Shown: positions 1 to 64,000 of the stretch, piece by piece
Numbering within the stretch: position 1 is the stretch's first letter
Layout of the letters: every line of letters begins with the position of its first letter
Assembly (NCBI GenBank): GCA_900547725.1
Contig: URHR01000001.1
Location: forward strand, 19,894 to 83,893
Source: an uncultured Eubacteriales bacterium
GTDB lineage: Bacteria > Bacillota > Clostridia > Oscillospirales > CAG-272
Length of the DNA stretch: 64,000 nucleotides
Reading direction: 5' to 3'
Position numbers and translations under genes: made by a program
The notes under the pieces: model-generated
The model's input: the letters and a program-made list of their open reading frames with translations, nothing else
Database searches by the model: none
What the model was told of the DNA's origin: nothing

Positions 1-1373
1 TCATGCCACGGATGCTTGGAGACGGAAAGCGCGCCGTCCTTGACTTCATACGCCCATTTGTCCTTGCACTTGTCGGTCGGGGTGATCGTTTGCGTAATGC
101 CCGCTTCGGCAGGGGTTGTCACACTTTCGAAATCCTGACTCCAGACAGTGGTCAGCTTGGTCGGCAGGCGCGGGGTGTCGTCCCCGCCCTCTTCGTAAGT
201 GCCCTTTTCGATCGCGTCGAGCATTCCGCCCAACAGCTCGGCGTATTCTCTGTGTTCCGCCTCGGTGGGATGGTTGCCGCCCGCCGCCTGATCCGCGATG
301 TACACATAGTATTTCTCCGCCGCACCGCCAAGCTCATGCGTTACGCGCTTGATGATGTCGTTGTACTCGGTTTTCATCATACCGCCAACCAGAACGATGC
401 GGCAGTCCGCGCCGTTCTTCTCGCGCACCACGGCAACGAACGCCTTCAGCTTTGCCTCAAAGTCTGCGGCGGAAAGATTCTGAAACGCATCGTTTGTTCC
501 GACATTGAGAATCGAATAGTCCGCCTTCCGCGCAAAGCCGTACTCGGTTTTCATCGAGCGGTTGGGGCTTGCGTACTTGTAGCCCGCGAAAATGCCCGGA
601 TTTCCGACCGTCAGGCCCTGTCCCGAAAGCGCCATGACCGAAAGATCTGCGCCCATCGCCTCGGCGATCAGATAGGGGTATGCCATCGTTGCGTCCTGAT
701 CGCTGTAAGCGCCCTTGTGGTCGCCGATCACGCCCCAACCGCAGCAGATGCTGTCGCCGACGAATTCCAGAAGCAGGTTCTTCGCCGCAGGCGCGGTCTC
801 GGCAACCGTTCCGTCAAAGGACACGCTCTTGAGCATCGTGTTCGCCAGCGTGTAGCCCGTGACCTTGACCAAGCGGACGGTATGCGTGCCTTCGGGCAGA
901 TTCTTCAGGGTGATGGTCGCGTCACCCTTTTTCACTTCGTAGTAAGCGCTCTCGCCGTTGATGTATGCCGCGCCGTCCACATATGCGCGGAAGAAGCAGC
1001 CTTCCTTTCCCGCGCCCATATTGGTGGTGACCGAGAGGGCAAAGGTAATATCGCCCTTTCCGGTTGCAACAAACTCAATGCCCGACGCGCTCCAGTCGCA
1101 GGGAATGCCGTCCGCCATTGCTTCCATACGGGGGTCAAGCTTCTTCACCCACGCGCTGCTCCCGTTCAGTGCAAAGACGGTTCTGTCATCGGGCGTTTCG
1201 GGGTTATCCGGCGTGTTCGACGACCCGGGCGTTTTGGTTGTTCCGTCCGCCTTCTGCGCCTCGGTTGTGGAGCGCGCGGAAGTGCCCGGGTTTTTGGAGG
1301 GGTCGTTCGTTGCGCAGGATGCGAAAGGCACTGCCATGGCAAGCGCCAGTAAAATAGCCGCTACTCGTTTCAT
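1..1373 (-). CDS. Lipoprotein, CE2-like SGNH/GDSL carbohydrate esterase with an extra C-terminal lectin-like domain (3' end runs off the left edge)
   Basis: Absent from the ORF track because there is no stop in the window. My own minus-strand translation from the ATG at 1373 gives MKRVAAILLALAMAVPFASC (lipobox). Later motifs are LLEFVGDSICCGWG (GDS block), ILNVGTNDA and AAGGNHP (His block), and the sequence ends KWAYEVKDGALSVSKHPWH at the edge. RBS AAGGAGAG lies upstream. Confidence 0.75.
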   Translation of the reverse strand, partial: MKRVAAILLALAMAVPFASCATNDPSKNPGTSARSTTEAQKADGTTKTPGSSNTPDNPETPDDRTVFALNGSSAWVKKLDPRMEAMADGIPCDWSASGIEFVATGKGDITFALSVTTNMGAGKEGCFFRAYVDGAAYINGESAYYEVKKGDATITLKNLPEGTHTVRLVKVTGYTLANTMLKSVSFDGTVAETAPAAKNLLLEFVGDSICCGWGVIGDHKGAYSDQDATMAYPYLIAEAMGADLSVMALSGQGLTVGNPGIFAGYKYASPNRSMKTEYGFARKADYSILNVGTNDAFQNLSAADFEAKLKAFVAVVREKNGADCRIVLVGGMMKTEYNDIIKRVTHELGGAAEKYYVYIADQAAGGNHPTEAEHREYAELLGGMLDAIEKGTYEEGGDDTPRLPTKLTTVWSQDFESVTTPAEAGITQTITPTDKCKDKWAYEVKDGALSVSKHPWH

Positions 1374-1394
1374 AGAACTCTCCTTATCGGTTTA

Positions 1395-2573
1395 TCAGTT
1401 TTTGATGGTGAGAAGTCTCAGGTTGTCGATGGTCATTGCGGTGTTCTGCGCCCAAAGAACGATTGCGCTGTTCCCGGTCACATTGAAGGCCTTATCAAAG
1501 GTATAAGAGGAACAATATACTCCGTTGGCAAAGACAGTCGTCCGGCATCCTTCTTCGGTGCTCTCTACAAGGATAGAAAGACGGAAGGTTGCCTTTGCTG
1601 CATCCACATTCAGGAACTCTTTGCGGATGGATTTCTCGGTCTGCTTCGGCTCAAAGTCAATATAGTTCGTCACAACCGGCTTGGTAATCGCACCGCTTCC
1701 CCAACCGTTTCCGAGGTTCTGCCGCAAAGCAATTGCCAGAGCGCCGGCCTGATTGTTGTCACGATCGGTTGCGGAAAGCGCATTATCCCCGTTGAGAAGC
1801 AGGCAAAATACCGCCAATTCGTTGATGGTCAGATCCATTTCCAGAAGATAGGTTTTCGCCGCCTTCAACGTATTGGCATCCGCCAGAGTGAGATAGTAAT
1901 CCGCATTCTCATGCCAACCGTGCTTCGGAACTGACAACTTGCCGTCAACCACTTTGACATCCCAACCGCCGCATTTCGATGTCGCGGCAATCGTTTTTGT
2001 AATTCCCGCTTCATCCGGCGTTGCCGCGCTGTCAAAATTCTGACTCAAAGCCACTTCGGCAAACACGCCGTTCCGGTCAACCGCCATTGTCACAGGCGAG
2101 GAGACAACCGTCTCTCCGTCCTTGACGTAGACGGTAACCGAGAAGGTGACCGTCAGGTTGGACGGAACGCCCTTGATAATCGCCGCAAAAATACCCTTGG
2201 CATTCGCGTCGCCCGCAAGTTCCGCCGCAGTCACGCTCTTGGTCACGCCGTTCACCGTCTCCTTTACAGACGAATAGACCGTCGAGCCCTCCAACCCGTC
2301 TGCCGCGTTGTAAAGAACGCTCTTCTGCTCGCCGTCCGATACAAAGTTCGCGCGGATTTCCATACCGAGCGCCGTGCCGCGCAGGTCGGAAACAGTGGCA
2401 AGGAAACGCACGTCGTGCAGGGTTTCATCGGTTGCGTTGACCGCCGTTTGCACCGAACAAAGCGTCGGCGCTGTCAGGGTCACGGTATCGGTCGGTGCTT
2501 CCTCTGCGTGCGCCGTAACGGCAAACGACAGGAGCATTGCAAGGATCAACAAAATGGGTAGAATTCGTTTCAT
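1395..2573 (-). CDS. Secreted protein with a C-terminal concanavalin/LamG-like domain
   Basis: The ORF 1395..2822 is trimmed to the internal ATG at 2573, which has a GGAGG RBS and a signal peptide (MKRILPILLILAMLLSFAVTAHAEE). Its C-terminal block CGGWDVKVVDGKLSVPKHGWH matches the end of the neighbouring esterase. Confidence 0.7.
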   Translation of the reverse strand: MKRILPILLILAMLLSFAVTAHAEEAPTDTVTLTAPTLCSVQTAVNATDETLHDVRFLATVSDLRGTALGMEIRANFVSDGEQKSVLYNAADGLEGSTVYSSVKETVNGVTKSVTAAELAGDANAKGIFAAIIKGVPSNLTVTFSVTVYVKDGETVVSSPVTMAVDRNGVFAEVALSQNFDSAATPDEAGITKTIAATSKCGGWDVKVVDGKLSVPKHGWHENADYYLTLADANTLKAAKTYLLEMDLTINELAVFCLLLNGDNALSATDRDNNQAGALAIALRQNLGNGWGSGAITKPVVTNYIDFEPKQTEKSIRKEFLNVDAAKATFRLSILVESTEEGCRTTVFANGVYCSSYTFDKAFNVTGNSAIVLWAQNTAMTIDNLRLLTIKN

Positions 2574-2589
2574 CTTCTGATTCCTCCGT

Positions 2590-3510
2590 TTAAGAGTTGA
2601 TTTTGAACCGCAGAACCGTTGGGCAGTGGTCGCTGACCGACAGCAACCGCTCCTCGGCAACAATGCGGTATTCTTCCGCCCGAACGCGGGCGGTGGGATC
2701 GAAAAGGAACGCATGGTCAATTGCATAGGGGTAATGGAGCGCGGGCATTTCGTCTCTCTCCTGCTTCTCCCCTTTTCCCGAGGACGGGTGACAGGATGCG
2801 CGGTTGTCGCGCTCCGCCGCAAGGTCGTGCGTATCGCGAAACCCCAGTTCCGTCAGCCGTTTCGCGCCGCCTGCCGCAATGCCGGAATTGAAATCTCCGC
2901 AGAGCAGAACCGGGCAGGCATACGTTTCTGACAGGGCTGTCAGCTTTGCATGGATGAACTCCGCCTCTTCGGGCTGACACCACGTGCGCAGGCTGAGATG
3001 CGTGTTCGCAACCAACAGTCTGCCGCCATAGCCGCAGGGACTTCCGTTCAGCAGAACCCATGAGAGACTGCGAAACCGCGAACCGGGCTTTGCCGCCTCC
3101 GGGGCTTCCTCGGGGTATGCGTAGCGCGGGGATTCGTTGCAGGCATGGGCGGGATAGGTTTCGCGGCAGTCGTTTTTGGTGTCCACCACCGAAAAACCGT
3201 TTGCCGTGAAGTCCCACCTTCCCGCCGCTTCCTCCCGCCATCGGTCGGGGCGGTACAGAATCGGATTCCAACTCCCGCCCGGCAGCTCGCCGCTCCCCTT
3301 TGCCTCGGTATACGCTTTCCCGAGCGCGGGCAGAAACGCGGTGTCATGCCGATAGTAGTAGTCGAACTCCTGCAGGCAGATGAGATCGGGCGCGCGATCC
3401 GCGAGCCACGCGGCGGCGCGGAGTGCACGTTCCGCAGCGGTCCGATAGACCGCCGTTCCCGGCATCCACGCGTTGAGCAGATTCCAGGATACGCAAAGGG
3501 ATTCGGTCAT
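2590..3510 (-). CDS. Endonuclease/exonuclease/phosphatase (EEP) family protein, no signal peptide
   Basis: EEP motifs are present: SWNLLNAW, LICLQEFD, LCGDFNS, SDHCPTVLRF. The start is chosen at MTESL because its ATG overlaps the stop of the upstream micro-ORF (ATGA). Confidence 0.85.
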   Translation of the reverse strand: MTESLCVSWNLLNAWMPGTAVYRTAAERALRAAAWLADRAPDLICLQEFDYYYRHDTAFLPALGKAYTEAKGSGELPGGSWNPILYRPDRWREEAAGRWDFTANGFSVVDTKNDCRETYPAHACNESPRYAYPEEAPEAAKPGSRFRSLSWVLLNGSPCGYGGRLLVANTHLSLRTWCQPEEAEFIHAKLTALSETYACPVLLCGDFNSGIAAGGAKRLTELGFRDTHDLAAERDNRASCHPSSGKGEKQERDEMPALHYPYAIDHAFLFDPTARVRAEEYRIVAEERLLSVSDHCPTVLRFKINS

Positions 3511-3635
3511 CCGAGTTTCCATGCCGCCTCGCAGTCAAGCGCGTCGCCCTGCGAAAGCGTCAGCGATCCGGTCAGAATATCCTGCGCGGACAGCTCGACG
3601 GATGCCATCATGGGGGTTGTGTACAGCTTTTTCAT
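3507..3635 (-). CDS. Micro-ORF P1 (42 aa), member of the QDILT peptide family
   Basis: Sequence is MKKLYTTPMMASVELSAQDILTGSLTLSQGDALDCEAAWKLG. RBS AAAGGAGAGG lies 5 nt upstream. The stop overlaps the next ATG. Two paralogs sit at 31639..31758 and 41722..41874. Confidence 0.6.
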   Translation of the reverse strand: MKKLYTTPMMASVELSAQDILTGSLTLSQGDALDCEAAWKLG

Positions 3636-3667
3636 AACTACCTCTCCTTTCTTATTTTTCGGGTTCA

Positions 3668-5419
3668 TCAGGTTTTGGTAAATGCAAGTACGGTCGGGCA
3701 ATGGTCGCTCGCGCTCAGAAGGTTCCCGTCGGTCAGAACCAGATACACCTGCGGACGGATTCCTCCGAGCGTGAGAATATGGTCAATGGCATCGCTCTCA
3801 TAGCGCCCGCCCGGCGCTTTTCCGAGCTCGTGCCAAGTTCCCGAATCGTTGCGGACTTTCGCGGTATCGTAGGTGTCCGCAAACCCCTTTGCGCGCAGTT
3901 GCTCCAGAACGCCTTCCGATTGCGTGCGGCGGGAGTTATAATCCCCGCAGAGCAGGGTCACACAGCCCTCGTAGCGCGCGGCAACGCCCCGCATGGTATC
4001 CGAGACCACCGTTGCCTCCGCAGGATGCGTTCCGAGCGGCAGACTGGCATGGAAATTGCCGACCAGATACAGGCTTCCGTCCGAGCGGTCGCGCAGAACC
4101 GCCCAGATCAGCTTGCGGAAGCGGGAAACGCCGTCCGCCGCGCCCGGGTAGGTGGTAGATTCCACCGCGCCTGCGGCTTCCACCAGATCCAGCCATCCCG
4201 ATTCCGCCACCGTGTAACGGTCCTTGCGATAGAGAATCGGATTCCAGATGTTGTTCTGCTCTACGCCGTCCACCGTAACCTCGGCGTAAAGCGCCTTCGT
4301 CTGATCCAGAAGCCCGCGGGGCGCTTTGCGGTAGCTGACGTCGAATTCCTGCAGGCAGATGAAGTCCGGCAGGTAGGAAAGCAGCATCGCCGCCACAGTA
4401 TCGTCGCGCGTTCCGGGCGTTGCGTTGTTCTGCCAGACATTCAACACGTTCAGCGTGATGATAATCCGGTCGCCGCTCCTCTCGGAGACCGTGACAAGAC
4501 CGTCCATCTCCAGTTTTTCGCCGCCCGTGACGTTGGCAAACCGATTTTCGAGATAGAGCCGCAGAAGCGTTTCGGACAGCCCGTCGCCGTATTCCAGACG
4601 GTATTCCGTCCCGCTCCGCGCAATCCGGTAACCGTTCAGTCCCTCGGTCTTGCGGATGACAATGCGGTTCTGCGCCCCGTCGGCAGTGCCGTCGGGTTTC
4701 GCCCGCATCAACATCTCTCCCGAGGTGCTCCGCACGGTTTCAATCAGCTGTGCGGCAAGGTTCGCTTCGGTCTCGGTGCAGTCTACCTGATAGTCCGAGA
4801 CAGGCGCGCCGCCAACGGTCAGCGAACCGATCTGGTAGCTTGCATCATGCGACAGCTTCAGCGCGCTCCGCTTCAGGCAGAGGTTTCCGTCCCGCATCAC
4901 GAGCGCGTCGGTCATCTGCCCGGAGGCAATCCACAGCGCGGAATAGGTATAGGCGGCAAGCGTGATACAGCCCGCGTCGCCCGTTACCCTGAAATCGTTG
5001 TAGCGAAGCCCGCGGAACGAATCCCCCGCATAGCCCGCGACGTTTCCGACCGCAATGACCCCGCCGATGTCGTCGGGAATTCTGCGGTCGCTCCAGACCT
5101 GAAATTCCACGCCGCTCTTCTCTTCCCAATCCGCCGCGAGCGTGCGCGCAATCTTTGCGTAGTCCGCAGAGGAAACGCCGTCGGGCAGATTGGTTTGCTG
5201 ATAAACGAAGGCATAGAGCGCCTTGCCGTCGGCGGTCAGTTCCAGCCGGTCGGCGGAATCGTCCGCAGACGCCGGGGCGGTTTCCGTGTTGCCCGGGGCT
5301 TTGGTCAAAGCTTCCGTCCCGCGCGGCTTCGTTCCGGTCGGCGTACCCGATCCGCCCGGGTTACATCCGACCAGAAGAAACGCAAAAACCAGCAAAAACA
5401 GAAATGTTCTTTTCATCAT
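3668..5419 (-). CDS. Lipoprotein with an N-terminal alpha/beta module and a C-terminal EEP-fold hydrolase domain
   Basis: Lipobox MMKRTFLFLLVFAFLLVGC. EEP motifs are TLNVLNVW, FICLQEFD, LCGDYNS, SDHCPTVLAF. Confidence 0.85.
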   Translation of the reverse strand: MMKRTFLFLLVFAFLLVGCNPGGSGTPTGTKPRGTEALTKAPGNTETAPASADDSADRLELTADGKALYAFVYQQTNLPDGVSSADYAKIARTLAADWEEKSGVEFQVWSDRRIPDDIGGVIAVGNVAGYAGDSFRGLRYNDFRVTGDAGCITLAAYTYSALWIASGQMTDALVMRDGNLCLKRSALKLSHDASYQIGSLTVGGAPVSDYQVDCTETEANLAAQLIETVRSTSGEMLMRAKPDGTADGAQNRIVIRKTEGLNGYRIARSGTEYRLEYGDGLSETLLRLYLENRFANVTGGEKLEMDGLVTVSERSGDRIIITLNVLNVWQNNATPGTRDDTVAAMLLSYLPDFICLQEFDVSYRKAPRGLLDQTKALYAEVTVDGVEQNNIWNPILYRKDRYTVAESGWLDLVEAAGAVESTTYPGAADGVSRFRKLIWAVLRDRSDGSLYLVGNFHASLPLGTHPAEATVVSDTMRGVAARYEGCVTLLCGDYNSRRTQSEGVLEQLRAKGFADTYDTAKVRNDSGTWHELGKAPGGRYESDAIDHILTLGGIRPQVYLVLTDGNLLSASDHCPTVLAFTKT

Positions 5420-5440
5420 AGACGATAAACAGCCCTGCCG

Positions 5441-6931
5441 TTAATAACCGAAGCGCGAGTTGATGTTGTCAATCACTCTCTGCATATTCTCAGCTTTTCC
5501 GTTCAGCGCCGAGTACCAGTCGTCGGACGTGTTGTTGTAAAGCCGCTTGCGGAAGAGCGCGACGGGAGAATCCTCCCAGTCGAATTCGTTGGCAAAAATC
5601 CGCCCCATGTCATAGGTCTTGGAAGAGACGATCAGGTCGAACATCTTTGCGTTGATCGGGTCGTCCTGTCCGCGATACTTCAGAAGATCGTAAACCTTCG
5701 GCTGAACCGTGCGGTAGCCGCCCGAGGCAAGCGCCTCCATGACATACGCCGCGCGCTCGGTATTCTCGCAGTAGGTCGTCATCGACCACATGGTGTACGG
5801 GAAGCCCGAGGTGGAGTAGTACTCCTTCTGTTCGGTGTCCGCCTTCGGGAACGGAAGATAGCCGTAGCGGTCGTTCATCTTCTCGCGGTTCTTCATCAGA
5901 ACCAGAAAACTCGTCCCCGCCAGAACCGCACGCCCTTCGGTGAAGATATCAAAGCTGTAGGAGGTCGGATAGTAGTAATCGTCGCTCTTGAAGCAGGCGA
6001 TCAGGTCGCGCGAAAGATCGTAGATCGCACTTCCGCGGAATTCGGGCGCGATAATCAGCTTGCCTTCGTCATCGGTAGAGAGATACTTCAGACCGTTCGA
6101 CGCCAGAAACGCGTCGCCCACAACGGAATCCATTCCGATGTAACCGAAGGTATCGCCCGGATCTTTGCCCGAGACCTCGCTGTTCGTGTCCAGATAGGCG
6201 TTCCGAGAGATCTTATAGAACTCCTCCATGGTCCACAGCCCCTCCTGCGCCAGTTCGCGCGGGTCGGTCAGCGTGTCGTCCGCGTCGATCTTCGCCATAT
6301 TGACGCTCATGACAAAGGTCTGCAGAATGCCCGCCGCAGAGATGGAACCCGAGGCAAAATAAAGCTTATCGTTGATGGTCGCGCCCTTCAGAAGCGACGC
6401 CGACCACCAAGGCTTGGAGAAATCGAGAATGTTCCCGTATTCGTTCAGGTCGCGCAGGAAGCCGTCCGCCGAGAAGTTCGCCGCGCACTGGCTGTAGCAG
6501 GCGATCAGATCCACGGTCGTTCCCGACCGCAGTGCGTTCTCCACATTGGTAACATACTCGGTTCTGTCCGCGTTTCCGCCGTTGTAGTTCAGGTTGAACT
6601 CCAGAACCACCTTCAGGCGCTCCTGAACCAGCTCGTTGCGCGAAAAGGTCTGCTCGGCAATCTCGTCCCCCTTCGCGTAGTCCGTGTTGAAATCGTAGGA
6701 AGCTTCGCTGTTGCTCCACCCCATTACGCGCACGGTCTCGTTTCCGTAGTTCAGCCCTGCGGGAATCGAATCCCGGATGTACCCGTTTTCGTCATACGGA
6801 TTTTCGGTTGTCCCGGCGTCGGTTGTCGGTCCGTCGGTTTTTCCCGGATTCGGCGGTGCGGTCTTGCTGCCACACCCGAACAGGATTGCGGCAACCAGAA
6901 TCAGACAAAGAAGCAATGCAATTTTTTTCAT
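5441..6931 (-). CDS. Large lipoprotein solute-binding protein (ABC family-1 / LplA-like)
   Basis: ATG at 6931 with a GGGAGG RBS; the track start at 6937 is TTG. Lipobox MKKIALLLCLILVAAILFGC. Blocks FSRNELVQERL, YSQCAANF and FSKPWW are shared with the SBPs at 33974, 41910 and 54117. Confidence 0.85.
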   Translation of the reverse strand: MKKIALLLCLILVAAILFGCGSKTAPPNPGKTDGPTTDAGTTENPYDENGYIRDSIPAGLNYGNETVRVMGWSNSEASYDFNTDYAKGDEIAEQTFSRNELVQERLKVVLEFNLNYNGGNADRTEYVTNVENALRSGTTVDLIACYSQCAANFSADGFLRDLNEYGNILDFSKPWWSASLLKGATINDKLYFASGSISAAGILQTFVMSVNMAKIDADDTLTDPRELAQEGLWTMEEFYKISRNAYLDTNSEVSGKDPGDTFGYIGMDSVVGDAFLASNGLKYLSTDDEGKLIIAPEFRGSAIYDLSRDLIACFKSDDYYYPTSYSFDIFTEGRAVLAGTSFLVLMKNREKMNDRYGYLPFPKADTEQKEYYSTSGFPYTMWSMTTYCENTERAAYVMEALASGGYRTVQPKVYDLLKYRGQDDPINAKMFDLIVSSKTYDMGRIFANEFDWEDSPVALFRKRLYNNTSDDWYSALNGKAENMQRVIDNINSRFGY

Positions 6932-6962
6932 AAGCAACCTCCCGTTTAAGTATTACAGCCTC

Positions 6963-6991
6963 ATTATAGCAAATTCGGAACGATTATGCAA
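6963..6991 (-). promoter_or_regulatory. Candidate sigma-A promoter of the SBP/EEP operon
   Basis: On the minus strand the layout is TTGCAT (6991-6986), a 17-nt spacer, then TATAAT (6968-6963), about 30 nt upstream of the ATG. Confidence 0.45.
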
Positions 6992-7027
6992 TCGACAGTT
7001 TTTAGCATTCGGATATACTATTTTTAT
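6990..7027. promoter_or_regulatory. Candidate AraC operator (two half-sites, minus-strand orientation)
   Basis: 7012-7027 read on the minus strand is ATAAAAATAGTATATC, a 15/16 match to the repeat upstream of GH31. A degenerate second copy sits 22 bp closer to the promoter (6990-7005) and overlaps the -35. Confidence 0.4.
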
Positions 7028-7137
7028 ATTTTCCGCCTTCAAAAGCCTGCTTTTCCTCCACAAAAAAATATTACACAAAACCGGCAGGGTTAAATCGTGC
7101 AAAATTACCAAATCGTTTTTTCCTTTCGGTCAAGCCC

Positions 7138-7166
7138 TTGCAAAATGCGCCCCGGTCTGCTATAAT
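7138..7166 (+). promoter_or_regulatory. Candidate promoter of the AraC gene
   Basis: TTGCAA (7138-7143), a 17-nt spacer, then TATAAT (7161-7166). Confidence 0.4.
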
Positions 7167-7199
7167 CAACGCAGAAACAACCGTTACGGGAGGATGTGC

Positions 7200-8108
7200 A
7201 TGATGGAACCGCTCTACGAAAAAGCCAAGCAGAAAGAGGACAAACTGCTGCGTATTTCCTGTATGCTCTTTGACTACAAGAACAACATCCTGCCGCCGTG
7301 GCAGCCGCACCAGCGCGACCCGCGCACCTGCTGTCACCACCATCTGCACGAGAAAATCGAACTGCTGTATTTTATCGAGGGCACTGTCATCTTCCGGGTT
7401 GACGGCACGCCGTATACCTGCAATCCCGGGGATTTTCTGATCGTCAACCCATTCGAGCCGCACAGCGGGGTCACCTCGCCCGAGTGCGACGTCGTGCGTT
7501 ACTATGCCTTCAATCTCGACTGCAGTCTCCTCAAAAAGCTCCCCGTTTCCCGCCTGAGCGAGATTTTCGACCCGCTTCTCTCGGGTAGCGTCGCTTATCC
7601 CCACACCCTGCCCGCAACCGACCCGGCGGGGCGGATCATCCGGGAGGAGCTGGATGCCATTCTCGCAACCCGGCAGACCCGGAACGCCGAACTCTATCAG
7701 ATCGCCTCGGTCTGTCGGATCATCGCCGCGCTCGGAGACCCGGTCGTCTCCCCGTCCGGCGGAGGGACGCGCTCGGCGGATTTCGTGCGGCGCTGTATCC
7801 TTTATATTCAGAGCAACGACCCGCGCGCCGTCTCGCTGGAAGCCATCTCCCGCACATTTTCCTACAACAAAGCCTACTTCACCACGCTTTTCCGCAAGCA
7901 TTTCGGAGTTCCCTTTACCGATTTTCTCAACCGCTACAAGATCGAAAACGCCCATGCGCTCATCCGTAGCGGCAACCGCAACCTCTCCGAGGTCGCTCAG
8001 CTTTCGGGGTTCAATTATTACGCCTACTTCTTCCGGAAATTCAAAGAGGTCAGCGGAATGACCCCGGGCGAATACGTCGCCTACTGCGACCGCCTTGAAA
8101 AGAAATAA
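7200..8108 (+). CDS. AraC/XylS-family transcriptional regulator (cupin plus HTH)
   Basis: C-terminal HTH region FTDFLNRYKIENAHALIRSGNRNLSEVAQLSGFNYYAYFFRKFKEVSGMTPGEY. The start is placed after GGGAGG at 7188-7193 and could be ATG 7194, 7200 or 7203. Confidence 0.9.
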   Translation: MMEPLYEKAKQKEDKLLRISCMLFDYKNNILPPWQPHQRDPRTCCHHHLHEKIELLYFIEGTVIFRVDGTPYTCNPGDFLIVNPFEPHSGVTSPECDVVRYYAFNLDCSLLKKLPVSRLSEIFDPLLSGSVAYPHTLPATDPAGRIIREELDAILATRQTRNAELYQIASVCRIIAALGDPVVSPSGGGTRSADFVRRCILYIQSNDPRAVSLEAISRTFSYNKAYFTTLFRKHFGVPFTDFLNRYKIENAHALIRSGNRNLSEVAQLSGFNYYAYFFRKFKEVSGMTPGEYVAYCDRLEKK

Positions 8109-8141
8109 AAATCGTATATCCCGCTATAAAAATCGTATATC
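8105..8141 (+). promoter_or_regulatory. Perfect 16-bp direct repeat, candidate AraC operator
   Basis: ATAAAAATCGTATATC occurs at 8105-8120 and again at 8126-8141, a 21-bp offset. The proximal copy overlaps the -35 of the GH31 promoter by 2 nt. Confidence 0.5.
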
Positions 8142-8168
8142 GACACGGAATGCCTTTTTCTGTATAAT
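8140..8168 (+). promoter_or_regulatory. Candidate promoter of the GH31 gene
   Basis: TCGACA (8140-8145), a 17-nt spacer, then TATAAT (8163-8168). Confidence 0.55.
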
Positions 8169-8213
8169 AATTGTATAGCAGATCACAGCCCCGCAATCAG
8201 AAAGGAGTCTCCC

Positions 8214-10685
8214 ATGAGGCAATCCCCGATTCTTACCGCACCGAAAAGTCCCGCCACGCAAACCGTTCTTTGGCGGGATTTTCGTGTGACGGTTCTGTCC
8301 GACCGCCTCTTCCGCATTGAAGAGGATTCCACGCGCACCTTCAACGACCGCGCCACCCAGAGCGTTCTGTACCGCAACTTCCCGCCCGTCCCCTTCCGCA
8401 CCGGGGAAGCGGACGCCACGCTGACCGTTGCAACCGACGCCGCCGCGCTCACGCTGTCCGAAGATTCCGCGCAGTGCTTTGTCCTGTCGGGCGGGGTTCG
8501 CCATCCGCTTGACAACAGCGGCAATCTGCTCGGCACTACCCGCACGCTCGACTGTTTTGACGGGGAATACAACATCCGCGACGAGCACCGTCTCACGCTC
8601 TCGCCCGGAGTCTGCTCCCGCGACGGCGTTGCGGTTCTGGACGATACCGCGTCGCTCACGCTTGACGCGGACGGCTGTCCCGACATTGCCTCCCCCGACC
8701 GGAGCGACCGCTATGTCTTTGCCTACGGGCACGACTACCGCGCGGCGGTTCTCGCGCTTTACCGCCTGACGGGACTGCCGCCGATGCTCCCCCGCTTCGC
8801 CTTCGGAAACTGGTGGAGTCGCTACCACGCCTACACCGACCGGGAGTACCTGCATCTGATGGATCGCTTTGCCGCAGCGGACATCCCGCTCACGGTTGCA
8901 ACGCTTGACACCGACTGGCACTATTCCTCGCACCTCGACGAGGAGAAAGGCATTACCGCGAGCGGCAAAAACACCGCCGACCGGGGCTGTCTGGAAACGC
9001 CCGAGAACCGCAGAATCGGTTGGACAGGCTATTCGTGGAATCGCAACCTTTTCCCTGACCCGCACGCCTTTCTGCAGGCACTGCATCGGCGCGGCTTACG
9101 CGTCACGCTGAACCTGCACCCCGCCTCGGGCGTCCGCTATTACGAGGATGCTTACCCCGCCATGGCGGAAGCGATGGGCACAGACCCCAAGACCGAAGCG
9201 GTCATTCCCTTTGACGTGTCCTCCAAGCGTTTTCTGGAGGCTTACTTCCGCATCCTGCATCATCCCCTCGAGCAGGACGGCGTGGACTTCTGGTGGATCG
9301 ACTGGCAACAGGGCACTGCCTCCGCCAAGGACGGACTGGATCCTCTCTGGGCGCTCAACCATTACCATTACCTTGACCATGCCGCGCGCCACCGCCACCC
9401 GCTGATTATGTCCCGCTATGCGGGCATCGGCTCGCACCGCTACCCCATCGGTTTCTCGGGTGACACCACCATTTCGTGGGCAACCCTGCGCCTGATGCCC
9501 TATTTCACCGCAACCGCCGCAAACTGCGGCTACAGTTGGTGGAGTCACGATATCGGCGGGCATCACCTCGGGGAAAAAGATGACGAGCTTTACCTGCGCT
9601 TCCTGCAGTTCGGCGTGTTCAATCCCATCAACCGGATGCATTGCACCGACTCCCCCATGCTCACCAAAGAGCCATGGGCATACGAAAACGGAATCGGTCA
9701 GCTTGCCGCCGACGCCCTGCGCCTGCGCCACCGCATGATTCCCTATCTCTATTCCTGCAATCACCGCACCGCAACCGAGGGGCTTGCGCTCTGCGAGCCG
9801 CTCTACTACCAATACCCCGAATGCGGGGAAAGCTACCGTTACCCGAACGAATACCGCTTCGGTCAGCAGTTTCTGGTCGCACCGGTCACCGAGCACAGCC
9901 GCAGAAACGGATTGAGCGAAACGCCCGTCTGGTTGCCGGAGGGAATCTGGACAGACTTCTTCACGGGGGACGTCTACCGCGTCGGCAAAGGCGGAAAAGA
10001 ATTTGTCGCAATCCGCCCGACCGACAGCATCCCCGTTTTCGCCGAAGCGGGGGCGATCATGGTCTGCTCGGGCGATCCGGGAAACGCCTGCGGCAACCCG
10101 CACGCGTTGGAAGCGACCGTTTGGAACGGGAACGGCGGATTCCGCCTGTATGAGGATTGCGAGGACGGTGCCGAGTGCCTGACGGTCATCGGGACATCCT
10201 ACGACGCGCAGACGGGCACGCAGACCGTGACAATCCGCACCGAGGGTGACCGAAGCGTCCTCCCTCCCGACCGCCGGCTGACCATCCGCTTCCCGAATAT
10301 CGTCTCCCGCCACCCCGCCGATGAACTGCTTGCCCCGCAAACGGGCGATGTGACCGTCGCGGTCGAGCGAAACGGACAGAACACCGCCTTCGAAGCAGAT
10401 ACCTACGCAGAAGCCTCGGTCACGCTGACCGAATATGACCCTGCCGCGACCTATACCGTCCGCGTCACCGCACCTGCCGTGGATATTCTGACCGAGAAGA
10501 AACGCGAGGTCATCGCAAAACTGCAAAAAACGCAGGCAACCTTCTCTGTCCGCAGGAAAGTTGCCGAAAAGGTGCAGACCGCAGAGAACATCGACTGTCT
10601 GCAGGGACGGATTCTGCTTTCCGACCTCGGCGAGCAGGAAAAGAAACGCCTGTGCGAAACGCTCTTCCCGGACGAAGCCACATAA
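8214..10685 (+). CDS. Glycoside hydrolase family 31 (alpha-glycosidase), cytoplasmic
   Basis: Motifs FGNWWSRYHAYT, VDFWWIDWQQG, GFSGDTTISW, WWSHDIGGH. RBS AAAGGAG. No signal peptide. Confidence 0.9.
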   Translation: MRQSPILTAPKSPATQTVLWRDFRVTVLSDRLFRIEEDSTRTFNDRATQSVLYRNFPPVPFRTGEADATLTVATDAAALTLSEDSAQCFVLSGGVRHPLDNSGNLLGTTRTLDCFDGEYNIRDEHRLTLSPGVCSRDGVAVLDDTASLTLDADGCPDIASPDRSDRYVFAYGHDYRAAVLALYRLTGLPPMLPRFAFGNWWSRYHAYTDREYLHLMDRFAAADIPLTVATLDTDWHYSSHLDEEKGITASGKNTADRGCLETPENRRIGWTGYSWNRNLFPDPHAFLQALHRRGLRVTLNLHPASGVRYYEDAYPAMAEAMGTDPKTEAVIPFDVSSKRFLEAYFRILHHPLEQDGVDFWWIDWQQGTASAKDGLDPLWALNHYHYLDHAARHRHPLIMSRYAGIGSHRYPIGFSGDTTISWATLRLMPYFTATAANCGYSWWSHDIGGHHLGEKDDELYLRFLQFGVFNPINRMHCTDSPMLTKEPWAYENGIGQLAADALRLRHRMIPYLYSCNHRTATEGLALCEPLYYQYPECGESYRYPNEYRFGQQFLVAPVTEHSRRNGLSETPVWLPEGIWTDFFTGDVYRVGKGGKEFVAIRPTDSIPVFAEAGAIMVCSGDPGNACGNPHALEATVWNGNGGFRLYEDCEDGAECLTVIGTSYDAQTGTQTVTIRTEGDRSVLPPDRRLTIRFPNIVSRHPADELLAPQTGDVTVAVERNGQNTAFEADTYAEASVTLTEYDPAATYTVRVTAPAVDILTEKKREVIAKLQKTQATFSVRRKVAEKVQTAENIDCLQGRILLSDLGEQEKKRLCETLFPDEAT

Positions 10686-10895
10686 AAACGAAGTTTCTTG
10701 CCGAATCCGGGTTTCTCTCCTGTTTGTTTTGGCGTAAATTCTTTTTCCTTGCTTTCCGGTATTTCTTTTTCGTGTTCCCCGATATGTCGGTACGCGCTTG
10801 ACATCAAAATCCCTCCTGTGGCAGTTGCAGACATCGATCTGCTCTGCCATAGGAGGGCTTCTTTCCATTGTGTGTTTTTACGGACCTGTGCATCG

Positions 10896-10927
10896 CGGAT
10901 AAGCGGATTTTTACACCCGCTTATCCG
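10896..10927 (+). terminator. Rho-independent terminator after GH31
   Basis: An 11-bp stem CGGATAAGCGG / CCGCTTATCCG with a 10-nt loop, followed by ATTTTGTT. Confidence 0.55.
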
Positions 10928-10956
10928 ATTTTGTTGATCAGATCATAACGGTTCCG

Positions 10957-13218
10957 TTATTTTACCCTGATGCTACCGCCAACAACCTTGTTTACGTCAT
11001 ATGTAATGCCTGTTACGTCAATCTCAATACGAATCTTTCCGTCGGAAGGAATTACGCAACCGCTTTGAGAGGTTATGTTATAAGTGCCGTCTCCGTTCGG
11101 ATCAACGACTCCGACTCTGACGATTTTGGCTTCAAACAGTTTTGTTCCTGTGCTGTCGGAAACGATAACCGTTTGTCCTACTTGGAAAGACCCTGCTCTG
11201 ACAGTGGTCCACATTGACAATTTTTTGTTATTCGCGGCATCAATTGATTCGGATTTTCCCGTTATCTGCTTTGAAATCCCCTTTTCCGACGGAGCAACAG
11301 TGATTTCCACTTTTGTCTGACCTGCGCTCTTGACAATCTTGTAGTTGCTTAAATTAGCGTTCGACGTCGAAGTAAGTCTGAAACAATCAAGATTACTTTG
11401 TACCGATACTTGTTTCTTTTGGTCGAGTTTCACATAGTTGGGGTTCGTATCGCTGAGTTCCAATCCGGCTTTTCCGTTTACAAGCCTTAATGTAATCGTC
11501 TCCCCTGCGACAGGTGTGTACGTAGCAAGATACAACAGATCTCCGTTTTGCAAAATGGCACTGGTTGTGACATAGCCCTTTTCCAATTTGATTTCAACTT
11601 GTGAAATTTTGAAAGTTTTGATTTCGGAAACCACAGCCGCCCATTCGTCCGTTGCCGTGACGCCGATGCGGTATTCATATTCGGCAGCGTTCTTGGGAAT
11701 ATATTTGTCTGTAACTTTTGTCCACAATACTTCGCCTTTTCTACGGAACTCTACATATTTTTCGCCGGAGTCCAAAGCCGACGTGAAATTCTCTACGCCG
11801 TCATGTGTAGGTGCGCCAAATTTGATAAGAAGGTTATTAAATGTGAAGTTCGCAACAGGTTTGCCGTCGTACGTTTTACCCGTAAAGCTCTTAACGGTAA
11901 GCGTTCTTGGTTTCGCCTTTACGGTGAAGGATACGTACTCGGTGGCTCCGAAATTGTAGTTTACACCGTCATCGTATTGAATACGCACGCGGTATGTACC
12001 CGTTTTCTCGTTCCTTACTTCCTCTTTTGTAAGGGTACGACTCCAAACGCCTCCTTCAAGTTGTTTTTCCCAGACGATCGTCTTTGCGCCGTAACCATCA
12101 CCGATTTCAACGTAACCGGTTGTGGGATCGGGGATATTCGTTGCGCCGACAAAGAACTCGGTAAATGCGCTCGCATTGCTGATTTCAAAGTTGATGTCCG
12201 CTTTGATGATTGCCGCAGTGATGTCTGCTCTTGCAAGACTGTAATTGCCCGCGTCTTTCCCGGTGAGTTCAAAGCTTTGGACTGCCGCGCCGACGTTTTT
12301 GCTTGTCATCGTGATTGTTGCGGTAACCGTTTCGCCGTCAAGAACACCCGTAAGGGTTGCGGGCATGGTTGCGTTGCCGTCATACTCTTTGGTTGCCGCC
12401 CCGGTAAGCTCTTTCTTTGCGATTGCAAAGTCGAAAGTTTTTGACGCGGCTTTCCACTCTGCCGTGGCTTCTGCGCTGACTTTCACGGTATATTCGCCGA
12501 CATTCGTCGGAGCGGTTGCGGTATACGTATTGTCATCCGCGCCTTTTACCTTGAACATAAGTGCAGGTTCGCGATTGCCTTCAATTGCGAAATCGGCTTT
12601 CGTAATCGCAATCATCTGTCTGTCATAAGTCTTACCGAGCGTTTTTCCGTCTGCAAGCTTGATTTCATTGTCTTTTGCACCAAGTGCGTCGATGGTCACT
12701 TTCTTTTCGTAACCGCATTTCGTGCAGGTGAAAGTCTTTTCGCCGACTACGCCGTAGCCTTCCGGTTTGGTAACCACGCCTTCGTCAAAGGTATGCGCGG
12801 CGAAATCTTTGGTTTTGTCCGCGTGTCCGCAGGTTGTCGGGCGATAGTGTCCGCTTTCTTCGGTGTTCACCCATGCGTTCATATCATATTTGTGGGTGTG
12901 CGGAAGGACTTCGATCTTTTTGGTATAGCTGTATCCGCAGGTTTTGCACGTAAAGGTTCTGACGCCTTCCGTTTCCTCGGTGGGTTCGGTTGTAACTACC
13001 CCATCGTTGAACTCGTGCGGGAGTTTCTCCGTTGTGTCGGTGTGTTTCTTCGCGGTGCACGCGTGCCAGTGACAGGCTTCGTCCGTTGACCATTCGGTGG
13101 AAAACTCATGTTTCGGCGTAAGTGCGATCGGCAGTACGATGGCGCATGTCACGCCCGCCCCCAGGACGCACGCGAGGACGATTGCCAATACCTTGTGTGA
13201 TAAAATCCAGCTTTTCAT
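10957..13218 (-). CDS. N-terminally membrane-anchored surface protein with Cys/His-rich modules and MBG/YDG-type repeats
   Basis: N-terminal TM segment VLAIVLACVLGAGVTCAIVLPIAL. Modules HEFNDGVVT..TFTCKTCGYSY and HTFDEGVVT..TFTCTKCGYEK. Repeat KEYDGNATMPATLTGVLDGETVTA. RBS AAAGGGG. Confidence 0.8.
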   Translation of the reverse strand: MKSWILSHKVLAIVLACVLGAGVTCAIVLPIALTPKHEFSTEWSTDEACHWHACTAKKHTDTTEKLPHEFNDGVVTTEPTEETEGVRTFTCKTCGYSYTKKIEVLPHTHKYDMNAWVNTEESGHYRPTTCGHADKTKDFAAHTFDEGVVTKPEGYGVVGEKTFTCTKCGYEKKVTIDALGAKDNEIKLADGKTLGKTYDRQMIAITKADFAIEGNREPALMFKVKGADDNTYTATAPTNVGEYTVKVSAEATAEWKAASKTFDFAIAKKELTGAATKEYDGNATMPATLTGVLDGETVTATITMTSKNVGAAVQSFELTGKDAGNYSLARADITAAIIKADINFEISNASAFTEFFVGATNIPDPTTGYVEIGDGYGAKTIVWEKQLEGGVWSRTLTKEEVRNEKTGTYRVRIQYDDGVNYNFGATEYVSFTVKAKPRTLTVKSFTGKTYDGKPVANFTFNNLLIKFGAPTHDGVENFTSALDSGEKYVEFRRKGEVLWTKVTDKYIPKNAAEYEYRIGVTATDEWAAVVSEIKTFKISQVEIKLEKGYVTTSAILQNGDLLYLATYTPVAGETITLRLVNGKAGLELSDTNPNYVKLDQKKQVSVQSNLDCFRLTSTSNANLSNYKIVKSAGQTKVEITVAPSEKGISKQITGKSESIDAANNKKLSMWTTVRAGSFQVGQTVIVSDSTGTKLFEAKIVRVGVVDPNGDGTYNITSQSGCVIPSDGKIRIEIDVTGITYDVNKVVGGSIRVK

Positions 13219-13350
13219 AAATACCCCTTTCGTGTTATCGGTTTGTTTCGGTTCTGAAGCGGGTAAAACAACCGGCTTCCATTCTCATTGTGTTATGGAA
13301 AAACAGTTTTTTCGCCGTTCGCGGGCGGTTGATTTGCTGCCCGCGAACGC

Positions 13351-16300
13351 TCAGTTGCCCGGGTTTTCTACAAACTTTGCGTACACATACATTCTTTCGT
13401 GAACGGTAAAGGTACAGGTTGCGTCCGCCGATATGAGTTCTTCGCTCTGATCGTTAACGGATTGATACCAGCCGACGAAAGTAAATCCTTCGTTCGCCTC
13501 GGCGCGGAGCGTTATCTGCGCGCCCGCTTCAACCGCTCTGCCGTTGCCGAACTCGACCTTTTGCCCGTTTTCGGTAATGCGCCCTCCGTTATAAGGCGCT
13601 ACGTAAGCGTTGAAAAGATGCATTTCTTTCTCTGCAAATTTTGCGAAAACGTACAGATCGCGGTTTACCGTAAAGGTATAAGTCGCGTTCTCGGATATCA
13701 GCGTTTCGGCTTGCTGCTCGTTATAGAAATACCAGCCGAGGAAGTGATACCCTTCGTTTGCGACGGCGGTAAGAGTCACCCGCGCTCCCTTTTCAACCAT
13801 TCTGCCGTTGCCGAATTCGACCTTTTGACCGTTTTCGGTGATATAACCCCAGTTATACTCGTAACACTGCGCAAGGAAGCTGACCTGTTCCACGATTCTG
13901 ATCGTGATTACCACCTTGAACGCGGGGTTGGCAAGATAGGTGTAAGTAACGGTGTAAGAGCCGACCTTGCTCGTATCGAGCATATTGTTTGCGCTGACGC
14001 CGATCGTGCTTTCCACACGGTATTCCAGACCGCGGCAAAGTCTCTCGTATTTGTCACCGACTTTTCCGAGTACATTGACGTGTTCAAAATCAACCCAGAT
14101 TTCGCTGTTCAGATTGAATACGTATTCTTCTTTCGGGTTGCCGTTTCCGTCGGTTTCAAAGCCGAAATCGTTCAGGTCATGGAGCTTAATCCCGGTAACG
14201 ATGCCTCTGAACAAAGCGGTCAGATTCACATTGCCGGTTTCTTCGCTTACGGTAAAGGTGTATTTCAGGTCGGTCGAGAGCAACGAGTCCGCATTGTAGC
14301 CTTCGCTGTCGGAAGAGTAAAACCAGCCTATAAAGCGGTAGCCCGCGTTGGGTTTCACTTCGACGGTAACGCTTGCCTTATCGGGCAGGTCGTCGATATA
14401 CAGGTGTCCTTCGTCGGAAACGCCCGCGCTTGTGAATACGCCCGCGTCAGGACTCTCGATTATCGCATTGACGGAGAACGAATAGTCGAATCTTGCATAA
14501 ACGGTAGCGTCTTCGGTTACGGTGAACTCGTAAACGTCTTTGTCGGAAATAAGCGCGGCGGTTTCGCCTTCGCCGTCGTACCAGCCGACGAATTTAAAGT
14601 AAACGGTTTCTCCGCTTGCCGAAACTCTGACCTTTGACCCCTCGGTAACCACAAATTGCAGTTGCTTTTCGGCGGGAGAATACCCCTCCGAATTATTGTC
14701 GTAAAGGTTTCCGTGTTCGCCCGCGATAACGGTTAAGGTAACGCGTTCCTTTTCGGCAAACTTCGCGAAAAGATAGGTGTTATCGGTTATCGTAAAGGTT
14801 TCGGTCGCGTTCGACGAATAGAAGCGTTGTTCTTCTTCGAAAGAGTTGGTTATATACCAGCCGGCAAACTTGTACCCTTCGTTGGGTACAGCCGTCAGCG
14901 TGAGCGTTCCGCCGAGGTCGACTTCTTCCCGGTATCCGTCGGGATCTCTTACCACGACCTGACCGTCTTTCTGTATCACGCCTTGCGTGCCATCCCGATC
15001 CAGCAGATACGAATACGTTTCGGCTTTGGGGACGTTTACCTTGAGCGTGGCACGGACGGTCTTGTCATACTTGTAAGTAATTACAATTTCATGATCGCCC
15101 GTCTTTGTGTAGTCGACTTTGCTTGCGTCGACCGTGTATTCGGACGCGTCAAGAACGTTGCCGTTGTTCGTCGTTACGGTAAGCCCCCTAAGGTCGGCTT
15201 GCTTTTTGGTCGACAGGTTGTAATGGAAGAATCCGGATTCAAACCCTTCGCAGGTTACGTCAAGCGTCTCGACCGCCTCCACGAACAGGGCTTTGATATG
15301 CACGTCTGCGCCGTTCTGCCGGAATACGTATTCGGCTTCGGTCGAAACGGGTTCTTCGGAAAGGTTGCCCTCTTCGTCTACCAGATACCAGCCGACGAAC
15401 CTGTATCCTTCGGCGGGCTTTGCCAGTAACTCTCTTCTGCCGCCGAGCGCGAAATAATTTAAAACAAGGGGATCGTTACTCGTTTTCATTTCGGAAAACG
15501 CATTGCTTTTCTCCGTGACAGAGCCTTTGCCTGCGAATTCGACGGTAAGATGCGCGAACTGTTCGGAAACGTACACGTAGAAAGCGTTGTACACTTCATC
15601 TTTCATCGCTTTGTTGATCCTGCTGAAATGTACCGTGTATTTCATGTAGTAGACGCCTTCCTTATTGAAATCCAGTCCGCCGTAATCGATCGAATAATCG
15701 CCGAAGAACAATCGTACGTGTTCGTACACGTTGCCGTCGGTCGGGTTGTCTTTACGGCGAAGACCTCTTTCGTCCAGCTTCAGGAAGTCGGTTTCGGGCG
15801 TGCCGGGTTTGTAATACAATACGTTTTGCGCTTCAAGCGGCATCTCGCCCTCTCTGTATACCCGAGGCAGTCCCGACTCGCCCACCCAGTGTATCAACTG
15901 ATAAACGTCGGTTTTGAGATTGGATTTTTCGGGTTTGATTTTGAACATCGCGATGATGTTCAGATCAAAGTCGCTCATGCCGATTTCGTAAGTCGCATTT
16001 TTGGAGATAAGATCGCCGAGAACGCCGCCGGCGTACCATGTGTACCAACCGTCGAATTCGAAATCGCGATCGGGTACGGCGGTAAGGCTGTACTTCTGAT
16101 CTTTATCGGTGAAGATCAGCTGTTTTTCGGTGTAGGCGTCATATTTTTCTTCTATATAGAAGTTGCCGCCTTTTCCGGCTTTCACCGTAATGTCGCTGTT
16201 CTTCTCGGAAACATAAACGGTTATAACAAGGGTGAGTTCTTTTTCGTCGCTGACTCTGACCTTATATTCCACGCGATACTCGCCCTCTTTGGAATAATCG

Positions 16301-17325
16301 ATTTCGTCAAGCCCCGAAACGACGTATTGTTCGGGTGCAAGAAGCGTGTACACTTGTCTGAAGCCTTTTTCCTTTTTGCCCTTGATGATCAGTTTGCTTA
16401 AGTCGATTCCTGTCTGATTGCCGGGTTTGATGTATACCGACGTGGCGGCTCTTCCGTCCGCATAGCCCTTAGGCATATTCGAATCGCCGGGGAACGCCCA
16501 TATGCTTTCCATATCGGTAAGATCAGCCGCGAATTTGCAAACGATCGTCGTTATGCCGGCAACGGGTTCGTAATCAAAGCGGCTTTCCGTTGAAAACGGA
16601 GTGCTTTCGATTGCGCCGTCTTTCTCCATAAACCAGCCGCCAGGAACAAAATCATATCCGCATTCAACGGAAAGATGCAATTTTTTGTTCGCTTTGGAAT
16701 AGATTGTCTTTTCTTCGCCGGAATAGATTTTGTCAATTACATGGTCAATTATCCTATACTCTACCCCATAATAAAATTCGATTTCAGACGATACGACAAC
16801 CGTTCCCTCGCACGGACCGGGATTCTTTATCACGAGTTCCGAACTATTAGAGTTGTCAAGAAAAGCGAAAAAAGAGAAAGAGTCCGTTTCAAAAATAACG
16901 TTCCCGTCTTTGAACTCGCAGTCGAGTCGTTCGACATTGTTTTCGTTCTTGATGTGGAAAACAATATATTCTTCAACGCCTTCTATGGGTGCGGGTACGG
17001 ATACTTTGACTTTTCCGTCGGGTTGAACCTTTACGCCGTCGGATTCTACCGAAATGTCGATGACCGACATTTTTTCGTCGGCGAGCAACTTAAACTCTAC
17101 GGGCAGTTTGTCAATCGTACTTTTTGCGGTTTCTTCTGTCATTTCCACTTTTTCGGTTATAAGCTTTGCCTTTTTCCCGAAATTTCCGCCGGTAAGCGTA
17201 ACTCCCATGCTGCTTTTCAGTTCATCCGTTTTGGCGTCGCAGCTGTTGCAACCGCTGCAGCCTGCAAAAATGCACAGGCATAATGCGAACAATATCCCGG
17301 ATAGGACGCAAAGTAGTTTCTTCAT
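13351..17325 (-). CDS. 1324-aa lipoprotein built from Listeria-Bacteroides (Flg_new) type repeats
   Basis: Lipobox LCLCIFAGCSGC. There are at least 7 modules ending in G(Y/F)xFxGW(Y/F), namely FEFDGWY, YRFVGWY, YKFAGWY, FKFVGWY, YRFIGWF, YHFLGWY and FTFVGWY. RBS AAGGGAGAA. Confidence 0.85.
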   Translation of the reverse strand: MKKLLCVLSGILFALCLCIFAGCSGCNSCDAKTDELKSSMGVTLTGGNFGKKAKLITEKVEMTEETAKSTIDKLPVEFKLLADEKMSVIDISVESDGVKVQPDGKVKVSVPAPIEGVEEYIVFHIKNENNVERLDCEFKDGNVIFETDSFSFFAFLDNSNSSELVIKNPGPCEGTVVVSSEIEFYYGVEYRIIDHVIDKIYSGEEKTIYSKANKKLHLSVECGYDFVPGGWFMEKDGAIESTPFSTESRFDYEPVAGITTIVCKFAADLTDMESIWAFPGDSNMPKGYADGRAATSVYIKPGNQTGIDLSKLIIKGKKEKGFRQVYTLLAPEQYVVSGLDEIDYSKEGEYRVEYKVRVSDEKELTLVITVYVSEKNSDITVKAGKGGNFYIEEKYDAYTEKQLIFTDKDQKYSLTAVPDRDFEFDGWYTWYAGGVLGDLISKNATYEIGMSDFDLNIIAMFKIKPEKSNLKTDVYQLIHWVGESGLPRVYREGEMPLEAQNVLYYKPGTPETDFLKLDERGLRRKDNPTDGNVYEHVRLFFGDYSIDYGGLDFNKEGVYYMKYTVHFSRINKAMKDEVYNAFYVYVSEQFAHLTVEFAGKGSVTEKSNAFSEMKTSNDPLVLNYFALGGRRELLAKPAEGYRFVGWYLVDEEGNLSEEPVSTEAEYVFRQNGADVHIKALFVEAVETLDVTCEGFESGFFHYNLSTKKQADLRGLTVTTNNGNVLDASEYTVDASKVDYTKTGDHEIVITYKYDKTVRATLKVNVPKAETYSYLLDRDGTQGVIQKDGQVVVRDPDGYREEVDLGGTLTLTAVPNEGYKFAGWYITNSFEEEQRFYSSNATETFTITDNTYLFAKFAEKERVTLTVIAGEHGNLYDNNSEGYSPAEKQLQFVVTEGSKVRVSASGETVYFKFVGWYDGEGETAALISDKDVYEFTVTEDATVYARFDYSFSVNAIIESPDAGVFTSAGVSDEGHLYIDDLPDKASVTVEVKPNAGYRFIGWFYSSDSEGYNADSLLSTDLKYTFTVSEETGNVNLTALFRGIVTGIKLHDLNDFGFETDGNGNPKEEYVFNLNSEIWVDFEHVNVLGKVGDKYERLCRGLEYRVESTIGVSANNMLDTSKVGSYTVTYTYLANPAFKVVITIRIVEQVSFLAQCYEYNWGYITENGQKVEFGNGRMVEKGARVTLTAVANEGYHFLGWYFYNEQQAETLISENATYTFTVNRDLYVFAKFAEKEMHLFNAYVAPYNGGRITENGQKVEFGNGRAVEAGAQITLRAEANEGFTFVGWYQSVNDQSEELISADATCTFTVHERMYVYAKFVENPGN
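13354..13881 (-). repeat. Intragenic tandem duplication of the last two repeat modules
   Basis: Modules at 13354-13620 and 13621-13881 share ITENGQKVEFGNGR..V..GA..TL.A.ANEG..F.GWY and near-identical DNA runs (ctgccgttgccgaa(c/t)tcgaccttttg). Confidence 0.6.
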
Positions 17326-17474
17326 GGTTTTCTCCCTTTCTTTTTGTTCTTTCAGACTGCGGTTGGAAATTGCGATTCTGAAAATTGTGCCCGGGTATTT
17401 GAGCTTTTCCGCGTTGCAAAAGGATTCTTTTCCCCCCCTGCCGTTGTGTACCGAAAATCTGCTTACCGGCGTTT

Positions 17475-20400
17475 TTACGATTGCCGGTTTTTGGGAATTT
17501 TTTTGATTGCGCCGATGAGATCGGCAAACGATTTTTTCCTGATTGCAAACCAGAAGACCGAAAATCCGCCAAGTCCTGCGACCGCTGCCGAACCGACCGC
17601 GATACCCGCAATCGCCCCGCCCGAAAGTCCGTCTTTTTTGTCGGGAACGGGGGGATTTTCGCTGTCAGCCGTTTTTTCGCCGTCTGCCGTGCCGCCGCCC
17701 GGTGTGTTGTCCCCATACACGGCGGTAAGAACCCTTTCGTCCGTCACCTCAAAGGTATATTCCTTTTCGGTGCTTACGATTTTTCCGCTTTCGTCCTGCC
17801 AGCCTTTGAATACCTTGCCTTCTTTCTCCTCTGCCGTTACGGTTACGCTTTCACCGTGCGTATAGAATTTGCTTTCGCCGTTTACTACCACATGATACGT
17901 GCCGATTTTGGCAATTCTGAGGTCGGTGATTTCCTTTCCGTCCTTGTCAAAGTGTCTGCCGCAAGTTGCACAATCCTTGTGTCCTTTCGTTCCGAACACT
18001 TCCGTTGTAGCAGGGATTTCATCGATCCACTTCCCAAAGCTGTGTCCTTCGGGATTAACGGGCAGTTTCAGATCTTCCAGTGTGGTTTCCTGCTTGTTTT
18101 CATCCACAAGTTTTTTACAAGCCGGACATTCATAGTGCGCCTTTACGCCGTTTTGCATACAGGTGGAATCCGTTTGCCCGACAAGCGTACTGAAATCGTG
18201 CGGGGCTTCGCCCGATTTCGCGCCGCAGGTCTTGCACGCATAGAAGTGCGTATCCTTTCCTGCGGTATAAACCGAACTGAAGCTGTGCCCCGTCGCGGGT
18301 ATGCTTGCAGCCGAGTCGTTCCACGGCTTCGTGCAGGCGGCGTCGAAAAATTCTTTTCCGCAACCAACGCAGGCATATTTATCCTGCACGCCCGCTTCGG
18401 TACAGGTTGCAAGTTTTCCCATCTCTTTTATCGTCACGTTTTCGTGTATACAATCGGTTGCTCTCCGCGTTTGAACGGTGAACGTTACTTTCGTCATATC
18501 CGCGCTTTGTTCATATCTCATCAAAGTGCAGCCCGTAATATTGAAATCGCAAAGCCATCTGTCGATATTCCCTGCTTTCAAAGCCGGAAAAATCTTCCCC
18601 TCGGGTGCCTGAACCGTAAAACTGACTTCGCACGGAACGCCCAGGTAAAACAACCCGTCAATCAACGGACCGATGCTTGTTTGGTCTACCGTCACCTCAC
18701 ATCCGTTCTTTTCGGTGATTTTCAGCGTTTCGGGAAGATTTCCGGCGAGCGGTTGAGAAACTTCAATGTCCAAAGATTGCACCGTGTTTTCAACGCGCAA
18801 TAATACCAGAATAACCAGACTTCCGTCGCCTGATCTGATCTGTTTGCTCAAAAGTTCGCCGTTTGTTACGGTGACGTTGAGGTCGTCGACGCTTGCGGGG
18901 AATTTGCAGGTTGTGTGCGGCTTGAATGAGTAAACCATGACGCTGTTGTTGGTAATATATACCCCGCCGCAATCGGCAGCATTGCACAATGTGTCGTTGC
19001 CGTCGAGATCCGAAGACGCCTTGTAATAATAAATCCCGTTGGGAATGACGTTGCCTTTCACGACGTTGGGATAAAACAACGGGCTGTATGCCATTCCTTT
19101 ATAAAACTCGGGCACGTCGATTACAACTTCCCTGATATATTCGTCCGAGGAACACTCGGTGCAGATTCCGCCCACGAAATTGTGCGCCTTGAAATCACCG
19201 TATTCGCAACCGCAAACGTCACCGTTATACATATAATCACACTTTGCACGCTTCTGACAGGTTGCCACGCCGCCTTTGGGAGAGTGTCTCAGTTTGGTGT
19301 TTTCTTCTCCGCAATACTTGCAAAAGCCAAGATGTGTGTATGTTCCGTCTCCGTTGCCGAACGATCTGAACTCGTACTGATGCCCCGTAGCGGCAAGATA
19401 CTCTTTTCCGCACGCCTCGCACTTTGCGCCGCTTAAACAGGTCTGAATACCGCCGCTGTGTTTTTCCTTTATGATGTTTCCGCTTCCGTCCTTTTCAACT
19501 TCTCCGCAAGCGCACTGAAACACGTGGCGAGTCCCGTCGGCATCGTCCGGCGCAGCGGCGAAAGTATGTTTTGCGTCCGGACGATTCAGGTCGCCGCACG
19601 TTTTGCACTTCGCGTTGCAACCGGAATAAAAATCGTGGCCTTCGTATCCCGAGCCTTTGTCAAAAGCAGGGGCAACGCCGGGGCAGGCCGGGTCGGTGCA
19701 TTTTGTGTAGCTGTGATGGTCCAAATCGATCTTCTCGATTTTTTCAACCCACGTATGCTCGTGTCCGCCCGATACGGCTGCAATCCCGACGGGAATATCG
19801 CAGGTCTGCCCGTCCGCCGCCGTTGCGGTGATGTACATCGTTCCGCCGTCCATTGCGTTCACGGCGGTTATCCGATAGTAGCAGGTCGATTCGTCAAAAA
19901 CGTTGCTCGTTTGAATTTCCACACCTACGGGCACATTCTTTGCCGCATAGGTGTATGGACCGGGCGCGCCTCTGAGCCATATTCCCGTGTCGGTGTACAA
20001 CGTGCCGATTTTGCCCGTTTTTTCTACGCCGATTTCAGGATATACGGTTTGCGTATAACCGATATATGTCATACCTTTTGAAATGACAAAGTCCATGTCT
20101 ATTGCCGTTGTAGTGGCGTTGCGTCCTGCGCTGTCCCAGAGTTCGATATCCTTGCCTTTGCCAAACTCCGCGCCCAATATCTGCATATTTCTTTTGAGCA
20201 GAGCTGCGTCTTTGGACAACTTATAGTTCTCTTTCGGCGAAAAACGGACGCGGATACAATACGCAACGTTCTTCTCCACGAGTTGATTTTCAACTCTGCT
20301 CCACGGAAACGACGCTTTGTCTTTTTCCCACAGCGTTATTGCCTGACCTTTTTTGGATATGAAGAGGAGCGTTGCCGTATAGTTTGCGCCGCTCGGCACT

Positions 20401-20627
20401 TTGAGCATTCCTTCCGCTTCGTTTTCAAATTCGAATGCATCGGCAAGACTGTCGCCTACGTTTACCTTTCCGAACGCAACGCCCAATGTGTCAATCTGCG
20501 TTCCGTCTTTCGCGTATACTGCAAAAGTCGGGCTTGCAAATACAATGCCAAGCATAAACGCAAGGCAAATCGCAAGTCGCAAAGCTACCGTTACGATCTT
20601 TGGTTTACTTGTCTTGTAGGGTGTCAT
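17475..20627 (-). CDS. 1050-aa secreted Cys/His-rich surface protein with a C-terminal TM anchor
   Basis: Trimmed from 20978 to the ATG at 20627 (RBS GAAGGAG). Signal peptide IVTVALRLAICLAFMLGIVFASPTFAVYA. Many C-x-x-C / H-x-F modules. One Flg_new repeat (KVFKGWQD). C-terminal TM segment GGAIAGIAVGSAAVAGLGGFSVFWFAIRKK. Confidence 0.8.
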   Translation of the reverse strand: MTPYKTSKPKIVTVALRLAICLAFMLGIVFASPTFAVYAKDGTQIDTLGVAFGKVNVGDSLADAFEFENEAEGMLKVPSGANYTATLLFISKKGQAITLWEKDKASFPWSRVENQLVEKNVAYCIRVRFSPKENYKLSKDAALLKRNMQILGAEFGKGKDIELWDSAGRNATTTAIDMDFVISKGMTYIGYTQTVYPEIGVEKTGKIGTLYTDTGIWLRGAPGPYTYAAKNVPVGVEIQTSNVFDESTCYYRITAVNAMDGGTMYITATAADGQTCDIPVGIAAVSGGHEHTWVEKIEKIDLDHHSYTKCTDPACPGVAPAFDKGSGYEGHDFYSGCNAKCKTCGDLNRPDAKHTFAAAPDDADGTRHVFQCACGEVEKDGSGNIIKEKHSGGIQTCLSGAKCEACGKEYLAATGHQYEFRSFGNGDGTYTHLGFCKYCGEENTKLRHSPKGGVATCQKRAKCDYMYNGDVCGCEYGDFKAHNFVGGICTECSSDEYIREVVIDVPEFYKGMAYSPLFYPNVVKGNVIPNGIYYYKASSDLDGNDTLCNAADCGGVYITNNSVMVYSFKPHTTCKFPASVDDLNVTVTNGELLSKQIRSGDGSLVILVLLRVENTVQSLDIEVSQPLAGNLPETLKITEKNGCEVTVDQTSIGPLIDGLFYLGVPCEVSFTVQAPEGKIFPALKAGNIDRWLCDFNITGCTLMRYEQSADMTKVTFTVQTRRATDCIHENVTIKEMGKLATCTEAGVQDKYACVGCGKEFFDAACTKPWNDSAASIPATGHSFSSVYTAGKDTHFYACKTCGAKSGEAPHDFSTLVGQTDSTCMQNGVKAHYECPACKKLVDENKQETTLEDLKLPVNPEGHSFGKWIDEIPATTEVFGTKGHKDCATCGRHFDKDGKEITDLRIAKIGTYHVVVNGESKFYTHGESVTVTAEEKEGKVFKGWQDESGKIVSTEKEYTFEVTDERVLTAVYGDNTPGGGTADGEKTADSENPPVPDKKDGLSGGAIAGIAVGSAAVAGLGGFSVFWFAIRKKSFADLIGAIKKIPKNRQS

Positions 20628-20675
20628 AGAATGCTCCTTCTCCGGTTGTATTTTGCTTGTTGTTGCAAATGGCAC

Positions 20676-20704
20676 TTGACTTTCGCGCGCGTGTGTGATA
20701 TACT
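20676..20704 (+). promoter_or_regulatory. Candidate promoter of the SBP-LuxR pair
   Basis: TTGACT (20676-20681), a 17-nt spacer, then TATACT (20699-20704). The spacer contains the alternating tract CGCGCGCGTGTGTG. Confidence 0.5.
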
Positions 20705-20880
20705 GTAAATGCACGCGGTGTTTCTGTGCCCGCAACGTTTGAAGCATCATCAGTATAGCATAAACGCAATGAAAATTCCCCCACCCAAACCTTAAAAAGG
20801 TTGGGAAAACCAAAAAAAAATAAATTTTTTTTAAAAATTCGGTGGGCAAACGCTCATACAACCGGTAACGGAGGATCGAT

Positions 20881-22236
20881 ATGAGAGGGAAAACCAAAAA
20901 AATTGTTTCATGGTTTGCCGTCTTCGCGATGGCGCTCGCAATCCCCTTTCCTTTTTTTTCCTGCAAGAAAAACAACACCTTGCTGGATCCCCAAAACCCG
21001 ACGACCCTTACGATGTGGCACGTTTACGGCGAGCAGGTCAATTCGCCCATGAACGACTTTATCGAGCAATTCAATGCAACCGTCGGCAAAGAAAAAGGAA
21101 TCATTATTAACGTTACGCTGATGTCAAACGCCTCGCAGATCGGAGAAAAACTGAAAGACGCTCAGACAGGCAAAGCGGGATCCAAGGAAATGCCCGATTT
21201 GTTCTTTTGTCATTCGAATGACGCGCGTGGCCTTGGCACGGACAATCTTCTGAATTGGAACGATTATTTTTCCCCGTCCGAACTTGACAAATTCGTCCCC
21301 GATTTTTTAGACGACGGAATGGTCGACGATCATCTCGTTGTGTTCCCCGTTTCCAAATCGACGTATATGCTCTTCATCGCAGGCGGAGTTTTCGACAGAT
21401 TCGCCGCCGCCAAAGATGTTTCGCTATCTGACCTCGAAACCTGGAAAGGGTTCTTCTCCGTTGCCGAAAAGTATTACGATTGGTCGGGCGGCAAACCGTT
21501 CTGCGCGATCGATTATCTGATCAGAATTGCAGAACTGTGCGCCATATCCGACGGAGAGAATATTTCTTATAAAGACGGCTGGTACGACGCAAACAACCCC
21601 GCTCTGATAAACGCATACGAGATGTTTGCCACGTCTATCGCCAAAGGACATATTGTCGTATCCGATTTGTATTCCAACACGCAGGTTATGACGGGACAGA
21701 CTTGCGCAGGCATCGGTTCTTCGGCTTCCGTTCTTTATTACAACGACGAAATCACCTACCCCGACAATACGTCGGAAGCCATAAATCTGAAAGTCTTGCC
21801 CATGCCCCAACAGACAGGCAAACAAAAAGTCGCCACGCAATCGGGCGTCGGGCTTTGCGCTTATAAAACGACCGACCGGAAAGCCGAGGCTGCAACCGTC
21901 TTTGCGCAGTGGTTTACCGAGGAACAGCGCAACGTGGACTTCGTTCTTTCAACCGGATATATGCCTGTCAGAACGGGGGCTTTCGCCAAAATCGGAGATG
22001 ATTCCTTTCAGTCGGACGCCTACAAAAACCTTTACACCGCCTTCTCGAAAACCGTCGCAACCTGCACCTTTGTGAAAGAACCGAACTTCGACGGCTATTA
22101 TTCCAACGTGCGCACGCTGTACGACGAAATCCGCAAAATTCAGAAAAATCTTTCTTCACTATACGCGGCGGGCGAAACCACAGAGCAAATCGTCGCGAAA
22201 ATGAACGCCGCGCTAACGTCGCCTGACACAAAATAG
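20881..22236 (+). CDS. Lipoprotein solute-binding protein (ABC family-1)
   Basis: Lipobox AMALAIPFPFFSC. RBS GGAGGA. Typical SBP opening PTTLTMWHVYGEQ. Confidence 0.85.
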   Translation: MRGKTKKIVSWFAVFAMALAIPFPFFSCKKNNTLLDPQNPTTLTMWHVYGEQVNSPMNDFIEQFNATVGKEKGIIINVTLMSNASQIGEKLKDAQTGKAGSKEMPDLFFCHSNDARGLGTDNLLNWNDYFSPSELDKFVPDFLDDGMVDDHLVVFPVSKSTYMLFIAGGVFDRFAAAKDVSLSDLETWKGFFSVAEKYYDWSGGKPFCAIDYLIRIAELCAISDGENISYKDGWYDANNPALINAYEMFATSIAKGHIVVSDLYSNTQVMTGQTCAGIGSSASVLYYNDEITYPDNTSEAINLKVLPMPQQTGKQKVATQSGVGLCAYKTTDRKAEAATVFAQWFTEEQRNVDFVLSTGYMPVRTGAFAKIGDDSFQSDAYKNLYTAFSKTVATCTFVKEPNFDGYYSNVRTLYDEIRKIQKNLSSLYAAGETTEQIVAKMNAALTSPDTK

Positions 22237-22251
22237 CGAAGCAACCGGAAT

Positions 22252-23877
22252 ATGAAACTCATAGATTTCAAAAAGAAGAAAACATCTATGCATCGTAAGC
22301 TTTTGTTCTATATGCTTACGCTTGTTCTCGTTGTCGTGATGTTTATCGCAGTCGGCTTGTTTTTCGTCGGGCAGTTTTCTACAACAACGGAAAAATATTC
22401 AAACAATCTGACTTTTCAAAACGAGTTTTATACCAGACAAATCGAAAAATACTTTGACGGTATTTCGATGATGAGCGAAATGCTCGCAGCCGATTCTTCG
22501 GCGATAATAGACGCGTATCTGGATGAAAAAGAAATTCATGTAAGCGCGCTCAACGATTCTCAATTGTATACGGAAGGCGTGCAGGAAGCTCTTTTCCCCA
22601 AACTGAAAGAAGAGTTGCTTAAAGCGGACGCTTCGGGCGCATTTATCATGCTTAACGCAACCGTGAATACCGGCAAAGCCAACTCGGATAAATCCAAAAC
22701 AGGATTATATTTTCAACGCAGTACCCTTGACCAAACAGATGAAACGCTGCTGCTGTTTCGGGGCAGCGCGGAGCTCGGAAGGAAAAACAACATCATGCCT
22801 CACCGCAAATGGCGATTGGAATTCAGAACCGATTTCGTGCCGCAAACGGAAACCTTCTTTAACGAAACGATCGTCAAAGAAAAAAATTCCGTGTTGACCG
22901 ATATTTTTACGCTGAACGGAACAAGCGAAAAAGCAATGGCGTTCATTACGCCGCTGTTCGGCGCCGACGGCTCGTATTACGGCATTTGCGGGTTTGAAAT
23001 CTCAAATAATTACTTCAAAGACTTCTTTGCTCAGCCCACAAGGTTAGAGCAACTGACCTGCACCTTTTCCAAGTCGGCAGAAGACGGCAAAATCGACTGT
23101 GAAAACATATTCTGGGCAGGCGTTCTCGGCGGCTATTCCCTGAAACCGAGCGGTACGCTCGTACCAAAGGAAATGAACGACTCGCTCACCGAGTTCTTGG
23201 GCGAAAACACTTTCGTTGCTGCTAAAAACGAGGTTACGATCTGCAATAAGTCCTACACCCTTGCAGTTATGCAACCGAAAAGCGAATTCGACAAGACCGT
23301 GGCAGTCAATGTCACAAGAATCGTGTTGGTATGCTTTTTACTCGTTTTTTCCGCCGTTGTGCTGTGCGTGATTTTTTCAAAAAAATTCGTTTCCCCGGTG
23401 ATAAAAAGTCTTGAAAAAATACGGATGCAGGAGCATGCCGGAACAAAATCAGATATTATCGAAATCGACGACTTGTTCGTCTATCTTGCCGAACAGGACA
23501 GACTTCGCGATCTCGAAACGGAAACCCTGAAACGTCAGAACGAAGAACTTGCAATCGTAACCGAAAACCAGACAAGCGAAATCGACAAACGGCAAACGGA
23601 AATCGAGCGGCTGGCTTATTCCCGCAAAAACGAGATCGATCCGGATAATTATGAAGCATTCAAAATCGGCTTAAGAGAGCTTACAAAAACAGAAAAAACC
23701 GTTTTTAACCTCTATCTGCAAGGCAAAACCGCAAAAGAAATCGCCGATACACTTAATATACGCGAAAGTACGCTCAAATTCCACAATCACAATATTCTGG
23801 AAAAACTCGGTGTGTCATCCCGCAAGCAAATGCTGCGCTACGCAACTCTGCTGAAACAGGAAAAGCAGAACGAATGA
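22252..23877 (+). CDS. Membrane-bound one-component regulator: two TM segments, an extracytoplasmic domain and a LuxR/GerE HTH
   Basis: TM1 is LLFYMLTLVLVVVMFIAVGLFFVG and TM2 is IVLVCFLLVFSAVVLCVIF. C-terminal HTH region LTKTEKTVFNLYLQGKTAKEIADTLNIRESTLKFHNHNILEKLGVSSRKQM. Confidence 0.8.
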   Translation: MKLIDFKKKKTSMHRKLLFYMLTLVLVVVMFIAVGLFFVGQFSTTTEKYSNNLTFQNEFYTRQIEKYFDGISMMSEMLAADSSAIIDAYLDEKEIHVSALNDSQLYTEGVQEALFPKLKEELLKADASGAFIMLNATVNTGKANSDKSKTGLYFQRSTLDQTDETLLLFRGSAELGRKNNIMPHRKWRLEFRTDFVPQTETFFNETIVKEKNSVLTDIFTLNGTSEKAMAFITPLFGADGSYYGICGFEISNNYFKDFFAQPTRLEQLTCTFSKSAEDGKIDCENIFWAGVLGGYSLKPSGTLVPKEMNDSLTEFLGENTFVAAKNEVTICNKSYTLAVMQPKSEFDKTVAVNVTRIVLVCFLLVFSAVVLCVIFSKKFVSPVIKSLEKIRMQEHAGTKSDIIEIDDLFVYLAEQDRLRDLETETLKRQNEELAIVTENQTSEIDKRQTEIERLAYSRKNEIDPDNYEAFKIGLRELTKTEKTVFNLYLQGKTAKEIADTLNIRESTLKFHNHNILEKLGVSSRKQMLRYATLLKQEKQNE

Positions 23878-24135
23878 CATAACCGAATTATCGTGTATTT
23901 TGCAGAACACCGTGAATCGCCCGAAGAAGCAAAAAACAGATAGGTAAAGACGAACACTTGGTTGTTAAAATTTACATAGGGAGGTTTTTGTAAAAAAAAG
24001 AGCAAGAAGAGGCGAAAAAAGCAAAAAGACAAAGGTGAAATTTAAAGATGCTGAATCTATAATTGATTTCTTCTTGAAATATGTTCTAAAAGCTGCATAC
24101 TCTTATCTATCGTAAATATCATATACATTATCCCT

Positions 24136-24162
24136 CTCCGCGTTTCGTAATGAAACGCGGAG
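24136..24162. repeat. Perfect hairpin (11-bp stem)
   Basis: CTCCGCGTTTC, loop gtaat, GAAACGCGGAG. Confidence 0.8.
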
Positions 24163-24172
24163 TCAGATTACT

Positions 24173-24210
24173 GACAAAGGTCTCAGAACTCTCGTTCTGA
24201 GACCTTTGTC
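24173..24210. repeat. Perfect hairpin (16-bp stem)
   Basis: GACAAAGGTCTCAGAA, loop ctctcg, TTCTGAGACCTTTGTC. No flanking U-run on either strand. Confidence 0.8.
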
Positions 24211-24349
24211 GTACTTTACAAGTATTCGTATAAGTGATATAACAGAGGTATAAAAAGAAGCACGGAAGAGTGCCAATGTTTACGGAAGAAGCGGAGAAGA
24301 GATCCTGTTCAAGCAGATAAGGAACCTTTCTACAGTTTAGGTTTTCCCG

Positions 24350-24398
24350 AAACAATATGCACCCCTGATGTTAGACACTTTTGGGGTGCATATTGTTT
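24350..24398. repeat. Perfect hairpin (16-bp stem, 17-nt loop)
   Basis: AAACAATATGCACCCC, a 17-nt loop, then GGGGTGCATATTGTTT. Confidence 0.8.
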
Positions 24399-24518
24399 AC
24401 AGGTAAAACAGAAAAACAGATAGATAAAACAGGAGATAACCGACAGAATGTAAAATAACTCAAAATGGAGATGAACTACTTAAAAAGCTGAGCGCCTTGG
24501 TTCTTGCGAAAGAGCAAA

Positions 24519-26036
24519 TCAATTCATACAAAAAGATATGCAGTTGTTGACCTGCTGAATCTTACAGCCAGTCGCGGTTGGCAATATAGTTCCGTCAATC
24601 CCGACCATATATGCAAACCCATTTCTAACAAAATTTATCCCATCTGCTCCGATTTCCACTGCACGGTCCGGCGCTCCGATGTCATATTCAATTGAGGAAC
24701 AGCCACGTATCAATATTCTATCGGCTGTCAGTACAATTTGTGCGGTCGGGTGTTCACCCCGCACAATATCAACTGCAAGCGTCTCCCCCTTTTCCTCTAC
24801 CATAATATCGACTGCATCATCGGCTACTTTCAATCGGCATGGGTTGCTTTCAGTACTCCAAAGCCGAGCATCTACCACAGACAAATTTTCATACCTGGCA
24901 TCCCAGTTGGGGTTCGGCTCCTTTAGGTAAGCCTCTTGGTAGCGATCATCAAATTTCTGTATATCTCTGAAAAACAGATTTGTTCGATCAAAAAAGAGAT
25001 TAGCACGGTAAAATTGACTGCTGAACCAAATCGATTTGTATCCATTTCCTGTCCAATCCTGCAACGCGCACAGTGCCGACGTCGGTGTATGTAAAAAATT
25101 TTTTCGAAACCGAATTCCGGTCTCCTCCAAAAATTCTATCCGCACGCTTCCCGCCATCTGCAGTTTTTGCAGTTTTTCCAACTGCATAACATATCCCTTT
25201 TTCATTTTCTCCCATCCAAAGCTGTTTTCCTGCCCGGTCGTACAGTGTGAAAAGCAAACACATGGATTCTCAAAATATTGCCGGAAATACCAATCCAACA
25301 CATCCGAATTATTACCACTGCTCCATACAGGTTCCATTGTGCAACAGCCTTGCTCAAATCCGGCGTGATTTATTTGCTCATCATAGCCGTAAATAGGATC
25401 AATTCCAAGCATTCGGAATACCGGTGTACTGATGGTATTCTCCGCCCGTGAAGCAGGACAAAGCATATTGTTTTTGGATGGATAATATCCTCCGCTATAA
25501 TAGCCTCCCCAAAGTGTATACGCATCTACCGCATACTGCTCCCGGCAGATACAAAAAGCTTTGACATGATATTGTTCACTCATATATGCCATGGAATGTG
25601 CGTCGAGTAACCAAGAACCGGCAACCTGCGGGTAATATCCAAAATGTGCAGCAAATGCAGCAAACACCTCGTCGATAATAGCTTCCCTCTGTGTCGGAGT
25701 ATATGCCGGCAGAAAGCCTGGATTAACATACCAGTCCCAATCAAATCCCGGTCGTCCCCTCCACGGAATGCCCAGCTTTTCAGTCAACTGTCGGTTCATC
25801 TCCATCCAAACACCAAATTTCAGCAGTCTATCGGATTTGTCACAAAGAGCTATCATATCCTCTCTAAGCATAGCATCGTATTGTAACAAAAATGTTTGCG
25901 GCAATCCGTAAAAACGCCCCAATTCCATTTGTTTACGAACCGGCATAACAAGATCCATCGGCTTTCGCGGCTCACACCCTCTTACAAAATTGACAAGATT
26001 GACAACTCGCTCCTGCTTCACATTACTTTCCTCCAT
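24519..26036 (-). CDS. Cytoplasmic protein of unknown function, probably carbohydrate-active by context
   Basis: Clean 505-aa ORF in the low-GC block with no signal peptide, rich in W/Y/G (GFDWDWYVNPGFLPAY, LWGGYYSGGYYPSKNN). The start could instead be the GTG at 26021, preceded by GGAGGA. Confidence 0.65.
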   Translation of the reverse strand: MEESNVKQERVVNLVNFVRGCEPRKPMDLVMPVRKQMELGRFYGLPQTFLLQYDAMLREDMIALCDKSDRLLKFGVWMEMNRQLTEKLGIPWRGRPGFDWDWYVNPGFLPAYTPTQREAIIDEVFAAFAAHFGYYPQVAGSWLLDAHSMAYMSEQYHVKAFCICREQYAVDAYTLWGGYYSGGYYPSKNNMLCPASRAENTISTPVFRMLGIDPIYGYDEQINHAGFEQGCCTMEPVWSSGNNSDVLDWYFRQYFENPCVCFSHCTTGQENSFGWEKMKKGYVMQLEKLQKLQMAGSVRIEFLEETGIRFRKNFLHTPTSALCALQDWTGNGYKSIWFSSQFYRANLFFDRTNLFFRDIQKFDDRYQEAYLKEPNPNWDARYENLSVVDARLWSTESNPCRLKVADDAVDIMVEEKGETLAVDIVRGEHPTAQIVLTADRILIRGCSSIEYDIGAPDRAVEIGADGINFVRNGFAYMVGIDGTILPTATGCKIQQVNNCISFCMN

Positions 26037-26084
26037 TAATTTTCACTCATAATAAGCTACCGTTCGATGACCTCCTTTGATCAT

Positions 26085-28457
26085 TCAGCATGCTTCAATT
26101 TTGTAGCTGCCACCTTTCAAATCCAAAATGCGGCGGCCATATAACCAATCCGGCCGATATCCGGGAACGTCGGTAAAAATATAACCATCCGGCAGCACAA
26201 TTTCACCGGAAACCCCTTCCTCTTTTTCCACGATCAGAAGAATATGCTCCTCTTGTCGCTTCCAATGCACGGCAATACGCCCCTTTACAGTCAATTGCTC
26301 ACCCCGAGCCTCTTGCAGAGTACTGATAAAATTCGGCTGTACACGAACATAGGACGGTTGCATACGATATGGATTGATCTGCAACCCAGCAATATGGGAA
26401 ATAAAGAAACCACTGTAATCGGCCGTGAAGTGATGATTGAGCGAAGCCTGATAACCGTTTATCGTTTTCGCAAAGATTTCAGGCACCGATACCATACCAA
26501 AATCTGCAACTGTAATACCATAGGAAGGAGCATCTGTCCGGGTAATCATATGATAAGCCAATTCGGCATCTCCAAAAGCAGCCAAAACACGAAAAACTGT
26601 TCTGGCGCCGATAATTCCAAAATCAATCCGATCACCGTTGCTATGAATCATTTCCTTTAAACGTCGGTACGCCGGTTCCCGTTCGCCATACTCAAAAATA
26701 TCATAATATAATCCCATTGCTTGTGCGCATTGGCAATTCCCTTTAACTGTGCAAGTATTCCAATCCACGAGATATTTCCGAATAGAGGCATTTAGTTCCT
26801 TGCCCAGCAGACAGGCAAATTGCTGTTGTTCTTTCAATCCAACCAAGCCAAACATCCATTCGGCACGCCGGCAGATGCTATAAGCCGTAATCGTATCTGA
26901 AACATCATTCGGACATAGGTGATTTTCTCCTCCTCCGCGAAGCGAATGGCAATAATCCCCCAACCCAAATTTCAATATGCCCATGTTGTCCCGCCGTTTG
27001 GAAATATAATTGAGGTATCTGAACACAGCGTCCGAGCTCTCGAGGAAGAGTGATGCATCTCCCCGATAAAGGTAGGTTTGATAGGGTAATTCTACAATGA
27101 CCTGATCCCATACCGGTCCATTCCCCCATGCAAACCCCCAACCAGAGGTTGGAATAATACCCGGCAGAGCACCATCTTCACGCTGTGCGGCACAAATCAT
27201 ACGAAGCCACTGCTTATAGCTTCTCTCCACTCCTAAATTCTGCAGCATATGCTCCGCAGAGAGGGCAGCATCTCCCGTCCAACCATTCTTTTCCCGATGC
27301 GGGCAATCGGTTGGAAAATAAACAAAGTTAGCCAAATCGCTGATACGCGCATTTTGCTGCAACCGATTGGCAATTGGATCCGAACAGCAAAAACTCCCGC
27401 GTTCACTCAGATCGGAATTTTGTACGAGCATGGTAACGGTATCCGGTGCAATCTGACTTTCATCCGCACCGATCACCATGACATACCGTCCGCCGTGATA
27501 GGTGAAAGAAGGTACGTACTCCTCTGTCCCATCTCCCTTACAGATATACACATCGCGCTGTGCGAATCCTTGCGGATAAAATCTTGCAATGTTTTCAAAG
27601 GACATTTCACCGTCCGCACTGCAATATTCGGCGCACTGCAGCACAATACGCTGACCTTTCTTTCCCTTAATCTTCAGTTTAGGAACAAAAGCGGCATTTT
27701 CTTCAAACTCGAAAATATATCCTTCCTCATTCGTATCCGGTTGATAAAACGCAGTTTTGGAAAGCTCTACAGCCGCCGGGCTGATCTTTTTTGGTAAAAC
27801 AGTCGGTGCAACATGTCCTTTATAAAACTTTACTGCTTTCAGTTCTTTGGTAATCACTACCCGGTCAGTATCATTTGGCAACTTTTTTCCGCGGGTAACA
27901 CCGGAGAAAATAGCCGGAGTCCAAGCACTGTCATCAAAATCAGGCGAATTCCATCCATCTATTTCCAATGTCGCGTTGTAGTGCTCGCCACTTCGCAAAT
28001 CATCAAATATAATGGGTGAAGGGGCGCAGCGAAAAGTTTCATCAGCTTCAAAGCATAACGTTTTCTCACCGCAGACCGCCTCAAAAGACAACGCCACTTG
28101 AGGAGCAGAACGGAAAGAAGCTTTATCAAAATCCCATACAAACCCACCAATTGCATTGGATATTCCGTTTCCAAGCAGCAGCCCGATACAGTTTTTTCCC
28201 TGACGAAGCAGAGTATGTACATCATAAGTATCATAAAACAACATCTGATCAGGATTCGAAATATAGGGAGCCAATCGACCGTTGGTAATCTCAACTGAGT
28301 TGATCCATAACCGGTAAAATCCAGTGCAGGTCAGCGTAACCAATGCAGAATCCGGCACTGTATCCAGCACAAAAGTTTTACGCAGATAAGGAGCAGGAAT
28401 CGGCCTATCATAAGTGGCATAGTCGTGTGTAGCTTTAATTAATTTGGATGATAACAT
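26085..28457 (-). CDS. Alpha-L-rhamnosidase, GH78 family, cytoplasmic
   Basis: Motif FPTDCPHREKNGWTGDA plus an N-terminal rhamnosidase-like block (FYRLWINSVEITNGRLAPYISNPD). RBS GGGAGA. Confidence 0.9.
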   Translation of the reverse strand: MLSSKLIKATHDYATYDRPIPAPYLRKTFVLDTVPDSALVTLTCTGFYRLWINSVEITNGRLAPYISNPDQMLFYDTYDVHTLLRQGKNCIGLLLGNGISNAIGGFVWDFDKASFRSAPQVALSFEAVCGEKTLCFEADETFRCAPSPIIFDDLRSGEHYNATLEIDGWNSPDFDDSAWTPAIFSGVTRGKKLPNDTDRVVITKELKAVKFYKGHVAPTVLPKKISPAAVELSKTAFYQPDTNEEGYIFEFEENAAFVPKLKIKGKKGQRIVLQCAEYCSADGEMSFENIARFYPQGFAQRDVYICKGDGTEEYVPSFTYHGGRYVMVIGADESQIAPDTVTMLVQNSDLSERGSFCCSDPIANRLQQNARISDLANFVYFPTDCPHREKNGWTGDAALSAEHMLQNLGVERSYKQWLRMICAAQREDGALPGIIPTSGWGFAWGNGPVWDQVIVELPYQTYLYRGDASLFLESSDAVFRYLNYISKRRDNMGILKFGLGDYCHSLRGGGENHLCPNDVSDTITAYSICRRAEWMFGLVGLKEQQQFACLLGKELNASIRKYLVDWNTCTVKGNCQCAQAMGLYYDIFEYGEREPAYRRLKEMIHSNGDRIDFGIIGARTVFRVLAAFGDAELAYHMITRTDAPSYGITVADFGMVSVPEIFAKTINGYQASLNHHFTADYSGFFISHIAGLQINPYRMQPSYVRVQPNFISTLQEARGEQLTVKGRIAVHWKRQEEHILLIVEKEEGVSGEIVLPDGYIFTDVPGYRPDWLYGRRILDLKGGSYKIEAC

Positions 28458-28471
28458 ACAGATTCTCCCTT

Positions 28472-29683
28472 TTATAAATTACAATTGGATATCGTTACAT
28501 CGGCAAACAGCGGGAAATGGTCTGAAGCGGAAAGAGTACACTCATCTACTGCTACTCCAAACACAGATACCTCTGCGTGACCTTTGGCTAAAAAAATACG
28601 GTCAAACGATTGAATGGCATCTGTATCTGTCTCTGCACCTCCATCCGGCTGCATCAGTCCCAACTCTGTCCGGAATTTTGGATAGGGATGATAAGATTTG
28701 GTCTGAGCTGCGTATACAGTGGCCAGATCTTTCACATACACACATCCGACAGTTTCCGTCAGATACTTGTAGGATTTACTGGTTTTAATAAAGTTGAAGT
28801 CCCCCATCAGGAAAACCGGTACATCCGGCTCATCACAGTGCAAAGTATGAATTAACTCCTCAATTTCCTGCACCTGTCCAAGCCCCACCACAACGTTTCC
28901 CCCTTCCAACTGGGTATTCAACACGATGTATCGGCACCCTGTCTTTTTATCTTTGAGCTTCGCCCATGTCAACAGCCTGGTCTCGCCGTTTTCCTGCTGA
29001 TTCCGAAAGATCACAACCTTGGAATCGATCAATTCAGTTGTAGCGATATGATAAAGAATGGGAGACACATTCCGCCGACGATAAGTACCGTTCACCTTGG
29101 GATCGGTACTCTCCCGATATCCCAATTTTTCCAACAAAGTAATGATATTCTGATCACCGGCATATATCCGATTGTTGTCAGCACATTCCTGCAACCCCAG
29201 TACATCGGGACGATACGCTTGAACCACATTCGCTTGCAGAATATTCCGCTCGCAGACGTTTGGATGCCCCCAAAGAACATTATACGACATTAACCGCACG
29301 TTTCCGCAATGACGATAAGCATAACCCGAGGATGTCCCAAAATCATTCAGCAGATCGCTGTAATGACCACAGTAATCATCTCCGTCTTTCCAAACATTTC
29401 CCTGTCTGGTTTTCCGGCAGTATTCTTCAACTGCACCGTCTAAACCAAGGTAATCGGCGGCAGACAAACAAATAACATCTCCGTCTGACACGATCCGAAA
29501 CGAGCCGGGCGTGTAGCTCCGGTTAAAAGCCAATACAATACGCCGTTTTGCACACGCCTTTCGCAGAGTTTGCTCCCTCTCGAGCAATGTTGCCAATTTT
29601 ATGGCTTCGCGCTTCAAAAGATAATCGTTTTCACCGTATGAAACTTTAATCTGTTCAGCTTCGAGTTCCAATGTATATATCAT
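28472..29683 (-). CDS. EEP-family protein without a signal peptide (tandem paralog of the next gene)
   Basis: RLMSYNVLWGHP, VLGLQECADNNR, LMGDFNF, SASDHFPLFADV. Long stretches are near-identical to 29701..31509. Confidence 0.85.
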   Translation of the reverse strand: MIYTLELEAEQIKVSYGENDYLLKREAIKLATLLEREQTLRKACAKRRIVLAFNRSYTPGSFRIVSDGDVICLSAADYLGLDGAVEEYCRKTRQGNVWKDGDDYCGHYSDLLNDFGTSSGYAYRHCGNVRLMSYNVLWGHPNVCERNILQANVVQAYRPDVLGLQECADNNRIYAGDQNIITLLEKLGYRESTDPKVNGTYRRRNVSPILYHIATTELIDSKVVIFRNQQENGETRLLTWAKLKDKKTGCRYIVLNTQLEGGNVVVGLGQVQEIEELIHTLHCDEPDVPVFLMGDFNFIKTSKSYKYLTETVGCVYVKDLATVYAAQTKSYHPYPKFRTELGLMQPDGGAETDTDAIQSFDRIFLAKGHAEVSVFGVAVDECTLSASDHFPLFADVTISNCNL

Positions 29684-29700
29684 TTTTATTACCTGACTTT

Positions 29701-31509
29701 CTACCGATTGGCAAATACAAAATCAATAAAGATGGGGAAATGATCCGAAGCAGAGAGCGTACACTCATCGGCTATACAACCGTACACACGCACATCTGCC
29801 TCTCCTGTCGCTAAAAAGATATTGTCAAAGCTAAGTTGCCCTTGGTTATCATAACCGATGCCTCCAGCCGGCAACATCATACCATGGACCCGATCAAATC
29901 TCGGATAATCATGTGTCGATTTTGTAGTGGATACAAAATCGGTCGCAAGATCTCTTGTATGCCGGTATCCCGCTGTATTGACAATATAAGAATAGGTAGC
30001 GCTGGAGTGATTGAAGTTAAAATCTCCAATTAAGAATACCGGAACTCCCGAATACCTCTGCGATAGACTTTGAATCAGCGCCTCAATCTCCTGAACCTGT
30101 CCCAGCCCGACGACAGCATTTCCGCCTTCGAGATGAGTATTGACCACGATATAGTTTTTACCGTTGGCTTTATTCCGCAATACAGCCCAACTCAAAACCC
30201 GTGTTTCGCCTTTTGGTAATTGTTGATTCTCATAAATGTGATAATCGCTTTCCAGTACCTCTGTGGTGGCAGTGTGATAGAGGATGGGGCAAACATTATA
30301 TTTCCGGTATACCTCAGGCATCTCAGGATTCATGCTCTCCCGATATCCCAATGCTTCCAAAAGTGTGATAATGTTATTTTCGTTTGTAAGACGATTGTTA
30401 AAATCACATTCCTGCAATCCCAATACATCCGGCATATACTGCTTAATCATCTCACTCTGTAACCGGTTTCGCGCTGCAATATCCGGATGCCCCCAAAGTA
30501 CATTGTAGGACATTATGCGCACGTCACCTGCCGGCAAATAGGCATACTTGGTGGATTGAGTAAGTTTTGTAAGATGATCCTTATAATTGCCTTTAACGGA
30601 AAATCCATCTCGGAACGGGTAATAACCGTTTGGTGCCGCAGTTTCGAGGTATCGAAAAATCCCTTCAAATCCATAATAAGTGGAAGCAGCAAGCGTAATG
30701 CTTTTTTCAGACACTGTAATCTCAAAATCTCCCTGCGGCAATGCTTCGCTTTCCTCAATCACAATTTGTATCCCATCACCTGTCGGTGCGGAAGTGGTAG
30801 TTACCAAAGACTTTCCCGAAAGTGTCTTGATCGCCTCGCTTACACGATACGCATATCGAGCTGGCATCTGCGCCGCGCTATCATACACCACGCAGTAATC
30901 CGAAGCCGGATAATCAAAAAATGGGAACAAAGAAAATTGGATTCTCTGTACGGCCAAATAATTACGTGGTATCAACAATTCCGCCAATACCGGTGTTGTC
31001 GGCAGTTCTCCTTCCGGCTCTGCACCAAATACATCCTGCACAAACTGCGAAATTGCCAAATATAAACCGCTTTGTGTTTCGGAGTTAAAAAGCAATTTGT
31101 CCCCTACAACTGAAACGGAATATCCTTGTGCGTAGTCTACATCGCTTTTCTCTGTCTGTTCCGGACGATTCGTTATCCCCAACAAAATCTCCTTTTCGGC
31201 TCTCTCACCGCCACCCATATCCGAGGTTTCGGAATCCTTCCTCACCTGCAATTTGGCACCGGTATATGCTTCTACCGTTCCGGCCAACCGTTCTGCCATT
31301 GCCCGCACATATGTTTTGGGGTGCTCCGGAATCACAATTACATAGTCAGTTTTGTGATTTTTAACTACCTGCAAATTTTCTGTTTTCATCGGTCCTGTTG
31401 TGTCTGACAGACCGCCGGAATTTTGCGCATTTTTTCCATTACAACCAAACAGTAAAGCAATCACAAGTAATATCCCCCATGATGCAAACCTTTTTGATCG
31501 ACATTTCAT
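29701..31509 (-). CDS. Lipoprotein with an N-terminal alpha/beta module and an EEP-fold hydrolase domain
   Basis: Lipobox GILLVIALLFGC. N-module motif EILLGITNRPEQ. EEP motifs RIMSYNVLWGHP, VLGLQECDFNNR, LIGDFNF, SASDHFPIFIDF. Confidence 0.85.
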   Translation of the reverse strand: MKCRSKRFASWGILLVIALLFGCNGKNAQNSGGLSDTTGPMKTENLQVVKNHKTDYVIVIPEHPKTYVRAMAERLAGTVEAYTGAKLQVRKDSETSDMGGGERAEKEILLGITNRPEQTEKSDVDYAQGYSVSVVGDKLLFNSETQSGLYLAISQFVQDVFGAEPEGELPTTPVLAELLIPRNYLAVQRIQFSLFPFFDYPASDYCVVYDSAAQMPARYAYRVSEAIKTLSGKSLVTTTSAPTGDGIQIVIEESEALPQGDFEITVSEKSITLAASTYYGFEGIFRYLETAAPNGYYPFRDGFSVKGNYKDHLTKLTQSTKYAYLPAGDVRIMSYNVLWGHPDIAARNRLQSEMIKQYMPDVLGLQECDFNNRLTNENNIITLLEALGYRESMNPEMPEVYRKYNVCPILYHTATTEVLESDYHIYENQQLPKGETRVLSWAVLRNKANGKNYIVVNTHLEGGNAVVGLGQVQEIEALIQSLSQRYSGVPVFLIGDFNFNHSSATYSYIVNTAGYRHTRDLATDFVSTTKSTHDYPRFDRVHGMMLPAGGIGYDNQGQLSFDNIFLATGEADVRVYGCIADECTLSASDHFPIFIDFVFANR

Positions 31510-31638
31510 ATTCTAAACCTCTATCACAAAATCAAAATTCCAATTATAGGGTATCCCGAACAATTGTTATTCGGAATACCCCTTTTTGTATCAATCTATT
31601 GAACCAACATCATCGGCAGGCTATTCTTTAGCCGCACT

Positions 31639-31758
31639 TTAAGGATTGCCCCATTCCTTTTTATCTTCGCCATAAGGCTGGGAAATGGATACAGATTCGG
31701 TCAAAATATCTTGCGGCAGAGGCATAAAAAGCGCCTCGGGTCTTTGATAACTTTTCAC
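31639..31758 (-). CDS. Micro-ORF P3 (39 aa, GTG start), member of the QDILT peptide family
   Basis: Not in the ORF track. My translation is (M)KSYQRPEALFMPLPQDILTESVSISQPYGEDKKEWGNP. RBS AAGGAGGAA lies 8 nt upstream and abuts the TAA stop of the GLUG gene. Confidence 0.55.
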   Translation of the reverse strand: MKSYQRPEALFMPLPQDILTESVSISQPYGEDKKEWGNP

Positions 31759-31771
31759 AGAATGTTCCTCC

Positions 31772-33499
31772 TTATTCCTTGTATGCGTCTGCAAACGCCT
31801 TTATTTTGGCAAGCGAACTATTACTGTAAGGACTGTAATTTCCTTCTTTTTCCACATAGTAGGGATAGTCCTCAGATTGTGCATCTGCGCGATCGGCATA
31901 AGCTTCCCGTGCAACAGATGCAATGGTACGGGAGTGATCCTGTTCGATATAATCCGAATAAAAAGTAACGGATAAATCTCCAACAGTAATCGTCAGGTAT
32001 CCGACCGCACTGTATGCCAAGTTGTAGTTGGACTCAAACAGGTTAGCTACCGCACCGGAAAAGGTGTATGCAGTGTCGGTCTCCTCTAAAAATTTATAAA
32101 CGGTTGTGTCGAACGGTACGTTAATGTAAGGATCAAAAGCAAACCCTTGCTCTTTCTTGTATGTATCCAAGGCATCAGCGGTGAAAGTACCAACAGCCTT
32201 TACATATTTGGTTGGCGCGATGAGGGTGCCGATTTGCACGGTAACGTTGTCTGCTTTAAGCAGCGCATCTAACGTAGATTTTTTGATTTCAGTATCAAAA
32301 CGCAGACCTGTGGGATCGTCCAGCCGTACAGAAGCACCGGTCAGAGTTTTGAGAGTAATGTCGGTTACACAACCGGATGCACTCAAATTCCCCTTCCCCT
32401 TGTTTCCGGCCAAATTATGACCGCTAGCATAGCAGTTTTTCAGGTTTAACTGCTTCGCCTCATTCATACCAACCAGTTCACCCATAAAACCGGGGTCGGT
32501 TCCTTTACCGGACAGCATCTTGCCGGCATTAAAGCAATTCTCTATATTATAAACTGCCTTACTTCTGGCATCGCCAATGATACCGCCGGTGCGGCCATGT
32601 CCACGATTGGTCTCCACAAAGATATCCCCATAGTTCACACAGTTGCTGATAGATACCGTTGTATCTGTAGCCGCATCACCAACGGCTACGATACCACCAG
32701 AATACGCGATGGTAGCAGATCCGGTAAAGATTTGCGAAATATCTGCATAATTTGTGCAATTGGTTATCTGGGCTGCCTCGATTCTGGCCGCAATTCCGGC
32801 TGTATATTGCCGCTCTTTATTGGTGCCAGAAGTCGTTACCTGAAGTTGAATCTTTCCGTGTGCCGTACAATCCTGAATTTTACCTCCGGCGGCCAACATG
32901 CCGGTAATTCCGCCAAAGTAAAAATCAACTGATTTTGCTTCACGGGTAATTTGCACATCAGCATACACGGTGCAATTTTCAACAGCAGAACCGCCATAAA
33001 CAGATGCGCACAGTAAGCCGCTATAATTATTCTTTCTTGATCCGGCGCGTATATGACCGTGCACTGTGAGATTCTTTACTACAGCACCTCCATCCAACCT
33101 ACCAAAGAGTCCCGGTCTGTAATCCCGTTCCTCATTGATTGCAAAACCGGTTATGACTTTACCGTTTCCGTCAAATTTCCCCTTAAACGCTTTTCCTGCA
33201 TCATTCTGATTACCGATCCCTGTCCATTCCCGACCGCCAAGATCAATATCCGCAGTCAGAATATAATATTGATTATACGTAGCACTTCCATTTGAATTTA
33301 CAAGAGAGGCCAAATAAGCCAATTCTGAACCGTTTGAAATCTTCCACGGGTCATCATCAGTACCGGATCCACCGGAAAAAGATGCAGCAACGCTACCATC
33401 CCACGCAGCAGTGTCTGCTGCGATCGCCGGAAATTCCAGTAAAAAAGTCGAGAGCAACATGGCAAAAATGATGAAACATGATAAAACTTTGGTCTTCAT
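31772..33499 (-). CDS. Secreted GLUG-motif / beta-helix repeat protein
   Basis: Signal peptide MKTKVLSCFIIFAMLLSTFLLEFPAIA. N-terminal region DPWKISNGSELAYLA..ADIDLGG..FDGNGKVI..GLFG. Repeated GGI(T/V/I)G blocks. RBS GAGGAGG. Confidence 0.8.
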   Translation of the reverse strand: MKTKVLSCFIIFAMLLSTFLLEFPAIAADTAAWDGSVAASFSGGSGTDDDPWKISNGSELAYLASLVNSNGSATYNQYYILTADIDLGGREWTGIGNQNDAGKAFKGKFDGNGKVITGFAINEERDYRPGLFGRLDGGAVVKNLTVHGHIRAGSRKNNYSGLLCASVYGGSAVENCTVYADVQITREAKSVDFYFGGITGMLAAGGKIQDCTAHGKIQLQVTTSGTNKERQYTAGIAARIEAAQITNCTNYADISQIFTGSATIAYSGGIVAVGDAATDTTVSISNCVNYGDIFVETNRGHGRTGGIIGDARSKAVYNIENCFNAGKMLSGKGTDPGFMGELVGMNEAKQLNLKNCYASGHNLAGNKGKGNLSASGCVTDITLKTLTGASVRLDDPTGLRFDTEIKKSTLDALLKADNVTVQIGTLIAPTKYVKAVGTFTADALDTYKKEQGFAFDPYINVPFDTTVYKFLEETDTAYTFSGAVANLFESNYNLAYSAVGYLTITVGDLSVTFYSDYIEQDHSRTIASVAREAYADRADAQSEDYPYYVEKEGNYSPYSNSSLAKIKAFADAYKE

Positions 33500-33617
33500 A
33501 AGTTCCTCCTCAATTTTGTTTTTTATGATTGTTCCTTCAACGCCTATTTGCGTTGAAGGATCAATTCCTTAAAATATGTTACTGACCAAGTGCAGAAAAT
33601 GGATTACCATGGCAAAG

Positions 33618-33830
33618 TCAATACCGTTTACTCCACTCCCGGTTATCGGTAACATCCGGCTTAACCGGTTCATCTGAGTCGGCAAATTCGGTTGACTCCG
33701 GAAATTCAGCATTGGTTCCGGATGTCTTGTCAACCGCCTGTTGCATAGGCTTTTCACAGGCGCATAAGGAAGTGAGCAGCAGTGTCAGGCAAAGCAAGAA
33801 AATCATCCATACTTTATTCGTTCTATTCAT
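33618..33830 (-). CDS. Small acidic lipoprotein (70 aa)
   Basis: Lipobox LLLTSLCAC. RBS AGAGGAA 6 nt upstream. It lies between the SBP and GLUG genes. Confidence 0.55.
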   Translation of the reverse strand: MNRTNKVWMIFLLCLTLLLTSLCACEKPMQQAVDKTSGTNAEFPESTEFADSDEPVKPDVTDNREWSKRY

Positions 33831-33973
33831 ATTGATTCCTCTGCTTTGTTCATGTTAATTCCCCTGCCGCGCGACACCGGCACAGGTAAAAAGCAAGTAC
33901 ATTCCGATTAGAGGGTAGAAGCTCCGGAGCCGGAGTTACATATCAATCTTGCAATTGTCATCGAACAGATCTG

Positions 33974-35506
33974 TTATCTGGCTTCTTCCGAAGCCTTCCA
34001 CAATTCTTGGAAAGTCTGGTTCAGTTTAATTACTTCCTCAACGATCAAATCCCGTTTGCCCTTCAGAAGTGAACTGATCGTATTGGTACCGGAAGCATAC
34101 ATATCTCTCAGCTGTGTCGTACCGAACGCCTTAAAAGCAGTTCCAATATAGATATTAGCAGGATCAAAGAAGGTTGATGATTCCATAATCTCCAACATTC
34201 GTACGGATTCGGGATCCTTGGCATATCGCGTGGTCAGAGCTCTTTCGTAGTAAGCCGATTTTACAGTTTGATAACTCTCAGAAGCATAAGCCTCCAAGAA
34301 CTGGCTGGATTCCACCCGTTTGGCTCCCCCCACCGTGCGCGGGATAGCATACAGCAAGCATTGATCCTGAATATAGGAATAGTATTCATCCTGTGTCTCG
34401 GAATCAGATTTTGGCAGCGGTAAAATGCCATAGCCCTGTTTGGTTTCACCCAGATTCTTCATACCCGTTTCCTCCAGGAAGAAAAGCCGGAAGCTGGTCA
34501 AAGCTGCGGTACCTGCTGTAAATTTTCCGACCACATCAAAATAGGTAGAGCTGGTATATGATCCATCGCCATACATCATTCCCAAAATCTTATCTATTGC
34601 ATTAGAAAAATTGGCGGTAGAACTCAAATCATTGACATAAAGATTCTCCCCATCCTTTCCAACCACACGCAGACCGGCAGAGGCCATATAGCCATCCGTG
34701 AGGGAAGACCCCGATCCTACCCACATCACATAACCGAATTGATCATCAACATTCACGCCATTACCATCGAGATCGTTGTAAAAATTCGCTGACAGTTCAG
34801 CCACCTCATGAAAATCCCAATCTCCGTTCAGAACCGTTTGATAGGGATATTCCACACCAACATCGGTAAACAAATTTTTATTAAAAAACATTCCTATCAT
34901 GTACCGATAATAAGACAGCGAGAACTGACCGGTAAGAAGATACTGTGCATTTCCCACAGAGAGCGCATCATTGTAACCTTGAGAATAGTAATCCTTCTCT
35001 GTGTTGATAAAAGGCAAATCCAACAGATTGGCAAAATGCCCCAGCTGAGCCATCCCACACATACGATATCCGGCGGTAGTCATAATATTATAGGTATCAA
35101 AACCGCCATTGATCAGATTGGTAATTTCGTCAGTAATAAAATTGCTGTTTGTATCACCGACCCGTTCGTACACTTCAATTCTACAATTCAACCGATCTTC
35201 CAAATTAAGATTTCGTTTGAACATAGCATCTTGTACTACATTTACCTCAGACTCCTCCTGCAGCATTTCCCGCACCGTTTCACTCTGCACGTAGGAAAAA
35301 AGTCGGATAGTATGTTGCTCAAAATCCAAGTCATCCGGAAGATCGTCTACATCGTTGCGAATTTCTTCTGTTTGATCTTCTCCCCCAGTTGTCGTGGCAG
35401 TTTCTGTACTCTTCGGTTTTTCGGTCTTTGTTCCGCACGAAGCCAACGGAACAAGAAGCAGTAGAATGGCACAAAAAAGCGCCAATCTTTTTTTCAATAC
35501 GTCCAT
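33974..35506 (-). CDS. Large lipoprotein solute-binding protein (LplA-like)
   Basis: ATG at 35506; the track start is TTG. Lipobox LLLLVPLASC. Block MFKRNLNLEDRL is shared with the other large SBPs. Confidence 0.85.
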   Translation of the reverse strand: MDVLKKRLALFCAILLLLVPLASCGTKTEKPKSTETATTTGGEDQTEEIRNDVDDLPDDLDFEQHTIRLFSYVQSETVREMLQEESEVNVVQDAMFKRNLNLEDRLNCRIEVYERVGDTNSNFITDEITNLINGGFDTYNIMTTAGYRMCGMAQLGHFANLLDLPFINTEKDYYSQGYNDALSVGNAQYLLTGQFSLSYYRYMIGMFFNKNLFTDVGVEYPYQTVLNGDWDFHEVAELSANFYNDLDGNGVNVDDQFGYVMWVGSGSSLTDGYMASAGLRVVGKDGENLYVNDLSSTANFSNAIDKILGMMYGDGSYTSSTYFDVVGKFTAGTAALTSFRLFFLEETGMKNLGETKQGYGILPLPKSDSETQDEYYSYIQDQCLLYAIPRTVGGAKRVESSQFLEAYASESYQTVKSAYYERALTTRYAKDPESVRMLEIMESSTFFDPANIYIGTAFKAFGTTQLRDMYASGTNTISSLLKGKRDLIVEEVIKLNQTFQELWKASEEAR

Positions 35507-35549
35507 TTCCAATTAACTCCTCTCTTTCTTCCGATTTATCGGTACTTAT

Positions 35550-35558
35550 ATTATACCA
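35550..35558 (-). promoter_or_regulatory. Extended -10 element upstream of the SBP gene
   Basis: Minus strand reads TGGTATAAT. No good -35 is seen. Confidence 0.4.
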
Positions 35559-35833
35559 CTTCTAAATGACAAAAAAAGTGGTGATTTCGTCTAAAATGGT
35601 GGGTAAAACCGTCTGGTTTCAAATCAATTCTGTAACATTTGATAGCTTTACGCTATGAACCCGATAATAGCCACTTTCGGACATCTCCAAAAGCCGGTGC
35701 ATTTTGCTGATTGAATATTGTCTGCCTCCATTTGTTGAGCAACAAAATACTGATCATTTTAACGAATCCCCCCGGGGTAAGCACATTTTCGTACTCGCTT
35801 TGTGTCGAATTTCTCTCGACATAACAAAACCTC

Positions 35834-35860
35834 CTACGGTAGTTGTTGATACTACCATAG
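35834..35860 (-). terminator. Terminator-like hairpin after the AraC gene
   Basis: On the minus-strand RNA this forms a 10-bp stem (CUAUGGUAGU / ACUACCGUAG, one G-U pair) followed by GAGGUUUUGUU. Confidence 0.5.
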
Positions 35861-35911
35861 AAGGTTTTTTTCAATACCCGCTTTTTACGGAGTTGTTCAC
35901 TTGATACTTTT

Positions 35912-36856
35912 TTATTTCGTTAATGATCTCCCGCTATATATTTTTTGAAACTCTCTGGGTGTGCTACCAATGATTTTTTTGAATACTGTGCGAAAAGAAT
36001 GGACATCGTTGTACCCAACCATTTCGGAAACCATCTCAATTGAAGCATCCGTTTCAATCAAAAGTTCACAGGCATTTTGAATCCGAACTTTCTGCAAATA
36101 CTTGTTAAAGGTCATTCCGGTCACTTCATAAAATTTTTTGCTGATATAATTTGAATTGAAATACTTCTCTTGACAAATCTTTGAGAGAGTAATATTCTCT
36201 GTGTAATTTTCCATTACATAGTCGCAAATTTCCTGTATCGCCTTATGCTTGGGCCTTCCGCTCAAATTCGGTAAATGCTGCTGAAAAGCAGTGAGGAGAA
36301 TCTCTATTGCCATACAACGCAGCAAAGCATGATGCCCTGGTAGGTTTTTATGATATACATCCAACGCTTTTTCAAACAACGCCAATATCTGTCCATCGCT
36401 ATCATAATATACTCTGTCTGCTGGATCCATTTTAAGCAAAGAAACGTCAAAATCAATGTTTTGATGCCGGCATAACTCCGAGAGTGTACATTCCCCCGCT
36501 GTTTCTATCAAAAAATCAGGCGTAAACAGGAAATTGATCAAAACCAAATCATGGCTGGCGTTTTGATAATCATGAAATGTATTATAATCAATAAAGATGA
36601 AATTTCCTACTCCCAAATGCTGATATTCGGACACAACACCCTTCTTTTCAATATGCTGACTTACAGTGCCATTCAATACATATACCAATTCGAAGCATCG
36701 GTGATTATGCAATAACATATTGGCTTGTTGCGTTTTCAGAACTACACAGCTCTTGGAAATCAGTAAAGTCTTACTTGCGCCATTTTTAATTGCAGAAATA
36801 TCAGGACTGATTCCGGTAAGTGGGTTGCTGTTGTAAAATGCTTTTCTGTTTTTCAT
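35912..36856 (-). CDS. AraC/XylS-family transcriptional regulator
   Basis: HTH region TFNKYLQKVRIQNACELLIETDASIEMVSEMVGYNDVHSFRTVFKKIIGSTPREF. Start at MKNRKAF with a GGAG RBS. Confidence 0.9.
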   Translation of the reverse strand: MKNRKAFYNSNPLTGISPDISAIKNGASKTLLISKSCVVLKTQQANMLLHNHRCFELVYVLNGTVSQHIEKKGVVSEYQHLGVGNFIFIDYNTFHDYQNASHDLVLINFLFTPDFLIETAGECTLSELCRHQNIDFDVSLLKMDPADRVYYDSDGQILALFEKALDVYHKNLPGHHALLRCMAIEILLTAFQQHLPNLSGRPKHKAIQEICDYVMENYTENITLSKICQEKYFNSNYISKKFYEVTGMTFNKYLQKVRIQNACELLIETDASIEMVSEMVGYNDVHSFRTVFKKIIGSTPREFQKIYSGRSLTK

Positions 36857-37153
36857 AACAATCTCCAAGAATTCGATGCGCATAATGATATACAATCATA
36901 AGCAGATCAATATCACAATTCAAAAAGAAAACATGCCGTTCTGCTGTAATCTCAGAGTGATGTGCCGGTTATCAGCTCATCCGTTGGTGACAGGTTGTAT
37001 GCATATTCATTCCAACGTAACCAATTTCCTCCACTTTCATTCGCAAATGTGATCGTATAATTCAGTGTCGGATTATCCTCCGCACCAGTCGGTTCATACT
37101 ATCATCGCGATACCGCCCCTTCAACTTGCCATTTTAGCCTGCCTCGTTGCTCT

Positions 37154-37546
37154 TCACTTCATATTATACCACAATTCAGTGACATTGTCAATCACGAAAA
37201 ACCAAACCGCCCAAAGACACAATTTCTTCCTTACTGCACCGTAAGAGGCACCGTGTCTGAATATCTGAATGAGAATATCCGGGTCTGATATTTGTGGAAG
37301 CGTGCTGTCTTTTTGGTCTTTGAATACCACTATATATATTCTTTCTCTGTTTTGTGGGATATTGCCATGTTCCATGGGGTTTAATACTCTGTATGTATAT
37401 TTGTAGCCCAATTCTTCAAGTTGCTCACATATAACTTGAAAGATATTGCCATTATCATGAATTTCTTTCACTTTTTGGCGCAATCCGTCGGATTTTCGCA
37501 ATCCGCATTGGCTTTTTTCAATAAGTATCTTGTTTTTTTTCGTCAA
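37154..37546 (-). pseudogene. Fragment of a DNA (cytosine-5) methyltransferase
   Basis: LEELGYKYTYRVLNPMEHGNIPQNRERIYIVVF resembles C5-MTase motif VIII (QxRxR) and its context. The N-terminal catalytic motifs and the C-terminal TRD are absent. Confidence 0.5.
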
Positions 37547-37559
37547 AACATGGTATAAT
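37530..37559 (+). promoter_or_regulatory. Candidate promoter with an extended -10
   Basis: TTGTTT, an 18-nt spacer, then TGGTATAAT (37551-37559), upstream of the AraC gene at 37603. Confidence 0.45.
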
Positions 37560-37602
37560 CATATAAAAAATCAGAAAAAAAGACGAAGGGTGCGCCGCTG
37601 TT

Positions 37603-38376
37603 ATGGAAAATATTTCTTTTATTTCTCGGCAACACCTCACCGAGAACCAATCGGTTTCCGAGCACAGCCATCGCTGTTGGGAGGTGGTTTTTTACAACAC
37701 CTGCTCCGGCGTGAGCAAAATCGGCAACGAGGAATTCCTCTTTCGCAACAACTCCTTTGCGGTCATCCCGCCCGACTGCCCCCACAACGAACTTCACTGC
37801 GAAACCGGCTCGCTGATCTATGTCGGATTTTCCACCGATGACCTCCGCGTCCGCCCCGGCATTTACGGCGACACCGAAAACCGACTGATGGAGCGACTGG
37901 TCCACCTGATTCTCTCGGTGTTCCGCACCCGCTTTTCGGATTCGGACGGTTCGGACGAGCTGATCGGCAACCTGCTCCACGCAATGGTCCTGCTCCTGAT
38001 CCGCGTTTGCAACGAATCGCACATCCGCCAGCCGGACCTGCTATACGCCCGGCGCTTTATCGACGAGAACATGAACCGGAAAATCGACCTCACGGGTCTT
38101 GCCAAAAGCAGGGGCATGACATTTGACCTGTTCCGCAGGAGCTTTAAGAAAAAATACGGCGTCTCGCCCAAGAACTATCTGATTGACCTGCGGCTGGAAA
38201 AGGCGAAAAAGATGCTGGAGGAGCCGGACCGCAACTGCACGCAGGTGGCGCTGGAATGCGGCTTTTCCAGCTCGGCGCAGTTTTCCACCATGTTCCGCGA
38301 GAGATACGGAATCACCCCCAAAAAATACGCGCTCGAAAAGAAGATCCCCGCCCGCTCTGCCGAAAAGACGCCCTGA
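37603..38376 (+). CDS. AraC/XylS-family transcriptional regulator
   Basis: HTH region PKNYLIDLRLEKAKKMLEEPDRNCTQVALECGFSSSAQFSTMFRERYGITPKKY. Confidence 0.9.
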   Translation: MENISFISRQHLTENQSVSEHSHRCWEVVFYNTCSGVSKIGNEEFLFRNNSFAVIPPDCPHNELHCETGSLIYVGFSTDDLRVRPGIYGDTENRLMERLVHLILSVFRTRFSDSDGSDELIGNLLHAMVLLLIRVCNESHIRQPDLLYARRFIDENMNRKIDLTGLAKSRGMTFDLFRRSFKKKYGVSPKNYLIDLRLEKAKKMLEEPDRNCTQVALECGFSSSAQFSTMFRERYGITPKKYALEKKIPARSAEKTP

Positions 38377-38381
38377 ACAGC

Positions 38382-38411
38382 AAAAAAGCCCCCGCGTCGG
38401 GGGGCTTTTTT
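38382..38411. terminator. Bidirectional rho-independent terminator between convergent AraC genes
   Basis: AAAAAAGCCCCC, a short loop, then GGGGGCTTTTTT. Confidence 0.7.
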
Positions 38412-38455
38412 GCGTGCGGAAAGCGTTTGTTTTTCGCCGTGCGGCGGCGGTTGCG

Positions 38456-39274
38456 TTATTTTCTCCACCTTTTAATATATTGCAACGGCGTTACGCCGCG
38501 CATCCGCTTGAACATCGTGAAGAACTGCGAGCTGTTCCCCATCCCGATGCGCTCCGCAACCTCCTGCACGCTCAGGTCGGTGTTAATCAGCAGATAGGTG
38601 GCATGGTTGATCCGCATTTCGGAAATCAGCTGATGAATCGAGGTCCCCGTGTATGCGCGAAAGTCCTCGTACAGCTTGGAGCGGCTGAGGAAAAAGGATT
38701 TTGCAATGTCCTCCGCCGTAATCGGCTCGCAATAGTGCTTTCCGATGTAATCGATGACCTCGGTCAGATAGTTCGGCGCGGGCGTGGTTCGGATCACCGC
38801 CTTCGGGTCGGTTGCGCGGATGGCGTTTCCGAGCATCAGACCGAACAGCAGCTTTCGGTCCTCGGGGGAGCGGTCGCGTTCCAGAAACATCCTGCAAAGC
38901 GTTTTCAGAAAAGGAAGGCAATCCTCCGAAAGCGGGAAAATCACCGATCTCTCCGTCCGATACGGCGCAATACAGTCAAACATCGCGGGCAGGGACTCCG
39001 TCAGCAGGGAGCCGAAGAAAAACGCAACGGTTTGCGTTTCCGCGTTGCGGTCATGCTCCGTGGTGTGCATACAGTAGGGCGCGCGCAATGCAAGAAACGG
39101 TTGCGACAGCACGGTAACGGCGTTGTTGGTGTTGAGAACGGTTCGGGTATAGCTGAGCGTCAGCTCCGCTTCGTAGTGCGGGTGCATATGCAGCGCGGGC
39201 GGCACATATTGGACCGTGCCCAGCAGGGGATAGAAATCGAAGTCCTGTCCGTGGTCCTCAAAGAAAACTGCCAT
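38456..39274 (-). CDS. AraC/XylS-family transcriptional regulator
   Basis: Start at MAVFFEDHG (RBS GGAGGA 4-5 nt upstream). HTH region LISEMRINHATYLLINTDLSVQEVAERIGMGNSSQFFTMFKRMRGVTPLQY. Confidence 0.85.
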   Translation of the reverse strand: MAVFFEDHGQDFDFYPLLGTVQYVPPALHMHPHYEAELTLSYTRTVLNTNNAVTVLSQPFLALRAPYCMHTTEHDRNAETQTVAFFFGSLLTESLPAMFDCIAPYRTERSVIFPLSEDCLPFLKTLCRMFLERDRSPEDRKLLFGLMLGNAIRATDPKAVIRTTPAPNYLTEVIDYIGKHYCEPITAEDIAKSFFLSRSKLYEDFRAYTGTSIHQLISEMRINHATYLLINTDLSVQEVAERIGMGNSSQFFTMFKRMRGVTPLQYIKRWRK

Positions 39275-39462
39275 CTCATCCTCCGATTGGATAAAACCGT
39301 ATTTTTCTATATTGTAACACATCGGCGCCGATTTGTCAACCTGTTTTACGATATGCAAAAGGTTCTGGCGGATCAAAATCAAAATTACAGTCAAAATAAC
39401 ATAAAAAAAGCGTAAAAACGGGCGGATTCAGACAAGCGAACAAAAGCAAACGCTTTCGTTTT

Positions 39463-39508
39463 CGGACAAAACCGAATAAATCGCATGGTAAGACGGACAA
39501 ATAGGAAT
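39463..39508 (+). promoter_or_regulatory. Direct repeat CGGACAAAnnnGAAT x2, candidate operator
   Basis: CGGACAAAACCGAAT at 39463-39477 and CGGACAAATAGGAAT at 39494-39508, 12/15 identical with a 31-bp offset. The proximal copy touches the -35. Confidence 0.35.
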
Positions 39509-39536
39509 GTACAACCGACAGCGGATATGCTATAAT
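39508..39536 (+). promoter_or_regulatory. Candidate promoter of the GLUG / micro-ORF / SBP / MBL operon
   Basis: TGTACA, a 17-nt spacer, then TATAAT (39531-39536). Confidence 0.4.
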
Positions 39537-39586
39537 AAATGTACGGATGAACCCATCCGAAAAAACAGAAAAGAGAGGAAAGACCA

Positions 39587-41704
39587 ATGAAGAAATGTTT
39601 AGCGCTCCTGTTGTCTGTCTGCCTGATTCTCGGGCTTATGCCGTTGGCGGCAATTCCCGCTGTTGCGGAAACCGGGAATACGGAAGACTCCACCGAAAGC
39701 GGCACAGTCGAAGGAAAAGAGGTTGCGTCTCTCGTTGAGCTGACAACTGCTCTGGGGAACGGCTTCAAAAACCTGCGGCTGATGTCGGACATCGACCTCG
39801 GCGGAAAAACCGTTACCGAACCGATCGCGAATCTCGGCGACGGCGTAACGCTGGACGGAAACGGCAAGTCCATTGTGAATTTTTCCATGAATGCCAAGGG
39901 TGAAAACGACATCCACACCATGAGTCTGTTCGGCACGGCGGCGGGAAAAGTCACCGTAAAGAACCTGACAATCGGCGAACCCGACCACCCCATCGCTTAC
40001 ACCTACAAGGCGATCAAAGGCGGCGCGGGTGACGAGCATTACGCGGTCCTCTTTGCGGAAAGCACGGCAGGCTCCGATCTGACGGTTTCGGGCGTAACGG
40101 TTTACACCAACATGGCTCCCGTCAAGGATTGCCCCGACACCGCGATGGTTTCCGGCTTCGTTTCGGTTGTCGGCGGAACCGCAACCTTTGAAAACTGCAA
40201 CCTTTACGGCTCCGTGAAAAACAAGGAAGGTAAGGTTTACGGCGATACCCGCGCTTCCGGCTACATTGCCGAAGTCTCTGCGGGCGCAACCGTTACGATG
40301 AAGGCCTGCACGAACAACGCGGAAATCCGCGGCGGCTTCTACACGGGCGGCTTCATCGGAAAGGTCAAAGAAGGAACGGTATCCCTGACGGGATGCGCGA
40401 ACAAAGGCAATGTGTTCGGTGAGGCACAGGTCGGCGGCATGGTCGGCGTTACGGAGCCTGCGGCAGACAAAACCCTGAACCTGACTTTTGATAAGTGTCA
40501 GAACCTCGGAGTAATCACGGCCAACGATGCGGATTGCGGCGGTTTCCTCGGAAAAGCGGACCTGCAAAAAGGCAATCTGACCGGCTCTATAACCTTTACT
40601 TCCTGCGTCAATCGCGGTGAAGTGAAAGCCAACACCAGACTGGGCGGATTTGTCGGAAAATACGGAAAGAACGGAAGCGAGAGTTCCGCTAACGGGGCAG
40701 CGCTCAATGTTCCCCTGCATTTTGAAAAGTGCCTGAACGCAGCAAATGTAACCTCCAAAGGCTGGCACACCGGCGGATTCTTGGGCTATGCTTATATCTC
40801 CGAGGGCATGGAGTTCCGTTCCTGCGTAAACCTCGGAACGGTCAGCGGCGTTGGAAATGTCGGCGGCTTTTTCGGTTATCTCTTTGCGCATCTCGGCGGC
40901 AACAAAACCGCCAAAACCGCAGTGCTCATTGACTGCAGTGTAAATGCGGGAACGGTTACGGGTACCGAAAGTAATATCTGCGGCTTCGGAGGTCACTTCA
41001 CTTCGTGGAGCGAAATGATGATAAAAATGACCGACTCCTTCAACCTTGCGGATGTAAAAGCGGGAGAAGGAAAGTACACCGGACCGATCCTGATTTCCAA
41101 CAAGGATCTGGTTAACAAGACAGCATGGATTGCCGGATGCGGCACCTTCGGAGCAACAAATCTCGTTACGGAAAACGGCAAATATCAGCCCATCGCAGGC
41201 ACCAAGGTCTGCACAACTGCTCAAGAGGCACTGGATTATCTGAACGAAAAGACCAACAACCAGTCCACGCTGGGCGGACAGTTCCTGATTGTAGGCGAAA
41301 AACTCTCCTTTACCGAGGCTCCCGCACTTCTCGGCGTGCAGAAGTCCGGAACCGCAGACGGAAAATTCTCGGCTCGTTTCTCGGCAATTCTCAAGAATTA
41401 TGATCTGGAAGCCTACCAAGAAGTCGGCTTTGCCGTAACGCTTGGCGACAAAACGGTTGAAAAGTCCGGCACCAAGGTCTACAGCAACCTCTCGGAGGGC
41501 ACGGGAGCGCATCTTGCGTCCGAGTTCGGCGGCTCCTACTTCTTTACGCTCAACCTGACGGATATTCCCGCTACCGGTACGCAAACCGTTACCGTTCGGG
41601 TGTTCGCGGTCAACAGCAACGGCGTGAAGGTATATGAAAGCATCACCTACACCGCAACCTTTGCAAACGGAGAATGCGCAATTGCAGTTTCCGCAAATGC
41701 ATGA
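39587..41704 (+). CDS. Secreted GLUG-motif / beta-helix repeat protein
   Basis: Signal peptide MKKCLALLLSVCLILGLMPLAAIPAVA. N-terminal motifs SDIDLGG..LDGNGKSI..SLFG. Repeats YTGGFIGK, VGGMVG, CGGFLGK, LGGFVGK, HTGGFLGY, VGGFFGY. Confidence 0.8.
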   Translation: MKKCLALLLSVCLILGLMPLAAIPAVAETGNTEDSTESGTVEGKEVASLVELTTALGNGFKNLRLMSDIDLGGKTVTEPIANLGDGVTLDGNGKSIVNFSMNAKGENDIHTMSLFGTAAGKVTVKNLTIGEPDHPIAYTYKAIKGGAGDEHYAVLFAESTAGSDLTVSGVTVYTNMAPVKDCPDTAMVSGFVSVVGGTATFENCNLYGSVKNKEGKVYGDTRASGYIAEVSAGATVTMKACTNNAEIRGGFYTGGFIGKVKEGTVSLTGCANKGNVFGEAQVGGMVGVTEPAADKTLNLTFDKCQNLGVITANDADCGGFLGKADLQKGNLTGSITFTSCVNRGEVKANTRLGGFVGKYGKNGSESSANGAALNVPLHFEKCLNAANVTSKGWHTGGFLGYAYISEGMEFRSCVNLGTVSGVGNVGGFFGYLFAHLGGNKTAKTAVLIDCSVNAGTVTGTESNICGFGGHFTSWSEMMIKMTDSFNLADVKAGEGKYTGPILISNKDLVNKTAWIAGCGTFGATNLVTENGKYQPIAGTKVCTTAQEALDYLNEKTNNQSTLGGQFLIVGEKLSFTEAPALLGVQKSGTADGKFSARFSAILKNYDLEAYQEVGFAVTLGDKTVEKSGTKVYSNLSEGTGAHLASEFGGSYFFTLNLTDIPATGTQTVTVRVFAVNSNGVKVYESITYTATFANGECAIAVSANA

Positions 41705-41721
41705 CACAGAGGAGGATTACG

Positions 41722-41874
41722 ATGATGAAAACAAAAGCGTATTTTGCACCCGCTATGTCGGTTGTTGCGTTTGATTTTGAAGCACAGGATATTCTGACTC
41801 TGAGCCAAGGCTCTATGAAACAAGAACTGACGATGTCTTTCGATGAGCTGTTGAACAGCGGCAGCAACAACTGA
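41722..41874 (+). CDS. Micro-ORF P2 (50 aa), member of the QDILT peptide family
   Basis: Sequence is MMKTKAYFAPAMSVVAFDFEAQDILTLSQGSMKQELTMSFDELLNSGSNN. RBS GGAGGA lies 6 nt upstream. It starts 17 nt after the GLUG stop and ends 35 nt before the SBP gene. Confidence 0.6.
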   Translation: MMKTKAYFAPAMSVVAFDFEAQDILTLSQGSMKQELTMSFDELLNSGSNN

Positions 41875-41909
41875 CAATCGTCACTGATCCGGGAAAGGGG
41901 AAAACCGAT

Positions 41910-43454
41910 ATGAAACTGATTTGCAAATGGCTGTCACTCTGCCTGTTTGCGGCAATGCTGCTGACAACGTTTGCGTCCTGCGCCAAGCCGAAGCCCGAAA
42001 ATCCGGGCTCCGGCACCGCAACAAACGGAACGCAAAGCGAACAGACGCGCGAGGAAGTGACCACCAAAGTCTCCGCTCTCGAACAGAGCGGCTTGGAAAA
42101 GAAAAACTTCGGCGGCAGAAAAATGAAGATCTGGCACGGCTCCGGCACAGTCTGGTCGCCTTATCCGATGGAAGTTACCCTTGACGAGGCGCTGACCGAC
42201 ATCATTTATGACGGCGCCTACAAGCGGAACACGGGGTTGGAACGCGACCTGAACATCGCGCTTCAGTTCGTGGACTCGGGAACCGACCCGAACACGGTAG
42301 GCGACAACACCAACACCGACAAAAAAGCGCTTGATATGCTTTGGAAAAGCGGCGACTCCGCCTCGTATGACATGATTCTTGCGGGCGGCTTTGCAAGCGC
42401 TACGCTGGCTACGGAAGGCTTCTTCCTTGACCTGGACAACTGCAAGGATGTCAAGCCCGACGCGGACTACTACGAATCGCGCGTGAACCGTCAGGTCCGC
42501 CTGATGGATCACCAGTACTTCGCAAGCGGTTTCTACTCCGTAACGGGAACAAGCGGCATTGAGGTCATTTATGTCAACACCGACATCATCAACAGCGTGA
42601 ACACCGATCCCGACAATCCCGTTTCCACGGAAATCCTTTACGAAAAGGCGCTGAACAAGACCTGGACCGTTGATTATATGCTGGAGCTGGGAAGCCGCTA
42701 TGCTCTCCCCTCCTCCAACACCGGGCACTATGAAAGCGACCAGTACGGCACCATCTTCTCCTATCACAGTATGCACAGCGTCTACCACGGCCTCGGCGGA
42801 ACGGACATCGTCTGGAACGACGCAAGCAACCGCTACAATGTTGTGCTCTCCAACCAGTCGAACCAGAAGATCTTTGAGTACATCAGAGAGAATATCACCA
42901 AAAAGAACGGCGGTGAAGTTCTGCTCTCCAAGCGGTCTCCCGGCGCGGGCGTTGAAGAATTCCTTGCAAAATCGGCTCCGTTCTTCTGGGGCGGTCTGAA
43001 CAACATCAAGGAAGTCATCGCCGACGGAATGCACTGGACCATGCTCCCTCCCCCGCTCTTCAAGGAAGGGAACGACTACAACTCCTTCACCTCCGCATGG
43101 TGTCTGAACTTTGCGGGAATCCCCTCCAATGTCACGGACTCCGAGACTTCTTCCTATCTCTATGAGATGTTCATGTGCTACTCCTACGATTACCTCTATC
43201 CCGCTTACTACGAAACCTGCTTCCAGCTGACCTATCAGCCCGACTCGACCTCGGTTCGGATTTTCAATCTGATCGCGCGTTCCAGATATGTGTCTATGGT
43301 AAACCTTTACTCTCTGAACAACTCCGGCGTGGAGATCAAAGACATTTGCAGAGACACAAACCTTGAGCTTGGTTCCTCGCTGAAGCGTGCAAGCGAAGTG
43401 ATTGCGGCAAATCTCACCAAGCTGGTTGAGAACTTCTCCAAGAAAGAGCAGTGA
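41910..43454 (+). CDS. Large lipoprotein solute-binding protein (LplA-like)
   Basis: Lipobox AAMLLTTFASC. Block AYKRNTGLERDL is shared with the other large SBPs. Confidence 0.85.
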   Translation: MKLICKWLSLCLFAAMLLTTFASCAKPKPENPGSGTATNGTQSEQTREEVTTKVSALEQSGLEKKNFGGRKMKIWHGSGTVWSPYPMEVTLDEALTDIIYDGAYKRNTGLERDLNIALQFVDSGTDPNTVGDNTNTDKKALDMLWKSGDSASYDMILAGGFASATLATEGFFLDLDNCKDVKPDADYYESRVNRQVRLMDHQYFASGFYSVTGTSGIEVIYVNTDIINSVNTDPDNPVSTEILYEKALNKTWTVDYMLELGSRYALPSSNTGHYESDQYGTIFSYHSMHSVYHGLGGTDIVWNDASNRYNVVLSNQSNQKIFEYIRENITKKNGGEVLLSKRSPGAGVEEFLAKSAPFFWGGLNNIKEVIADGMHWTMLPPPLFKEGNDYNSFTSAWCLNFAGIPSNVTDSETSSYLYEMFMCYSYDYLYPAYYETCFQLTYQPDSTSVRIFNLIARSRYVSMVNLYSLNNSGVEIKDICRDTNLELGSSLKRASEVIAANLTKLVENFSKKEQ

Positions 43455-45403
43455 GGAAAAGAAACGGATTCGGTGCATGCGTGGCAGTGCTGTTGCTCCT
43501 TTGTCTGGCGGCAACAGCGCTCTGCGCGTGCAAAATCGGTTCCGGAGGCACCGAGACCGAAGAAAAAACAACTGCCTCCGATCGGAGCGAAACGGAAACA
43601 ACTATGACGGAACCAGATACCTCATTTCGGATCTTCGGGAATCAGAAGCTGACCCCGATCGTCCTCTCCGACATTCCGGACCGGAATGCCGACGATATCA
43701 AAAAAGAACTGAACATTGGCTTGCGGCGCGCGTTCGGGGTGTTCCCGATCTATGAAACGGCGGCGCAGACCGCCGTGAACGCCGACAGAACGGAAATTCT
43801 TGTCGGGACCACAAACCGCCCCGAAAGCACGGGCGCCGTCCCCGAGGCGGGGCAAAACGACGCTTGGTACTATGTTGGCGTGCGCGGAAACAAGCTGGTC
43901 ATCAACGCCTCCAACGGCTATTACCTTGACCGCGCGATCGAATACTTCGTCTCCTGCCTGCCGACCGAGCAGACAGACCGCTTCTCCCTTCCCGCCGACT
44001 TCGGGAAGCAGGAGATTTTCCGCGACTATTTCGCAAGCCGCTGGAAGCTGACCGATCTTCCCGCCTACACGGGCGCGCGGATCACGCTCTCGCCCGATAC
44101 CTACACCACGGGCGCGCTGATGACGGAACTTGCAAACAAGCAGAAAGCCGACGCGCGGGTCCAGTTGGTACTTGCAACCAACAACGCCGAATACCTGCGC
44201 TATGTCGACCGACTTGTGCAGTACGGATTCCTGAAAGAAAGCAGCTCCGAGGCGGAAAACAACCTTTACACAACGCTGACGCGCGGAAAAGAACGGGTTT
44301 ACATCTATTTCACCGCCGCAATGTCCCGTGTTACGGTTGTCTATGAGAAAAACGGCGCTTCGGTTTCCGAGGTGTCCTACACGACAGCCAACGCAGGACA
44401 GAGCGCCGAACTTTACCAGTACGGTCTGAATATGCGCCCCTACAGCGACCCGACTTCGGGCGCGGAAGGCTATGAAATCAACTGCGGAATGCTGTATGTC
44501 ATCCGCACCGCCGATAACCGCCTGATCGTAATCGACGGCGGCGACCGCGTGCAGATGATGACCGAAGCCGCAGACGGGACCTTCCCCCACGCCGCGCTCA
44601 ACCGCTTCCTGCACAGGATCACCGGGACAAAAGAAACCGAAAAAATTACGGTTTCCTGTTGGTTCCTCACGCACGGACACAGCGACCACCTCGGTTTTGC
44701 TTATTTCCTGCAACAGTATGCGGATCAGTATGACCTGAAATCGGTTTGCGCCAATCTCGCCACGGGGTTGATGACATCCGATTTTGCCGAGACGAAAATC
44801 CTTTCCGATTTCGGCACATGGCTGAAGCGCACCTATCCCGCTTGCCGCGAGGTGCGGCTCCATACGGGGCAGAAGCTGCGTTTTGCCGATGTGGAAATGC
44901 AGGTGCTCTACACGCACGAGGACGCGCTGTCCCCTGCGGGCGCCACGCAGATCAAGGACTTCAACGACAGCACAACGGTTGTTAAAATCACGCTCGGCGG
45001 AACCGACCTGCTGGTGCTTGGCGATGTCTATCACATCGGGGAGGATTACCTGACCGCAGCGTACACCGAGGCAACCCTGCATTGCGACATGATGCAGGTT
45101 TCGCATCACGGCTTCAACGACCTGCAACGCCTCTCCCCGCTTGTGCGGGCAAAGGTTGCGCTGATTCCGCAGGCTTACGGCTGGTTCGTTTATGCGAGCG
45201 GAAGCAGCGACGGGACCGACTATTGGACCTATTGGTCGGCGCGGATGAAAAAGGTCATTGACGATCTGAAGGCGTATTCCGACCCCAACATGATATTCTT
45301 CTCGGGGAACGAATCCATGACCGTCGGGCTTTCCTGCCGACAGGGCGAAGTCACGGTCATTCTGGAGCCTGCGCGGCGGTATCGGCTGAGCGACCTCGGC
45401 TGA
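43451..45403 (+). CDS. Lipoprotein with an N-terminal alpha/beta module and a metallo-beta-lactamase-fold (ComEC-like) hydrolase domain
   Basis: The GTG start overlaps the SBP stop (GTGA). Lipobox LLCLAATALCAC. N-module motif EILVGTTNRPES. MBL motifs LTHGHSDHLG and QVSHHGFN. Confidence 0.85.
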   Translation: MRKRNGFGACVAVLLLLCLAATALCACKIGSGGTETEEKTTASDRSETETTMTEPDTSFRIFGNQKLTPIVLSDIPDRNADDIKKELNIGLRRAFGVFPIYETAAQTAVNADRTEILVGTTNRPESTGAVPEAGQNDAWYYVGVRGNKLVINASNGYYLDRAIEYFVSCLPTEQTDRFSLPADFGKQEIFRDYFASRWKLTDLPAYTGARITLSPDTYTTGALMTELANKQKADARVQLVLATNNAEYLRYVDRLVQYGFLKESSSEAENNLYTTLTRGKERVYIYFTAAMSRVTVVYEKNGASVSEVSYTTANAGQSAELYQYGLNMRPYSDPTSGAEGYEINCGMLYVIRTADNRLIVIDGGDRVQMMTEAADGTFPHAALNRFLHRITGTKETEKITVSCWFLTHGHSDHLGFAYFLQQYADQYDLKSVCANLATGLMTSDFAETKILSDFGTWLKRTYPACREVRLHTGQKLRFADVEMQVLYTHEDALSPAGATQIKDFNDSTTVVKITLGGTDLLVLGDVYHIGEDYLTAAYTEATLHCDMMQVSHHGFNDLQRLSPLVRAKVALIPQAYGWFVYASGSSDGTDYWTYWSARMKKVIDDLKAYSDPNMIFFSGNESMTVGLSCRQGEVTVILEPARRYRLSDLG

Positions 45404-45470
45404 TGTGCCGCTGAGCCAAAAAGCCCCTGCGGGGTGTGCTCTGCGCAAGTCCGGAACCGAACAACAAAAT

Positions 45471-45531
45471 AAAGAGCCTCCTATGGTAATTGTAGATATA
45501 TATCTATTCTACCATAGGAGGCTCTTTTTTT
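45471..45531. terminator. Bidirectional rho-independent terminator
   Basis: A 17-bp stem AAAGAGCCTCCTATGGT / ACCATAGGAGGCTCTTT with an A-run before and a T-run after, between convergent genes. Confidence 0.75.
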
Positions 45532-45580
45532 CAATTGTCCGTTTTTAACGGACTTGTGCATGGATCAGAGGGGAATCTTT

Positions 45581-46417
45581 TCAGCTGCGGCGGAGCAGAC
45601 CTTCCTTTTCCAGGTATTCGCGCAGCATCAGCGGCCAGTCGGTCTGAATCAGGTCAAAGCCGCGTCCGGCAAGCCAGCCCCAGCCGTCGGCGGGATCTCC
45701 GGTCAGGGAGCGGTCGTCGGAATGCCCGGCGCAAAGCTGCTCACGGTAGTTGTAAATAATGGAATTGACCCAGACCAGCTTGCCGTCGCGGTGCATCCGG
45801 TCAAGAAACGGCTCCGATGCGACCTCTGCCGACTCCTCGCGGAACAGAACCTCTGCGCCGATATAGTTGATCCGCCGGTGCATCAGCCGCTCATGCTCCG
45901 GGTGCGTATCCCGGACAACCGGCATGAACGGCAGATCCGGCGCGACCTCCTCCAGCACGGTCAGCACCCTTTCGGAGAGCGAGGACTTCACCACCACGCG
46001 GTCGGTCATTCCGTGCCGGCGGATGGCTTGATAAATTTCCTTCGGGTGTCCCCAGAACTTATCCACATTGATCAGACACCGGCTGCCGAACTGCTCCAGC
46101 ACCGCGTCCAGCGTTGCAACGCCGAACTGCGTCGGAGCCCGGTCGAAGTTGACATACCGCAAGCGGCTGATCTCCTCTGCGGTCATGTACGGCAGGCGTT
46201 CGGCGCACCACAGGTGAACCGGCTCCATACCGGGATGAAAGATGAAGAGCTTTCCGTCCGCACTCATTTCCACATCGATCTCAATCATGTCGGCTCCCTG
46301 CCGCAGTGCGATCTCATACGCCGCCAGCGTGTTGCACGGGATATTTCCGCCCGATACACCGCGGTGTGCCACAATCAGGCGGCGTTCTGCTGCCGCTTCC
46401 GATAAGCTGTTCTGCAT
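45581..46417 (-). CDS. Glycerophosphodiester phosphodiesterase (GDPD) family, cytoplasmic
   Basis: LIVAHRGVSGGNIPCNTLAAYEIALRQGADMIEIDVEMSADGKLFIFH. Start at MQNSL with a GAAGGA RBS. Confidence 0.85.
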   Translation of the reverse strand: MQNSLSEAAAERRLIVAHRGVSGGNIPCNTLAAYEIALRQGADMIEIDVEMSADGKLFIFHPGMEPVHLWCAERLPYMTAEEISRLRYVNFDRAPTQFGVATLDAVLEQFGSRCLINVDKFWGHPKEIYQAIRRHGMTDRVVVKSSLSERVLTVLEEVAPDLPFMPVVRDTHPEHERLMHRRINYIGAEVLFREESAEVASEPFLDRMHRDGKLVWVNSIIYNYREQLCAGHSDDRSLTGDPADGWGWLAGRGFDLIQTDWPLMLREYLEKEGLLRRS

Positions 46418-46461
46418 GGTTTGTCCTTCTTTCCTGTTTGAGTGATTGATTCCCGGAGCTC

Positions 46462-47628
46462 TCAGATCCGGTCGCACGGGCGGTTGTGGAACGGCAGCGG
46501 GAACCACGCCGAAGCCGGCTGGGACAGCGGCTTTCCGGGAATTCCGCAGGGAGACGGCAGTCCGAGCAGCAGGCGGGTCGCCTCCTCCCCGGTCAGAACC
46601 GTTCCGGCGATCCCCTCCGTCCGTGTCACCTGCACCGTCCCGTCCACCGTTACGGTCAGCGTCCCGTATCCGTCAACGGCAAAGCGGACGATGCCGGGAA
46701 GCAGCGGAAAATGCTCCGCCCGTGCGCGCAGACCTGCCTCGATCAGTCCCCGATAGTCAAAAATACGGTAGCGCTCCCGCCCGGACAGCTTTGCGGCAGT
46801 CGCAATCGGCAGCAAAAGCGCCAGCTTTCCGGTCTCCGCCGGCGCAATGCCGTAGAGCAGCAGGGAGGATCTGCCCACCTCATTGAAGAATGCGTGCAGC
46901 GCGTGCGGCAGGAATGCGGGATCTTCCAGCTCCAGCTCACTGACGGCGTCCAGCCCGGAATCCGCGCACAGATACCCTACCGTTTTTCCTGCCCGCAGGA
47001 TCCGGTACGGTCTGCGCTTTCCGGAGCGCAGAGTCGGAAGGAAATCCGCCTCCGTCCGCGCGGCATGAACCGGCGTCCGGTCATACAGCGACAGAAACAA
47101 CCGGATTTCCTCCGGGGCAGCGTCACCGGACAGCTCCGCGACCGCGAAATCAAGCGCCGGGAAGGGCAGGCAGTCATCCCGGCTGAAGGTCAGCTCCATG
47201 CCGTAGCCACCGGTCGAATAGCCGAAATGCGCATACCGGGAGCGTTTGCCCCCCAGTTCCCCGACTGTAACGCCCCGATCTTCCATTTCGGCGTTCAGAC
47301 GGGTCATCAGCTCGCGCATGATGCCGCGACTCCGGTATTCCTGTAACACGCCGACCGTGCCGACGCCGCCGACCTGTACCGTCTGCCCGAACATCCGGAC
47401 CGGATGGACACGCAATGCGGCAAGCCCGACCAGACGGTCTCCGTCAAACGCCAGCAGATGCGGCGGCATGACATCGGCGCTCCCGTAAAGCTTCGGCTGA
47501 AGCGTGCGAAAATAGGAGCGGTCGTAAACCTCCGTACCGTCTTCATTGACGCGGAGCGAAAAAATGCGGTTTGCGGTATCCAGGATCCGGTCGAAATCCG
47601 CCGCAGTTGACCAGCGATAAGTGATCAT
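46462..47628 (-). CDS. GNAT N-acetyltransferase, Eis-like (with a C-terminal SCP2-like region)
   Basis: VGGVGTVGVLQEYRSRGIMRELMTRLNAEMEDRGVTVGELGGKRSRYAHFGY. RBS AAGGAG. Confidence 0.8.
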   Translation of the reverse strand: MITYRWSTAADFDRILDTANRIFSLRVNEDGTEVYDRSYFRTLQPKLYGSADVMPPHLLAFDGDRLVGLAALRVHPVRMFGQTVQVGGVGTVGVLQEYRSRGIMRELMTRLNAEMEDRGVTVGELGGKRSRYAHFGYSTGGYGMELTFSRDDCLPFPALDFAVAELSGDAAPEEIRLFLSLYDRTPVHAARTEADFLPTLRSGKRRPYRILRAGKTVGYLCADSGLDAVSELELEDPAFLPHALHAFFNEVGRSSLLLYGIAPAETGKLALLLPIATAAKLSGRERYRIFDYRGLIEAGLRARAEHFPLLPGIVRFAVDGYGTLTVTVDGTVQVTRTEGIAGTVLTGEEATRLLLGLPSPCGIPGKPLSQPASAWFPLPFHNRPCDRI

Positions 47629-47739
47629 AGCAATCTCCTTGCAACAAAATCATTCCGTTCTGCGAAAAAGGGACTCCCCATCATTATAGCACAAAGCAGG
47701 CGGAATGTAAAGTGGTTTTTCGGCTTTTCCGGTGCGGGT

Positions 47740-49383
47740 TTACCCGGCAAAATCATAGGTTATCAGAATCGGACAATGATCCGACGGCGCCTCACCGTCA
47801 ATCAGGCTGTCATCCACCGTATAGCGGGTGACAAGAAAATCCTCGCCGGTGAGGAAGAAATAGTCGATCACCGAGGTCCGGAAGGTCGGCTTCCGGTCAG
47901 CCTCCAGCGCCACATCGGACGCAGTCACGAAGCCGGATTCCATCAGATGCCGGACGGACGGCTCGGAGGCAATTTCGTTGAAATCCCCGCTGATGACCGT
48001 CGGAACACCGGCATATTTCTCAAGGAACGCGGTCAGCGCCTGCACCTGCGCCAGACGGACTGCCGGATCCTTGGCGTGGTCGGTGTGCGTGTTGACGCAC
48101 AGAAACCGCTTCCCATCCGTCCGGCGCCGCAGGATCGCATAGGTGAATATCCGGTTGCAGATGGACCCGTCCACGCGCGAAACGGTGTCCGGCGTCCCGG
48201 TCAGCCACCGGGTTCCGCTTTCCTCCACCTCAAAAAGCGCACGCCGGTAAAAGATTGCGCTGTGCTCCCCGCTTCCGCCGGCGTCCCGTCCGACACCGAC
48301 CGAGGCGTATTCCGTCCCCAGACCGTCGCGCAGTGCCGCCATCCACTCCTCGCTTGCCTCCTGTACGCCGAGCGTATCGGGCAGATGCTTCCGGATCATG
48401 GTCAGCACCCGTCCCACGCGCGCTTCGGTCATGTTGTGGACCAGCAGATTAAAGCTCATGGACCGGATGGAGGTATCCTCGCAGGAAACCGCTCCGTCCC
48501 GCACGTCCAATGCCGCATTTCCCTCCGCCGTCCTCAGTGCCTCCAGCAGACGGTTCACCGCACGGTAAAGCTGCGGGATATCGCTCCCGTACAGAAGCAC
48601 ATCCCCTCCCGCTGCGCCGGCATAAAAGCAGGGCGATGCAGGCAGGTTCTCCGGAAGGACACCGACAGAGCCGATCCGAATGCACGGTCCGGCAGGCTGA
48701 GCTGCCCCTGCGGCGGCGGTCGGCAGAAGATAACCGGTCCGCTCACGGATCACATTCCCCAAGCGCTCTGCCAGCGTCCGGCAGGCGGGACGGTTCTCAT
48801 AGATCAGCGTGTAGGCTCCGAGATCGGTTCCGTTCAGCGAAACCTCCGACACTGCGTAATCTCCCTTCACAAAACGCTCCGCTTCCGGCAGGAAGAAGGA
48901 CTCCGCCCCCGCCGGCGGAAGCAACCCGGAAAACGCACGCACCGCCGCCAGTACGCTTTCATGCGACAGCCCTGCCAGCACCACTTTTTTGCCGCACAGC
49001 CGGATGATGTAGTCCCGGTCGCGGTGCAACTCCGCGCAGACCGCCCGGCTCTCCGGTCGGTTGGTGGCGCCGACCAGAATTTCGTACTCCCCTACCGCGT
49101 GTGCCGAATCGTTTTCCCGGACAAAATCATTCCGGACAGGAAGGGTCGCACCGAATCGCTCCCGCAGGGTATTCCGCAGGGTCTGTAACTCCCGGTACAG
49201 TGCCTCGTTCAGCTCTTCCTCGGCATAAACGATCGAATACGATGCCAGCGCAGTGACCGGCAGGGACCGATCCGCCGCAGAGCCGGTCGTATCGGCATTC
49301 TCTGCCGGTTTGCCTGTTCCGCAGCCGGCAAGCAATACCGCCGCCAGCAGGAACAGAGAAATCCGTTTCCATGTTCTTTTCAT
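47740..49383 (-). CDS. Lipoprotein with two N-terminal alpha/beta modules and an EEP-fold hydrolase domain
   Basis: Lipobox LLAAVLLAGC. N-module motif EILVGATNRPES. EEP motifs MSFNLLVHN, TLGVQEASEEW, ISGDFNE, PSDHCPILITY. Confidence 0.85.
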   Translation of the reverse strand: MKRTWKRISLFLLAAVLLAGCGTGKPAENADTTGSAADRSLPVTALASYSIVYAEEELNEALYRELQTLRNTLRERFGATLPVRNDFVRENDSAHAVGEYEILVGATNRPESRAVCAELHRDRDYIIRLCGKKVVLAGLSHESVLAAVRAFSGLLPPAGAESFFLPEAERFVKGDYAVSEVSLNGTDLGAYTLIYENRPACRTLAERLGNVIRERTGYLLPTAAAGAAQPAGPCIRIGSVGVLPENLPASPCFYAGAAGGDVLLYGSDIPQLYRAVNRLLEALRTAEGNAALDVRDGAVSCEDTSIRSMSFNLLVHNMTEARVGRVLTMIRKHLPDTLGVQEASEEWMAALRDGLGTEYASVGVGRDAGGSGEHSAIFYRRALFEVEESGTRWLTGTPDTVSRVDGSICNRIFTYAILRRRTDGKRFLCVNTHTDHAKDPAVRLAQVQALTAFLEKYAGVPTVISGDFNEIASEPSVRHLMESGFVTASDVALEADRKPTFRTSVIDYFFLTGEDFLVTRYTVDDSLIDGEAPSDHCPILITYDFAG

Positions 49384-49424
49384 AGTAGCCTCATCTGTGT
49401 GTTTTTTACCTCTGTAATCCGGAA

Positions 49425-49462
49425 AGACCGCTGTGTCCGCGTTTCCGGGAACACAGCGGTCT
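49425..49462 (-). terminator. Hairpin downstream of the 49472 gene (weak terminator candidate)
   Basis: A 12-bp stem AGACCGCTGTGT / ACACAGCGGTCT. The U-tract is poor. Confidence 0.35.
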
Positions 49463-49471
49463 GATGCAGGA

Positions 49472-51943
49472 TCAGTCTTTCCGACGTTTCTTCACCAATC
49501 CCCCGGCAAGTGCACCGGACAGCAGGATTGCCATGATCGCCCAGCCGGCGTCAGCGCTCGACTGACAGCCGCGCGACTCCTTCCCGGACGTGCCGGAAGT
49601 CGGCTCCTCAGTCTTTCCGCCGGTCGGTGCTTCCGTGGTCGGCTTCTCAGAGGTCGGTTTCTCCGAGGTCGGAGGCTCCGGGGTCGGAGGCTGTGGCTGC
49701 TCCGGCTCATCCTTTGCAACGGCGTCTGCGGAGACATTCTGCACCAACGCATTTGCCTCACCCGGCCAGATCAGCCCGCTCTCGGCGTAATCGTCCGGCG
49801 TTTCGGCAATCACCGCCACGGAGGAGATTGCCAGGTTGGTGCCTCTTCCAACCATGAAGCCGAAGAAGGAATTGCTGGTGGAAATGGTGTTGCTACCCTT
49901 AATCCAAACGACCGTCTGACCTTCACAGGTTGCAATGATGCGGTAGGTTTCCCGCTCCATTGCGGAGTAAGTGAATGTAACCTCTTTTCCGGCTCTGACC
50001 GCTTCCCAGAATGCTTTTACGGTTTCTTCTTCCATGGTGGTCGTGCAGTTGTCCAACTCACCATTGTAACGGAAACAGGTGTTTGTTTCTCCACTGGTCT
50101 TTCCGTCCTCACCGATGGTGTTGGACTGAACGAAAACAAAGTAGGAGGGGGAGGGCTCCACGAAGCGGAACCGGATCTGCACGGTAAAGTTCTGAATGTT
50201 CTTCGGAATACCGTTCCCGGTCAGCATAACCTTTACACCGTCGCCGGAGTTGGTTTTCACACGCAGCTCGCCGTCCTTGATCATAAAGGCGTCCGGCTCG
50301 GCATCGTTGGTTACGAAATAACCGGTCTTCGAAAAATCTGTCACCTTGGCAAAGTCCATGTAATGCAGGACATACCCCGCCTTGTATTTGGTATCGGCGG
50401 TGTCGCTGTAAGCCAGCTCCGGCTCGGCGGGCTGCTTGCGGTTCGGGGTCAGGATGTTTTCCAGGGGCTCTTCCGGCTTCGGCGGATCGATCTCACCGCG
50501 GACGCCGGAGATACGCATGGACCGCAGGACCGCCGCGCTGGAGCTGCCGCCGTCACAGCGGAAGGACAGCGTCATGCTCTTCGGATCCACCGTCAGTCCC
50601 TTTGCCGCATTCGTGTAGGTAACGGTTTTGTCGCCAAAGGTTACGCTGAAGGTGTTCATCTTCCCGTTTTTGACGTAGAACCGATAGGTCAGAAATTCGC
50701 CGTCCGCGATGGCGGCATTCAGCGCCTTGGCGTTCGTCTTGTTCGCATCGTCATCGGTTGCGGCAAAATCCGCCCAGGAATACAGGTCATCCGATTTGAA
50801 AACCAGCACGCTGTAGTTTTCTCCCTCCACCCGTTTGGTGAAGCACCACTGATCCGTGTGTGCGTCCGGGTCAAACCCGAAGCCGTAAACCAGATAGTTA
50901 TTCTTCTTATTCCCCTGCGCAATTGCCATGGTATACTCGTAGACATACTCGCTGTAGCCGGTCATATCGTTCAGAGCAACATACGCACTGACATGATCGC
51001 TCCAGGAGCCGACTGCCAAGCCTTTGTCGGTCAGTGCCTGATAGTTTTTGCCGCGATAGGTGTTCTGCAGGCGTTCGATAACCTCGATTCCAAGCGCCTC
51101 TGCCAGGTCAGCTGCCGGCGTTTCGGCGGTCAGCTGTTTTTCTGTCCAGATGGATTTGTAATCCTTTTCGACCAAAGCCGCTGTCGCATCCTTTTCGGTT
51201 ACGGTCAGCTTTTCCAGCGTCACCGCCAGCACCTGATCGCCGTCGGCACGGCAGGCAAGCGTGAACTTTCCCTTTTGGGCGCTGATCTGCGATGCCGGAT
51301 CGGTGTTTGCGTAGGTCACGGTAACATCTCCGCAGGAGACGATCACCTTTGCCAGCTTACCGCCCTCAACGACAAAGCGGTAGGATGCAACCTTCTTTTC
51401 GTTGCGGATTGCGGTTTTCAGTGCCTTCGCGTTGTCGGCATTGTCGAATGCGTAGCCGGCATTGAAAACCATCTGATCGCCGCTGAAACGGAAGTTGGTG
51501 CCGTCATTGACGATCTCCCACGCGCCGTCCCCGTTTTTGTCATTTGCAAAGCCGAAAAAGAGGTAGCAGTTGTCTCCGGAAGCATCGAACTTCATGGCTG
51601 CTTCCACCGTGTAATCGGTTTTCTCCGCCAGGGATGTTCCAAGGCTCACGCCGTGTGCGCGGAAGTTGACCGAGGAGAAGGTCAGTCCGTCCGCCGTCAG
51701 AACGGCTTTTGCCTTCTGATACTTCACCGAGGTTTTGTCCGCAACACCGATGCCGAGATTCTCCAGCCCGTTTGCATCGGTCGGCTGTGTCAGGTTCAGA
51801 TCCTGATATTTCTTTGCGAAATCAATGTTTGCAACTTCGACCGGTTCGCCGCTCGTTTCCGTTCCGTCCGCCAGAACCGGCAGGGACAGGAAGCAGGACG
51901 ACAACAGCAGGACAGCGATAAGGACAGATACAATGCGTTTCAT
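49472..51943 (-). CDS. 823-aa secreted multi-module lectin-like protein with a Pro/Thr linker and a C-terminal TM anchor
   Basis: Signal peptide MKRIVSVLIAVLLLSSCFLSLPVLADG. Internally repeated modules of about 190 aa. Linker PQPPTPEPPTSEKPTSEKPTTEAPT. The tail is AGWAIMAILLSGALAGGLVKKRRKD with no LPXTG. Confidence 0.8.
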   Translation of the reverse strand: MKRIVSVLIAVLLLSSCFLSLPVLADGTETSGEPVEVANIDFAKKYQDLNLTQPTDANGLENLGIGVADKTSVKYQKAKAVLTADGLTFSSVNFRAHGVSLGTSLAEKTDYTVEAAMKFDASGDNCYLFFGFANDKNGDGAWEIVNDGTNFRFSGDQMVFNAGYAFDNADNAKALKTAIRNEKKVASYRFVVEGGKLAKVIVSCGDVTVTYANTDPASQISAQKGKFTLACRADGDQVLAVTLEKLTVTEKDATAALVEKDYKSIWTEKQLTAETPAADLAEALGIEVIERLQNTYRGKNYQALTDKGLAVGSWSDHVSAYVALNDMTGYSEYVYEYTMAIAQGNKKNNYLVYGFGFDPDAHTDQWCFTKRVEGENYSVLVFKSDDLYSWADFAATDDDANKTNAKALNAAIADGEFLTYRFYVKNGKMNTFSVTFGDKTVTYTNAAKGLTVDPKSMTLSFRCDGGSSSAAVLRSMRISGVRGEIDPPKPEEPLENILTPNRKQPAEPELAYSDTADTKYKAGYVLHYMDFAKVTDFSKTGYFVTNDAEPDAFMIKDGELRVKTNSGDGVKVMLTGNGIPKNIQNFTVQIRFRFVEPSPSYFVFVQSNTIGEDGKTSGETNTCFRYNGELDNCTTTMEEETVKAFWEAVRAGKEVTFTYSAMERETYRIIATCEGQTVVWIKGSNTISTSNSFFGFMVGRGTNLAISSVAVIAETPDDYAESGLIWPGEANALVQNVSADAVAKDEPEQPQPPTPEPPTSEKPTSEKPTTEAPTGGKTEEPTSGTSGKESRGCQSSADAGWAIMAILLSGALAGGLVKKRRKD

Positions 51944-52019
51944 AGTTTGTTTCCTTCCTTCATTTTACAGATTTCAGGGTACGGGGTAACGCGTTCACTT
52001 TCCGCTTCTCTCACCTCCT

Positions 52020-54104
52020 CTAAGAGAATTGTCTGACGTAATCCGGCGCGGAGCCGACCTTGTGCGGCAGAGGCAGAATCATGACCGATTCGTCCTCCAT
52101 CAGCAGGTTTTCCCGGACGCTCTTCACGTCGAAATGGTTCCTGGGGCTGTTCCAAAGCCCCTCCTTCATCACAGTCGCATACGGACTGGTCCACAGTGCC
52201 GTATCCGCCGCAATTTTCAGATACATCTGCGTATTCCCGCCGTTGTAGCCGTGGTGTGCCACCTGAACAATATCGCTTTTCAGGGTGTTTCCGTACATCC
52301 GGTAGACAATGGTGGATGCATCGTCATGCGCATCGTTCAGAAAGACAATCCGCTGTCCGCCCAGCGTAACGGTGTAGATCAGGGACGAGGAGTTGGTCAC
52401 CTTCATCACTGCGGGAGACAGGTCCTCGTGCGTGTAGAGCATATCCACCATTGCATCGCCGAACCACATCAGCTGTCCTGCGTGCGGGATGATCAGCGAA
52501 GCGTTGCTGTAGGTGACCGCGATTGCCTGCTTGGCACGCGTAATCATTTCGGTCATATCCGGCGTCACGTTCGCCGCCTCCACATTTTTGCTGTAGGTCT
52601 CATAGGACGGAATGTTCAGCACAACCGACTCCATCGTCACCTTCTCGCCGTAGTGCTCGGCAAACCCGATGAAGCCGCCGTAGTGATCCACGTGTGCGTG
52701 TGAAAGAATCCATGCGGCAATTACCGGCTTTCCTCCACGCACATTCTGCGCCACCAGCTGTTCGTAGATCGACTTCCAGTTTTTCTCATAGTTGAGTCCC
52801 CCGTCGATGACCAGAAAACGTCCGTCCGACAGCCGGAGGATAAACGCACAGGCGCCGTTGATCTGCGTCAGCTGCGGCGTGGTCACCTTGTCCGTGGAAT
52901 CCGGACTTTGCCTGCCCAGCGTCACGTTTGCCGCAGTCTCCGAAGCAATGCGTGTGATCTGATAGAACTTCGCATAGTTGACGCTGAGCAGGTTGTAGCC
53001 GTCGGTATAGGTGGCAAACAGATTGCCGTTTACCTCCCGCCGGGCATAGCAGGTAAAACCAAGGGTCTCCAGCTTTTCAAGGTACGCGCGGTATTCCTCC
53101 GCCGTTGTGTTGTGATACTGGACATAGTAGGAATTCAGATCCGACCGATTCATCAAATCGTAGCCGGTCTCCCGGTATTGCGGAATGGTTCCGAAGCCCT
53201 CCGCCGCCCGCGTTCCGGTCAGCGCCGGGAAGATAGAGAAGGCGTCTCCCTTTCCACTGGAAATCATATTGCACAGCTCCTTTGTAACATCCGGAAGATA
53301 GCCCGTCAGAGCCACCGAGCCGGAAACGCGGTCAACCTGCAGGGTACGGTCCATAAACAGAGAACGGTTTTCCCGGGAAAGAGACCGGTTGGTGTCCCCG
53401 ACCAGAATCTCCCGCCCGGCACGCGGCTCCAGATCCGTCACCACGGCGGGAGCAAAGCCGAACCGCTCCGAGATGGCATTCCGGATATCCTCCGCGGCGT
53501 TTTTCGCCTCGGCACTGTCGGCCGCGTAGACAATCCGAAGGTCGCGGTTCTGCGGGGAAAAGATCTCCACGGACGGGTAGCTCTCACTGGTATAGGTATA
53601 TTCGTGCGGCAGCGTCAGCCCGCCGTCCTGCGATTCGCAGACCGTCAGCAGCTGCTTTACGGCAAGCGGATACAGGGCATCATCTGCGGCAACAATCACC
53701 GCCTGACCGTCCGCAATCCGTATGGAAAATCCGTGCTCCGGCACTCCCTGCCCGACCTGCGCCGAGGCTTCAAACGAGGTCTCCCCCATGAGGATCATCG
53801 GACTGCCGTCCTGCCGGACCAGCGAATCGGCGCCTGCCTTCAGGGACACGCCGCAAAGGACACGGATCCGCGTCTGCAGTTCCGTCACCGCATTCCCAAG
53901 GCACGCACTTGCCCGGAGCGGATAGACCAGCCGTCCGACCGATTCCCCGTCCCGAATCAACGTCATGCGTGCATTCTGCTCTGCGGTTGTCTCCGTTGTT
54001 CCGGTGTCAGGCTGCTTTGGTTTGCCGGTGCAGGACGCGGTCGCCGACAGACACAGCAGCATCGCCCCCGCCGCAGCGCATAGCCTGAGTGTTCGCAGCT
54101 TCAT
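52020..54104 (-). CDS. Lipoprotein with two N-terminal alpha/beta modules and a metallo-beta-lactamase-fold (ComEC-like) hydrolase domain
   Basis: Lipobox LLCLSATASC. N-module motif REILVGDTNRSLS. MBL motifs LSHAHVDHYGG and QVAHHGYNGG. RBS GGGGAGG. Confidence 0.85.
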   Translation of the reverse strand: MKLRTLRLCAAAGAMLLCLSATASCTGKPKQPDTGTTETTAEQNARMTLIRDGESVGRLVYPLRASACLGNAVTELQTRIRVLCGVSLKAGADSLVRQDGSPMILMGETSFEASAQVGQGVPEHGFSIRIADGQAVIVAADDALYPLAVKQLLTVCESQDGGLTLPHEYTYTSESYPSVEIFSPQNRDLRIVYAADSAEAKNAAEDIRNAISERFGFAPAVVTDLEPRAGREILVGDTNRSLSRENRSLFMDRTLQVDRVSGSVALTGYLPDVTKELCNMISSGKGDAFSIFPALTGTRAAEGFGTIPQYRETGYDLMNRSDLNSYYVQYHNTTAEEYRAYLEKLETLGFTCYARREVNGNLFATYTDGYNLLSVNYAKFYQITRIASETAANVTLGRQSPDSTDKVTTPQLTQINGACAFILRLSDGRFLVIDGGLNYEKNWKSIYEQLVAQNVRGGKPVIAAWILSHAHVDHYGGFIGFAEHYGEKVTMESVVLNIPSYETYSKNVEAANVTPDMTEMITRAKQAIAVTYSNASLIIPHAGQLMWFGDAMVDMLYTHEDLSPAVMKVTNSSSLIYTVTLGGQRIVFLNDAHDDASTIVYRMYGNTLKSDIVQVAHHGYNGGNTQMYLKIAADTALWTSPYATVMKEGLWNSPRNHFDVKSVRENLLMEDESVMILPLPHKVGSAPDYVRQFS

Positions 54105-54116
54105 ATGTGCCTCCCC

Positions 54117-55640
54117 TCAGGGTGTTGTCTCCGCCGCGGGGCGGAACGCCTTAAGAACTCCGGAAAGATTGTTGTTGATCAGCGGCAGACTGATGTTCAC
54201 GCCGGTGACCGCGTTCTTGTTGTCGGAGATTCTTCTCTGAATGACCGAAGCCGTTCCGAGACGGAAAATATTGTCCAGCTCCAGGCGGGTAATGCCGAGA
54301 TCGGTCAGCCCCAGCACAACATCCAGCATCTGCGAGGCAATCGGATCCTTGGCAATTCTGCCCTGCAGAATCACGTTGTAGTACTCCGGTTTTACAACCT
54401 GGTAGGAGATTGCACAAAGCCACTCCATCACCGTGCAGACCCGCCGGAGTCTGTCCTCACTGCCCAGGTTACGGGGAACGCCGCAAAGTGCGCCCGCCTC
54501 ATAAACATAACTGACGTACTGCGCCTGATTGGAATCATACTTCGGCAGCGGAACGATTCCGTAAGGAACCGCCTTGCCCGCCACATAAAGCCGCATATCT
54601 CCGATGGTACCGCCCAGGAAGGTTGCACGTCCCTCCTCGAACACCCACTGGGTATCCTTGGTGGCAAACTTTCCGGAGGTGTAGCTCTCGGAATCGTACG
54701 AGGTACGGATATAGTTCTCGCGGTCATTCCCGTTGTCGGAGAAGAAATCGCGCATGATGGTGCCGTAAACATCGGTAAAACGCGTGTCCAGCTCACTCAG
54801 CACCAACCCCTCCTTCTCATCCTGCCGGCAGATGCGGATATCCGCCGCGCTGAGCATTGCCGAAGCAAACGCAATGTGCGATGCAACACCGTAATGGTTC
54901 GGCGTTGCTCCCTCCACGTGTGTCTGGCTTGCAATCTCATGCATCCGCTCAAAGGTCCAGGTATTGTTCCGCACATCGGTGTACGGCGATTCGATTCCGT
55001 ACGCGGCCAGGACATCGGTGTTAAAAGCAAGGCACCAGATGGATTCGTACCACATCAGCTGCATATCCCCGACCACATAGAACAGGTTGTCGTATACCGA
55101 CAGCTCCTCCATCGCCGCACTGTACCACCACGGCTTGTTGAAGTTGAGGTAAGAGGCATAGTCATTGACCGATTTATAAACGCCGCGCTGTGCCAGAATC
55201 GCCTGCGCCCAGGATTCGTTGTAACAGATGTCGTATTCGTTTTTTCCGCCAAGGTCTGAGATCACCAGCCGTTCCATCAGCTCCTTGTTTTCGGCATACG
55301 GCAGCTCCTTGACCTTCAGGTTAATATCCAGCTCCTGCTTGACATACTCGTTTCTGGAAAAGATCGCACTGCTGACCGCACTGGACAGGTCGTCCGGAAC
55401 CATTGTTGTAATCGCATAGTCACTGATGTTGTTGAGAATGACAAAATCCTGGTTTTCGAAATCTCCCTGCGGCAGATCCGCGTACAGCTCGTTATCCGTC
55501 CCGTCCGTTGTTCCGGGAGGCGTTGTTCCGGAATCCGATCCCGGTGTCTTCCGTCCCGTGCATCCGACCAACAGCAGCCCTGCGGTCAGAAGGACCGCCA
55601 AAACACTTCTTGCTATCTGTTTCACTTTGGTTTCCTCCAT
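54117..55640 (-). CDS. Large lipoprotein solute-binding protein (LplA-like)
   Basis: Trimmed from 55769. Lipobox LLTAGLLLVGC. Blocks FSRNEYVKQEL and FNKPWW. The start is either ATG 55640 or, more likely, GTG 55625, which is preceded by GGAGGA. Confidence 0.85.
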   Translation of the reverse strand: MEETKVKQIARSVLAVLLTAGLLLVGCTGRKTPGSDSGTTPPGTTDGTDNELYADLPQGDFENQDFVILNNISDYAITTMVPDDLSSAVSSAIFSRNEYVKQELDINLKVKELPYAENKELMERLVISDLGGKNEYDICYNESWAQAILAQRGVYKSVNDYASYLNFNKPWWYSAAMEELSVYDNLFYVVGDMQLMWYESIWCLAFNTDVLAAYGIESPYTDVRNNTWTFERMHEIASQTHVEGATPNHYGVASHIAFASAMLSAADIRICRQDEKEGLVLSELDTRFTDVYGTIMRDFFSDNGNDRENYIRTSYDSESYTSGKFATKDTQWVFEEGRATFLGGTIGDMRLYVAGKAVPYGIVPLPKYDSNQAQYVSYVYEAGALCGVPRNLGSEDRLRRVCTVMEWLCAISYQVVKPEYYNVILQGRIAKDPIASQMLDVVLGLTDLGITRLELDNIFRLGTASVIQRRISDNKNAVTGVNISLPLINNNLSGVLKAFRPAAETTP

Positions 55641-55860
55641 ATCTCTGTTTTTCAGAGCAGACCTCTGCTCTTTTTGACTTTCTTCTGTGTTTTTTGCATT
55701 CCCGGTATTTTCAGCAGATTGACCGATGCAATCTCGGCAACCGGGCGCCTGTTCGATGGAGATAAACAAGTTTTTCCGGAATTATCTCTGCCAACCACCT
55801 TTATTATATCAGCAAGCCACCGGAATATCAATACATTTTTTACGCCTGTTTCTTCTGTTT

Positions 55861-57153
55861 TTACGCCTGATGCGTGGATTTACGGATTTCCTCCTCATAG
55901 GTATGCAGATCCACCACGCTTCCGTTCAGCCTGGATGCTTCCGCCGCAAAGGCGACCAGATGGTTTTCCACCGATGTTGCAATATCCGTAATGGAGTTTC
56001 CGTCATAGGTTCCCGCAAGAAGACTGCAGAAGCTGCGGATGATCCCGCGGTCGCCGCCGCCGTGACCGCCCCGGATGCTCTCATCCCGGACAGCCTCGGA
56101 GATGCTGATCTTCGTCTCCTGCCGCGTCGCGAAATCGAACAGCGTGACGAAATCATCCGACATCTGCGCGGAAATCTCCCCTTTTGTGCCCATGATGCGG
56201 ATTTTTCTGCCGCCGCGGTTGAAGGCACTCATGGTAAAAGAAACCGTGGCGCCGTCCTCGTACTCCAGATCCACCACCTGATGATCCACAACATCGTTGT
56301 CACAGCGGAATACGCACCTGCCGTAATCCGTCTCCGTGATGGCGCGTTCAATGTCGGAATCGGTCGGATGATGTTTTTTGGTCGCGGTTTTCACAAAGGC
56401 GGGAAAGGCGCGGTCACGGTAGATCTTCAGCGCGCTGTACGGGCAATCCTTTTCCACCGGGCATCCCTGCGCGCAGAACTCCGGCGCACCGGCAGGCATA
56501 TTCTCTCGCCGGAAATAGGAAAGCCCGCCAAAGCTCTGCAACCGCGTGCATCGCTCACCAAGCAGCCACTGCACAATGTCCAGATCGTGACAGCTCTTTG
56601 CCAAAATCATCGGTGTGCTGTCCTCCGAGCGGTGCCAGTTCCCGCGCACATAGCTGTGGCTCTGGTGGACATTTCCGACGCACTCCACGTGAACGATGTT
56701 GATGATCCGCCCCACGCGCCCGTCCTCCACCAGCCGCTTCAGCAACCGGAAGAACGGAGTAAAGCGGAGAACGTGGCAGACCACCACCCGCACGCCGCGC
56801 CGCCGGGCGGCATCCGCAACCTGCAGGCACTCCGCAGGCGTCGGTGCAACCGGCTTTTCCAGAAGCAACTGATACCCCAGCTCAATGGCGCGCATTGCGG
56901 GAGCAAAATGCAATCGGTCCTGCGTGGCAATGATTGCGGCATCTGCAAATTTCGGGCGGTCAAGGATCTCCTCCCAGCACGCAAAGCAGGCATCCGCCGG
57001 CAGTGCAAACATTCGCCGGATGTAATCCCTGCGCTCCGGATCCGGATCGGCAACCCCGACCAGTTCGAATTCCGGACAATTCTGTGCGCCGAGTTCCGCG
57101 TAGGTTGTCCCCCGATCTCCGGCACCGATCAAGATTATTTTGATTTTTTTCAT
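55861..57153 (-). CDS. Gfo/Idh/MocA-family NAD(P)-dependent oxidoreductase
   Basis: N-terminal Rossmann motif MKKIKIILIGAGDRGTTY. Also ATQDRLHFAPAMRAIELGYQLLLEKP. RBS CAGGAG. Confidence 0.9.
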   Translation of the reverse strand: MKKIKIILIGAGDRGTTYAELGAQNCPEFELVGVADPDPERRDYIRRMFALPADACFACWEEILDRPKFADAAIIATQDRLHFAPAMRAIELGYQLLLEKPVAPTPAECLQVADAARRRGVRVVVCHVLRFTPFFRLLKRLVEDGRVGRIINIVHVECVGNVHQSHSYVRGNWHRSEDSTPMILAKSCHDLDIVQWLLGERCTRLQSFGGLSYFRRENMPAGAPEFCAQGCPVEKDCPYSALKIYRDRAFPAFVKTATKKHHPTDSDIERAITETDYGRCVFRCDNDVVDHQVVDLEYEDGATVSFTMSAFNRGGRKIRIMGTKGEISAQMSDDFVTLFDFATRQETKISISEAVRDESIRGGHGGGDRGIIRSFCSLLAGTYDGNSITDIATSVENHLVAFAAEASRLNGSVVDLHTYEEEIRKSTHQA

Positions 57154-57260
57154 GATAAACTCCTGTTTTCGTTTCGTATGACCCTTTTTTATTGTACCAT
57201 ATGCACAGGCAAAAGTAAATGCTGTTTTTGCTCACAAATCTTCTTTTTTCGGTCCTCTTC

Positions 57261-57289
57261 TTGACAAAATCCGTGCCATGCGGTATAAT
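57261..57289 (+). promoter_or_regulatory. Consensus sigma-A promoter of the AraC gene
   Basis: TTGACA (57261-57266), a 17-nt spacer, then TATAAT (57284-57289). Confidence 0.65.
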
Positions 57290-57370
57290 AAAGTCAGGCG
57301 CGGATCCGATTTGCGGTCAAAGTCCGCCGGATACCGCACGCCCACAGAATACAGCCAGGAGGACACGGCA

Positions 57371-58207
57371 ATGTACAAAACCCATTATGTCGCTAACAAT
57401 ACCGACATTTTCATGAGCGAGCATCACGGCAGGAGCGCACCGCACGTTGTGGAAATCGGTCACTCCACGCCGCCCCACGGCTACGAATCCAAGCCCCTGC
57501 GCCGGAACGTCTGGGTCCTGCACTATGTTGTCAGCGGCTGCGGCGTTTACTTCAGGCAGCCGGTCACGGGACCCTGCGTTTTCATCGAAACACCGGATAC
57601 CGTGCACTACTACACCATATCCGGCGACCCTGCAGCGCCCGCATGGGAGCAGTACTGGATCATGTTTGACGGAGCCACCGTCCCGGATTGGCTCGCCTAC
57701 GCCGGCTTTCCGAAGGTTCCGACGGTTCTGCCCTGCACCTATATGCATCAGGCGCAGAACATTTTCGCCGAGCTGCTCACCAGTTCCAATTACATCGGGC
57801 TCAATGACCATTACTATATGCTGTCCGGGCTCTGCCGCCTGTTTGCGCTCCACGCGGCAATGAAGGAACACCCTCCACGCTCCGATTCCGCCTACGTCCG
57901 CAAGCTCCGCGCCTACATCCACGAAAATTACGCCACCATCCGGAACGAGGAAGAGCTTGCCGATCTGGTGCATCTTTCCACGCGCTACATGAACAAAATT
58001 TTCAAAAAAGAGACCGGTGAATCACCGATCCGGTATCTGAATCATTATCGCATCCGCTGTGCAAAAAATCTGCTGGAGCGTCCGGAGCTGTCGGTTCACG
58101 AAATTTCGGAAATGCTCGGTTTCTCCAATCCGAATTATTTCTGCTGTGTCTTCCAGCGGCACTGCAACGGCATCTCCCCTCTGGCTTACCGCAAGGGCGC
58201 GAGATGA
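57371..58207 (+). CDS. AraC/XylS-family transcriptional regulator
   Basis: Start at MYKTHYV with a GGAGGA RBS. HTH region PIRYLNHYRIRCAKNLLERPELSVHEISEMLGFSNPNYFCCVFQRHCNGISPLAY. Confidence 0.9.
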   Translation: MYKTHYVANNTDIFMSEHHGRSAPHVVEIGHSTPPHGYESKPLRRNVWVLHYVVSGCGVYFRQPVTGPCVFIETPDTVHYYTISGDPAAPAWEQYWIMFDGATVPDWLAYAGFPKVPTVLPCTYMHQAQNIFAELLTSSNYIGLNDHYYMLSGLCRLFALHAAMKEHPPRSDSAYVRKLRAYIHENYATIRNEEELADLVHLSTRYMNKIFKKETGESPIRYLNHYRIRCAKNLLERPELSVHEISEMLGFSNPNYFCCVFQRHCNGISPLAYRKGAR

Positions 58208-58295
58208 CCTTTCCCGGAAAGCGAAAAGAGGCTGTAAAAAATCCCTAGTTAAATCGTTACGCTTTCCCTGGCATTTTATTGCTTCCAATCTCATT

Positions 58296-58448
58296 TTATA
58301 TGGGCGAGAGTTCCTCAAGCTCGTACTCGCCCAGCTTTACCTTCAAGTGCTTTTCGATAATCTCCGAATATCTTTCGCACGTTTTCGTTTTAGACGAAGG
58401 CTCTATGTAGTTCGCAAACCATACGTCCAACCATTCTTTGTATTTCAT
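58296..58448 (-). pseudogene. N-terminal remnant (about 50 aa) of a tyrosine integrase
   Basis: MKYKEWLDVWFANYIEPSSKTKTCERYSEIIEKHLKVKLGEYELEELSPI followed by a stop. This is the typical N-terminal SAM-like domain of phage/ICE integrases. No catalytic domain follows in any frame. Confidence 0.6.
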
Positions 58449-58704
58449 TGAAAACTCCTTTCGATTTACTGTTATTATTATAATTTTTCTCACCGTAAAT
58501 AGGAAATCACCCCTCGAAACGGCATAAAAAAAGAGAGAACGTTTATCCTTGTTCTCTCTGAAAAGATTTGTATTAAATTGTAGGTGTCAGGCGGGGATTA
58601 AAACGAAGTCGTCAGTTCAAGTCCTGTTTTTTGAAAAATAGGTCAAAATGCAGCTCCTAAATTCAAATATTCCGCGAAGGACGCGAACCACAAGATATGG
58701 CAAC

Positions 58705-58740
58705 AAAAAAGCACAAGACCTACTAAATCTTGTGCTTTTT
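58705..58740 (-). terminator. Rho-independent terminator downstream of the tRNA fragment
   Basis: AAAAAAGCACAAGA, a 9-nt loop, then TCTTGTGCTTTTT. Confidence 0.6.
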
Positions 58741-58770
58741 ATATTTTGTAGCTTTTTCGTACTACAAAGA

Positions 58771-58811
58771 TGGCTCCCCCTACTGGACTTGAACCAGTGA
58801 CCCGACGCGAA
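58771..58811 (-). pseudogene. tRNA 3' half (variable loop, T-arm, acceptor 3' strand, CCA) with no 5' half
   Basis: Minus strand reads GGGTC ACTGG TTCAAGT CCAGT AGGGGGA G CCA. Upstream sequence cannot form an anticodon arm, D arm or acceptor 5' strand. Confidence 0.55.
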
Positions 58812-58846
58812 AGTTAGAGATAAATTTGTGCATTTTATCTCATTTT

Positions 58847-60469
58847 TCACACCTTGATCTTACGGTCTGCCTGAAAATCCCCGATAAATCGATACTCGAT
58901 AACGATCTCTTGTCTCTGTTGATCCTGCGGGTTATAACGATCCCCGACAAGGATTCTGCTGATCAGCGTGTTCACCAAATCCCGGTTCAGCTCCGTGATG
59001 TCATCGTATTGCTCGATGATCTTTACGAATTGGGCTGCGGAATCATCCGCGGCTCTTTTTTCGCCCGTCAGCCTTTTGAGCTCCATCAGCCGTTTCTGTG
59101 CGGCTTCCTGCTCCGTCTCGCATTCCTCCGACATCATCCGGAACCGTCCCTCGGTCAACAGTCCTGAAAGTCTGTCTTGATACAGGCTTCGGAACATCGC
59201 ATTGCATTTGGCAATCTTGCTTTCCAGCTCGGCAATCTCTTTTTCCGCGCGCTTTTCATCCGCTCCGGTTGCCGCCGTCACCTTGTTCGTCACTGCGTCG
59301 ATAAAGCCTTTCCGATCCTCCCGGACACTCCTGAGAACATCCCGCAGATCATTCAGCACCGCCGTATAGATCTCATCGTATTTGATGTAGTGGCTTGTGC
59401 AGACATCCTTCCCTTTTTTCTTATAGGTATTGCACATATAATATCCGCCGTTTGCATGGGAGCTTGCAAGTCTCAACGCATGACCGCATCGGTGGCATTT
59501 CAGCAGTCCGGCAAAGATGTTCTCAAAACCGGATTCGGTTTCCCTTTTTCGGTTGCCGAGCGCCGCGTGTGCGTCCTCCCAAAGCTGTTCGGGAATCAGT
59601 GCAGGGAATCGATCTTTGATAACGATCCACTTGTCCTCGCTCTGTGCAACCTGCTTCTTGCTCTTGAACGACTGTTTTCTGCGTTTCCCGCTGATGAAGT
59701 GACCGAGGTAGATTTCATTCCGCACCAATCGGTAGATCGTCACAAGATTCCAGTCAAAAGGGTCTTTGGAGTACCTCCTGCCGGCGATTTTCGCCTGATA
59801 TGCCGCAGGGGTGATCTGATGCTCTGCGGACAGGACTCGCGCAATCTTATTGTAGCCGTAGCCTTGGTATGCCGCCATTCGGAAGATTCGGAGAACGGTT
59901 GGAGCGGTTTCATCATCAATCTCCAGGACGTGCTTGTCCGCCTTGCTTTTCCTGTAGCCGTATGGCGCTTGCGAACCGATGAACTCCCCGTTCTTTGCCT
60001 TCGCAATGAAAGCCTGTCTTGTTTTCCTTGAACAGTCGGCGGGATAGTATTCATTGAAAATGTTCTTGATCGGGAACATCAGGTCGTAGTCCACGCAGGA
60101 TTCCTCGGTGTCCACGTCATCTCCGACAGCAATGAATCGGATTCCCATTTGCGGGAAGGTTTCGCTGATGAAGGTTCCCACCTGAAGGTAGTTTCTGCCG
60201 AATCGGGACAGGTCCTTAACAATGATGGTATTGAATCTCCCCTCTTTCGCATCCTTCATCATCCGCTGAAAGTCCGGACGGTTGAAGTTGGTTCCGGTGT
60301 AGCCGTCATCGCTGTAATGGTCATACACAAGAAAGCCGTGGGTGTTGCAATAATCCGTCAGAATCTTTCCCTGCGTTTCGATGGAGACGCTGGTGCCGTC
60401 CTGATCGTCATCGTCGCTGAGCCTTTTGTAGATTGCCGCTATGGTTCTGCTTTGCTCTGTTTTCTTCAT
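58847..60469 (-). CDS. Large serine recombinase (TnpX/TndX-like)
   Basis: N-terminal resolvase domain AAIYKRLSDDDDQDGTSVSIETQ..YSDDGYTGTNFNRPDFQRMM..IIVKDLSRFGRN, then a recombinase/zinc-ribbon region CHRCGHAL..MCNTYKKKGKDVCTSH and a coiled coil. ATG at 60469 with an AAGGAG RBS. Confidence 0.9.
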   Translation of the reverse strand: MKKTEQSRTIAAIYKRLSDDDDQDGTSVSIETQGKILTDYCNTHGFLVYDHYSDDGYTGTNFNRPDFQRMMKDAKEGRFNTIIVKDLSRFGRNYLQVGTFISETFPQMGIRFIAVGDDVDTEESCVDYDLMFPIKNIFNEYYPADCSRKTRQAFIAKAKNGEFIGSQAPYGYRKSKADKHVLEIDDETAPTVLRIFRMAAYQGYGYNKIARVLSAEHQITPAAYQAKIAGRRYSKDPFDWNLVTIYRLVRNEIYLGHFISGKRRKQSFKSKKQVAQSEDKWIVIKDRFPALIPEQLWEDAHAALGNRKRETESGFENIFAGLLKCHRCGHALRLASSHANGGYYMCNTYKKKGKDVCTSHYIKYDEIYTAVLNDLRDVLRSVREDRKGFIDAVTNKVTAATGADEKRAEKEIAELESKIAKCNAMFRSLYQDRLSGLLTEGRFRMMSEECETEQEAAQKRLMELKRLTGEKRAADDSAAQFVKIIEQYDDITELNRDLVNTLISRILVGDRYNPQDQQRQEIVIEYRFIGDFQADRKIKV

Positions 60470-60640
60470 CTTCTCCTTCTTTCCGAGCAAAGCGATTGGG
60501 TACTGTCCATATTATATCACATCTGCTCGCAAATGTCTACTGAAATTTTGTGTACAAAAGAATCTTTTTCATAATCCCACCGCTTGGGGTGATATCCAAA
60601 ATAAAACTGCTGTCTCGAACCGGAAAATTTCGTTTTCGAC

Positions 60641-60669
60641 TTGACAAACCAAGTATTTTCGGCTATAAT
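60641..60669 (+). promoter_or_regulatory. Consensus sigma-A promoter of the ATPase gene
   Basis: TTGACA (60641-60646), a 17-nt spacer, then TATAAT (60664-60669). Confidence 0.6.
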
Positions 60670-60706
60670 AGGATTGTATCGTATTTTAGCCATAGGAGGT
60701 GCTACG

Positions 60707-61936
60707 ATGTCATATATCAAGCGAACACTGGAAAAGCGAATCACGGAGATCAGCCAAGAATACAGCTGCCTTTTACTCATCGGTCCCCGTCAGGTCGGAA
60801 AGACAACCATGTTGGAGCATCTGATGGAAGGAACTCCGAGAAAGCGCGTCACACTTGACGATGTGGACGAACGGAAGCTCGCCAAAAGTGATCCGGCACT
60901 TTTTCTGGATCTGCACCCTGCCCCGATTCTGATTGATGAGGTGCAGTATGCGCCGGAATTGTTTTCCTATATTAAAATAAAGGTGGACAACGGTGCTGCT
61001 CCGGGGTCTTTTTGGCTCACGGGGTCCCAATCCTTCCGTCTGATGGAGCTTGCACAGGAGTCGCTCGCCGGCAGAACTGCCATTCTTCATATGTCTGCGC
61101 TTTCACAAAATGAACTTTACGGAGGCGGTGAAACAGAGCCGTTTTCTTTGAATCTTACCGCATTGAATCACCGAAAAGAGTTACAAGCCCCTGTCTCATC
61201 CGTTCTTGAAATGTATGAGCGCATTTGGGAGGGCGGAATGCCGGGGCATCGAAGCGGCAGATATACCGACCGTGATGTTTTTTACAGCTCCTATATTCAA
61301 AGCTATATTGACCGCGATGTATCCGAAATGATTCCGGGAGTCGACAAGCTCCTTTATGCAGATTTCATCCGCGCCGCCGCCTGCCGCGCCGGTCAGATGC
61401 TGAACCTTCACGACATTGCAGGAGACGTTGGTGTCAGTGATGACACCGCAAAGCGTTGGTTAACCATCATGGAAAAGTCGGAGATCATCTTTTTCCTCCG
61501 CCCCTATTCCAACAACCTGTTGAAGCGAACGATCAAAACACCAAAGATGTATTTCTTTGACACAGGGCTTGTCGCTTATCTCACCAAGTACTCCAGTCCG
61601 GATATTCTTATGAACGGTGCAATCAATGGTGCAATTCTTGAAAACTACACGGTTGCGGAAATTATCAAAACCTATCACAACTGCGCAAAAGAACCGCTTC
61701 TGCACTATTACCGCGACAAAGAATCCAACGAGATTGACCTTGTGATGGAAAGTGACGGAGAACTTCACCCGATGGAGATTAAGAAATCCGCGTCTCCCGC
61801 CGGTGAGTTGGCAAGCGCCTTCAAAATTCTTGATAAAAGCTCTGTGCCGCGCGGAACCGGTGCAATCCTCTGTATGCGGAACGAGTTGTCAGCAGTCAGT
61901 CGTGAGGTGTTTATCGTCCCCATTTGGATGATCTGA
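60707..61936 (+). CDS. AAA-type ATPase with a DUF4143-like C-terminal region
   Basis: Walker A motif LLIGPRQVGKTT. Also LIDEVQYAPELF and YFFDTGL. RBS AGGAGG. Confidence 0.8.
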   Translation: MSYIKRTLEKRITEISQEYSCLLLIGPRQVGKTTMLEHLMEGTPRKRVTLDDVDERKLAKSDPALFLDLHPAPILIDEVQYAPELFSYIKIKVDNGAAPGSFWLTGSQSFRLMELAQESLAGRTAILHMSALSQNELYGGGETEPFSLNLTALNHRKELQAPVSSVLEMYERIWEGGMPGHRSGRYTDRDVFYSSYIQSYIDRDVSEMIPGVDKLLYADFIRAAACRAGQMLNLHDIAGDVGVSDDTAKRWLTIMEKSEIIFFLRPYSNNLLKRTIKTPKMYFFDTGLVAYLTKYSSPDILMNGAINGAILENYTVAEIIKTYHNCAKEPLLHYYRDKESNEIDLVMESDGELHPMEIKKSASPAGELASAFKILDKSSVPRGTGAILCMRNELSAVSREVFIVPIWMI

Positions 61937-62008
61937 GCGATGCGTAAGCATTTCGGACACACATCCAAGAATAAGCAACCGTCTCATTGAACCCTGAAAA
62001 GGTAAATT

Positions 62009-62039
62009 GGTATAAGATTGGTATAAGAACGGTATAAGA
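62009..62039 (+). repeat. Three direct repeats GGTATAAGA with 11-bp phasing
   Basis: Copies at 62009-62017, 62020-62028 and 62031-62039. Confidence 0.85.
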
Positions 62040-62125
62040 TATAGCCTACTGGACACTTTTCTGCTTTTTGATATTATTGTCCAGTAGCCTCAACTGCTTT
62101 TCAAGGATACTGTTATCCAACAGCC

Positions 62126-62176
62126 TCTATCTTGCGTTTTTCCCTGTTTTCCGGCATTTCTATCTTGCGTTTTTCC
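62126..62176 (+). repeat. 18-bp perfect direct repeat with a 33-bp offset
   Basis: TCTATCTTGCGTTTTTCC at 62126-62143 and 62159-62176. Confidence 0.85.
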
Positions 62177-62298
62177 GAAACCTGTACTTTTAAGTGGCAT
62201 CTCCATAGGTATCAAGCATAATAGATATGGACACCTTTCACTACCCATTTATAAGAAAATCCATCTGCAACGGCAGTTCTGATATGTTTTATTTGGTT

Positions 62299-62340
62299 TT
62301 ATCGATACCTTCGATGAAATTTTGTCGAAGGTATCGATAA
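62299..62340. repeat. 16-bp perfect inverted repeat
   Basis: TTATCGATACCTTCGA, a 10-nt spacer, then TCGAAGGTATCGATAA. Confidence 0.85.
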
Positions 62341-62357
62341 AAATATTGTCGATGCAG

Positions 62358-62561
62358 TCACGTGGGTATGTTCGTCGTTCTGATTGGATTTCGCGCTGAT
62401 TCGAAGTCACCTCCTGCGCGAATTTGCTCCGCAACACATTTTGCCACATAGTCGGCATACAGCTCCTTGAAACTTTGGGAGCCGAACACTCTTACGACAC
62501 ATACAGTCGTTTTTCCAATCTGTAACTCCCGTGCGGGGTTCTGTTGATATTCTCTGTCCAT
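62358..62561 (-). CDS. Small mobile-element protein, possibly TnpW-like
   Basis: 67-aa ORF with a strong RBS (AAGGAGGAAAG). The core QIGKTTVCVVRVFGSQSFKELYADYVAKCV resembles small transposon-encoded proteins. This is recalled from memory, not searched. Confidence 0.4.
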   Translation of the reverse strand: MDREYQQNPARELQIGKTTVCVVRVFGSQSFKELYADYVAKCVAEQIRAGGDFESARNPIRTTNIPT

Positions 62562-62656
62562 AATCTTTCCTCCTTTGTTGGAATAGAGAAAACCACCCGT
62601 CTGTGCGAGTGGTTTTCGTAATATTGGGTTGTCCTGTTTTCACTGTCTTTACATTA

Positions 62657-63570
62657 GAGTGTGTTTCCAAAGTCATCAGCAGGCGAAATTATGCAAGCCA
62701 GAGCAGAGTAGCCGCCAAATGAATGAAAGCGAGGAATCTGCAAGCGAGCTTTTCGAAACGCATAGCGATTCTGCGATGATCTTTGATCTTCATGAAAAAG
62801 CATTCAACAAGATGCCTTTCTTTGTAGTGATAAAAATCGGTGTACCACGGATCAACTGAATTCGACTTTGGTGGAATACAGAAATCAGCGTCACGGTTCG
62901 CGATGTATTCACGGTTTTCCCACGAACCATAGGCTTTGTCAGCAAGAACAGTACTGCCGGAAATATCGAGCTGTTCAAGGCATTTTTGCATCATGACTCC
63001 GTCATGTACCTGTCCTCCGGTGAGCTCCAGTGCCAAAGGGTAGCCGAGTCCATCCACTACCGCGTGAATTTTGGTTGATCTTCCCCCTCGGCTGATTCCA
63101 ATATGCTGATGATCATCATATCCCGGAGCCCCCTTTTTGCACCGGCACTTGACCGATGCGCTTTTATATAGGTTTCGTCAATACACAGATCCTGCATATC
63201 CGGATTCTTGCAAACACTTTCAAACAACTGCTTGAGTTTTTCGTCTTTCACCCACTGAGAAAACCGTTTGTACACTGTCTGCCACGGACCATAGTATTCC
63301 GGAAGATCACGCCAGGGAGCCCCGGTGTGCATGATCCAGAGAACTCCATTCAAGAGTTTGCGATTATCCGCTTGCGGTCTCCCGGTTTTCTTTGGTGTAT
63401 TACCGAGAAATGGTCTGATCTTCTCCCACTGGGTATCATCGATTTCATATCGTCTTGCCATCTTTGCGCTCCCCACGATTATCTTTGCCGTAAATATTAT
63501 ACACGATACGAGCGATTTTTGCAAGATGTTATTCGATTTCTTTCAAGCGATTGCGTTTAGAAACGCACTT
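62657..63570 (-). mobile_element. IS5-family (IS427/IS1031-like group) insertion sequence, about 914 bp
   Basis: Two overlapping transposase ORFs. Imperfect terminal inverted repeats: left GAGTGTGTTTCCAAAGTC (62657-62674) against right GCGTTTAGAAACGCACTT (63553-63570), 13/18 complementary. No target duplication is confirmed. Confidence 0.65.
62689..63461 (-). CDS. IS5-family DDE transposase (OrfA-OrfB, programmed -1 frameshift)
   Basis: OrfA is MARRYEIDDTQWEKIRPFLG..GRPQADNRKLLNGVLWIMHTGAPWRDLP. OrfB is DGLGYPLALELTGGQVHD..VLADKAYGS. The slippery run GCAAAAAGGGGG lies at 63140-63129. Shifting frame there joins ..GAKKGAPGYDDHQHIGISRGGRSTKIHAVVDGLGYP. Confidence 0.8.
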
Positions 63571-64000
63571 TGGTCTCTTTATAATCTTTTTCCTCCTTTT
63601 ACAAAAACAATACGTATTAATAATATATTTTTTATTTTGAGCATAAACTTCTTTTTCACCTTTTTCGCCATCCTTTTCCGTCTTTTGAGCTTCTTTATTT
63701 TCAACCGCAGAAGTTGCGTTTAATTGTGAAGAAATTTCTTGAATCTCGGGATGTTCTTTTTTTATATTAATCTGATACTGAATCCATTCATTAATTTCAT
63801 CCGGGGTAGCCTTTCTAAACTTTACCCCCAACTTTGTAAATTTGTATTTTTGTAGTTTTAATTTTAGCTTATAAAACTCTATCAAATCACTGTAAAAATT
63901 TAAATATCTACACTCTACAATTTTCCCTTCAACAACTATATGGGTAGATGAAAATATTACTGTTATTTTTTCAAGAAAATTAGAATTTCTTATTTCATTA
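63529..64000 (-). CDS. AT-rich hypothetical gene, 5' end beyond the right edge, 3' end fused into the IS terminus
   Basis: The reading frame is open from the window edge (..NEIRNSNFLEKITVIFSSTHIVVEGKIVECRYLNFYSD..). The last roughly 14 codons lie inside the IS inverted repeat. Confidence 0.35.
   Translation of the reverse strand, partial: NEIRNSNFLEKITVIFSSTHIVVEGKIVECRYLNFYSDLIEFYKLKLKLQKYKFTKLGVKFRKATPDEINEWIQYQINIKKEHPEIQEISSQLNATSAVENKEAQKTEKDGEKGEKEVYAQNKKYIINTYCFCKRRKKIIKRPKCVSKRNRLKEIE

Follow-up and report, generated by a model that had tools for sequence, protein, structure and literature searches.

The 64,000-nt window analyzed here, that is, the whole stretch of DNA under study, comes from an uncultured human-gut Clostridia bacterium and carries four glycan-breakdown gene clusters (cassettes A–D), each with its own ~500-aa SBP lipoprotein. 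We posit, with about even confidence, that these cassettes are Gram-positive polysaccharide-utilization-type loci acting on phosphodiester-glycans, whose SBPs (hereinafter X) would feed a shared CUT1-type ABC translocator encoded elsewhere. The four X genes are:

5441..6931, minus strand: X-A, orphan CUT1-type SBP lipoprotein (lipobox, X paralogs, family profile and fold)
33974..35512, minus strand: X-B, orphan CUT1-type SBP lipoprotein (lipobox, paralogy, profile; the modeled protein)
41910..43454, plus strand: X-C, orphan CUT1-type SBP lipoprotein (lipobox, paralogy)
54117..55625, minus strand: X-D, orphan CUT1-type SBP lipoprotein (lipobox, paralogy, marginal SBP_bac_1 match)

These proteins are mutually paralogous (19–25% identity, E=6e-5 to 3e-32). 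Pfam, NCBIfam and the PDB yield no sequence match for the products of 5441, 33974 and 41910, and that of 54117 shows a marginal match to SBP_bac_1 in Pfam (E=1e-3). As judged by profile and structural model, they are divergent CUT1-type sugar SBPs, because the X-family profile recovers Bacillus subtilis AraN (6rjy, E=3.6e-8) along with MalE-type proteins from the PDB, 11 of 26 X-family members weakly match SBP_bac_1, and the fold agrees. The earlier note on this DNA had proposed modeling the SBPs, and the AlphaFold model of X-B (pLDDT 88.7) indeed displays the CUT1 sugar SBP fold: each of the best 50 Foldseek matches in the PDB is either a CUT1 sugar SBP or a fusion construct with maltose-binding protein (lowest E ~1e-13). 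The family, which has no name, comprises 7,072 clusters (50% identity, E<=1e-30), with an invariant lipobox cysteine and invariant aromatic and charged positions. Lipoprotein signal peptides begin all five SBP genes named in the earlier note (...LFGC, ...FFSC, ...LASC, ...FASC, ...LVGC), in keeping with its description; its labeling of four of them as LplA-like is unsupported, as DUF3502 is matched by no member.

Together with the five lipoprotein SBPs, the window encodes five cupin-type AraC regulators, recognized by their domain matches (AraC-A to AraC-D, listed below with the cassettes, and the gene at 37603-38376), and one LuxR regulator with two TM segments, precisely as had been counted earlier. 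It encodes no ABC permease, ABC ATPase or polytopic membrane protein, and this absence, for permease and ATPase likewise reported before, was borne out by scans of its ORFs for TM segments, the ABC signature and Walker A motifs. No real ORF in the window has at least three TM-like segments, the three ORFs so flagged being antisense shadows of real genes; the ABC signature is absent from all window ORFs; and the sole credible Walker A motif belongs to an AAA_14/DUF4143 protein. Two permease-sized ORFs (7071-7955 and 8124-9086, both minus strand) were rejected, being antisense to AraC and GH31 genes and lacking a Pfam match. To the left of the window, related contigs provide at least 8.6 kb more sequence without transporter genes.

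Cassette A, with the adjacent regulator and glycosidase, comprises, besides X-A:

1..1373, minus strand: distal gene, CE2/GDSL-type esterase lipoprotein (Lipase_GDSL_2 and CE2_N matches, lipobox ...PFASC)
1395..2573, minus strand: secreted 392-aa protein with a signal peptide, MKRILPILLILAMLLSFAVTAHA
2590..3510, minus strand: EEP-fold enzyme without signal peptide, cytoplasmic (Exo_endo_phos, E=2.7e-10, full profile)
3668..5419, minus strand: surface lipoprotein with an N-terminal module and an EEP-fold catalytic domain (lipobox LLVGC; Exo_endo_phos at residues 326-573)
7203..8108, plus strand: AraC-A, cupin + HTH one-component regulator (AraC_binding, Cupin_2, HTH_18)
8214..10685, plus strand: GH31 glycosidase without signal peptide, cytoplasmic (Glyco_hydro_31_2nd, E=8e-56)

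The esterase gene runs past the left edge of the window; at full length it encodes 627 aa and is followed by two GH2 genes (L069-L071). The same three loci have an identical gene called for the 392-aa protein, which has no Pfam match. The cytoplasmic EEP enzyme shares 33% identity with the catalytic half of the adjoining lipoprotein, X-A lies 21 nt upstream of the latter's gene, and for AraC-A, divergent from X-A, gene calls of 301 aa exist in L041 and L069.

Cassette B has, besides X-B:

24519..26036, minus strand: cytoplasmic 505-aa protein without signal peptide
26085..28457, minus strand: cytoplasmic GH78 alpha-L-rhamnosidase without signal peptide (four rhamnosidase domains, E=7.5e-55)
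28472..29683, minus strand: EEP-fold enzyme without signal peptide (Exo_endo_phos)
29701..31509, minus strand: surface lipoprotein with a GH20b-like module and an EEP-fold domain (lipobox LLFGC; Exo_endo_phos, Glyco_hydro_20b)
31772..33499, minus strand: secreted GLUG-motif protein (Glug motif, signal peptide)
35912..36895, minus strand: AraC-B regulator (HTH_18, HTH_AraC; weak Cupin_2)

The 505-aa protein has no significant Pfam or PDB match and is retained in the same cassette of other strains (L007, L046). The EEP enzyme lacking a signal peptide shares 50% identity with the last 355 aa of its lipoprotein neighbor, whose PDB sequence matches, all weak, are PDE12, 3g6s and the BT3783 mannosyl-6-phosphatase 4c1r. 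Syntenic orthologs of the GLUG protein occur in L001, L003, L008 and L011, and in L001, a homolog locus of cassette B, the regulator joins an AraC HTH to a HAD hydrolase domain in one protein.

Cassettes C (the first three genes) and D contribute, besides X-C and X-D:

38456..39394, minus strand: AraC-C regulator, divergent from cassette C (HTH_18, E=4.7e-21)
39587..41704, plus strand: secreted GLUG paralog with a signal peptide
43451..45403, plus strand: surface lipoprotein with an N-terminal module and an MBL-fold phosphodiesterase-like domain (lipobox, Lactamase_B)
45581..46417, minus strand: GDPD glycerophosphodiester phosphodiesterase without signal peptide (GDPD + DUF4996)
46462..47628, minus strand: cytoplasmic GNAT acetyltransferase (Acetyltransf_9)
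47740..49383, minus strand: surface lipoprotein with an EEP-fold domain (lipobox LLAGC; Exo_endo_phos, E=2.6e-15)
49472..51943, minus strand: secreted 823-aa protein with a signal peptide
52020..54104, minus strand: surface lipoprotein with a Pce/ComEC-like MBL phosphodiesterase domain (lipobox)
55861..57153, minus strand: cytoplasmic Gfo/Idh/MocA sugar oxidoreductase (NCBIfam inositol and UDP-GlcNAc dehydrogenase families; GFO_IDH_MocA annotation)
57371..58207, plus strand: AraC-D regulator, divergent from cassette D (AraC_binding, HTH_18)

The GLUG paralog is 26% identical to the cassette B protein over 352 aa (E=5e-15). The two MBL lipoproteins are paralogous, and the N-terminal module of the one at 43451 is 36% identical to that of the EEP lipoprotein at 47740. 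Their HxHxDH motif, the metal site, is invariant. The protein at 52020 combines two GH20b-like modules, a beta-sandwich and then the MBL domain; profile matches lead to ComEC (E=1e-6) and Pce (E=1.3e-5), and its model (pLDDT 89.6) has Pce (2bib/1wra) as the best Foldseek match (E=1e-13). The 823-aa protein, with no significant Pfam or NCBIfam match, is conserved in L043 and L064-L066, while L064 has X-D called as a 502-aa gene and both the GDPD enzyme and AraC-D as 278-aa genes. The spacing of X to enzyme genes is tight: X-D precedes the MBL gene by 12 nt, and the stop codon of X-C overlaps the GTG start of its MBL neighbor by 4 nt, the GTGA overlap seen earlier being a real start/stop overlap (43451-43454); apart from this overlap, the gaps are 12-21 nt.

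The remaining SBP belongs to a different pair:

20881..22236, plus strand: canonical SBP_bac_8 lipoprotein (E=9e-22), the only window SBP with an outright Pfam SBP match
22252..23877, plus strand: membrane LuxR-type one-component regulator (GerE at residues 477-531; TM 12-46, 346-384)

The earlier note had taken this SBP as the same kind of gene as the others and counted five like-for-like cassettes; there are only four. This SBP lies outside the X family and is not significantly similar to any of its members, and the repeat-rich surface proteins adjoining it have no detected hydrolase domain. Its gene ends 15 nt before that of the regulator, which is laid out as a TM segment, a ~300-aa outside domain, a second TM segment, a coiled coil and the GerE HTH. 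The SBP is probably the ligand-binding partner or extracellular co-sensor of the two-TM LuxR.

We surveyed the context of 76 X genes in 55 non-redundant loci (798 kb, ~50 genomes). A CUT1 permease is next to none of the 76, and no BPD_transp_1 gene occurs in the window, the 8.6 kb to its left or these 798 kb; for loci without Pfam annotation, permease detection used hydropathy and an EAA-motif regular expression, for which the data held no positive control, and the Pfam check covered all 200-480 aa multi-TM candidates except those antisense to X or another identified gene. What recurs beside X are GLUG proteins and phosphodiesterases that are surface lipoproteins (of EEP or of Pce/ComEC-like MBL type), with an EEP/GLUG/MBL cluster in 19 of the 55 loci and AraC in 14 of 55. 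The order X, GLUG, lipoprotein EEP, cytoplasmic EEP holds at an X identity of just 39-44% (L001, L003, L008, L010, L011, L012), a divergent X/MBL-lipoprotein pair is found in at least nine further genomes, and L003 has a single GLUG-EEP fusion protein. The previously suggested recurring functional unit of SBP and surface proteins is thus supported, and on firmer ground than the letters of the window alone could give.

Three unrelated phosphodiesterase folds come together in these cassettes (EEP, MBL and GDPD), and the closeness of the MBL protein to Pce and the ComEC nuclease domain, the weak BT3783 matches of EEP 29701 and the AraC-HAD regulator of L001 follow the same theme. The substrates would probably be glycans with phosphodiester (and ester) linkages, e.g., teichoic-acid-like or phosphoglycan polymers. 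We infer that a membrane-anchored lipoprotein phosphodiesterase of the EEP-fold or Pce/ComEC-like MBL-fold type, preceded in each case by GH20b-like accessory modules and often assisted by the secreted GLUG protein, might cleave the polymer extracellularly. The released fragment would be bound by the cassette's own X lipoprotein and passed to a CUT1-type ABC translocator encoded elsewhere and common to many X paralogs. Inside the cell, the EEP paralog, GH31, GH78, GH2, GDPD, GNAT and the Gfo/Idh/MocA oxidoreductase would complete the breakdown, and the cytoplasmic cupin-type AraC might sense a product and switch the cassette on. Entry of the products into the cell is required, since every cassette has AraC regulation of the cytoplasmic cupin type as well as enzymes that lack a signal peptide (in all, GH31, GH78, EEP 2590, EEP 28472, the 505-aa protein, GNAT, GDPD and the oxidoreductase). 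There are precedents for orphan SBPs that rely on a translocator from another locus: MppA uses the Opp translocator (OppBCDF) encoded elsewhere (PMC3173086), dozens of orphan Bordetella Bug proteins can serve very few translocators (PMC11452294), and bifidobacterial LT-SBP orphans have their translocator encoded elsewhere (PMC8110962). Going by the references in PMC12838199, Thomas 2010 and Chen 2010 provide further cases of orphan SBPs on a separately encoded translocator and of multiple SBPs on the Cbc transporter. MsmK is a shared CUT1 ATPase (PMC3302838). Against this shared-translocator reading, the cytoplasmic enzymes show import but not X as its mediator. Moreover, were one X paralog the transporter's own SBP, at least one X–permease adjacency would be expected and none was found, nor was a hub translocator candidate seen in the window, the 8.6 kb flank or the 798 kb around X genes. 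The substrate class is read from fold similarity only, and ordinary plant or host glycans would account just as well for GH31, GH78, GH2 and CE2.

The earlier note had left both surface capture or sensing and a distant shared transporter open; the cytoplasmic enzymes and AraC regulators lean toward the latter. There is perhaps one chance in four that X instead works outside ABC transport, as a surface subunit for capture or hand-over that holds polymer or fragments for the EEP/MBL and GLUG proteins, akin to SusD/SGBP, with uptake via an unrelated carrier. That X is orphan throughout is consistent with such a role, as are its translational coupling or tight spacing with surface lipoprotein enzymes, the N-terminal module common to EEP and MBL enzymes, which could serve as a docking site, the X-MBL pairs in conserved housekeeping neighborhoods, and the MFS genes that adjoin X in divergent orientation in L031 and L034. 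However, X retains a complete two-lobed SBP fold in a high-confidence model, along with the invariant positions noted above, and an SBP working with a distantly encoded translocator is a simpler explanation, with documented cases.

Considerably less probable is that X proteins are extracellular sensors, which when ligand-loaded would signal via a membrane partner to activate the cassette, on the pattern of sensor kinases that depend on an SBP and of three-component systems. The pairing of the membrane LuxR with SBP 20881 in the same window offers some precedent, and there are known SBP-activated sensor kinases whose gene lies beside that of the SBP (PMC11113362). However, the AraC proteins beside X are soluble and cupin-type, with neither a TM segment nor a receiver domain, and no histidine kinase or membrane sensor is present in any X cassette or annotated homolog context. 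The likelihood that the orphan state is trivial, with permease genes lost locally in this strain or a mis-assembled, chimeric metagenomic contig, is slighter still. The GC content along the window does range from 0.37 to 0.63, differing strongly between blocks as first noticed (0.435-0.456 in cassette B; 0.537-0.635 in A, C and D), and mobile elements lie at its right end. Nevertheless, independent assemblies match the gene order with 96-100% protein identity and reproduce the junctions of the GC blocks (L042/L070, L043), thereby excluding an assembly chimera, and in L043, from another strain, cassettes B and D adjoin. Orthologs and distant paralogs are equally orphan in dozens of genomes: the earlier note had allowed for adjacent permeases in orthologous cassettes, but a CUT1 permease adjoins X at no orthologous or paralogous locus, and this absence family-wide refutes local loss.

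The shared-translocator reading places X alongside the known orphan SBPs on distant ABC/TTT translocators (MppA, Cbc, Bug, LT-SBP), which likewise are encoded away from their membrane components and have several paralogs per genome, presumably with different ligands. They differ in that the whole X family, with thousands of clusters, appears orphan, with a "home" transporter beside no member seen, and in that X proteins are CUT1 sugar-type lipoproteins of Gram-positives linked to surface phosphodiesterase lipoproteins, whereas the known cases are unlinked. SBP 20881 and its regulator, with the ~300-aa extracytoplasmic domain, resemble the SBP and membrane sensor pairs of transcriptional sensing, although the partner there is a histidine kinase and here a one-component membrane LuxR/GerE protein.

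In the gpPULs of gut Firmicutes, genes for regulation, for an SBP lipoprotein, for enzymes acting outside the cell and for glycosidases acting inside it run together in one direction, and by definition the transporter genes are included. Cassettes A–D share the former components but are without transporter genes, and on the outside they have phosphodiesterase-like lipoproteins of the EEP or MBL fold in place of classical endo-glycanases. Like X, the SusD and surface glycan-binding lipoproteins of Bacteroidota PULs are lipid-anchored binders beside surface enzymes, in regulator-controlled, substrate-specific cassettes with many per genome. However, the folds are unrelated, SusD being TPR-like helical and X a type II periplasmic-binding fold, and the X hosts have neither an outer membrane nor a SusC partner, the capture role of X being putative. 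Among the enzymes, the MBL lipoproteins come closest in structure and profile to the teichoic-acid phosphorylcholine esterase Pce/CbpE of Streptococcus pneumoniae and the ComEC MBL nuclease domain. At just 16-19% identity, they differ from these in lacking choline-binding repeats, in their lipid anchor and in their N-terminal pair of GH20b-like modules and beta-sandwich. BT3783 (PDB 4c1r, deposited as mannosyl-6-phosphatase), a yeast-mannan PUL enzyme of Bacteroides thetaiotaomicron, is an EEP-fold enzyme of glycan catabolism weakly matched by EEP 29701 (E=0.007); in contrast to it, the EEP proteins described here have extra N-terminal modules and come in surface and cytoplasmic pairs.

The gene map divides the window into four like-for-like cassettes, an SBP-regulator pair of a different kind, a giant surface-protein block and mobile DNA; it was built from a six-frame ORF list, all long ORFs of both strands being compared with Pfam and NCBIfam models. 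Each cassette (A-D) carries one member of a family of about 500-aa orphan solute-binding (SBP) lipoproteins, hereinafter X (X-A at 5441, X-B at 33974, X-C at 41910 and X-D at 54117); the EEP, MBL and GLUG proteins are neighbors numbered by their starts:

1-6931, minus strand: cassette A, with the X-A lipoprotein, an EEP lipoprotein, a cytoplasmic EEP, a secreted 392-aa protein and a CE2/GDSL esterase lipoprotein
7203-10685: side genes of cassette A, a divergent AraC and a cytoplasmic GH31
10957-20627, minus strand: three repeat-rich giant surface proteins, between cassettes A and B
20881-23877, plus strand: SBP_bac_8 lipoprotein and LuxR/GerE regulator, after the giant surface-protein block
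24519-36895, minus strand: cassette B, with AraC, X-B, a GLUG protein, an EEP lipoprotein with a GH20b-like module, a cytoplasmic EEP, a GH78 rhamnosidase and a 505-aa protein of unknown type
38456-45403: cassette C, with a divergent AraC, a GLUG-like protein, X-C and an MBL lipoprotein
45581-58207: cassette D, with a divergent AraC, a Gfo/Idh/MocA oxidoreductase, X-D, an MBL lipoprotein, a secreted 823-aa protein, an EEP lipoprotein, GNAT and GDPD
58847-63885: mobile DNA, with a serine recombinase (CcrB/XisF-like), an AAA_14/DUF4143 ATPase and a split IS5-type transposase (DUF4096 and DDE_Tnp_1)

The earlier note had counted five cassettes: the recurrence of SBP-bearing clusters stands, while the like-for-like ones number four and the fifth SBP sits in the different SBP-regulator pair. 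The GTGA start/stop overlap that it reported is confirmed at 43451-43454, and the GC content indeed differs between blocks, ranging per gene over 0.435-0.456 in cassette B versus 0.537-0.635 in A, C and D. Gene callers place the start of EEP 2590 four codons downstream of the 310-aa reading. Between EEP 3668 and EEP 2590, the interval 3507-3701 (minus strand) holds a small ORF of 42-53 aa (MKKLYTTPMMASVELSAQDILTG...) that is not hydrophobic and that gene finders also predict in the corresponding gap of two related contigs (L041 and L069; L-numbers denote homologous loci or contigs from other genomes or strains). The GC-rich parts contain long antisense ORFs (3701-5428 plus, 41934-43601 minus, 43622-45448 minus, 49433-52036 plus, 54105-55259 plus, 55726-57264 plus and others) that gave no matches and were discarded. 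Rfam, tRNA and promoter/terminator scans yielded nothing informative on the cassettes.

The absence of an ABC permease or ATPase from the window, as claimed from the sequence, is borne out: there is no real polytopic membrane protein, and the ABC signature motif is absent from all ORFs. Of the 270 stop-to-stop ORFs with 80 aa or more, just three showed three or more TM-like segments by hydropathy, all of them antisense to identified genes, and the sole credible Walker A motif belongs to the AAA_14 protein. Two ORFs of permease-like size, 7071-7955 (minus, 294 aa) and 8124-9086 (minus, 320 aa), have no Pfam match and lie antisense to AraC and GH31. Past the left end, the operon of cassette A continues with the esterase, two GH2 genes and a gene for a 384-aa protein; no transporter is found in these further 8.6 kb, as read from independent-assembly contigs with identical proteins.

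We collected the contexts of X homologs from three sources, namely exact-protein look-ups with precomputed Pfam annotation, a one-genome-per-species scan (34 loci) and a metagenome scan (21 loci), the genome scans using a narrower alignment, A2. After removal of near-duplicates these scans amount to 55 loci, 798 kb and 76 X-family genes. A gene for a CUT1 SBP usually adjoins two BPD_transp_1 permease genes. BPD_transp_1 occurs in none of the 13 Pfam-annotated homolog contexts, no CUT1 permease adjoins X in the 55 non-redundant loci, and no ORF in the scanned X loci matches the EAA-loop pattern; for loci without Pfam annotation the permease screen consists of hydropathy and the motif pattern, with no positive control in the data. 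All Pfam-checked multi-TM neighbors of X homologs belong to unrelated families (YitT, EamA, BPD_transp_2, BacA, Mem_trans, Glt_symporter, ABC-2 exporter, MMPL, MFS, MatE, DUF1538 and DUF308). Near an X gene, a complete ABC importer occurs just once (L068); it is of the Bmp/BPD_transp_2 nucleoside type and has an SBP of its own. A further homolog search with profile A1 added next to nothing to the set of proteins and yielded no canonical relative linked to permeases. Related cassettes thus do not routinely carry permeases, either in the homolog contexts or in the 55 loci, and the independent assemblies together with these comparative data exclude an assembly artefact or a local permease loss. 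In two unrelated MAGs, MFS_1 genes divergently adjoin X homologs at about 200 nt (L031 614-1954 and L034 8478-9785), and the gene immediately upstream of one in L006 is an ECF_trnsprt; such adjacencies could be due to chance or hint at a non-ABC uptake partner.

Searched individually, three of the four X proteins of the window have no Pfam, NCBIfam or PDB-sequence match, and the fourth has a marginal Pfam match (E=1e-3). They are mutual paralogs at 19-25% identity, none of them significantly similar to the SBP_bac_8 protein. A database search recovers about 120 relatives, every one of them from an uncultured member of the Clostridia, Eubacteriales or Oscillospiraceae, and a few have weak SBP_bac_1/8 matches; among 26 of the relatives, 11 match SBP_bac_1 (best E=4e-6) and six SBP_bac_8. 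The lipobox cysteine is invariant across the family. A 26-sequence X profile run against PDB retrieves several proteins of the maltose-binding type as well as Bacillus subtilis AraN (6rjy, E=3.6e-8). X-B, modelled with AlphaFold (pLDDT 88.7), displays a two-lobed type II periplasmic-binding fold, and its top 50 Foldseek matches in PDB are CUT1 sugar SBPs (GltA, TMBP, CbpB, GL-BP, UgpB and MalE) or MBP fusion constructs (best E about 1e-13, target-normalised TM at most 0.68). On the strength of the profile and the modelled fold we identify X as a family of CUT1-type sugar SBPs, with sugar binding and ABC docking as its predicted properties.

LplA-like SBPs of about 500 aa combine SBP_bac_1 with a C-terminal DUF3502 and are partnered with LplB/LplC permeases. 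DUF3502 is matched neither by the window X proteins (E≤1) nor by 26 family members (E≤0.01), and no LplB/LplC-type permease lies next to X in the window, the 13 annotated contexts or the 55 loci; hence, the label "LplA-like" given in the earlier note finds no support. A HMMER search of 1.84 billion representative proteins places 7,072 clusters (at 50% identity) in the family at E≤1e-30, which together with the few Pfam matches makes X a very large family, mostly missed by standard annotation. These clusters, at least 7,000 in number, come almost entirely from uncultured gut and rumen Clostridia. Four loci (L023, L028, L029 and L038) contain tandem arrays of two to four X paralogs without intervening enzymes; thus, besides growing within cassettes, the family also enlarges through local duplication.

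The neighbors of X are conserved over considerable divergence. The order X-GLUG-EEP (lipoprotein)-EEP (cytoplasmic) is kept in L001, L003, L008, L010, L011 and L012, where X is only 39-44% identical, and X is divergently arranged with an MBL lipoprotein in at least nine genomes, within housekeeping neighborhoods. By all-against-all clustering, the EEP/GLUG/MBL group occurs in 19 of the 55 loci and AraC in 14. One protein of 1,348 aa in L003 joins a GLUG31772-like half to an EEP29701-like half, Rosetta-stone evidence that GLUG and EEP act together. EEP 47740 and MBL 43451 have a common N-terminal module (36% identical). Across L007, L043, L045 and L046 the GLUG protein (window 31772-33499) is 88-92% identical and the flanking X-B and EEP 94-99%, so that this secreted protein appears to evolve faster than its neighbors. 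We found no description of the X family or of SBP-EEP/MBL cassettes in the literature.

Among the enzymes, the MBL lipoproteins possess an HxHxDH site with three invariant positions (H469, D473 and H474) and a fourth, H471, whose conservation reaches at least 90% in 25 sequences. Their profile matches the MBL domain of ComEC (E=1e-6) and pneumococcal Pce/CbpE (E=1.3e-5); likewise, the best Foldseek matches of the model (pLDDT 89.6) are Pce (2bib/1wra, E=1e-13) followed by the ComEC domain (9ic4, E=3e-11). Lower-ranked matches are GH20 enzymes and a GH115 enzyme, which we would attribute to the N-terminal domains, the output giving no query coordinates; one homolog has a GH67N Pfam match. The window MBL proteins thus share the MBL fold and the HxHxDH binuclear metal site with Pce/ComEC-type phosphodiesterases, but they lack the choline-binding repeats of Pce (their sole Pfam match being Lactamase_B) and the competence membrane channel of ComEC (there being no TM segments past the signal peptide). 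We predict that they are phosphodiesterases.

Five window genes exceed the Pfam cut-off for EEP (Exo_endo_phos), three covering positions 1-225 or 3-225 of the 225 in the profile and the remaining two ending near 203. EEP 29701 shows weak sequence matches to PDE12 and to the mannosyl-6-phosphatase BT3783. With the GDPD of cassette D, three unrelated phosphodiesterase folds (EEP, MBL and GDPD) occur together. Beside a homolog of cassette B (X identity 43%), the regulator at L001 8067-9659 (530 aa) joins an AraC HTH to a HAD-family hydrolase domain, an architecture that suggests a phosphorylated effector. From the likeness to Pce/ComEC, the BT3783 match, the three folds and this AraC-HAD fusion we infer that the cassette substrates carry phosphodiester or phosphate groups, with teichoic-acid-like polymers or phosphoglycans as candidates. 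Given the GH78 and GH106 neighbors, they are perhaps also rhamnose-containing.

Human-gut metagenome contigs and a MAG labelled 'uncultured Clostridia bacterium' make up the closest records. In another strain (L043) cassettes D and B are only about 4 kb apart, indicating that cassette C and its AraC genes are strain-variable. The giant surface proteins (753, 1324 and about 1050 aa, with YDG, MBG, Flg_new/InlB B-repeat and Big_3; at least one is a lipoprotein) are replaced in a further strain (L041) by sugar-catabolic genes and another MBL/AraC set (FBP aldolase, lyxose isomerase, PfkB kinase, MBL protein and AraC regulator). The mobile DNA site beside the AraC of cassette D holds different recombinases/transposases in other strains (L064 and L065). 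At the junction of low-GC cassette B and high-GC cassette C lies a 130-aa C-5 cytosine DNA methylase fragment (37154-37546, minus strand; Pfam profile 117-173 of 324; 37% GC), which contains a perfect TTGACA-17-TATAAT (37191-37163) and is probably a remnant marking an insertion boundary.

Every cassette combines lipobox/signal-peptide proteins, enzymes without a signal peptide and soluble cupin-type AraC regulators, with X as its sole transport-related gene. As these enzymes and regulators lie inside the cell, products must cross the membrane. The simplest model, to which we commit ourselves about halfway, is that the many X paralogs would pass different fragments on to one CUT1 translocator that they share and whose genes lie elsewhere. 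Precedents for such orphan SBPs are MppA/Opp (PMC3173086), the Bug proteins (PMC11452294), those of bifidobacteria (PMC8110962) and the cases of Thomas 2010 and Chen 2010 as cited in PMC12838199; the CUT1 ATPase MsmK is a well-known case of sharing (PMC3302838).

The total absence of X-permease adjacency, the tight coupling of X to lipoprotein enzymes and the N-terminal modules common to neighboring enzymes would also fit the main rival, in which X has become an independent capture protein at the surface, partnering the EEP/MBL/GLUG proteins; we judge this somewhat improbable, the need for products to cross the membrane speaking for the shared translocator. A bolder reading, which we deem unlikely, is that X, a family derived from CUT1, no longer feeds an ABC transporter and captures substrate for a lipid-anchored surface machine dismantling the phosphodiester-linked wall polymers (teichoic acids, phosphoglycans) of other microbes, its partners being the GH20b-module-bearing EEP or MBL phosphodiesterases and the GLUG proteins. 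A role of X as a sensor is unlikely because no membrane sensor is present. The SBP_bac_8 lipoprotein at 20881 is followed after 15 nt by the LuxR/GerE regulator, in which two TM helices surround an outside domain of about 300 aa, and for this separate pair sensing is the reading that fits best, possibly as an SBP-dependent one-component membrane sensor.

Should the reading be right, X would define an unannotated and very large branch of the sugar-binding lipoproteins, found in gut Clostridia that are abundant but uncultured, and transporter-less "PULs" would be a regular genome design in this lineage. Tools needing adjacent permeases for PUL or transporter calls would then underestimate its glycan use, and the pairing of X with three phosphodiesterase folds would point to an unstudied gut niche in phosphodiester-linked glycopolymers, such as teichoic acids. 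The family offers a clean test case either for the limits of ABC translocator sharing or for SBP folds as stand-alone Gram-positive capture proteins.

Orphan SBPs and PUL-like loci are already known kinds. Three points are new: how widely and how consistently a CUT1 lineage of Gram-positive bacteria is orphan, its conserved association with predicted lipoprotein phosphodiesterases of two folds that have accessory modules in common, and a hint that there is a phosphoglycan niche. Like the Gram-positive PUL (gpPUL), the cassettes join a regulator (AraC) to carbohydrate-active enzymes (GH31, GH78, two GH2, the CE2-like esterase and the GH20b-like module); in contrast to the gpPUL, which has transporter genes in the locus, they hold the SBP alone, with no polytopic membrane protein in 64 kb. 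If real, the surface machine would parallel the Sus-type utilisome in Gram-positive bacteria.

Follow-up and report, generated by a model that had tools for sequence, protein, structure and literature searches.

Three micro-ORFs, P1, P2 and P3, in the 64-kb stretch of DNA analyzed here (the window) belong to a large, unnamed micropeptide family of gut Clostridia. Comparison of their sequences establishes them as protein-coding, with a leader under purifying selection, and as homologs of this family, of which they form one branch. The window copies are orphan members, located inside three cassettes behind secreted-enzyme genes. The explanation that we prefer, and hold to be moderately probable as a whole, is that P1-P3 are leader-bearing, precursor-type peptides built in two parts, a conserved N-terminal leader of ~21-28 residues and a freely evolving, mostly acidic tail of ~17-22, and that these orphans are either served in trans or act with the adjacent secreted protein.

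Sequence and translation signals of the micro-ORFs

The three micro-ORFs and their translations are:

3507..3635, minus strand: P1 micro-ORF, 42 aa, leader-like MKKLYTTPMMASVELSAQDILTGS followed by the tail LTLSQGDALDCEAAWKLG
31639..31758, minus strand: P3 micro-ORF, 39 aa, GTG start, (M)KSYQRPEALFMPLPQDILTES followed by the tail VSISQPYGEDKKEWGNP
41722..41874, plus strand: P2 micro-ORF, 50 aa, MMKTKAYFAPAMSVVAFDFEAQDILTLS followed by the tail QGSMKQELTMSFDELLNSGSNN

Each is preceded by a Shine-Dalgarno sequence: GGAGAGG 5 nt 5' of the ATG of P1, GGAGG 8 nt 5' of the GTG of P3 and AGGAGG 6 nt 5' of the ATG of P2. The codons of the QDILT block differ synonymously among P1-P3 (caggatattctgacc, caagatattttgacc, caggatattctgact), and local GC content is ~0.60 (P1), 0.44 (P3) and 0.53 (P2). 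A preliminary description had given the same coordinates and translations, GGAG-type ribosome binding sites 5-8 nt upstream, synonymous variation in the block, a strong difference in GC and the lack of a signal peptide; all of this holds, and only the ATG start assigned to P3 had to be corrected to GTG.

The leaders are laid out as M-K, Y-x-x-P-x-M/L, a hydrophobic strand and then D-I-L-T-x-S. P1 reads YTTPMM ... T-G-S and P2 YFAPAM ... T-L-S, whereas P3 reads YQRPEA, that is, YxxPxA as opposed to the YxxPxM/L found elsewhere. None of the three peptides has a signal peptide, although the partner protein is exported. P2 and P3 contain no Cys, and the single Cys of P1 lies in a setting unlike that of the radical SAM branch described below. 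The tails in the window have neither LPxhP/G nor a Cys beside T-x-S, both of which are seen in many canonical tails. A loose regular expression, applied to all six frames of the window, matched P1, P2 and P3 only.

A large unnamed micropeptide family

An exhaustive profile search with a threshold of E<=1e-3 returned homologs that fall into 334 clusters at 50% identity. Almost all members are 30-60 aa long, and their consensus, MKxYxxPEhEhVxFxxEDhhTxS, leads into an acidic tail that is hypervariable. The family is thus far wider than the three copies, and its conserved block is, by alignment, a leader in which YxxPxM is followed by DILT-x-S. As had been supposed, it has no named counterpart: Pfam and NCBIfam searches with the micro-ORFs gave no match at E<=10, and neither database has a model of the family. 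No report of experimental detection of any family peptide was found in the literature. A family HMM built from 126 other members, with close relatives of P1-P3 left out, was run against the 1673 window ORFs of at least 20 aa and matched P1 (5.5e-10), P2 (2.9e-8) and, most weakly, P3 (5.9e-4), and no others. Since the matches of this independent HMM are confined to P1-P3, the observation goes beyond chance.

In the leader core (66 distinct nucleotide versions), entropy by codon position was 0.41/0.32/1.26. Between P1 and its L086 ortholog, dN/dS was 0.21 in the leader and 0.56 in the tail, and 0.19 and 0.11 in the neighboring genes. The codon-position entropy and a leader dN/dS of ~0.2 show selection on the protein, which bears out the earlier suggestion of selection on the peptide. 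Orthologs of P1, P2 (P0003-5, P0010, L091) and P3 (P0008, P0013-18, L087-L090) carry amino-acid substitutions with the frame intact, variants keep YxxP and DILTxS, and the exact P1 sequence is present on 698 public contigs. The family alignment, dN/dS and entropy all display a conserved N-terminus with a variable C-terminus, the layout of RRE/PqqD-dependent RiPP precursors.

The same data bear on whether the micro-ORFs are decaying relics, that is, precursor genes orphaned when a biosynthetic operon was lost or relocated, and now translated but functionless. Relics would be expected to show what is seen in the fast tails (0 synonymous and 5 nonsynonymous changes between the P3 tail and L087, besides the P1 tail value above), in the eroded match of P3 to the family HMM and in the lack of enzymes in the window. 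We nevertheless regard decay as distinctly improbable, given that start codon, RBS and open frame are kept in 3/3 copies, that the leader dN/dS is similar to that of neighboring genes, that P1 is so widely distributed with its variants conserving the leader motifs, and that a copy is retained in each of three cassettes whose large genes are only ~25% identical, which points to long retention.

Cassettes in the window

The genes and elements around the micro-ORFs are:

5441..6937, minus strand: SBP-like lipoprotein, 498 aa, first gene of the P1 cassette, with an ortholog in L006
3668..5419, minus strand: EEP lipoprotein, 583 aa (EEP583), just upstream of P1, with C-terminal Exo_endo_phos (PF03372) and a lipoprotein-type signal sequence
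2590..3522, minus strand: EEP protein, ~306-310 aa, just downstream of P1 (PF03372), starting at the ATGA at 3509-3512 or at 3522
33974..35512, minus strand: SBP-like lipoprotein, 512 aa, first gene of the P3 cassette, with an ortholog in L087
31772..33499, minus strand: secreted GLUG-motif protein, 575 aa (GLUG575), just upstream of P3 (PF07581), with a signal peptide
31548..31582, minus strand: 16-bp hairpin followed by a U-rich tract, ~60 nt 3' of the P3 stop, terminator-like
29701..31509, minus strand: EEP lipoprotein, 602 aa, downstream of P3 (Pfam)
28472-29683: EEP403, next after the 602-aa EEP lipoprotein (Pfam)
26085-28457: rhamnosidase, after EEP403 (Pfam); the gene order of these last three is the same in L087 and L088
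39587..41704, plus strand: secreted protein, 705 aa, just upstream of P2, GLUG575 paralog with a signal peptide
41910..43454, plus strand: SBP-like lipoprotein, 514 aa, downstream of P2, paralogous to the other two SBP-like lipoproteins

The three SBP-like lipoproteins are mutually 24-25% identical (E 1e-9 to 1e-27, BLAST among window proteins), and the cassettes, with their SBP-like lipoprotein, GLUG, EEP and MBL genes, are anciently paralogous. Each micro-ORF follows a large same-strand gene with a signal peptide within ~100 nt, a feature of the family: P1 starts 32 nt after the stop codon of EEP583, P3 13 nt after that of GLUG575 and P2 17 nt after that of the 705-aa gene. P2 and P3 had been placed 13-17 nt behind GLUG genes; the distances stand and the gene before P3 is Glug by Pfam, whereas the 705-aa protein before P2 has no Pfam match, yet is homologous to GLUG575 (26% identity over 352 aa, E 4e-15). 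A promoter-like site at 39508-39536 lies ahead of the 705-aa gene. GLUG575 shares homology with the large GLUG-like proteins encoded ahead of canonical micro-ORFs, and its dN/dS versus L087 is 0.94. An 82% identical ortholog of EEP583 precedes the P1 ortholog in L006.

P1 lies, as first described, between two genes that are both Exo_endo_phos; its TGA overlaps the ATG of the next EEP gene (ATGA, 3509-3512), for which a second in-frame ATG occurs at 3522. The 4-nt overlap is kept in L006 and L008, and the 16-nt overlap in L007 corresponds to the alternative ATG. The hairpin downstream of P3 folds at -37.2 kcal/mol (z = -4.08, 0/200 shuffles as good) and was missed by a simple terminator scan; given its terminator-like form, GLUG575-P3 would be one transcription unit. 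The conserved overlap and this strong hairpin are what would be expected if the act of translation mattered, through coupling to the next gene or an effect on a terminator, and the peptide itself were irrelevant. We consider such a regulatory role very improbable: amino acids are conserved with free third codon positions across hundreds of divergent members, no Rfam element is present, and the downstream layout is different in each copy (overlap for P1, 35-nt gap for P2, hairpin and 129-nt gap for P3) where a fixed spacing with an unconstrained peptide would be expected.

Processing genes are missing from the window. A PqqD HMM gave no match at E<=1 among ORFs of at least 50 aa in the 64 kb, HMMs for kinase-like, peptidase-like, NTP_transf_5, ABC-exporter and radical SAM proteins likewise found nothing there at E<=1, and Pfam assigned none of these among the 37 larger window proteins. 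In most of the close relatives (L003, L006, L087), the 10-kb flanks likewise lack the processing enzymes.

Genomic context of family relatives

Relatives were surveyed at 69 genome loci from Lachnospiraceae, Ruminococcus and Oscillospiraceae, where the micro-ORF usually starts 6-90 nt 3' of a large GLUG-like secreted-protein gene. Among 60 micro-ORFs with an upstream ORF, this ORF was on the same strand in 53 and within 100 nt in 42, and a single GLUG-like homologous cluster supplied the upstream protein in 34 of these 42 close pairs. In independent relatives, the gene before the micro-ORF again encodes a secreted protein (EEP, GLUG-like, GH20 or GDSL), in line with the co-occurrence with GLUG/EEP/SBP genes that the preliminary description had proposed for examination.

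The canonical operon comprises genes for a giant GLUG-like secreted protein, the micro-ORF, a membrane-anchored disordered protein, an HprK-like kinase, PqqD, an S24/S26-like peptidase, an ABC exporter and NTP_transf_5. PqqD is a leader-binding RRE. It occurs in roughly half of the 69 loci, nearly always in the order kinase-like, PqqD, peptidase-like, ABC, NTP_transf_5. Pfam searches of 148 neighboring proteins yielded ABC (15), NTP_transf_5 (15) and PqqD (14), and neither Asn synthase nor transglutaminase is among the 25 Pfam families listed. PqqD was identified through PF05402 (E 2e-11) and NTP_transf_5 at E 3e-38; the peptidase-like protein (GxSMxP, K and GDN boxes; TIGR02228, E 2.5e-7) and the kinase-like protein (Walker A TAKSGTGKST; weak ScmC, HprK-B and HPr-kinase matches) are assigned from sub-threshold HMM scores and motifs, with marginal PDB profile searches. 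By their gene content and leader sequences, canonical operons carry a RiPP-precursor signature, with a lasso-like YxxPxL/M leader and no lasso cyclase.

In a second branch (L037, L063, L065, L073, L075, L076), the micro-ORF adjoins a 455-aa radical SAM/SPASM protein that matches RiPP maturase models, PapB-type included, usually together with PqqD and kinase-like matches, and the tails often have a Cys soon after T-x-S, as C-P-x-D/N. Orphan and cluster-linked copies coexist within one MAG, for example in EHIM01_bin.006 (L053 versus L057 and L063) and PUUB39_bin.033 (L048 versus L067). In L001, a stand-alone PqqD, 30-37% identical to cluster PqqDs and of their subfamily, lies 3 kb from a QDILT-type relative.

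Comparison with known systems

Lasso leaders of Firmicutes, among them MKKDWTIPTLEVLDINMTMA and MKAWNTPVIETLEINETAA, have the aromatic-x-x-P-x-h ... T layout in common with the family (PMC7533575). Paeninodin/pseudomycoidin-type split-B lasso systems resemble it in having M-K, aromatic-x-x-P-x-hydrophobic, a short strand and a Thr near the cleavage site, and their B1-like PqqD RRE (weak NF033530 and NF033536 matches), HPr-kinase-like, NTP_transf_5 and ABC exporter genes recur at canonical loci. Unlike them, canonical loci have no Asn-synthase-like cyclase or transglutaminase-type B2, an S24/S26-like peptidase occupying the B2 position; the peptide gene follows one for a giant GLUG-like secreted protein, and around the window copies all of the enzymes are missing. 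That P1-P3 are themselves lasso precursors is largely refuted. The leader layout is similar (YxxPxM, then T) and, if cleavage follows T-x, the leaders of P1 and P2 would fit a lasso leader with Thr at -2 and their cores would begin at S1 with D8 in P1 and E8 in P2; yet P3 would have E10, ring-forming D/E at positions 7-9 are missing from most family tails, and the cyclase and B2 protease are absent from the window as well as from the listed neighbor families.

The radical SAM branch, with its adjoining maturase and often Cys-bearing tails, is like ranthipeptide/SCIFF RiPPs, whereas the window has neither a radical SAM gene nor the Cys core of ranthipeptides and sactipeptides, P2 and P3 being devoid of Cys. 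Nif11/NHLP leaders and prochlorosins offer an example of dispersed precursors served by one enzyme set, with a conserved leader, a hypervariable core and many copies, some far from the enzymes. Like the present family, they use the same leader family with different enzyme sets; their leader sequence is unrelated, and trans-processing is here a proposal. We know of no counterpart in those systems to the constant pairing with a secreted-protein gene. The best NCBIfam matches of the canonical kinase-like and PqqD proteins are to HprK-like/PqqD cassettes (ScmC TIGR04249, HprK-related kinase B TIGR04355, HPr-rel-A PqqD TIGR04353), with scores far below the curated cut-offs (24.5 bits versus 125, 19.6 versus 200 and 15.3 versus 35), which would make them distant relatives at most of these computationally defined, uncharacterized cassettes.

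Proposed roles of the peptides

In the precursor reading that we prefer, the leader would act as a recognition handle of lasso-leader type (YxxPxL/M) to which a PqqD-type RRE binds. The S24/S26-like peptidase would cleave at the invariant T-x-S, whose small residues would stand at -3/-1; alternatively, T could occupy position -2, as it does in lasso leaders. The product would be the tail, possibly after phosphorylation or nucleotidylation, and the ABC transporter would export it. In the window, the copies would be orphan or satellite precursors co-transcribed with the upstream secreted GLUG/EEP enzyme gene, to whose product they are probably functionally tied. Trans-processing by enzymes encoded outside the 64-kb window inspected is pure inference.

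The upstream secreted protein, not the enzymes, is the most constant neighbor, and a modification-free role tied to that protein therefore fits the window data equally well. The peptides might be unmodified small partners of the upstream secreted enzyme, acting inside the cell as a holdase or inhibitor, as an adaptor for secretion or targeting, or as a ligand for docking, with the N-terminal block binding a common non-RiPP partner. The dyad of secreted gene and micro-ORF (6-90 nt) persists without nearby enzymes, a single enzyme set can be common to several dyads (L039, L022), and P3 would close its transcription unit with the GLUG gene. ELPF[VI]P ends the membrane-anchored disordered protein in 13/13 canonical cases and recurs in the tails of many micro-ORFs, a pattern suggestive of a short linear motif of ligand type. 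We find such a partnership somewhat unlikely, as the conserved part of the peptide is constant across upstream proteins of quite different kinds (GLUG-like, EEP, GDSL lipase, GH20, SBP-like), the peptides have no signal peptide while the partner is exported, and the recurrent PqqD, peptidase and ABC genes beside canonical members are left unexplained.

Conclusions

The family is large, unnamed and found in gut Clostridia, and its typical members resemble precursors of modified, exported peptides. It is conceivable, though we judge it unlikely, that the peptide is part of an undescribed surface-protein system of gut Clostridia and not an antibiotic-type RiPP. Each giant GLUG-like or EEP secreted protein would then be encoded with its own leader-bearing micropeptide, which the PqqD chaperone, S24/S26-like peptidase, kinase, nucleotidyltransferase and ABC exporter would process and export. 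The tail, sharing an ELPFVP-type short linear motif with the end of the co-encoded membrane-anchored stalk protein, would dock, compete for or release the secreted protein at the cell surface. If so, the copies in the window would represent this pairing in its minimal form, set within glycan-utilization cassettes.

Three micro-ORFs in the window encode real micropeptides

The window contains three QDILT-type micro-ORFs, each with a conserved N-terminal leader and a variable acidic tail, and these are real micropeptide genes under selection:

3507-3635, minus strand, micro-ORF P1
31639-31758, minus strand, micro-ORF P3, GTG start
41722-41874, plus strand, micro-ORF P2

The translations agree with those in the preliminary description, the only amendment being the GTG start codon of P3. 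Its claims on sequence detail also held: a Shine-Dalgarno sequence of the GGAG type precedes each micro-ORF by 5-8 nt, the QDILT block is encoded by synonymously differing codons, and local GC content differs between the loci (~0.60 at P1, 0.44 at P3 and 0.53 at P2). The same applies to spacing. P3 and P2 follow the stop codon of a signal-peptide protein gene by 13 nt and 17 nt, respectively, and P1 lies between two Exo_endo_phos (EEP) genes, overlapping an ATG of the next EEP gene with its TGA. P1 was further found to start 32 nt past the stop of an EEP lipoprotein gene.

A six-frame regular-expression scan of the window matched P1, P2 and P3 only. A second scan used an HMM of 126 family members taken from outside the window, close relatives of the three being left out; of 1673 window ORFs 20 aa or longer, it picked out P1 (5.5e-10), P2 (2.9e-8) and P3 (5.9e-4) and no other. 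As the sole matches of both scans, the three are not chance occurrences, and the original observation is confirmed. Readthrough or frameshift fusion of a micro-ORF to the upstream protein was also considered and is ruled out by the non-constant frame of the gap and the separate ribosome-binding site of each ORF. No Rfam family matched anywhere in the window at gathering thresholds, including over the micro-ORFs. A 16-bp hairpin downstream of P3 (z = -4.08) suggests that P3 and the preceding 575-aa GLUG protein gene (GLUG575) form one transcription unit. A promoter-like site lies upstream of the 705-aa protein gene in the P2 cassette.

The proposed selection on the peptide was borne out in related genomes. 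A word-indexed profile search recovered orthologues of P1, P2 and P3, each with amino acid substitutions and an intact frame, as well as more distant relatives (MKKYEAPxLxVVRFSAQDILTFSNEFDLP...DEE). The exact P1 sequence occurs in 698 public contigs. Against the homologous locus L086 (78% identical), dN/dS was 0.21 for the P1 leader (24 codons) and 0.56 for its tail; the neighboring 583-aa EEP protein (EEP583) and SBP-like lipoprotein gave 0.19 and 0.11, and values for the 310-aa EEP protein (EEP310) were excluded owing to a poor, partial alignment. Between P3 and locus L087, one synonymous and one nonsynonymous change were found in the leader, and zero and five in the tail. The tail thus diverges in step with fast-evolving GLUG575 (31772-33499), for which dN/dS against L087:2603-4333 is ~0.94; the adjacent EEP602 and EEP403 genes gave 0.37 and 0.15. 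Entropy of the 20-codon leader core, calculated over 66 different nucleotide versions taken from other genomes, was 0.41, 0.32 and 1.26 bits for the first, second and third codon positions. Conservation at the amino-acid level makes it less likely that the micro-ORFs serve purely for translational coupling.

The micropeptides belong to a large unnamed family

When 1.84 billion representative proteins were searched exhaustively by HMM, 334 clusters emerged at E<=1e-3, with lengths of 30-60 aa in nearly every case. P1-P3 are members of this large family. Its consensus is MKxYxxPE(M/L)E(I/V)VxFxxED(I/V)(I/L)TxS, followed by a hypervariable tail (median 17 aa; mean net charge -3.1) rich in D, G, E and P. 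The QDILT variants fall within the family continuum, as many members alternate E and Q before D-I-L-T. The preliminary description could not place the peptides in a named family, and Pfam and NCBIfam scans at E<=10 indeed gave no match. "Hypothetical protein" is the sole source annotation, and a full-text literature search for the family motifs and associated genes found no relevant paper, only a rumen lasso-peptide survey being useful. The family appears to be undescribed in the databases and literature searched. Some loci hold two or three micro-ORFs in tandem, with a common leader and differing tails (L064:1323-1572, L065:1127-1446 and L026:9821-10126), which recalls multi-precursor RiPP loci.

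Canonical members reside in PqqD-centered operons

A tight alignment was used to scan one genome per GTDB species for gene context. This yielded 69 loci from Roseburia, Lachnospiraceae, Ruminococcus (including R. flavefaciens isolates), Oscillospiraceae, Ruminiclostridium and others, several with two or three micro-ORFs. The upstream ORF was co-oriented with the micro-ORF in 53/60 cases and within 100 nt in 42/60 (median gap 29 nt). In 34 of the 42 close cases, the upstream gene encodes a member of a single homologous cluster, whose proteins are large (up to ~3000 aa) and have signal peptides and the GLUG motif. A fixed operon of six components recurs 3' of the canonical micro-ORFs:

membrane-anchored protein, disordered over a long stretch
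~250-aa protein carrying a Walker A motif (TAKSGTGKST) and weakly matching ScmC, HprK-B and HPr kinase
PqqD (PF05402)
~150-aa protein carrying GxSMxP, K and GDN boxes and weakly matching signal peptidase I (TIGR02228, E 2.5e-7)
ABC exporter of ~570 aa, lacking a peptidase domain
NTP_transf_5 (PF14907)

PDB profile searches with the peptidase-like and kinase-like proteins gave marginal matches only (signal peptidase I, E ~0.1). An identical gene set was found independently at metagenome locus L009. In a second branch (L037, L063, L065 and L073), a 455-aa radical SAM/SPASM enzyme matching RiPP maturase models is encoded, usually alongside PqqD and kinase-like matches, and the tails often carry a Cys directly past T-x-S. 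The Pfam families seen most often among 148 same-strand neighbors in PqqD-bearing loci were ABC (15), NTP_transf_5 (15) and PqqD (14); Asn synthase and transglutaminase-type protease are absent from the 25 Pfam families listed for these neighbors. Canonical members thus lie in RiPP-like operons behind GLUG-like secreted-protein genes, and the combination of a short peptide, a conserved leader with a variable core, and an adjoining RRE, peptidase, tailoring enzymes and exporter is a RiPP-precursor signature.

Comparison with known systems and a proposed processing model

In lasso leaders, Y, P and L of a YxxPxL motif contact the B1 RRE, and a Thr near the leader end is read by the protease. The leader layout of the present family is like that of the firmicute lasso leaders listed in a rumen lasso-peptide survey (PMC7533575), e.g. 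MKKDWTIPTLEVLDINMTMA. Closest among known systems are the split-B-protein lasso clusters of firmicutes, which also encode a kinase and a nucleotidyltransferase and have leader type and accessory genes in common with the family. However, lasso clusters encode a cyclase and B2, whereas the family loci lack both and have an S24/S26-like peptidase in the B2 position. Neither cyclase nor B2 was found in the window or among the Pfam families listed for the relatives' neighbors, and the lasso-peptide reading is accordingly rejected. One branch resembles radical SAM ranthipeptide-type RiPPs, and the dispersal of copies is similar to that of Nif11/NHLP precursors. On the defining features tested, the family fits no named class; its general kind would be that of an RRE-dependent, leader-guided peptide.

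We propose that the N-terminal block would be recognized as a leader by the RRE, that T-x-S would mark the cleavage site, that the tail would be released as the product, and that the window copies would be processed in trans. Taken jointly, these steps make up the account that we cautiously favor. The invariant T-x-S would be compatible with the small -3/-1 rule of the S24/S26-like peptidase family.

Window copies are orphans in paralogous cassettes

The window holds just the pairing of secreted protein and peptide. HMMs of the canonical kinase-like, PqqD, peptidase-like, NTP_transf_5, ABC, radical SAM and stalk proteins gave no match at E<=1 when run against window ORFs 50 aa or longer. By Pfam, the large window genes encode SBP-like lipoproteins, EEP and metallo-beta-lactamase (MBL)-fold proteins and a GLUG protein; AraC regulators, GH31, rhamnosidase and big Listeria-Bacteroides-repeat surface proteins are also present. 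The large genes of the three micro-ORF cassettes are paralogous at only ~25% identity. Across the whole window, the paralogues are:

SBP-like lipoproteins of 498, 512, 514 and 550 aa
EEP proteins of 583, 602, 547, 403 and 310 aa
GLUG-like proteins of 575 and 705 aa
MBL-fold proteins of 650 and 694 aa

This low identity indicates that the peptide gene was kept through old duplications or acquisitions. Such long retention, together with the constrained leader, renders it less likely that the micro-ORFs are relic genes.

The canonical GLUG-like proteins are homologous to GLUG575 and the 705-aa protein, and the suspected tie to GLUG, EEP and SBP genes is upheld by orthologous loci that keep the arrangement (L006-L008 and L087-L091). 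A metagenome scan with alignment A5 gave six P1 orthologues and nothing further on QDILT-type context. Independent relatives lie behind other secreted enzymes, with the enzyme set absent from the available flanks:

L094, behind a 258-aa EEP
L092, behind a 1797-aa GH20 protein
L003, behind a 1121-aa GDSL lipase
L001, behind a 989-aa unknown secreted protein

Canonical orphans are common even with 10-kb flanks (L013, L016, L029, L042, L052, L058 and L066), and orphan and cluster-linked copies coexist in some MAGs. Locus L001 carries a stand-alone 88-aa PqqD (13214-13480, minus strand), 30-37% identical to cluster PqqDs, as the last gene of an OYE-AcnX operon, separate from the QDILT-type micro-ORF and 3.1 kb from it.

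In the main rival to the processing model, the peptide would stay unmodified and serve as a partner for the secreted protein encoded upstream. This alternative fits the window data as well as the processing model does, yet leaves the enzyme sets at other loci unexplained, and we consider it rather unlikely.

Several further features of these loci were observed. On the Hadza-gut contig that carries a P1 orthologue, a second family member (MKKPYFSPQLQINTVQDHDVISTS..., L006:2612-2758) lies 13 nt past a 503-aa GLUG-like lipoprotein gene. A fourth paralogous cassette (47740-55769) contains no micro-ORF by regular expression or HMM:

47740-49383, EEP547 lipoprotein
52020-54104, MBL694 lipoprotein
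54117-55769, 550-aa SBP-like protein

Likewise, the 10957-20978 stretch encodes very large proteins of 753, 1324 and 1167 aa, secreted or on the surface, that have YDG/MBG, Listeria-Bacteroides repeat and Big_3 domains, and none of the three has a micro-ORF behind it. Along the window, GC content forms a mosaic of ~0.56-0.60 (1-10 kb), 0.50 (10-22 kb), 0.42-0.46 (22-38 kb), 0.53-0.62 (38-58 kb) and 0.40-0.48 (58-64 kb), which indicates that the paralogous cassettes differ in compositional history; they were possibly acquired separately. The low-GC right end (58847-63524) may be a mobile-element boundary, with ORFs that resemble the following by N-terminal sequence alone:

58847-60490, large serine recombinase
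62689-63524, split IS-type transposase

A shared C-terminal motif

In 13/13 cases (L030:10173-10658, L022:10229-10915 and 11 other loci), the membrane-anchored, PT/ST-rich disordered protein right behind a canonical micro-ORF terminates in ELPF[VI]P and 1-2 further residues. A motif of this kind, LPxhP/G, ends 58/287 family tails, for example ...GELPFVPAE and ...PELPFVPVSGK. Many canonical GLUG-like giants (L030:7863-9983, L039:2222-9988, L058:8365-9987 and others) share a conserved C-terminal helical segment, ...(S/P)MSY(A/C)Y(A/S)VL...LKN(V/L)VKALYxYxxAAxxY. An HMM of this domain had no match in the window, and the window cassettes therefore do not include it. These endings hint at a system in which surface proteins are docked or competed for; this reading stays speculative and improbable to us, since the window tails lack an LPxhP/G-type motif.

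Implications

Gene callers and family databases overlook this family, and the HMM from this analysis would recover its genes in annotation. On the RiPP-like reading, hundreds of peptide genes would lie unannotated in the common gut Clostridia of humans and ruminants. If the processing model is true, the family would represent a new leader family for RRE-dependent maturation, lasso-like in its leader and without a cyclase, in which an S24/S26-type peptidase replaces the usual cysteine protease. Carriers include cultivable Roseburia, Ruminococcus flavefaciens and Clostridium isolates, such as Roseburia sp. AM59-24XD, R. flavefaciens Y1 and Clostridium sp. AM49-4BH, making the question directly testable. 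The near-obligatory giant GLUG-type partner, here within EEP/SBP/MBL glycan-utilization cassettes, would then point to surface-enzyme biology over classical bacteriocin warfare.

What the first reader, a model, noticed from the sequence alone, without database searches (positions are those of the whole stretch)
6990..8168. Shared 16-bp operator motif links the AraC regulator to both flanking promoters
ATAAAAATCGTATATC occurs twice as a perfect direct repeat (8105-8120 and 8126-8141). The offset is 21 bp, two helical turns, and the proximal copy overlaps a good -35/-10 pair (TCGACA-17-TATAAT) in front of GH31. A 15/16 match (ATAAAAATAGTATATC on the minus strand, 7027-7012) lies upstream of the divergent SBP/EEP operon. 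It is followed 22 bp later by a degenerate copy that overlaps the operon's -35 (TTGCAT-17-TATAAT). Tandem direct half-sites with about 21-bp phasing abutting the -35 are the classic arrangement of AraC at araI1-araI2. This predicts that the regulator at 7200-8108 activates both transcription units and defines the cassette regulon.
Basis: partly seen in the sequence, partly recalled or inferred. Interest (0 to 1): 0.6.

Follow-up and report, generated by a model that had tools for sequence, protein, structure and literature searches.

The report
AraC-type regulator's conserved tandem operators
The repeated 16-letter DNA word is real and is almost certainly the docking site of the neighbouring AraC-type sugar regulator at the two promoters beside its gene; this is an ordinary kind of bacterial switch, found here in an unstudied gut bacterium.

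Summary
ATAAAAATCGTATATC lies at 8105-8120 and 8126-8141 (+), and a 15/16 copy lies at 7012-7027 (-). These are the only matches with up to 2 mismatches in the 2.2-Mb genome. A genome-wide scan for phased pairs finds only the two cassette promoters.

The window's cassette recurs in five near-identical loci (regulators 88-100% identical). In six further loci whose regulators are 40-73% identical, the same tandem pair also precedes the GH31 orthologue. The pair has 21-22 bp phasing. Positions 15-16 of the proximal copy are the first two bases of the -35, followed by 17 nt and TATAAT. The flanks and spacers have diverged. The divergent lipoprotein promoter uses the same register with a weak proximal copy.

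Both recognition helices of the regulator are invariant across these orthologues. GH31 homologues in genomes without the regulator lack the motif.

The best reading is an AraC/XylS-type class II operator set forming a purely local regulon: GH31 plus a lipoprotein-EEP-EEP-X-esterase operon. Binding and the sign of regulation are inferred, not shown. The near-consensus GH31 promoter keeps repression possible.

The "SBP" label is not supported. This is a new member of a known kind, of modest interest.

The parts
8105..8120 (+). Distal operator half-site of the GH31 promoter (ATAAAAATCGTATATC). It contains the regulator gene's TAA stop codon (8106-8108).
   Evidence: Conserved at this position in 7 independent loci.
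8126..8141 (+). Proximal operator half-site of the GH31 promoter. Its positions 15-16 are the first two bases of the -35.
8140..8168 (+). Predicted GH31 promoter: TCGACA (8140-8145), 17 nt, TATAAT (8163-8168). The transcription start is predicted near 8175 and has not been mapped.
   Evidence: 11/12 match, best in the region. The -10 is invariant and 3 of the 4 -35 bases outside the half-site are invariant in 7 loci.
7012..7027 (-). Distal operator half-site of the divergent lipoprotein promoter (ATAAAAATAGTATATC, 15/16).
   Evidence: Orthologous sites in L011, L019, L014 and L015.
6990..7005 (-). Degenerate proximal half-site (CTAAAAACTGTCGATT; 10/16, 9.6 bits), 22 bp from the distal copy. 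Its last two bases start the -35.
   Evidence: The TGTCGATTG block is conserved in L011, L019 and L014.
6963..6991 (-). Predicted lipoprotein-operon promoter: TTGCAT (6991-6986), 17 nt, TATAAT (6968-6963).
   Evidence: The -35 matches only 3/6, so one search does not list it.
7138..7166 (+). Predicted promoter of the regulator gene itself: TTGCAA, 17 nt, TATAAT, with TG before the -10. No strong operator copy is in a promoter-proximal position.
7200..8108 (+). AraC/XylS-family regulator of 302 aa, with an N-terminal cupin sensor domain and a C-terminal double helix-turn-helix.
   Evidence: Pfam HTH_18 6.8e-16 and AraC_binding 5.5e-12. PDB profile hits to AraC-family DNA-binding domains. Orthologue alignment A3.
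8214..10685 (+). GH31 glycoside hydrolase of the GH31_u1 group, a probable cytoplasmic alpha-1,3-glucosidase. Regulated target 1.
   Evidence: Pfam. 7WJ9 at E 7.7e-174 with the WIDW and FSGD catalytic motifs kept. PMC9061262.
5441..6931 (-). First gene of regulated target 2.
   Evidence: No Pfam, NCBIfam or PDB hit. Orthologues are divergent from GH31 in L013, L014, L015 and L018.
3668..5419 (-). EEP-family (endonuclease/exonuclease/phosphatase) protein of 583 aa, 21 nt downstream of the lipoprotein gene.
   Evidence: Synteny conserved in L019, L011, L055 and L056.
2590..3522 (-). Second EEP-family protein, 310 aa.
   Evidence: Synteny.
1..2573 (-). Co-directional distal genes: an unknown protein (about 1398-2573) and a GDSL-type esterase (from 1373, running off the window's left edge). 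Probably the end of the same operon.
   Evidence: tblastn synteny with L055 and L056. Pfam on the L056 homologues.

Best explanation
The 16-bp words are the operator half-sites of the AraC/XylS-family regulator encoded at 7200-8108.

Two regulator DNA-binding domains bind head-to-tail to a distal and a proximal half-site 21-22 bp apart, that is, on the same face of the helix. Each half-site has an A-rich box (positions 3-8, AAAAAT) and a GTATATC box (positions 10-16). One box would be read by each of the two helix-turn-helix motifs.

The proximal half-site ends two bases inside the -35 hexamer. This places the bound protein next to sigma region 4, which is class II activation as at araI1-I2 or XylS/Pm. 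When the cupin domain binds its sugar-derived ligand, the regulator switches on two units:
- the GH31 gene, a probable alpha-1,3-glucosidase;
- the divergent operon lipoprotein-EEP-EEP-unknown-GDSL esterase.

The regulator gene has its own constitutive-looking promoter. The regulon is local, comprising these two promoters only.

Shown here: the sites, their uniqueness in the genome, their conserved register relative to predicted promoters, and their co-occurrence with the regulator. Inferred: that this protein binds them, that the effect is activation, and what the inducer is.
For: 1. The sites are unique. There are 3 sites with up to 2 mismatches in 2.2 Mb, all within 1.1 kb around the regulator gene. 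The top three PWM scores are 27-29 bits and the next is 21.9 bits, with no promoter layout. Only two phased pairs exist genome-wide.

2. The sites are a phylogenetic footprint. In 7 independent loci (the window plus six with regulators 40-73% identical), the GH31 orthologue (57-89% identical) is preceded by distal 16-mer, 5-6 nt, proximal 16-mer overlapping the -35, 17 nt, TATAAT. The mean majority fraction is 0.90 and 0.85 in the two half-sites, 0.93 in the four -35 bases outside the proximal half-site and 1.00 in the -10. It is 0.48-0.60 in the flanks and spacers. The arrangement follows GH31 even where GH31 is convergent to the regulator gene (L013, L014, L015, L018).

3. The lipoprotein promoter has the same register in the window, L011, L019 and L014.

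4. Both predicted recognition helices (SYNKAYFTT 221-229 and GFNYYAYFF 270-278) are invariant across orthologues, while the rest of the protein falls to 40% identity.

5. The motif depends on the regulator. Five GH31_u1 homologues in related genomes without the regulator have no site of 15 bits or more.

6. The protein belongs to the AraC family.

7. There is family precedent. XylS binds two 15-bp direct repeats, each made of two boxes (PMC5481539). MtlR uses two 15-bp blocks 22 bp apart just upstream of the -35 (PMC4514859). In Firmicutes regulon reconstructions, AraC-family tandem repeats with 21-bp periodicity upstream of promoter elements are read as activator sites (PMC8579813).
Against: The GH31 promoter is near consensus (TCGACA-17-TATAAT, 11/12) in every locus. 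That is unusual for a strictly activator-dependent promoter and would suit repression.

Both GH31 half-sites in the window are perfect copies. In the MtlR system, making the proximal block identical to the distal one made the promoter constitutive. Inducer dependence here is therefore uncertain.

The proximal lipoprotein half-site is weak (9.6 bits), and it is poorly conserved in L013, L015 and L018.

Most of the closest loci (88-100% identical regulators) are too similar to be informative.
Confidence: 0.7

Rival explanations
1. The sites and the protein are the same, but the sign is opposite. The regulator is a repressor, or acts both ways. It sits on the -35 edge of otherwise strong promoters and is released or repositioned by the inducer.
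For: P_GH31 is 11/12 to the sigma-70 consensus, with a perfect -10 in all 7 loci. It might therefore not need an activator. Both half-sites are perfect in the window. Some AraC-family members repress or act both ways, for example ChbR and AraC itself through looping (general knowledge).
Against: The overlap with the -35 is only 2 bp and leaves GACA free for sigma. Steric repressors usually cover more of the promoter. The site orientation is always co-directional with transcription, and the register is fixed. This is required for class II contact but not for occlusion. P_lipo has a poor -35 at 3/6. Most characterised family members with this layout are activators (PMC8579813).
Confidence: 0.2
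2. The motif is bound by a different transcription factor encoded elsewhere, and its nearness to the AraC gene is coincidental.
For: No direct binding evidence exists. A/T-rich motifs could be read by other proteins.
Against: The motif travels with the regulator orthologue in every locus examined, despite gene rearrangement. It is absent from GH31 homologues where the regulator is absent. Direct repeats with 21-22 bp phasing are typical of the AraC family rather than of LacI, GntR or ROK palindromes. The recognition helices are invariant.
Confidence: 0.05
3. The repeat has no regulatory function. It is a recent 21-bp tandem duplication or a chance A/T-rich similarity.
For: In the window the two GH31 copies are identical, as a fresh duplication would be.
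Against: In distant loci the two copies differ from each other yet both keep the invariant positions, and the spacing varies between 21 and 22 bp. 0 of 100 shuffles reach the observed count. A third copy sits at the other promoter in the same register.
Confidence: 0.03

Closest known systems
AraC at araI1-araI2 (E. coli araBAD promoter)
   Same: Cupin sensor domain plus double-HTH regulator. Two direct-repeat half-sites about 21 bp apart, with the proximal one overlapping the -35. The regulator gene is adjacent to and divergent from a target operon.
   Different: The protein is not an orthologue: the NCBIfam AraC equivalog scores 41 bits against a cut-off of 208. The motif is unrelated. The overlap with the -35 is 2 bp rather than 4 bp (the latter from my own knowledge). 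No upstream O2-type looping site was identified. The cupin keeps metal-type His/Glu residues. The target promoters are near consensus.
XylS at Pm (TOL plasmid) and MtlR at PmtlE (Pseudomonas)
   Same: Two 15-16 bp direct repeats, each made of two short boxes, on the same helical face and immediately upstream of or touching the -35. Two monomers bind and contact RNA polymerase (PMC5481539; PMC4514859, blocks 22 bp apart).
   Different: Different phylum, ligand and motif sequence. Here the two GH31 half-sites are identical, whereas the MtlR and XylS proximal sites are weaker. In these systems binding is shown experimentally; here it is only inferred.
Predicted local AraC-family sugar regulons of Firmicutes (for example PecR, PecR2 and HemR in Caldicellulosiruptor, PMC8579813)
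   Same: One-component AraC regulators encoded next to carbohydrate-utilisation genes. Tandem-repeat sites with 21-bp periodicity lie upstream of promoter elements. They were inferred by comparative genomics to be activators.
   Different: Different regulator orthologous group, motif and target genes (GH31_u1 plus a lipoprotein/EEP/esterase operon). I found no published motif for this group.
GH31_u1 gene clusters (Lactococcus lactis, Lachnoclostridium phytofermentans; PMC9061262)
   Same: The regulated hydrolase is a close homologue of LlGH31_u1, the nigerooligosaccharide-specific alpha-1,3-glucosidase (E 7.7e-174, catalytic motifs kept).
   Different: The published clusters carry LacI-family regulators and ABC or PTS transporters. 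This cassette has an AraC-family regulator, no visible transporter, and EEP and esterase genes.

Membership tests
AraC/XylS family of transcription regulators (the protein) | C-terminal DNA-binding domain of about 100 aa with two helix-turn-helix motifs | tested here: met
   Pfam HTH_18 6.8e-16 (58.8 bits, cut-off 33.6) and HTH_AraC 2.3e-09. Profile hits to the DNA-binding domains of AraC (2K9S), XylR, ToxT, MarA and SoxS.
AraC/XylS family of transcription regulators (the protein) | N-terminal AraC-like cupin ligand-binding domain (sugar-responsive subgroup) | tested here: met
   Pfam AraC_binding 5.5e-12 (46 bits, cut-off 21.1) and Cupin_2 1e-08.
E. coli AraC orthologue (arabinose regulator) | Score above the NCBIfam equivalog cut-off | tested here: not met
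   NF007860 scores 41.4 bits against a cut-off of 208. No equivalog model is reached.
AraC/XylS class II activator operator (araI1-I2 / Pm type) | Two half-sites in direct-repeat orientation, co-directional with the target gene | tested here: met
   Both promoters in the window and 7 independent GH31 promoters.
AraC/XylS class II activator operator (araI1-I2 / Pm type) | Half-sites about two helical turns apart (about 21 bp) | tested here: met
   21 bp in the window and L019. 22 bp in L012, L013, L014, L015, L017 and L018 and at the lipoprotein promoter.
AraC/XylS class II activator operator (araI1-I2 / Pm type) | Proximal half-site abuts or overlaps the -35 hexamer of the regulated promoter | tested here: inconclusive
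   Met for the predicted promoters: a 2-bp overlap at both, conserved in all loci.
AraC/XylS class II activator operator (araI1-I2 / Pm type) | The regulator binds the half-sites | not testable with these tools
   Support is indirect only: co-occurrence with the regulator and invariant recognition helices.
AraC/XylS class II activator operator (araI1-I2 / Pm type) | Ligand-dependent activation of transcription | not testable with these tools
   No expression data. The near-consensus promoter leaves the sign of regulation open.
GH31_u1 alpha-1,3-glucosidases | Close sequence similarity to LlGH31_u1, with the nucleophile and acid/base Asp retained | tested here: met
   7WJ9 at E 7.7e-174 over residues 22-663. 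The WIDW and FSGD motifs are aligned and conserved. The function of 7WJ9 is taken from PMC9061262. Substrate specificity was not tested.
   No Pfam hit at E up to 0.1, and no NCBIfam or PDB sequence hit. The AF2 model was too poor to judge, with pLDDT 43.
   The cassette and the three paralogue loci inspected carry EEP or other enzyme genes, not permeases. Neighbours at the paralogue loci were judged from ORF lists and N-terminal sequences only.

The most novel reading that the evidence does not exclude
The shared operator functionally links a cytoplasmic GH31_u1 alpha-1,3-glucosidase to a conserved secreted set: an unknown multi-copy lipoprotein, two EEP phosphoesterases, an unknown protein and a GDSL esterase (plus a GDPD in one relative). 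No transporter is visible.

This could mark an undescribed pathway in gut Clostridia for harvesting alpha-glucosylated, phosphodiester-linked and esterified glycans, for example teichoic-acid-like or other phosphoglycans. A metal-containing cupin AraC regulator would sense a breakdown product.
Probability: 0.15. Interest if true: 0.6.

Novelty: new member of a known kind. Interest (0 to 1): 0.32.

Why it matters
The result gives a concrete motif (consensus ATAAAAATCGTATATC, invariant A3-A5 and T11-T15) and a two-promoter regulon. Both belong to an uncharacterised AraC regulator group in uncultured gut Clostridia related to Eubacterium sp. CAG:180.

The practical value is the link it makes. Co-regulation ties a probable nigerooligosaccharide alpha-1,3-glucosidase to a recurrent lipoprotein/EEP/esterase cassette of unknown function. 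This gives a testable handle on what that cassette degrades and on the inducer.

As a regulatory mechanism it is textbook AraC/XylS architecture and would not surprise a specialist.

Tried and rejected
- **Loose tandem pattern.** Searching GTATAT-N8-9-AAA-N5-TATATYGAC in 400 genomes of the order returned only the window's own site plus 4 hits. All 4 lie in apparently coding sequence, and none has the regulator or GH31 within the roughly 1.5-kb flanks fetched. The pattern was too loose to be informative.
- **Extra hits in orthologue genomes.** Additional matches with up to 2 mismatches were mostly a near-perfect copy in a sequence block conserved between genomes (apparently coding), or isolated A/T-rich matches. 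I rejected them as regulon members.
- **Secondary PWM hits in the own genome (15-22 bits).** None has a partner site or promoter layout, so I rejected them.
- **Autoregulation.** No strong site lies at the regulator's own promoter in distant loci, so autoregulation is not supported. Orphan reverse sites upstream of the gene in L013 and L016 remain unexplained.
- **Third copy at 8164-8179.** It is not conserved and is probably a by-product of the -10 region.
- **Metagenome scan.** A scan for more orthologues returned only close relatives, which carry identical sites.
- **Structure of the lipoprotein.** The AF2 model from a 6-sequence alignment had pLDDT 43, too poor for a fold search.
- **Literature.** Searches for a published motif or regulon of this group found nothing specific.
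Full report
**1. Observation**

The region reads exactly as described.
- ATAAAAATCGTATATC lies at 8105-8120 and again at 8126-8141 on the + strand, 21 bp start to start.
- The minus strand of 7012-7027 reads ATAAAAATAGTATATC (15/16).
- The repeat finder returns the same family, plus a weak third copy at 8164-8179 (13/16) that overlaps the -10.

The proximal GH31 copy ends in TCGACA (8140-8145), followed by 17 nt and TATAAT (8163-8168). This is the best sigma-70-like match between 1 and 11200, at 11 of 12.

On the minus strand the distal copy is followed 22 bp later by CTAAAAACTGTCGATT (7005-6990; 10/16). Its last two bases begin TTGCAT (6991-6986), followed by 17 nt and TATAAT (6968-6963). This leads to a GGGAGG ribosome-binding site and the ATG at 6931. 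TTGCAT matches the -35 consensus at only 3 of 6 positions, so the consensus scan did not list this promoter.

**2. More than chance**

- The window has 5 matches with up to 3 mismatches against 0.55 expected, and none of 100 shuffles reaches 5.
- In the whole 2.2-Mb assembly (93.6% complete) only the three cassette sites have up to 2 mismatches. The reversed control pattern has none.
- I built a weight matrix from 18 sites in several genomes. With it the three sites score 27-29 bits. The next best site in the genome scores 21.9 bits.
- None of the secondary hits has a phased partner or a promoter behind it.
- A genome-wide search for same-strand pairs 20-23 bp apart returns exactly two pairs, the GH31 promoter and the lipoprotein promoter.

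**3. Genes**

- 7200-8108 encodes a 302-aa AraC/XylS-family protein with a cupin AraC_binding domain and HTH_18. Its profile matches the solved DNA-binding domains of AraC, XylR, ToxT, MarA and SoxS. It reaches no NCBIfam equivalog cut-off.
- 8214-10685 is a GH31 enzyme. Its closest solved relative by far is 7WJ9 (E 7.7e-174), with the WIDW nucleophile and FSGD acid/base motifs conserved.
- 7WJ9 is LlGH31_u1, a nigerooligosaccharide-specific alpha-1,3-glucosidase. Its published gene clusters carry LacI regulators and transporters (PMC9061262).
- Divergently lie a 496-aa lipoprotein (5441-6931), two EEP-family proteins (3668-5419 and 2590-3522), an unknown protein and a GDSL-type esterase that runs off the window.

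**4. Comparative evidence**

The regulator is rare. It occurs in 3 of 61 relatives and 2 of 401 sampled family members. The search for related loci gave 11 loci, with regulator identity from 94% down to 40%.

The very close species (93-94%) keep all three sites unchanged but are too similar overall to be informative. The informative set is L019 (73%), L012 and L017 (46% and 44%), and L013, L014, L015 and L018 (40-44%).

In every one of these loci the GH31 orthologue (57-89% identical) is preceded by the same layout:
- a distal 16-mer;
- 5-6 nt of spacer;
- a proximal 16-mer whose positions 15-16 are the first bases of TCGACA or TTGACG;
- 17 nt, then TATAAT.

In L013, L014, L015 and L018 the GH31 gene is convergent to the regulator gene. 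The operator pair has moved with the GH31 promoter, not with the regulator gene.

The anchored alignment of 7 independent loci gives these mean majority fractions:

| Segment | Mean majority fraction |
|---|---|
| Distal half-site | 0.90 |
| Proximal half-site | 0.85 |
| -35 bases outside the proximal half-site (4 columns) | 0.93 |
| -10 | 1.00 |
| 5' flank, the two spacers and the downstream sequence | 0.48-0.60 |

The invariant positions are A4, A5 and T11-A12-T13-A14-T15, and A3 is invariant but for one site. This suggests an A-rich box and a (G)TATAT(C) box, as expected for a protein that inserts two recognition helices.

The lipoprotein gene is also conserved, at 40-84% identity. It is divergent from GH31 in L013, L014, L015 and L018. 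Its promoter keeps the distal site and the weak proximal block TGTCGATTG in the same register in the window, L011, L019 and L014. The site is weaker in L013, L015 and L018.

**5. Link to the regulator**

- In the alignment of ten orthologues, both predicted recognition helices (SYNKAYFTT 221-229 and GFNYYAYFF 270-278) are invariant. Overall identity meanwhile falls to 40%. This fits an unchanged DNA motif.
- Five GH31_u1 homologues (39-42% identical) occur in related genomes that lack the regulator orthologue. None has a site of 15 bits or more nearby. The motif therefore tracks the regulator, not the enzyme.
- Metagenome contigs with 88-100% identical regulators carry identical sites.

**6. 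Mechanism**

The layout is that of AraC/XylS class II activators.
- XylS binds two 15-bp direct repeats, each made of two boxes, and contacts RNA polymerase (PMC5481539).
- MtlR uses two 15-bp blocks 22 bp apart, directly upstream of the -35 (PMC4514859).
- In Firmicutes regulon reconstructions, AraC-family tandem repeats with 21-bp periodicity upstream of promoter elements are read as activator sites (PMC8579813).

I therefore propose that two DNA-binding domains occupy the half-sites on one helical face. The promoter-proximal one touches sigma region 4, and ligand binding to the cupin domain enables activation of both transcription units.

Activation is an inference. The GH31 promoter is near consensus in all loci, and both of its half-sites are perfect in the window. 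In the MtlR system such a change made the promoter constitutive.

Repression, or a dual role, is the main rival, at about 20%. Three points argue against it:
- only 2 bp of the -35 are covered;
- orientation and register are fixed relative to transcription;
- the lipoprotein promoter has a poor -35.

The regulator gene has its own good promoter (TTGCAA-17-TATAAT, 7138-7166). No strong site lies in a promoter-proximal position there, in the window or in distant loci. I see no evidence for autoregulation.

In all co-directional loci the regulator's stop codon lies inside the distal half-site. I saw no convincing terminator between the two genes, so read-through into GH31 is likely.

**7.

The "SBP" label is not supported.
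- The lipoprotein has no Pfam, NCBIfam or PDB match.
- It belongs to a family with about 18 paralogues in this genome and about 30 in others.
- The three paralogue loci I inspected show no permease-sized neighbours. At least one repeats the lipoprotein, large lipoprotein, small signal-less protein order of the cassette (judged from ORF lists only).
- An AF2 model from six sequences was too poor to judge the fold.

The regulated operon is lipoprotein, EEP, EEP, unknown protein and GDSL esterase. This order is conserved in two distant genomes.

**8. Novelty and verdict**

I found no published motif or regulon for this regulator group. The architecture itself is textbook. Other notes from this scan describe the same kind of operator next to other AraC-type regulators.

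This is a well-supported new member of a known kind. Its main use is as a handle on the unknown lipoprotein/EEP/esterase cassette and on the inducer of a GH31_u1 enzyme.

My confidence that these are operators of the adjacent regulator forming a local two-promoter regulon is about 0.85-0.9. With activation included it is about 0.7.

Noticed in passing
window 7329-7466 (regulator residues 44-88): The cupin domain keeps an invariant CCH-x-H-x-H-x3-E ... H motif (C44, C45, H46, H48, H50, E54, H88). This is the canonical metal-binding cupin signature. The profile weakly matches metal cupins such as quercetin 2,3-dioxygenase YxaG and plu4264. To my knowledge E. coli AraC has no such metal site, so the sensor may be metal-dependent.
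   Followed up: partly
window 5441-6931 (-), and paralogues in G000 (C3:4962-6428, C19:24513-26069, C50:4851-6368): The roughly 500-aa lipoprotein belongs to a large family with no match in Pfam, NCBIfam or PDB sequences. There are about 18 copies here and about 30 in G462 and G465. At the three paralogue loci inspected the neighbours are large lipoproteins or other enzyme-sized genes, not permease-sized genes. This was judged from ORF lists only, not domain-checked.
   Followed up: partly
window 1-6931 (-); L055 123-7488; L056 709-11388: The gene order lipoprotein, EEP (about 580 aa), EEP (about 300 aa), unknown (400-700 aa), GDSL esterase is conserved between genomes whose regulators are only 40-44% identical. 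L056 adds a glycerophosphodiester phosphodiesterase. This suggests an unknown extracellular phosphoester/ester-cleaving pathway co-regulated with an alpha-1,3-glucosidase.
   Followed up: partly
L013 743-758 (-); L016 3711-3726 (-) and 3830-3845 (-): Strong reverse-oriented copies of the motif lie 150-290 bp upstream of the regulator gene in two distant loci, with no divergent gene behind them. They could be relics of a lost lipoprotein promoter or remote sites acting on the regulator's own promoter. This is unexplained.
   Followed up: partly
window 8106-8108; L019, L012, L017: In every locus where GH31 follows the regulator gene, the regulator's TAA stop codon lies inside the distal half-site. 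I saw no convincing terminator between the two genes. Read-through from the regulator promoter into GH31 is therefore likely, and a bound regulator sits on the 3' end of its own gene.
   Followed up: no
L020 1501-1516, L021 1431-1446, L023 1501-1516, L031 1501-1516: A near-perfect copy of the 16-mer sits in a sequence block that is conserved between several other genomes (tataacattcaagctcgg...ATAAAAATCGTATAT...gattatacat). It appears to be coding and is probably a coincidence of sequence. It inflates motif counts in those genomes.
   Followed up: partly
L006 / alignment A2 columns 134-141 (equivalent to window 8171-8178): One sister species (G031) carries an 8-bp tandem duplication, TGTATAGC, just downstream of the GH31 -10, and another (G016) has a different insertion there. 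The weak third motif copy is therefore not under visible constraint. In G031 the GH31 protein is 99% identical to the window's, while the regulator is only 93% identical.
   Followed up: no
window 7080-7125: A block upstream of the regulator's own promoter is conserved in L011 and L019. It carries two AAATCG cores 20 bp apart (ttAAATCGtgcaaaattaccAAATCGtt). These are only 8-10/16 matches to the operator motif and are not seen in distant loci. Their significance is unclear.
   Followed up: partly
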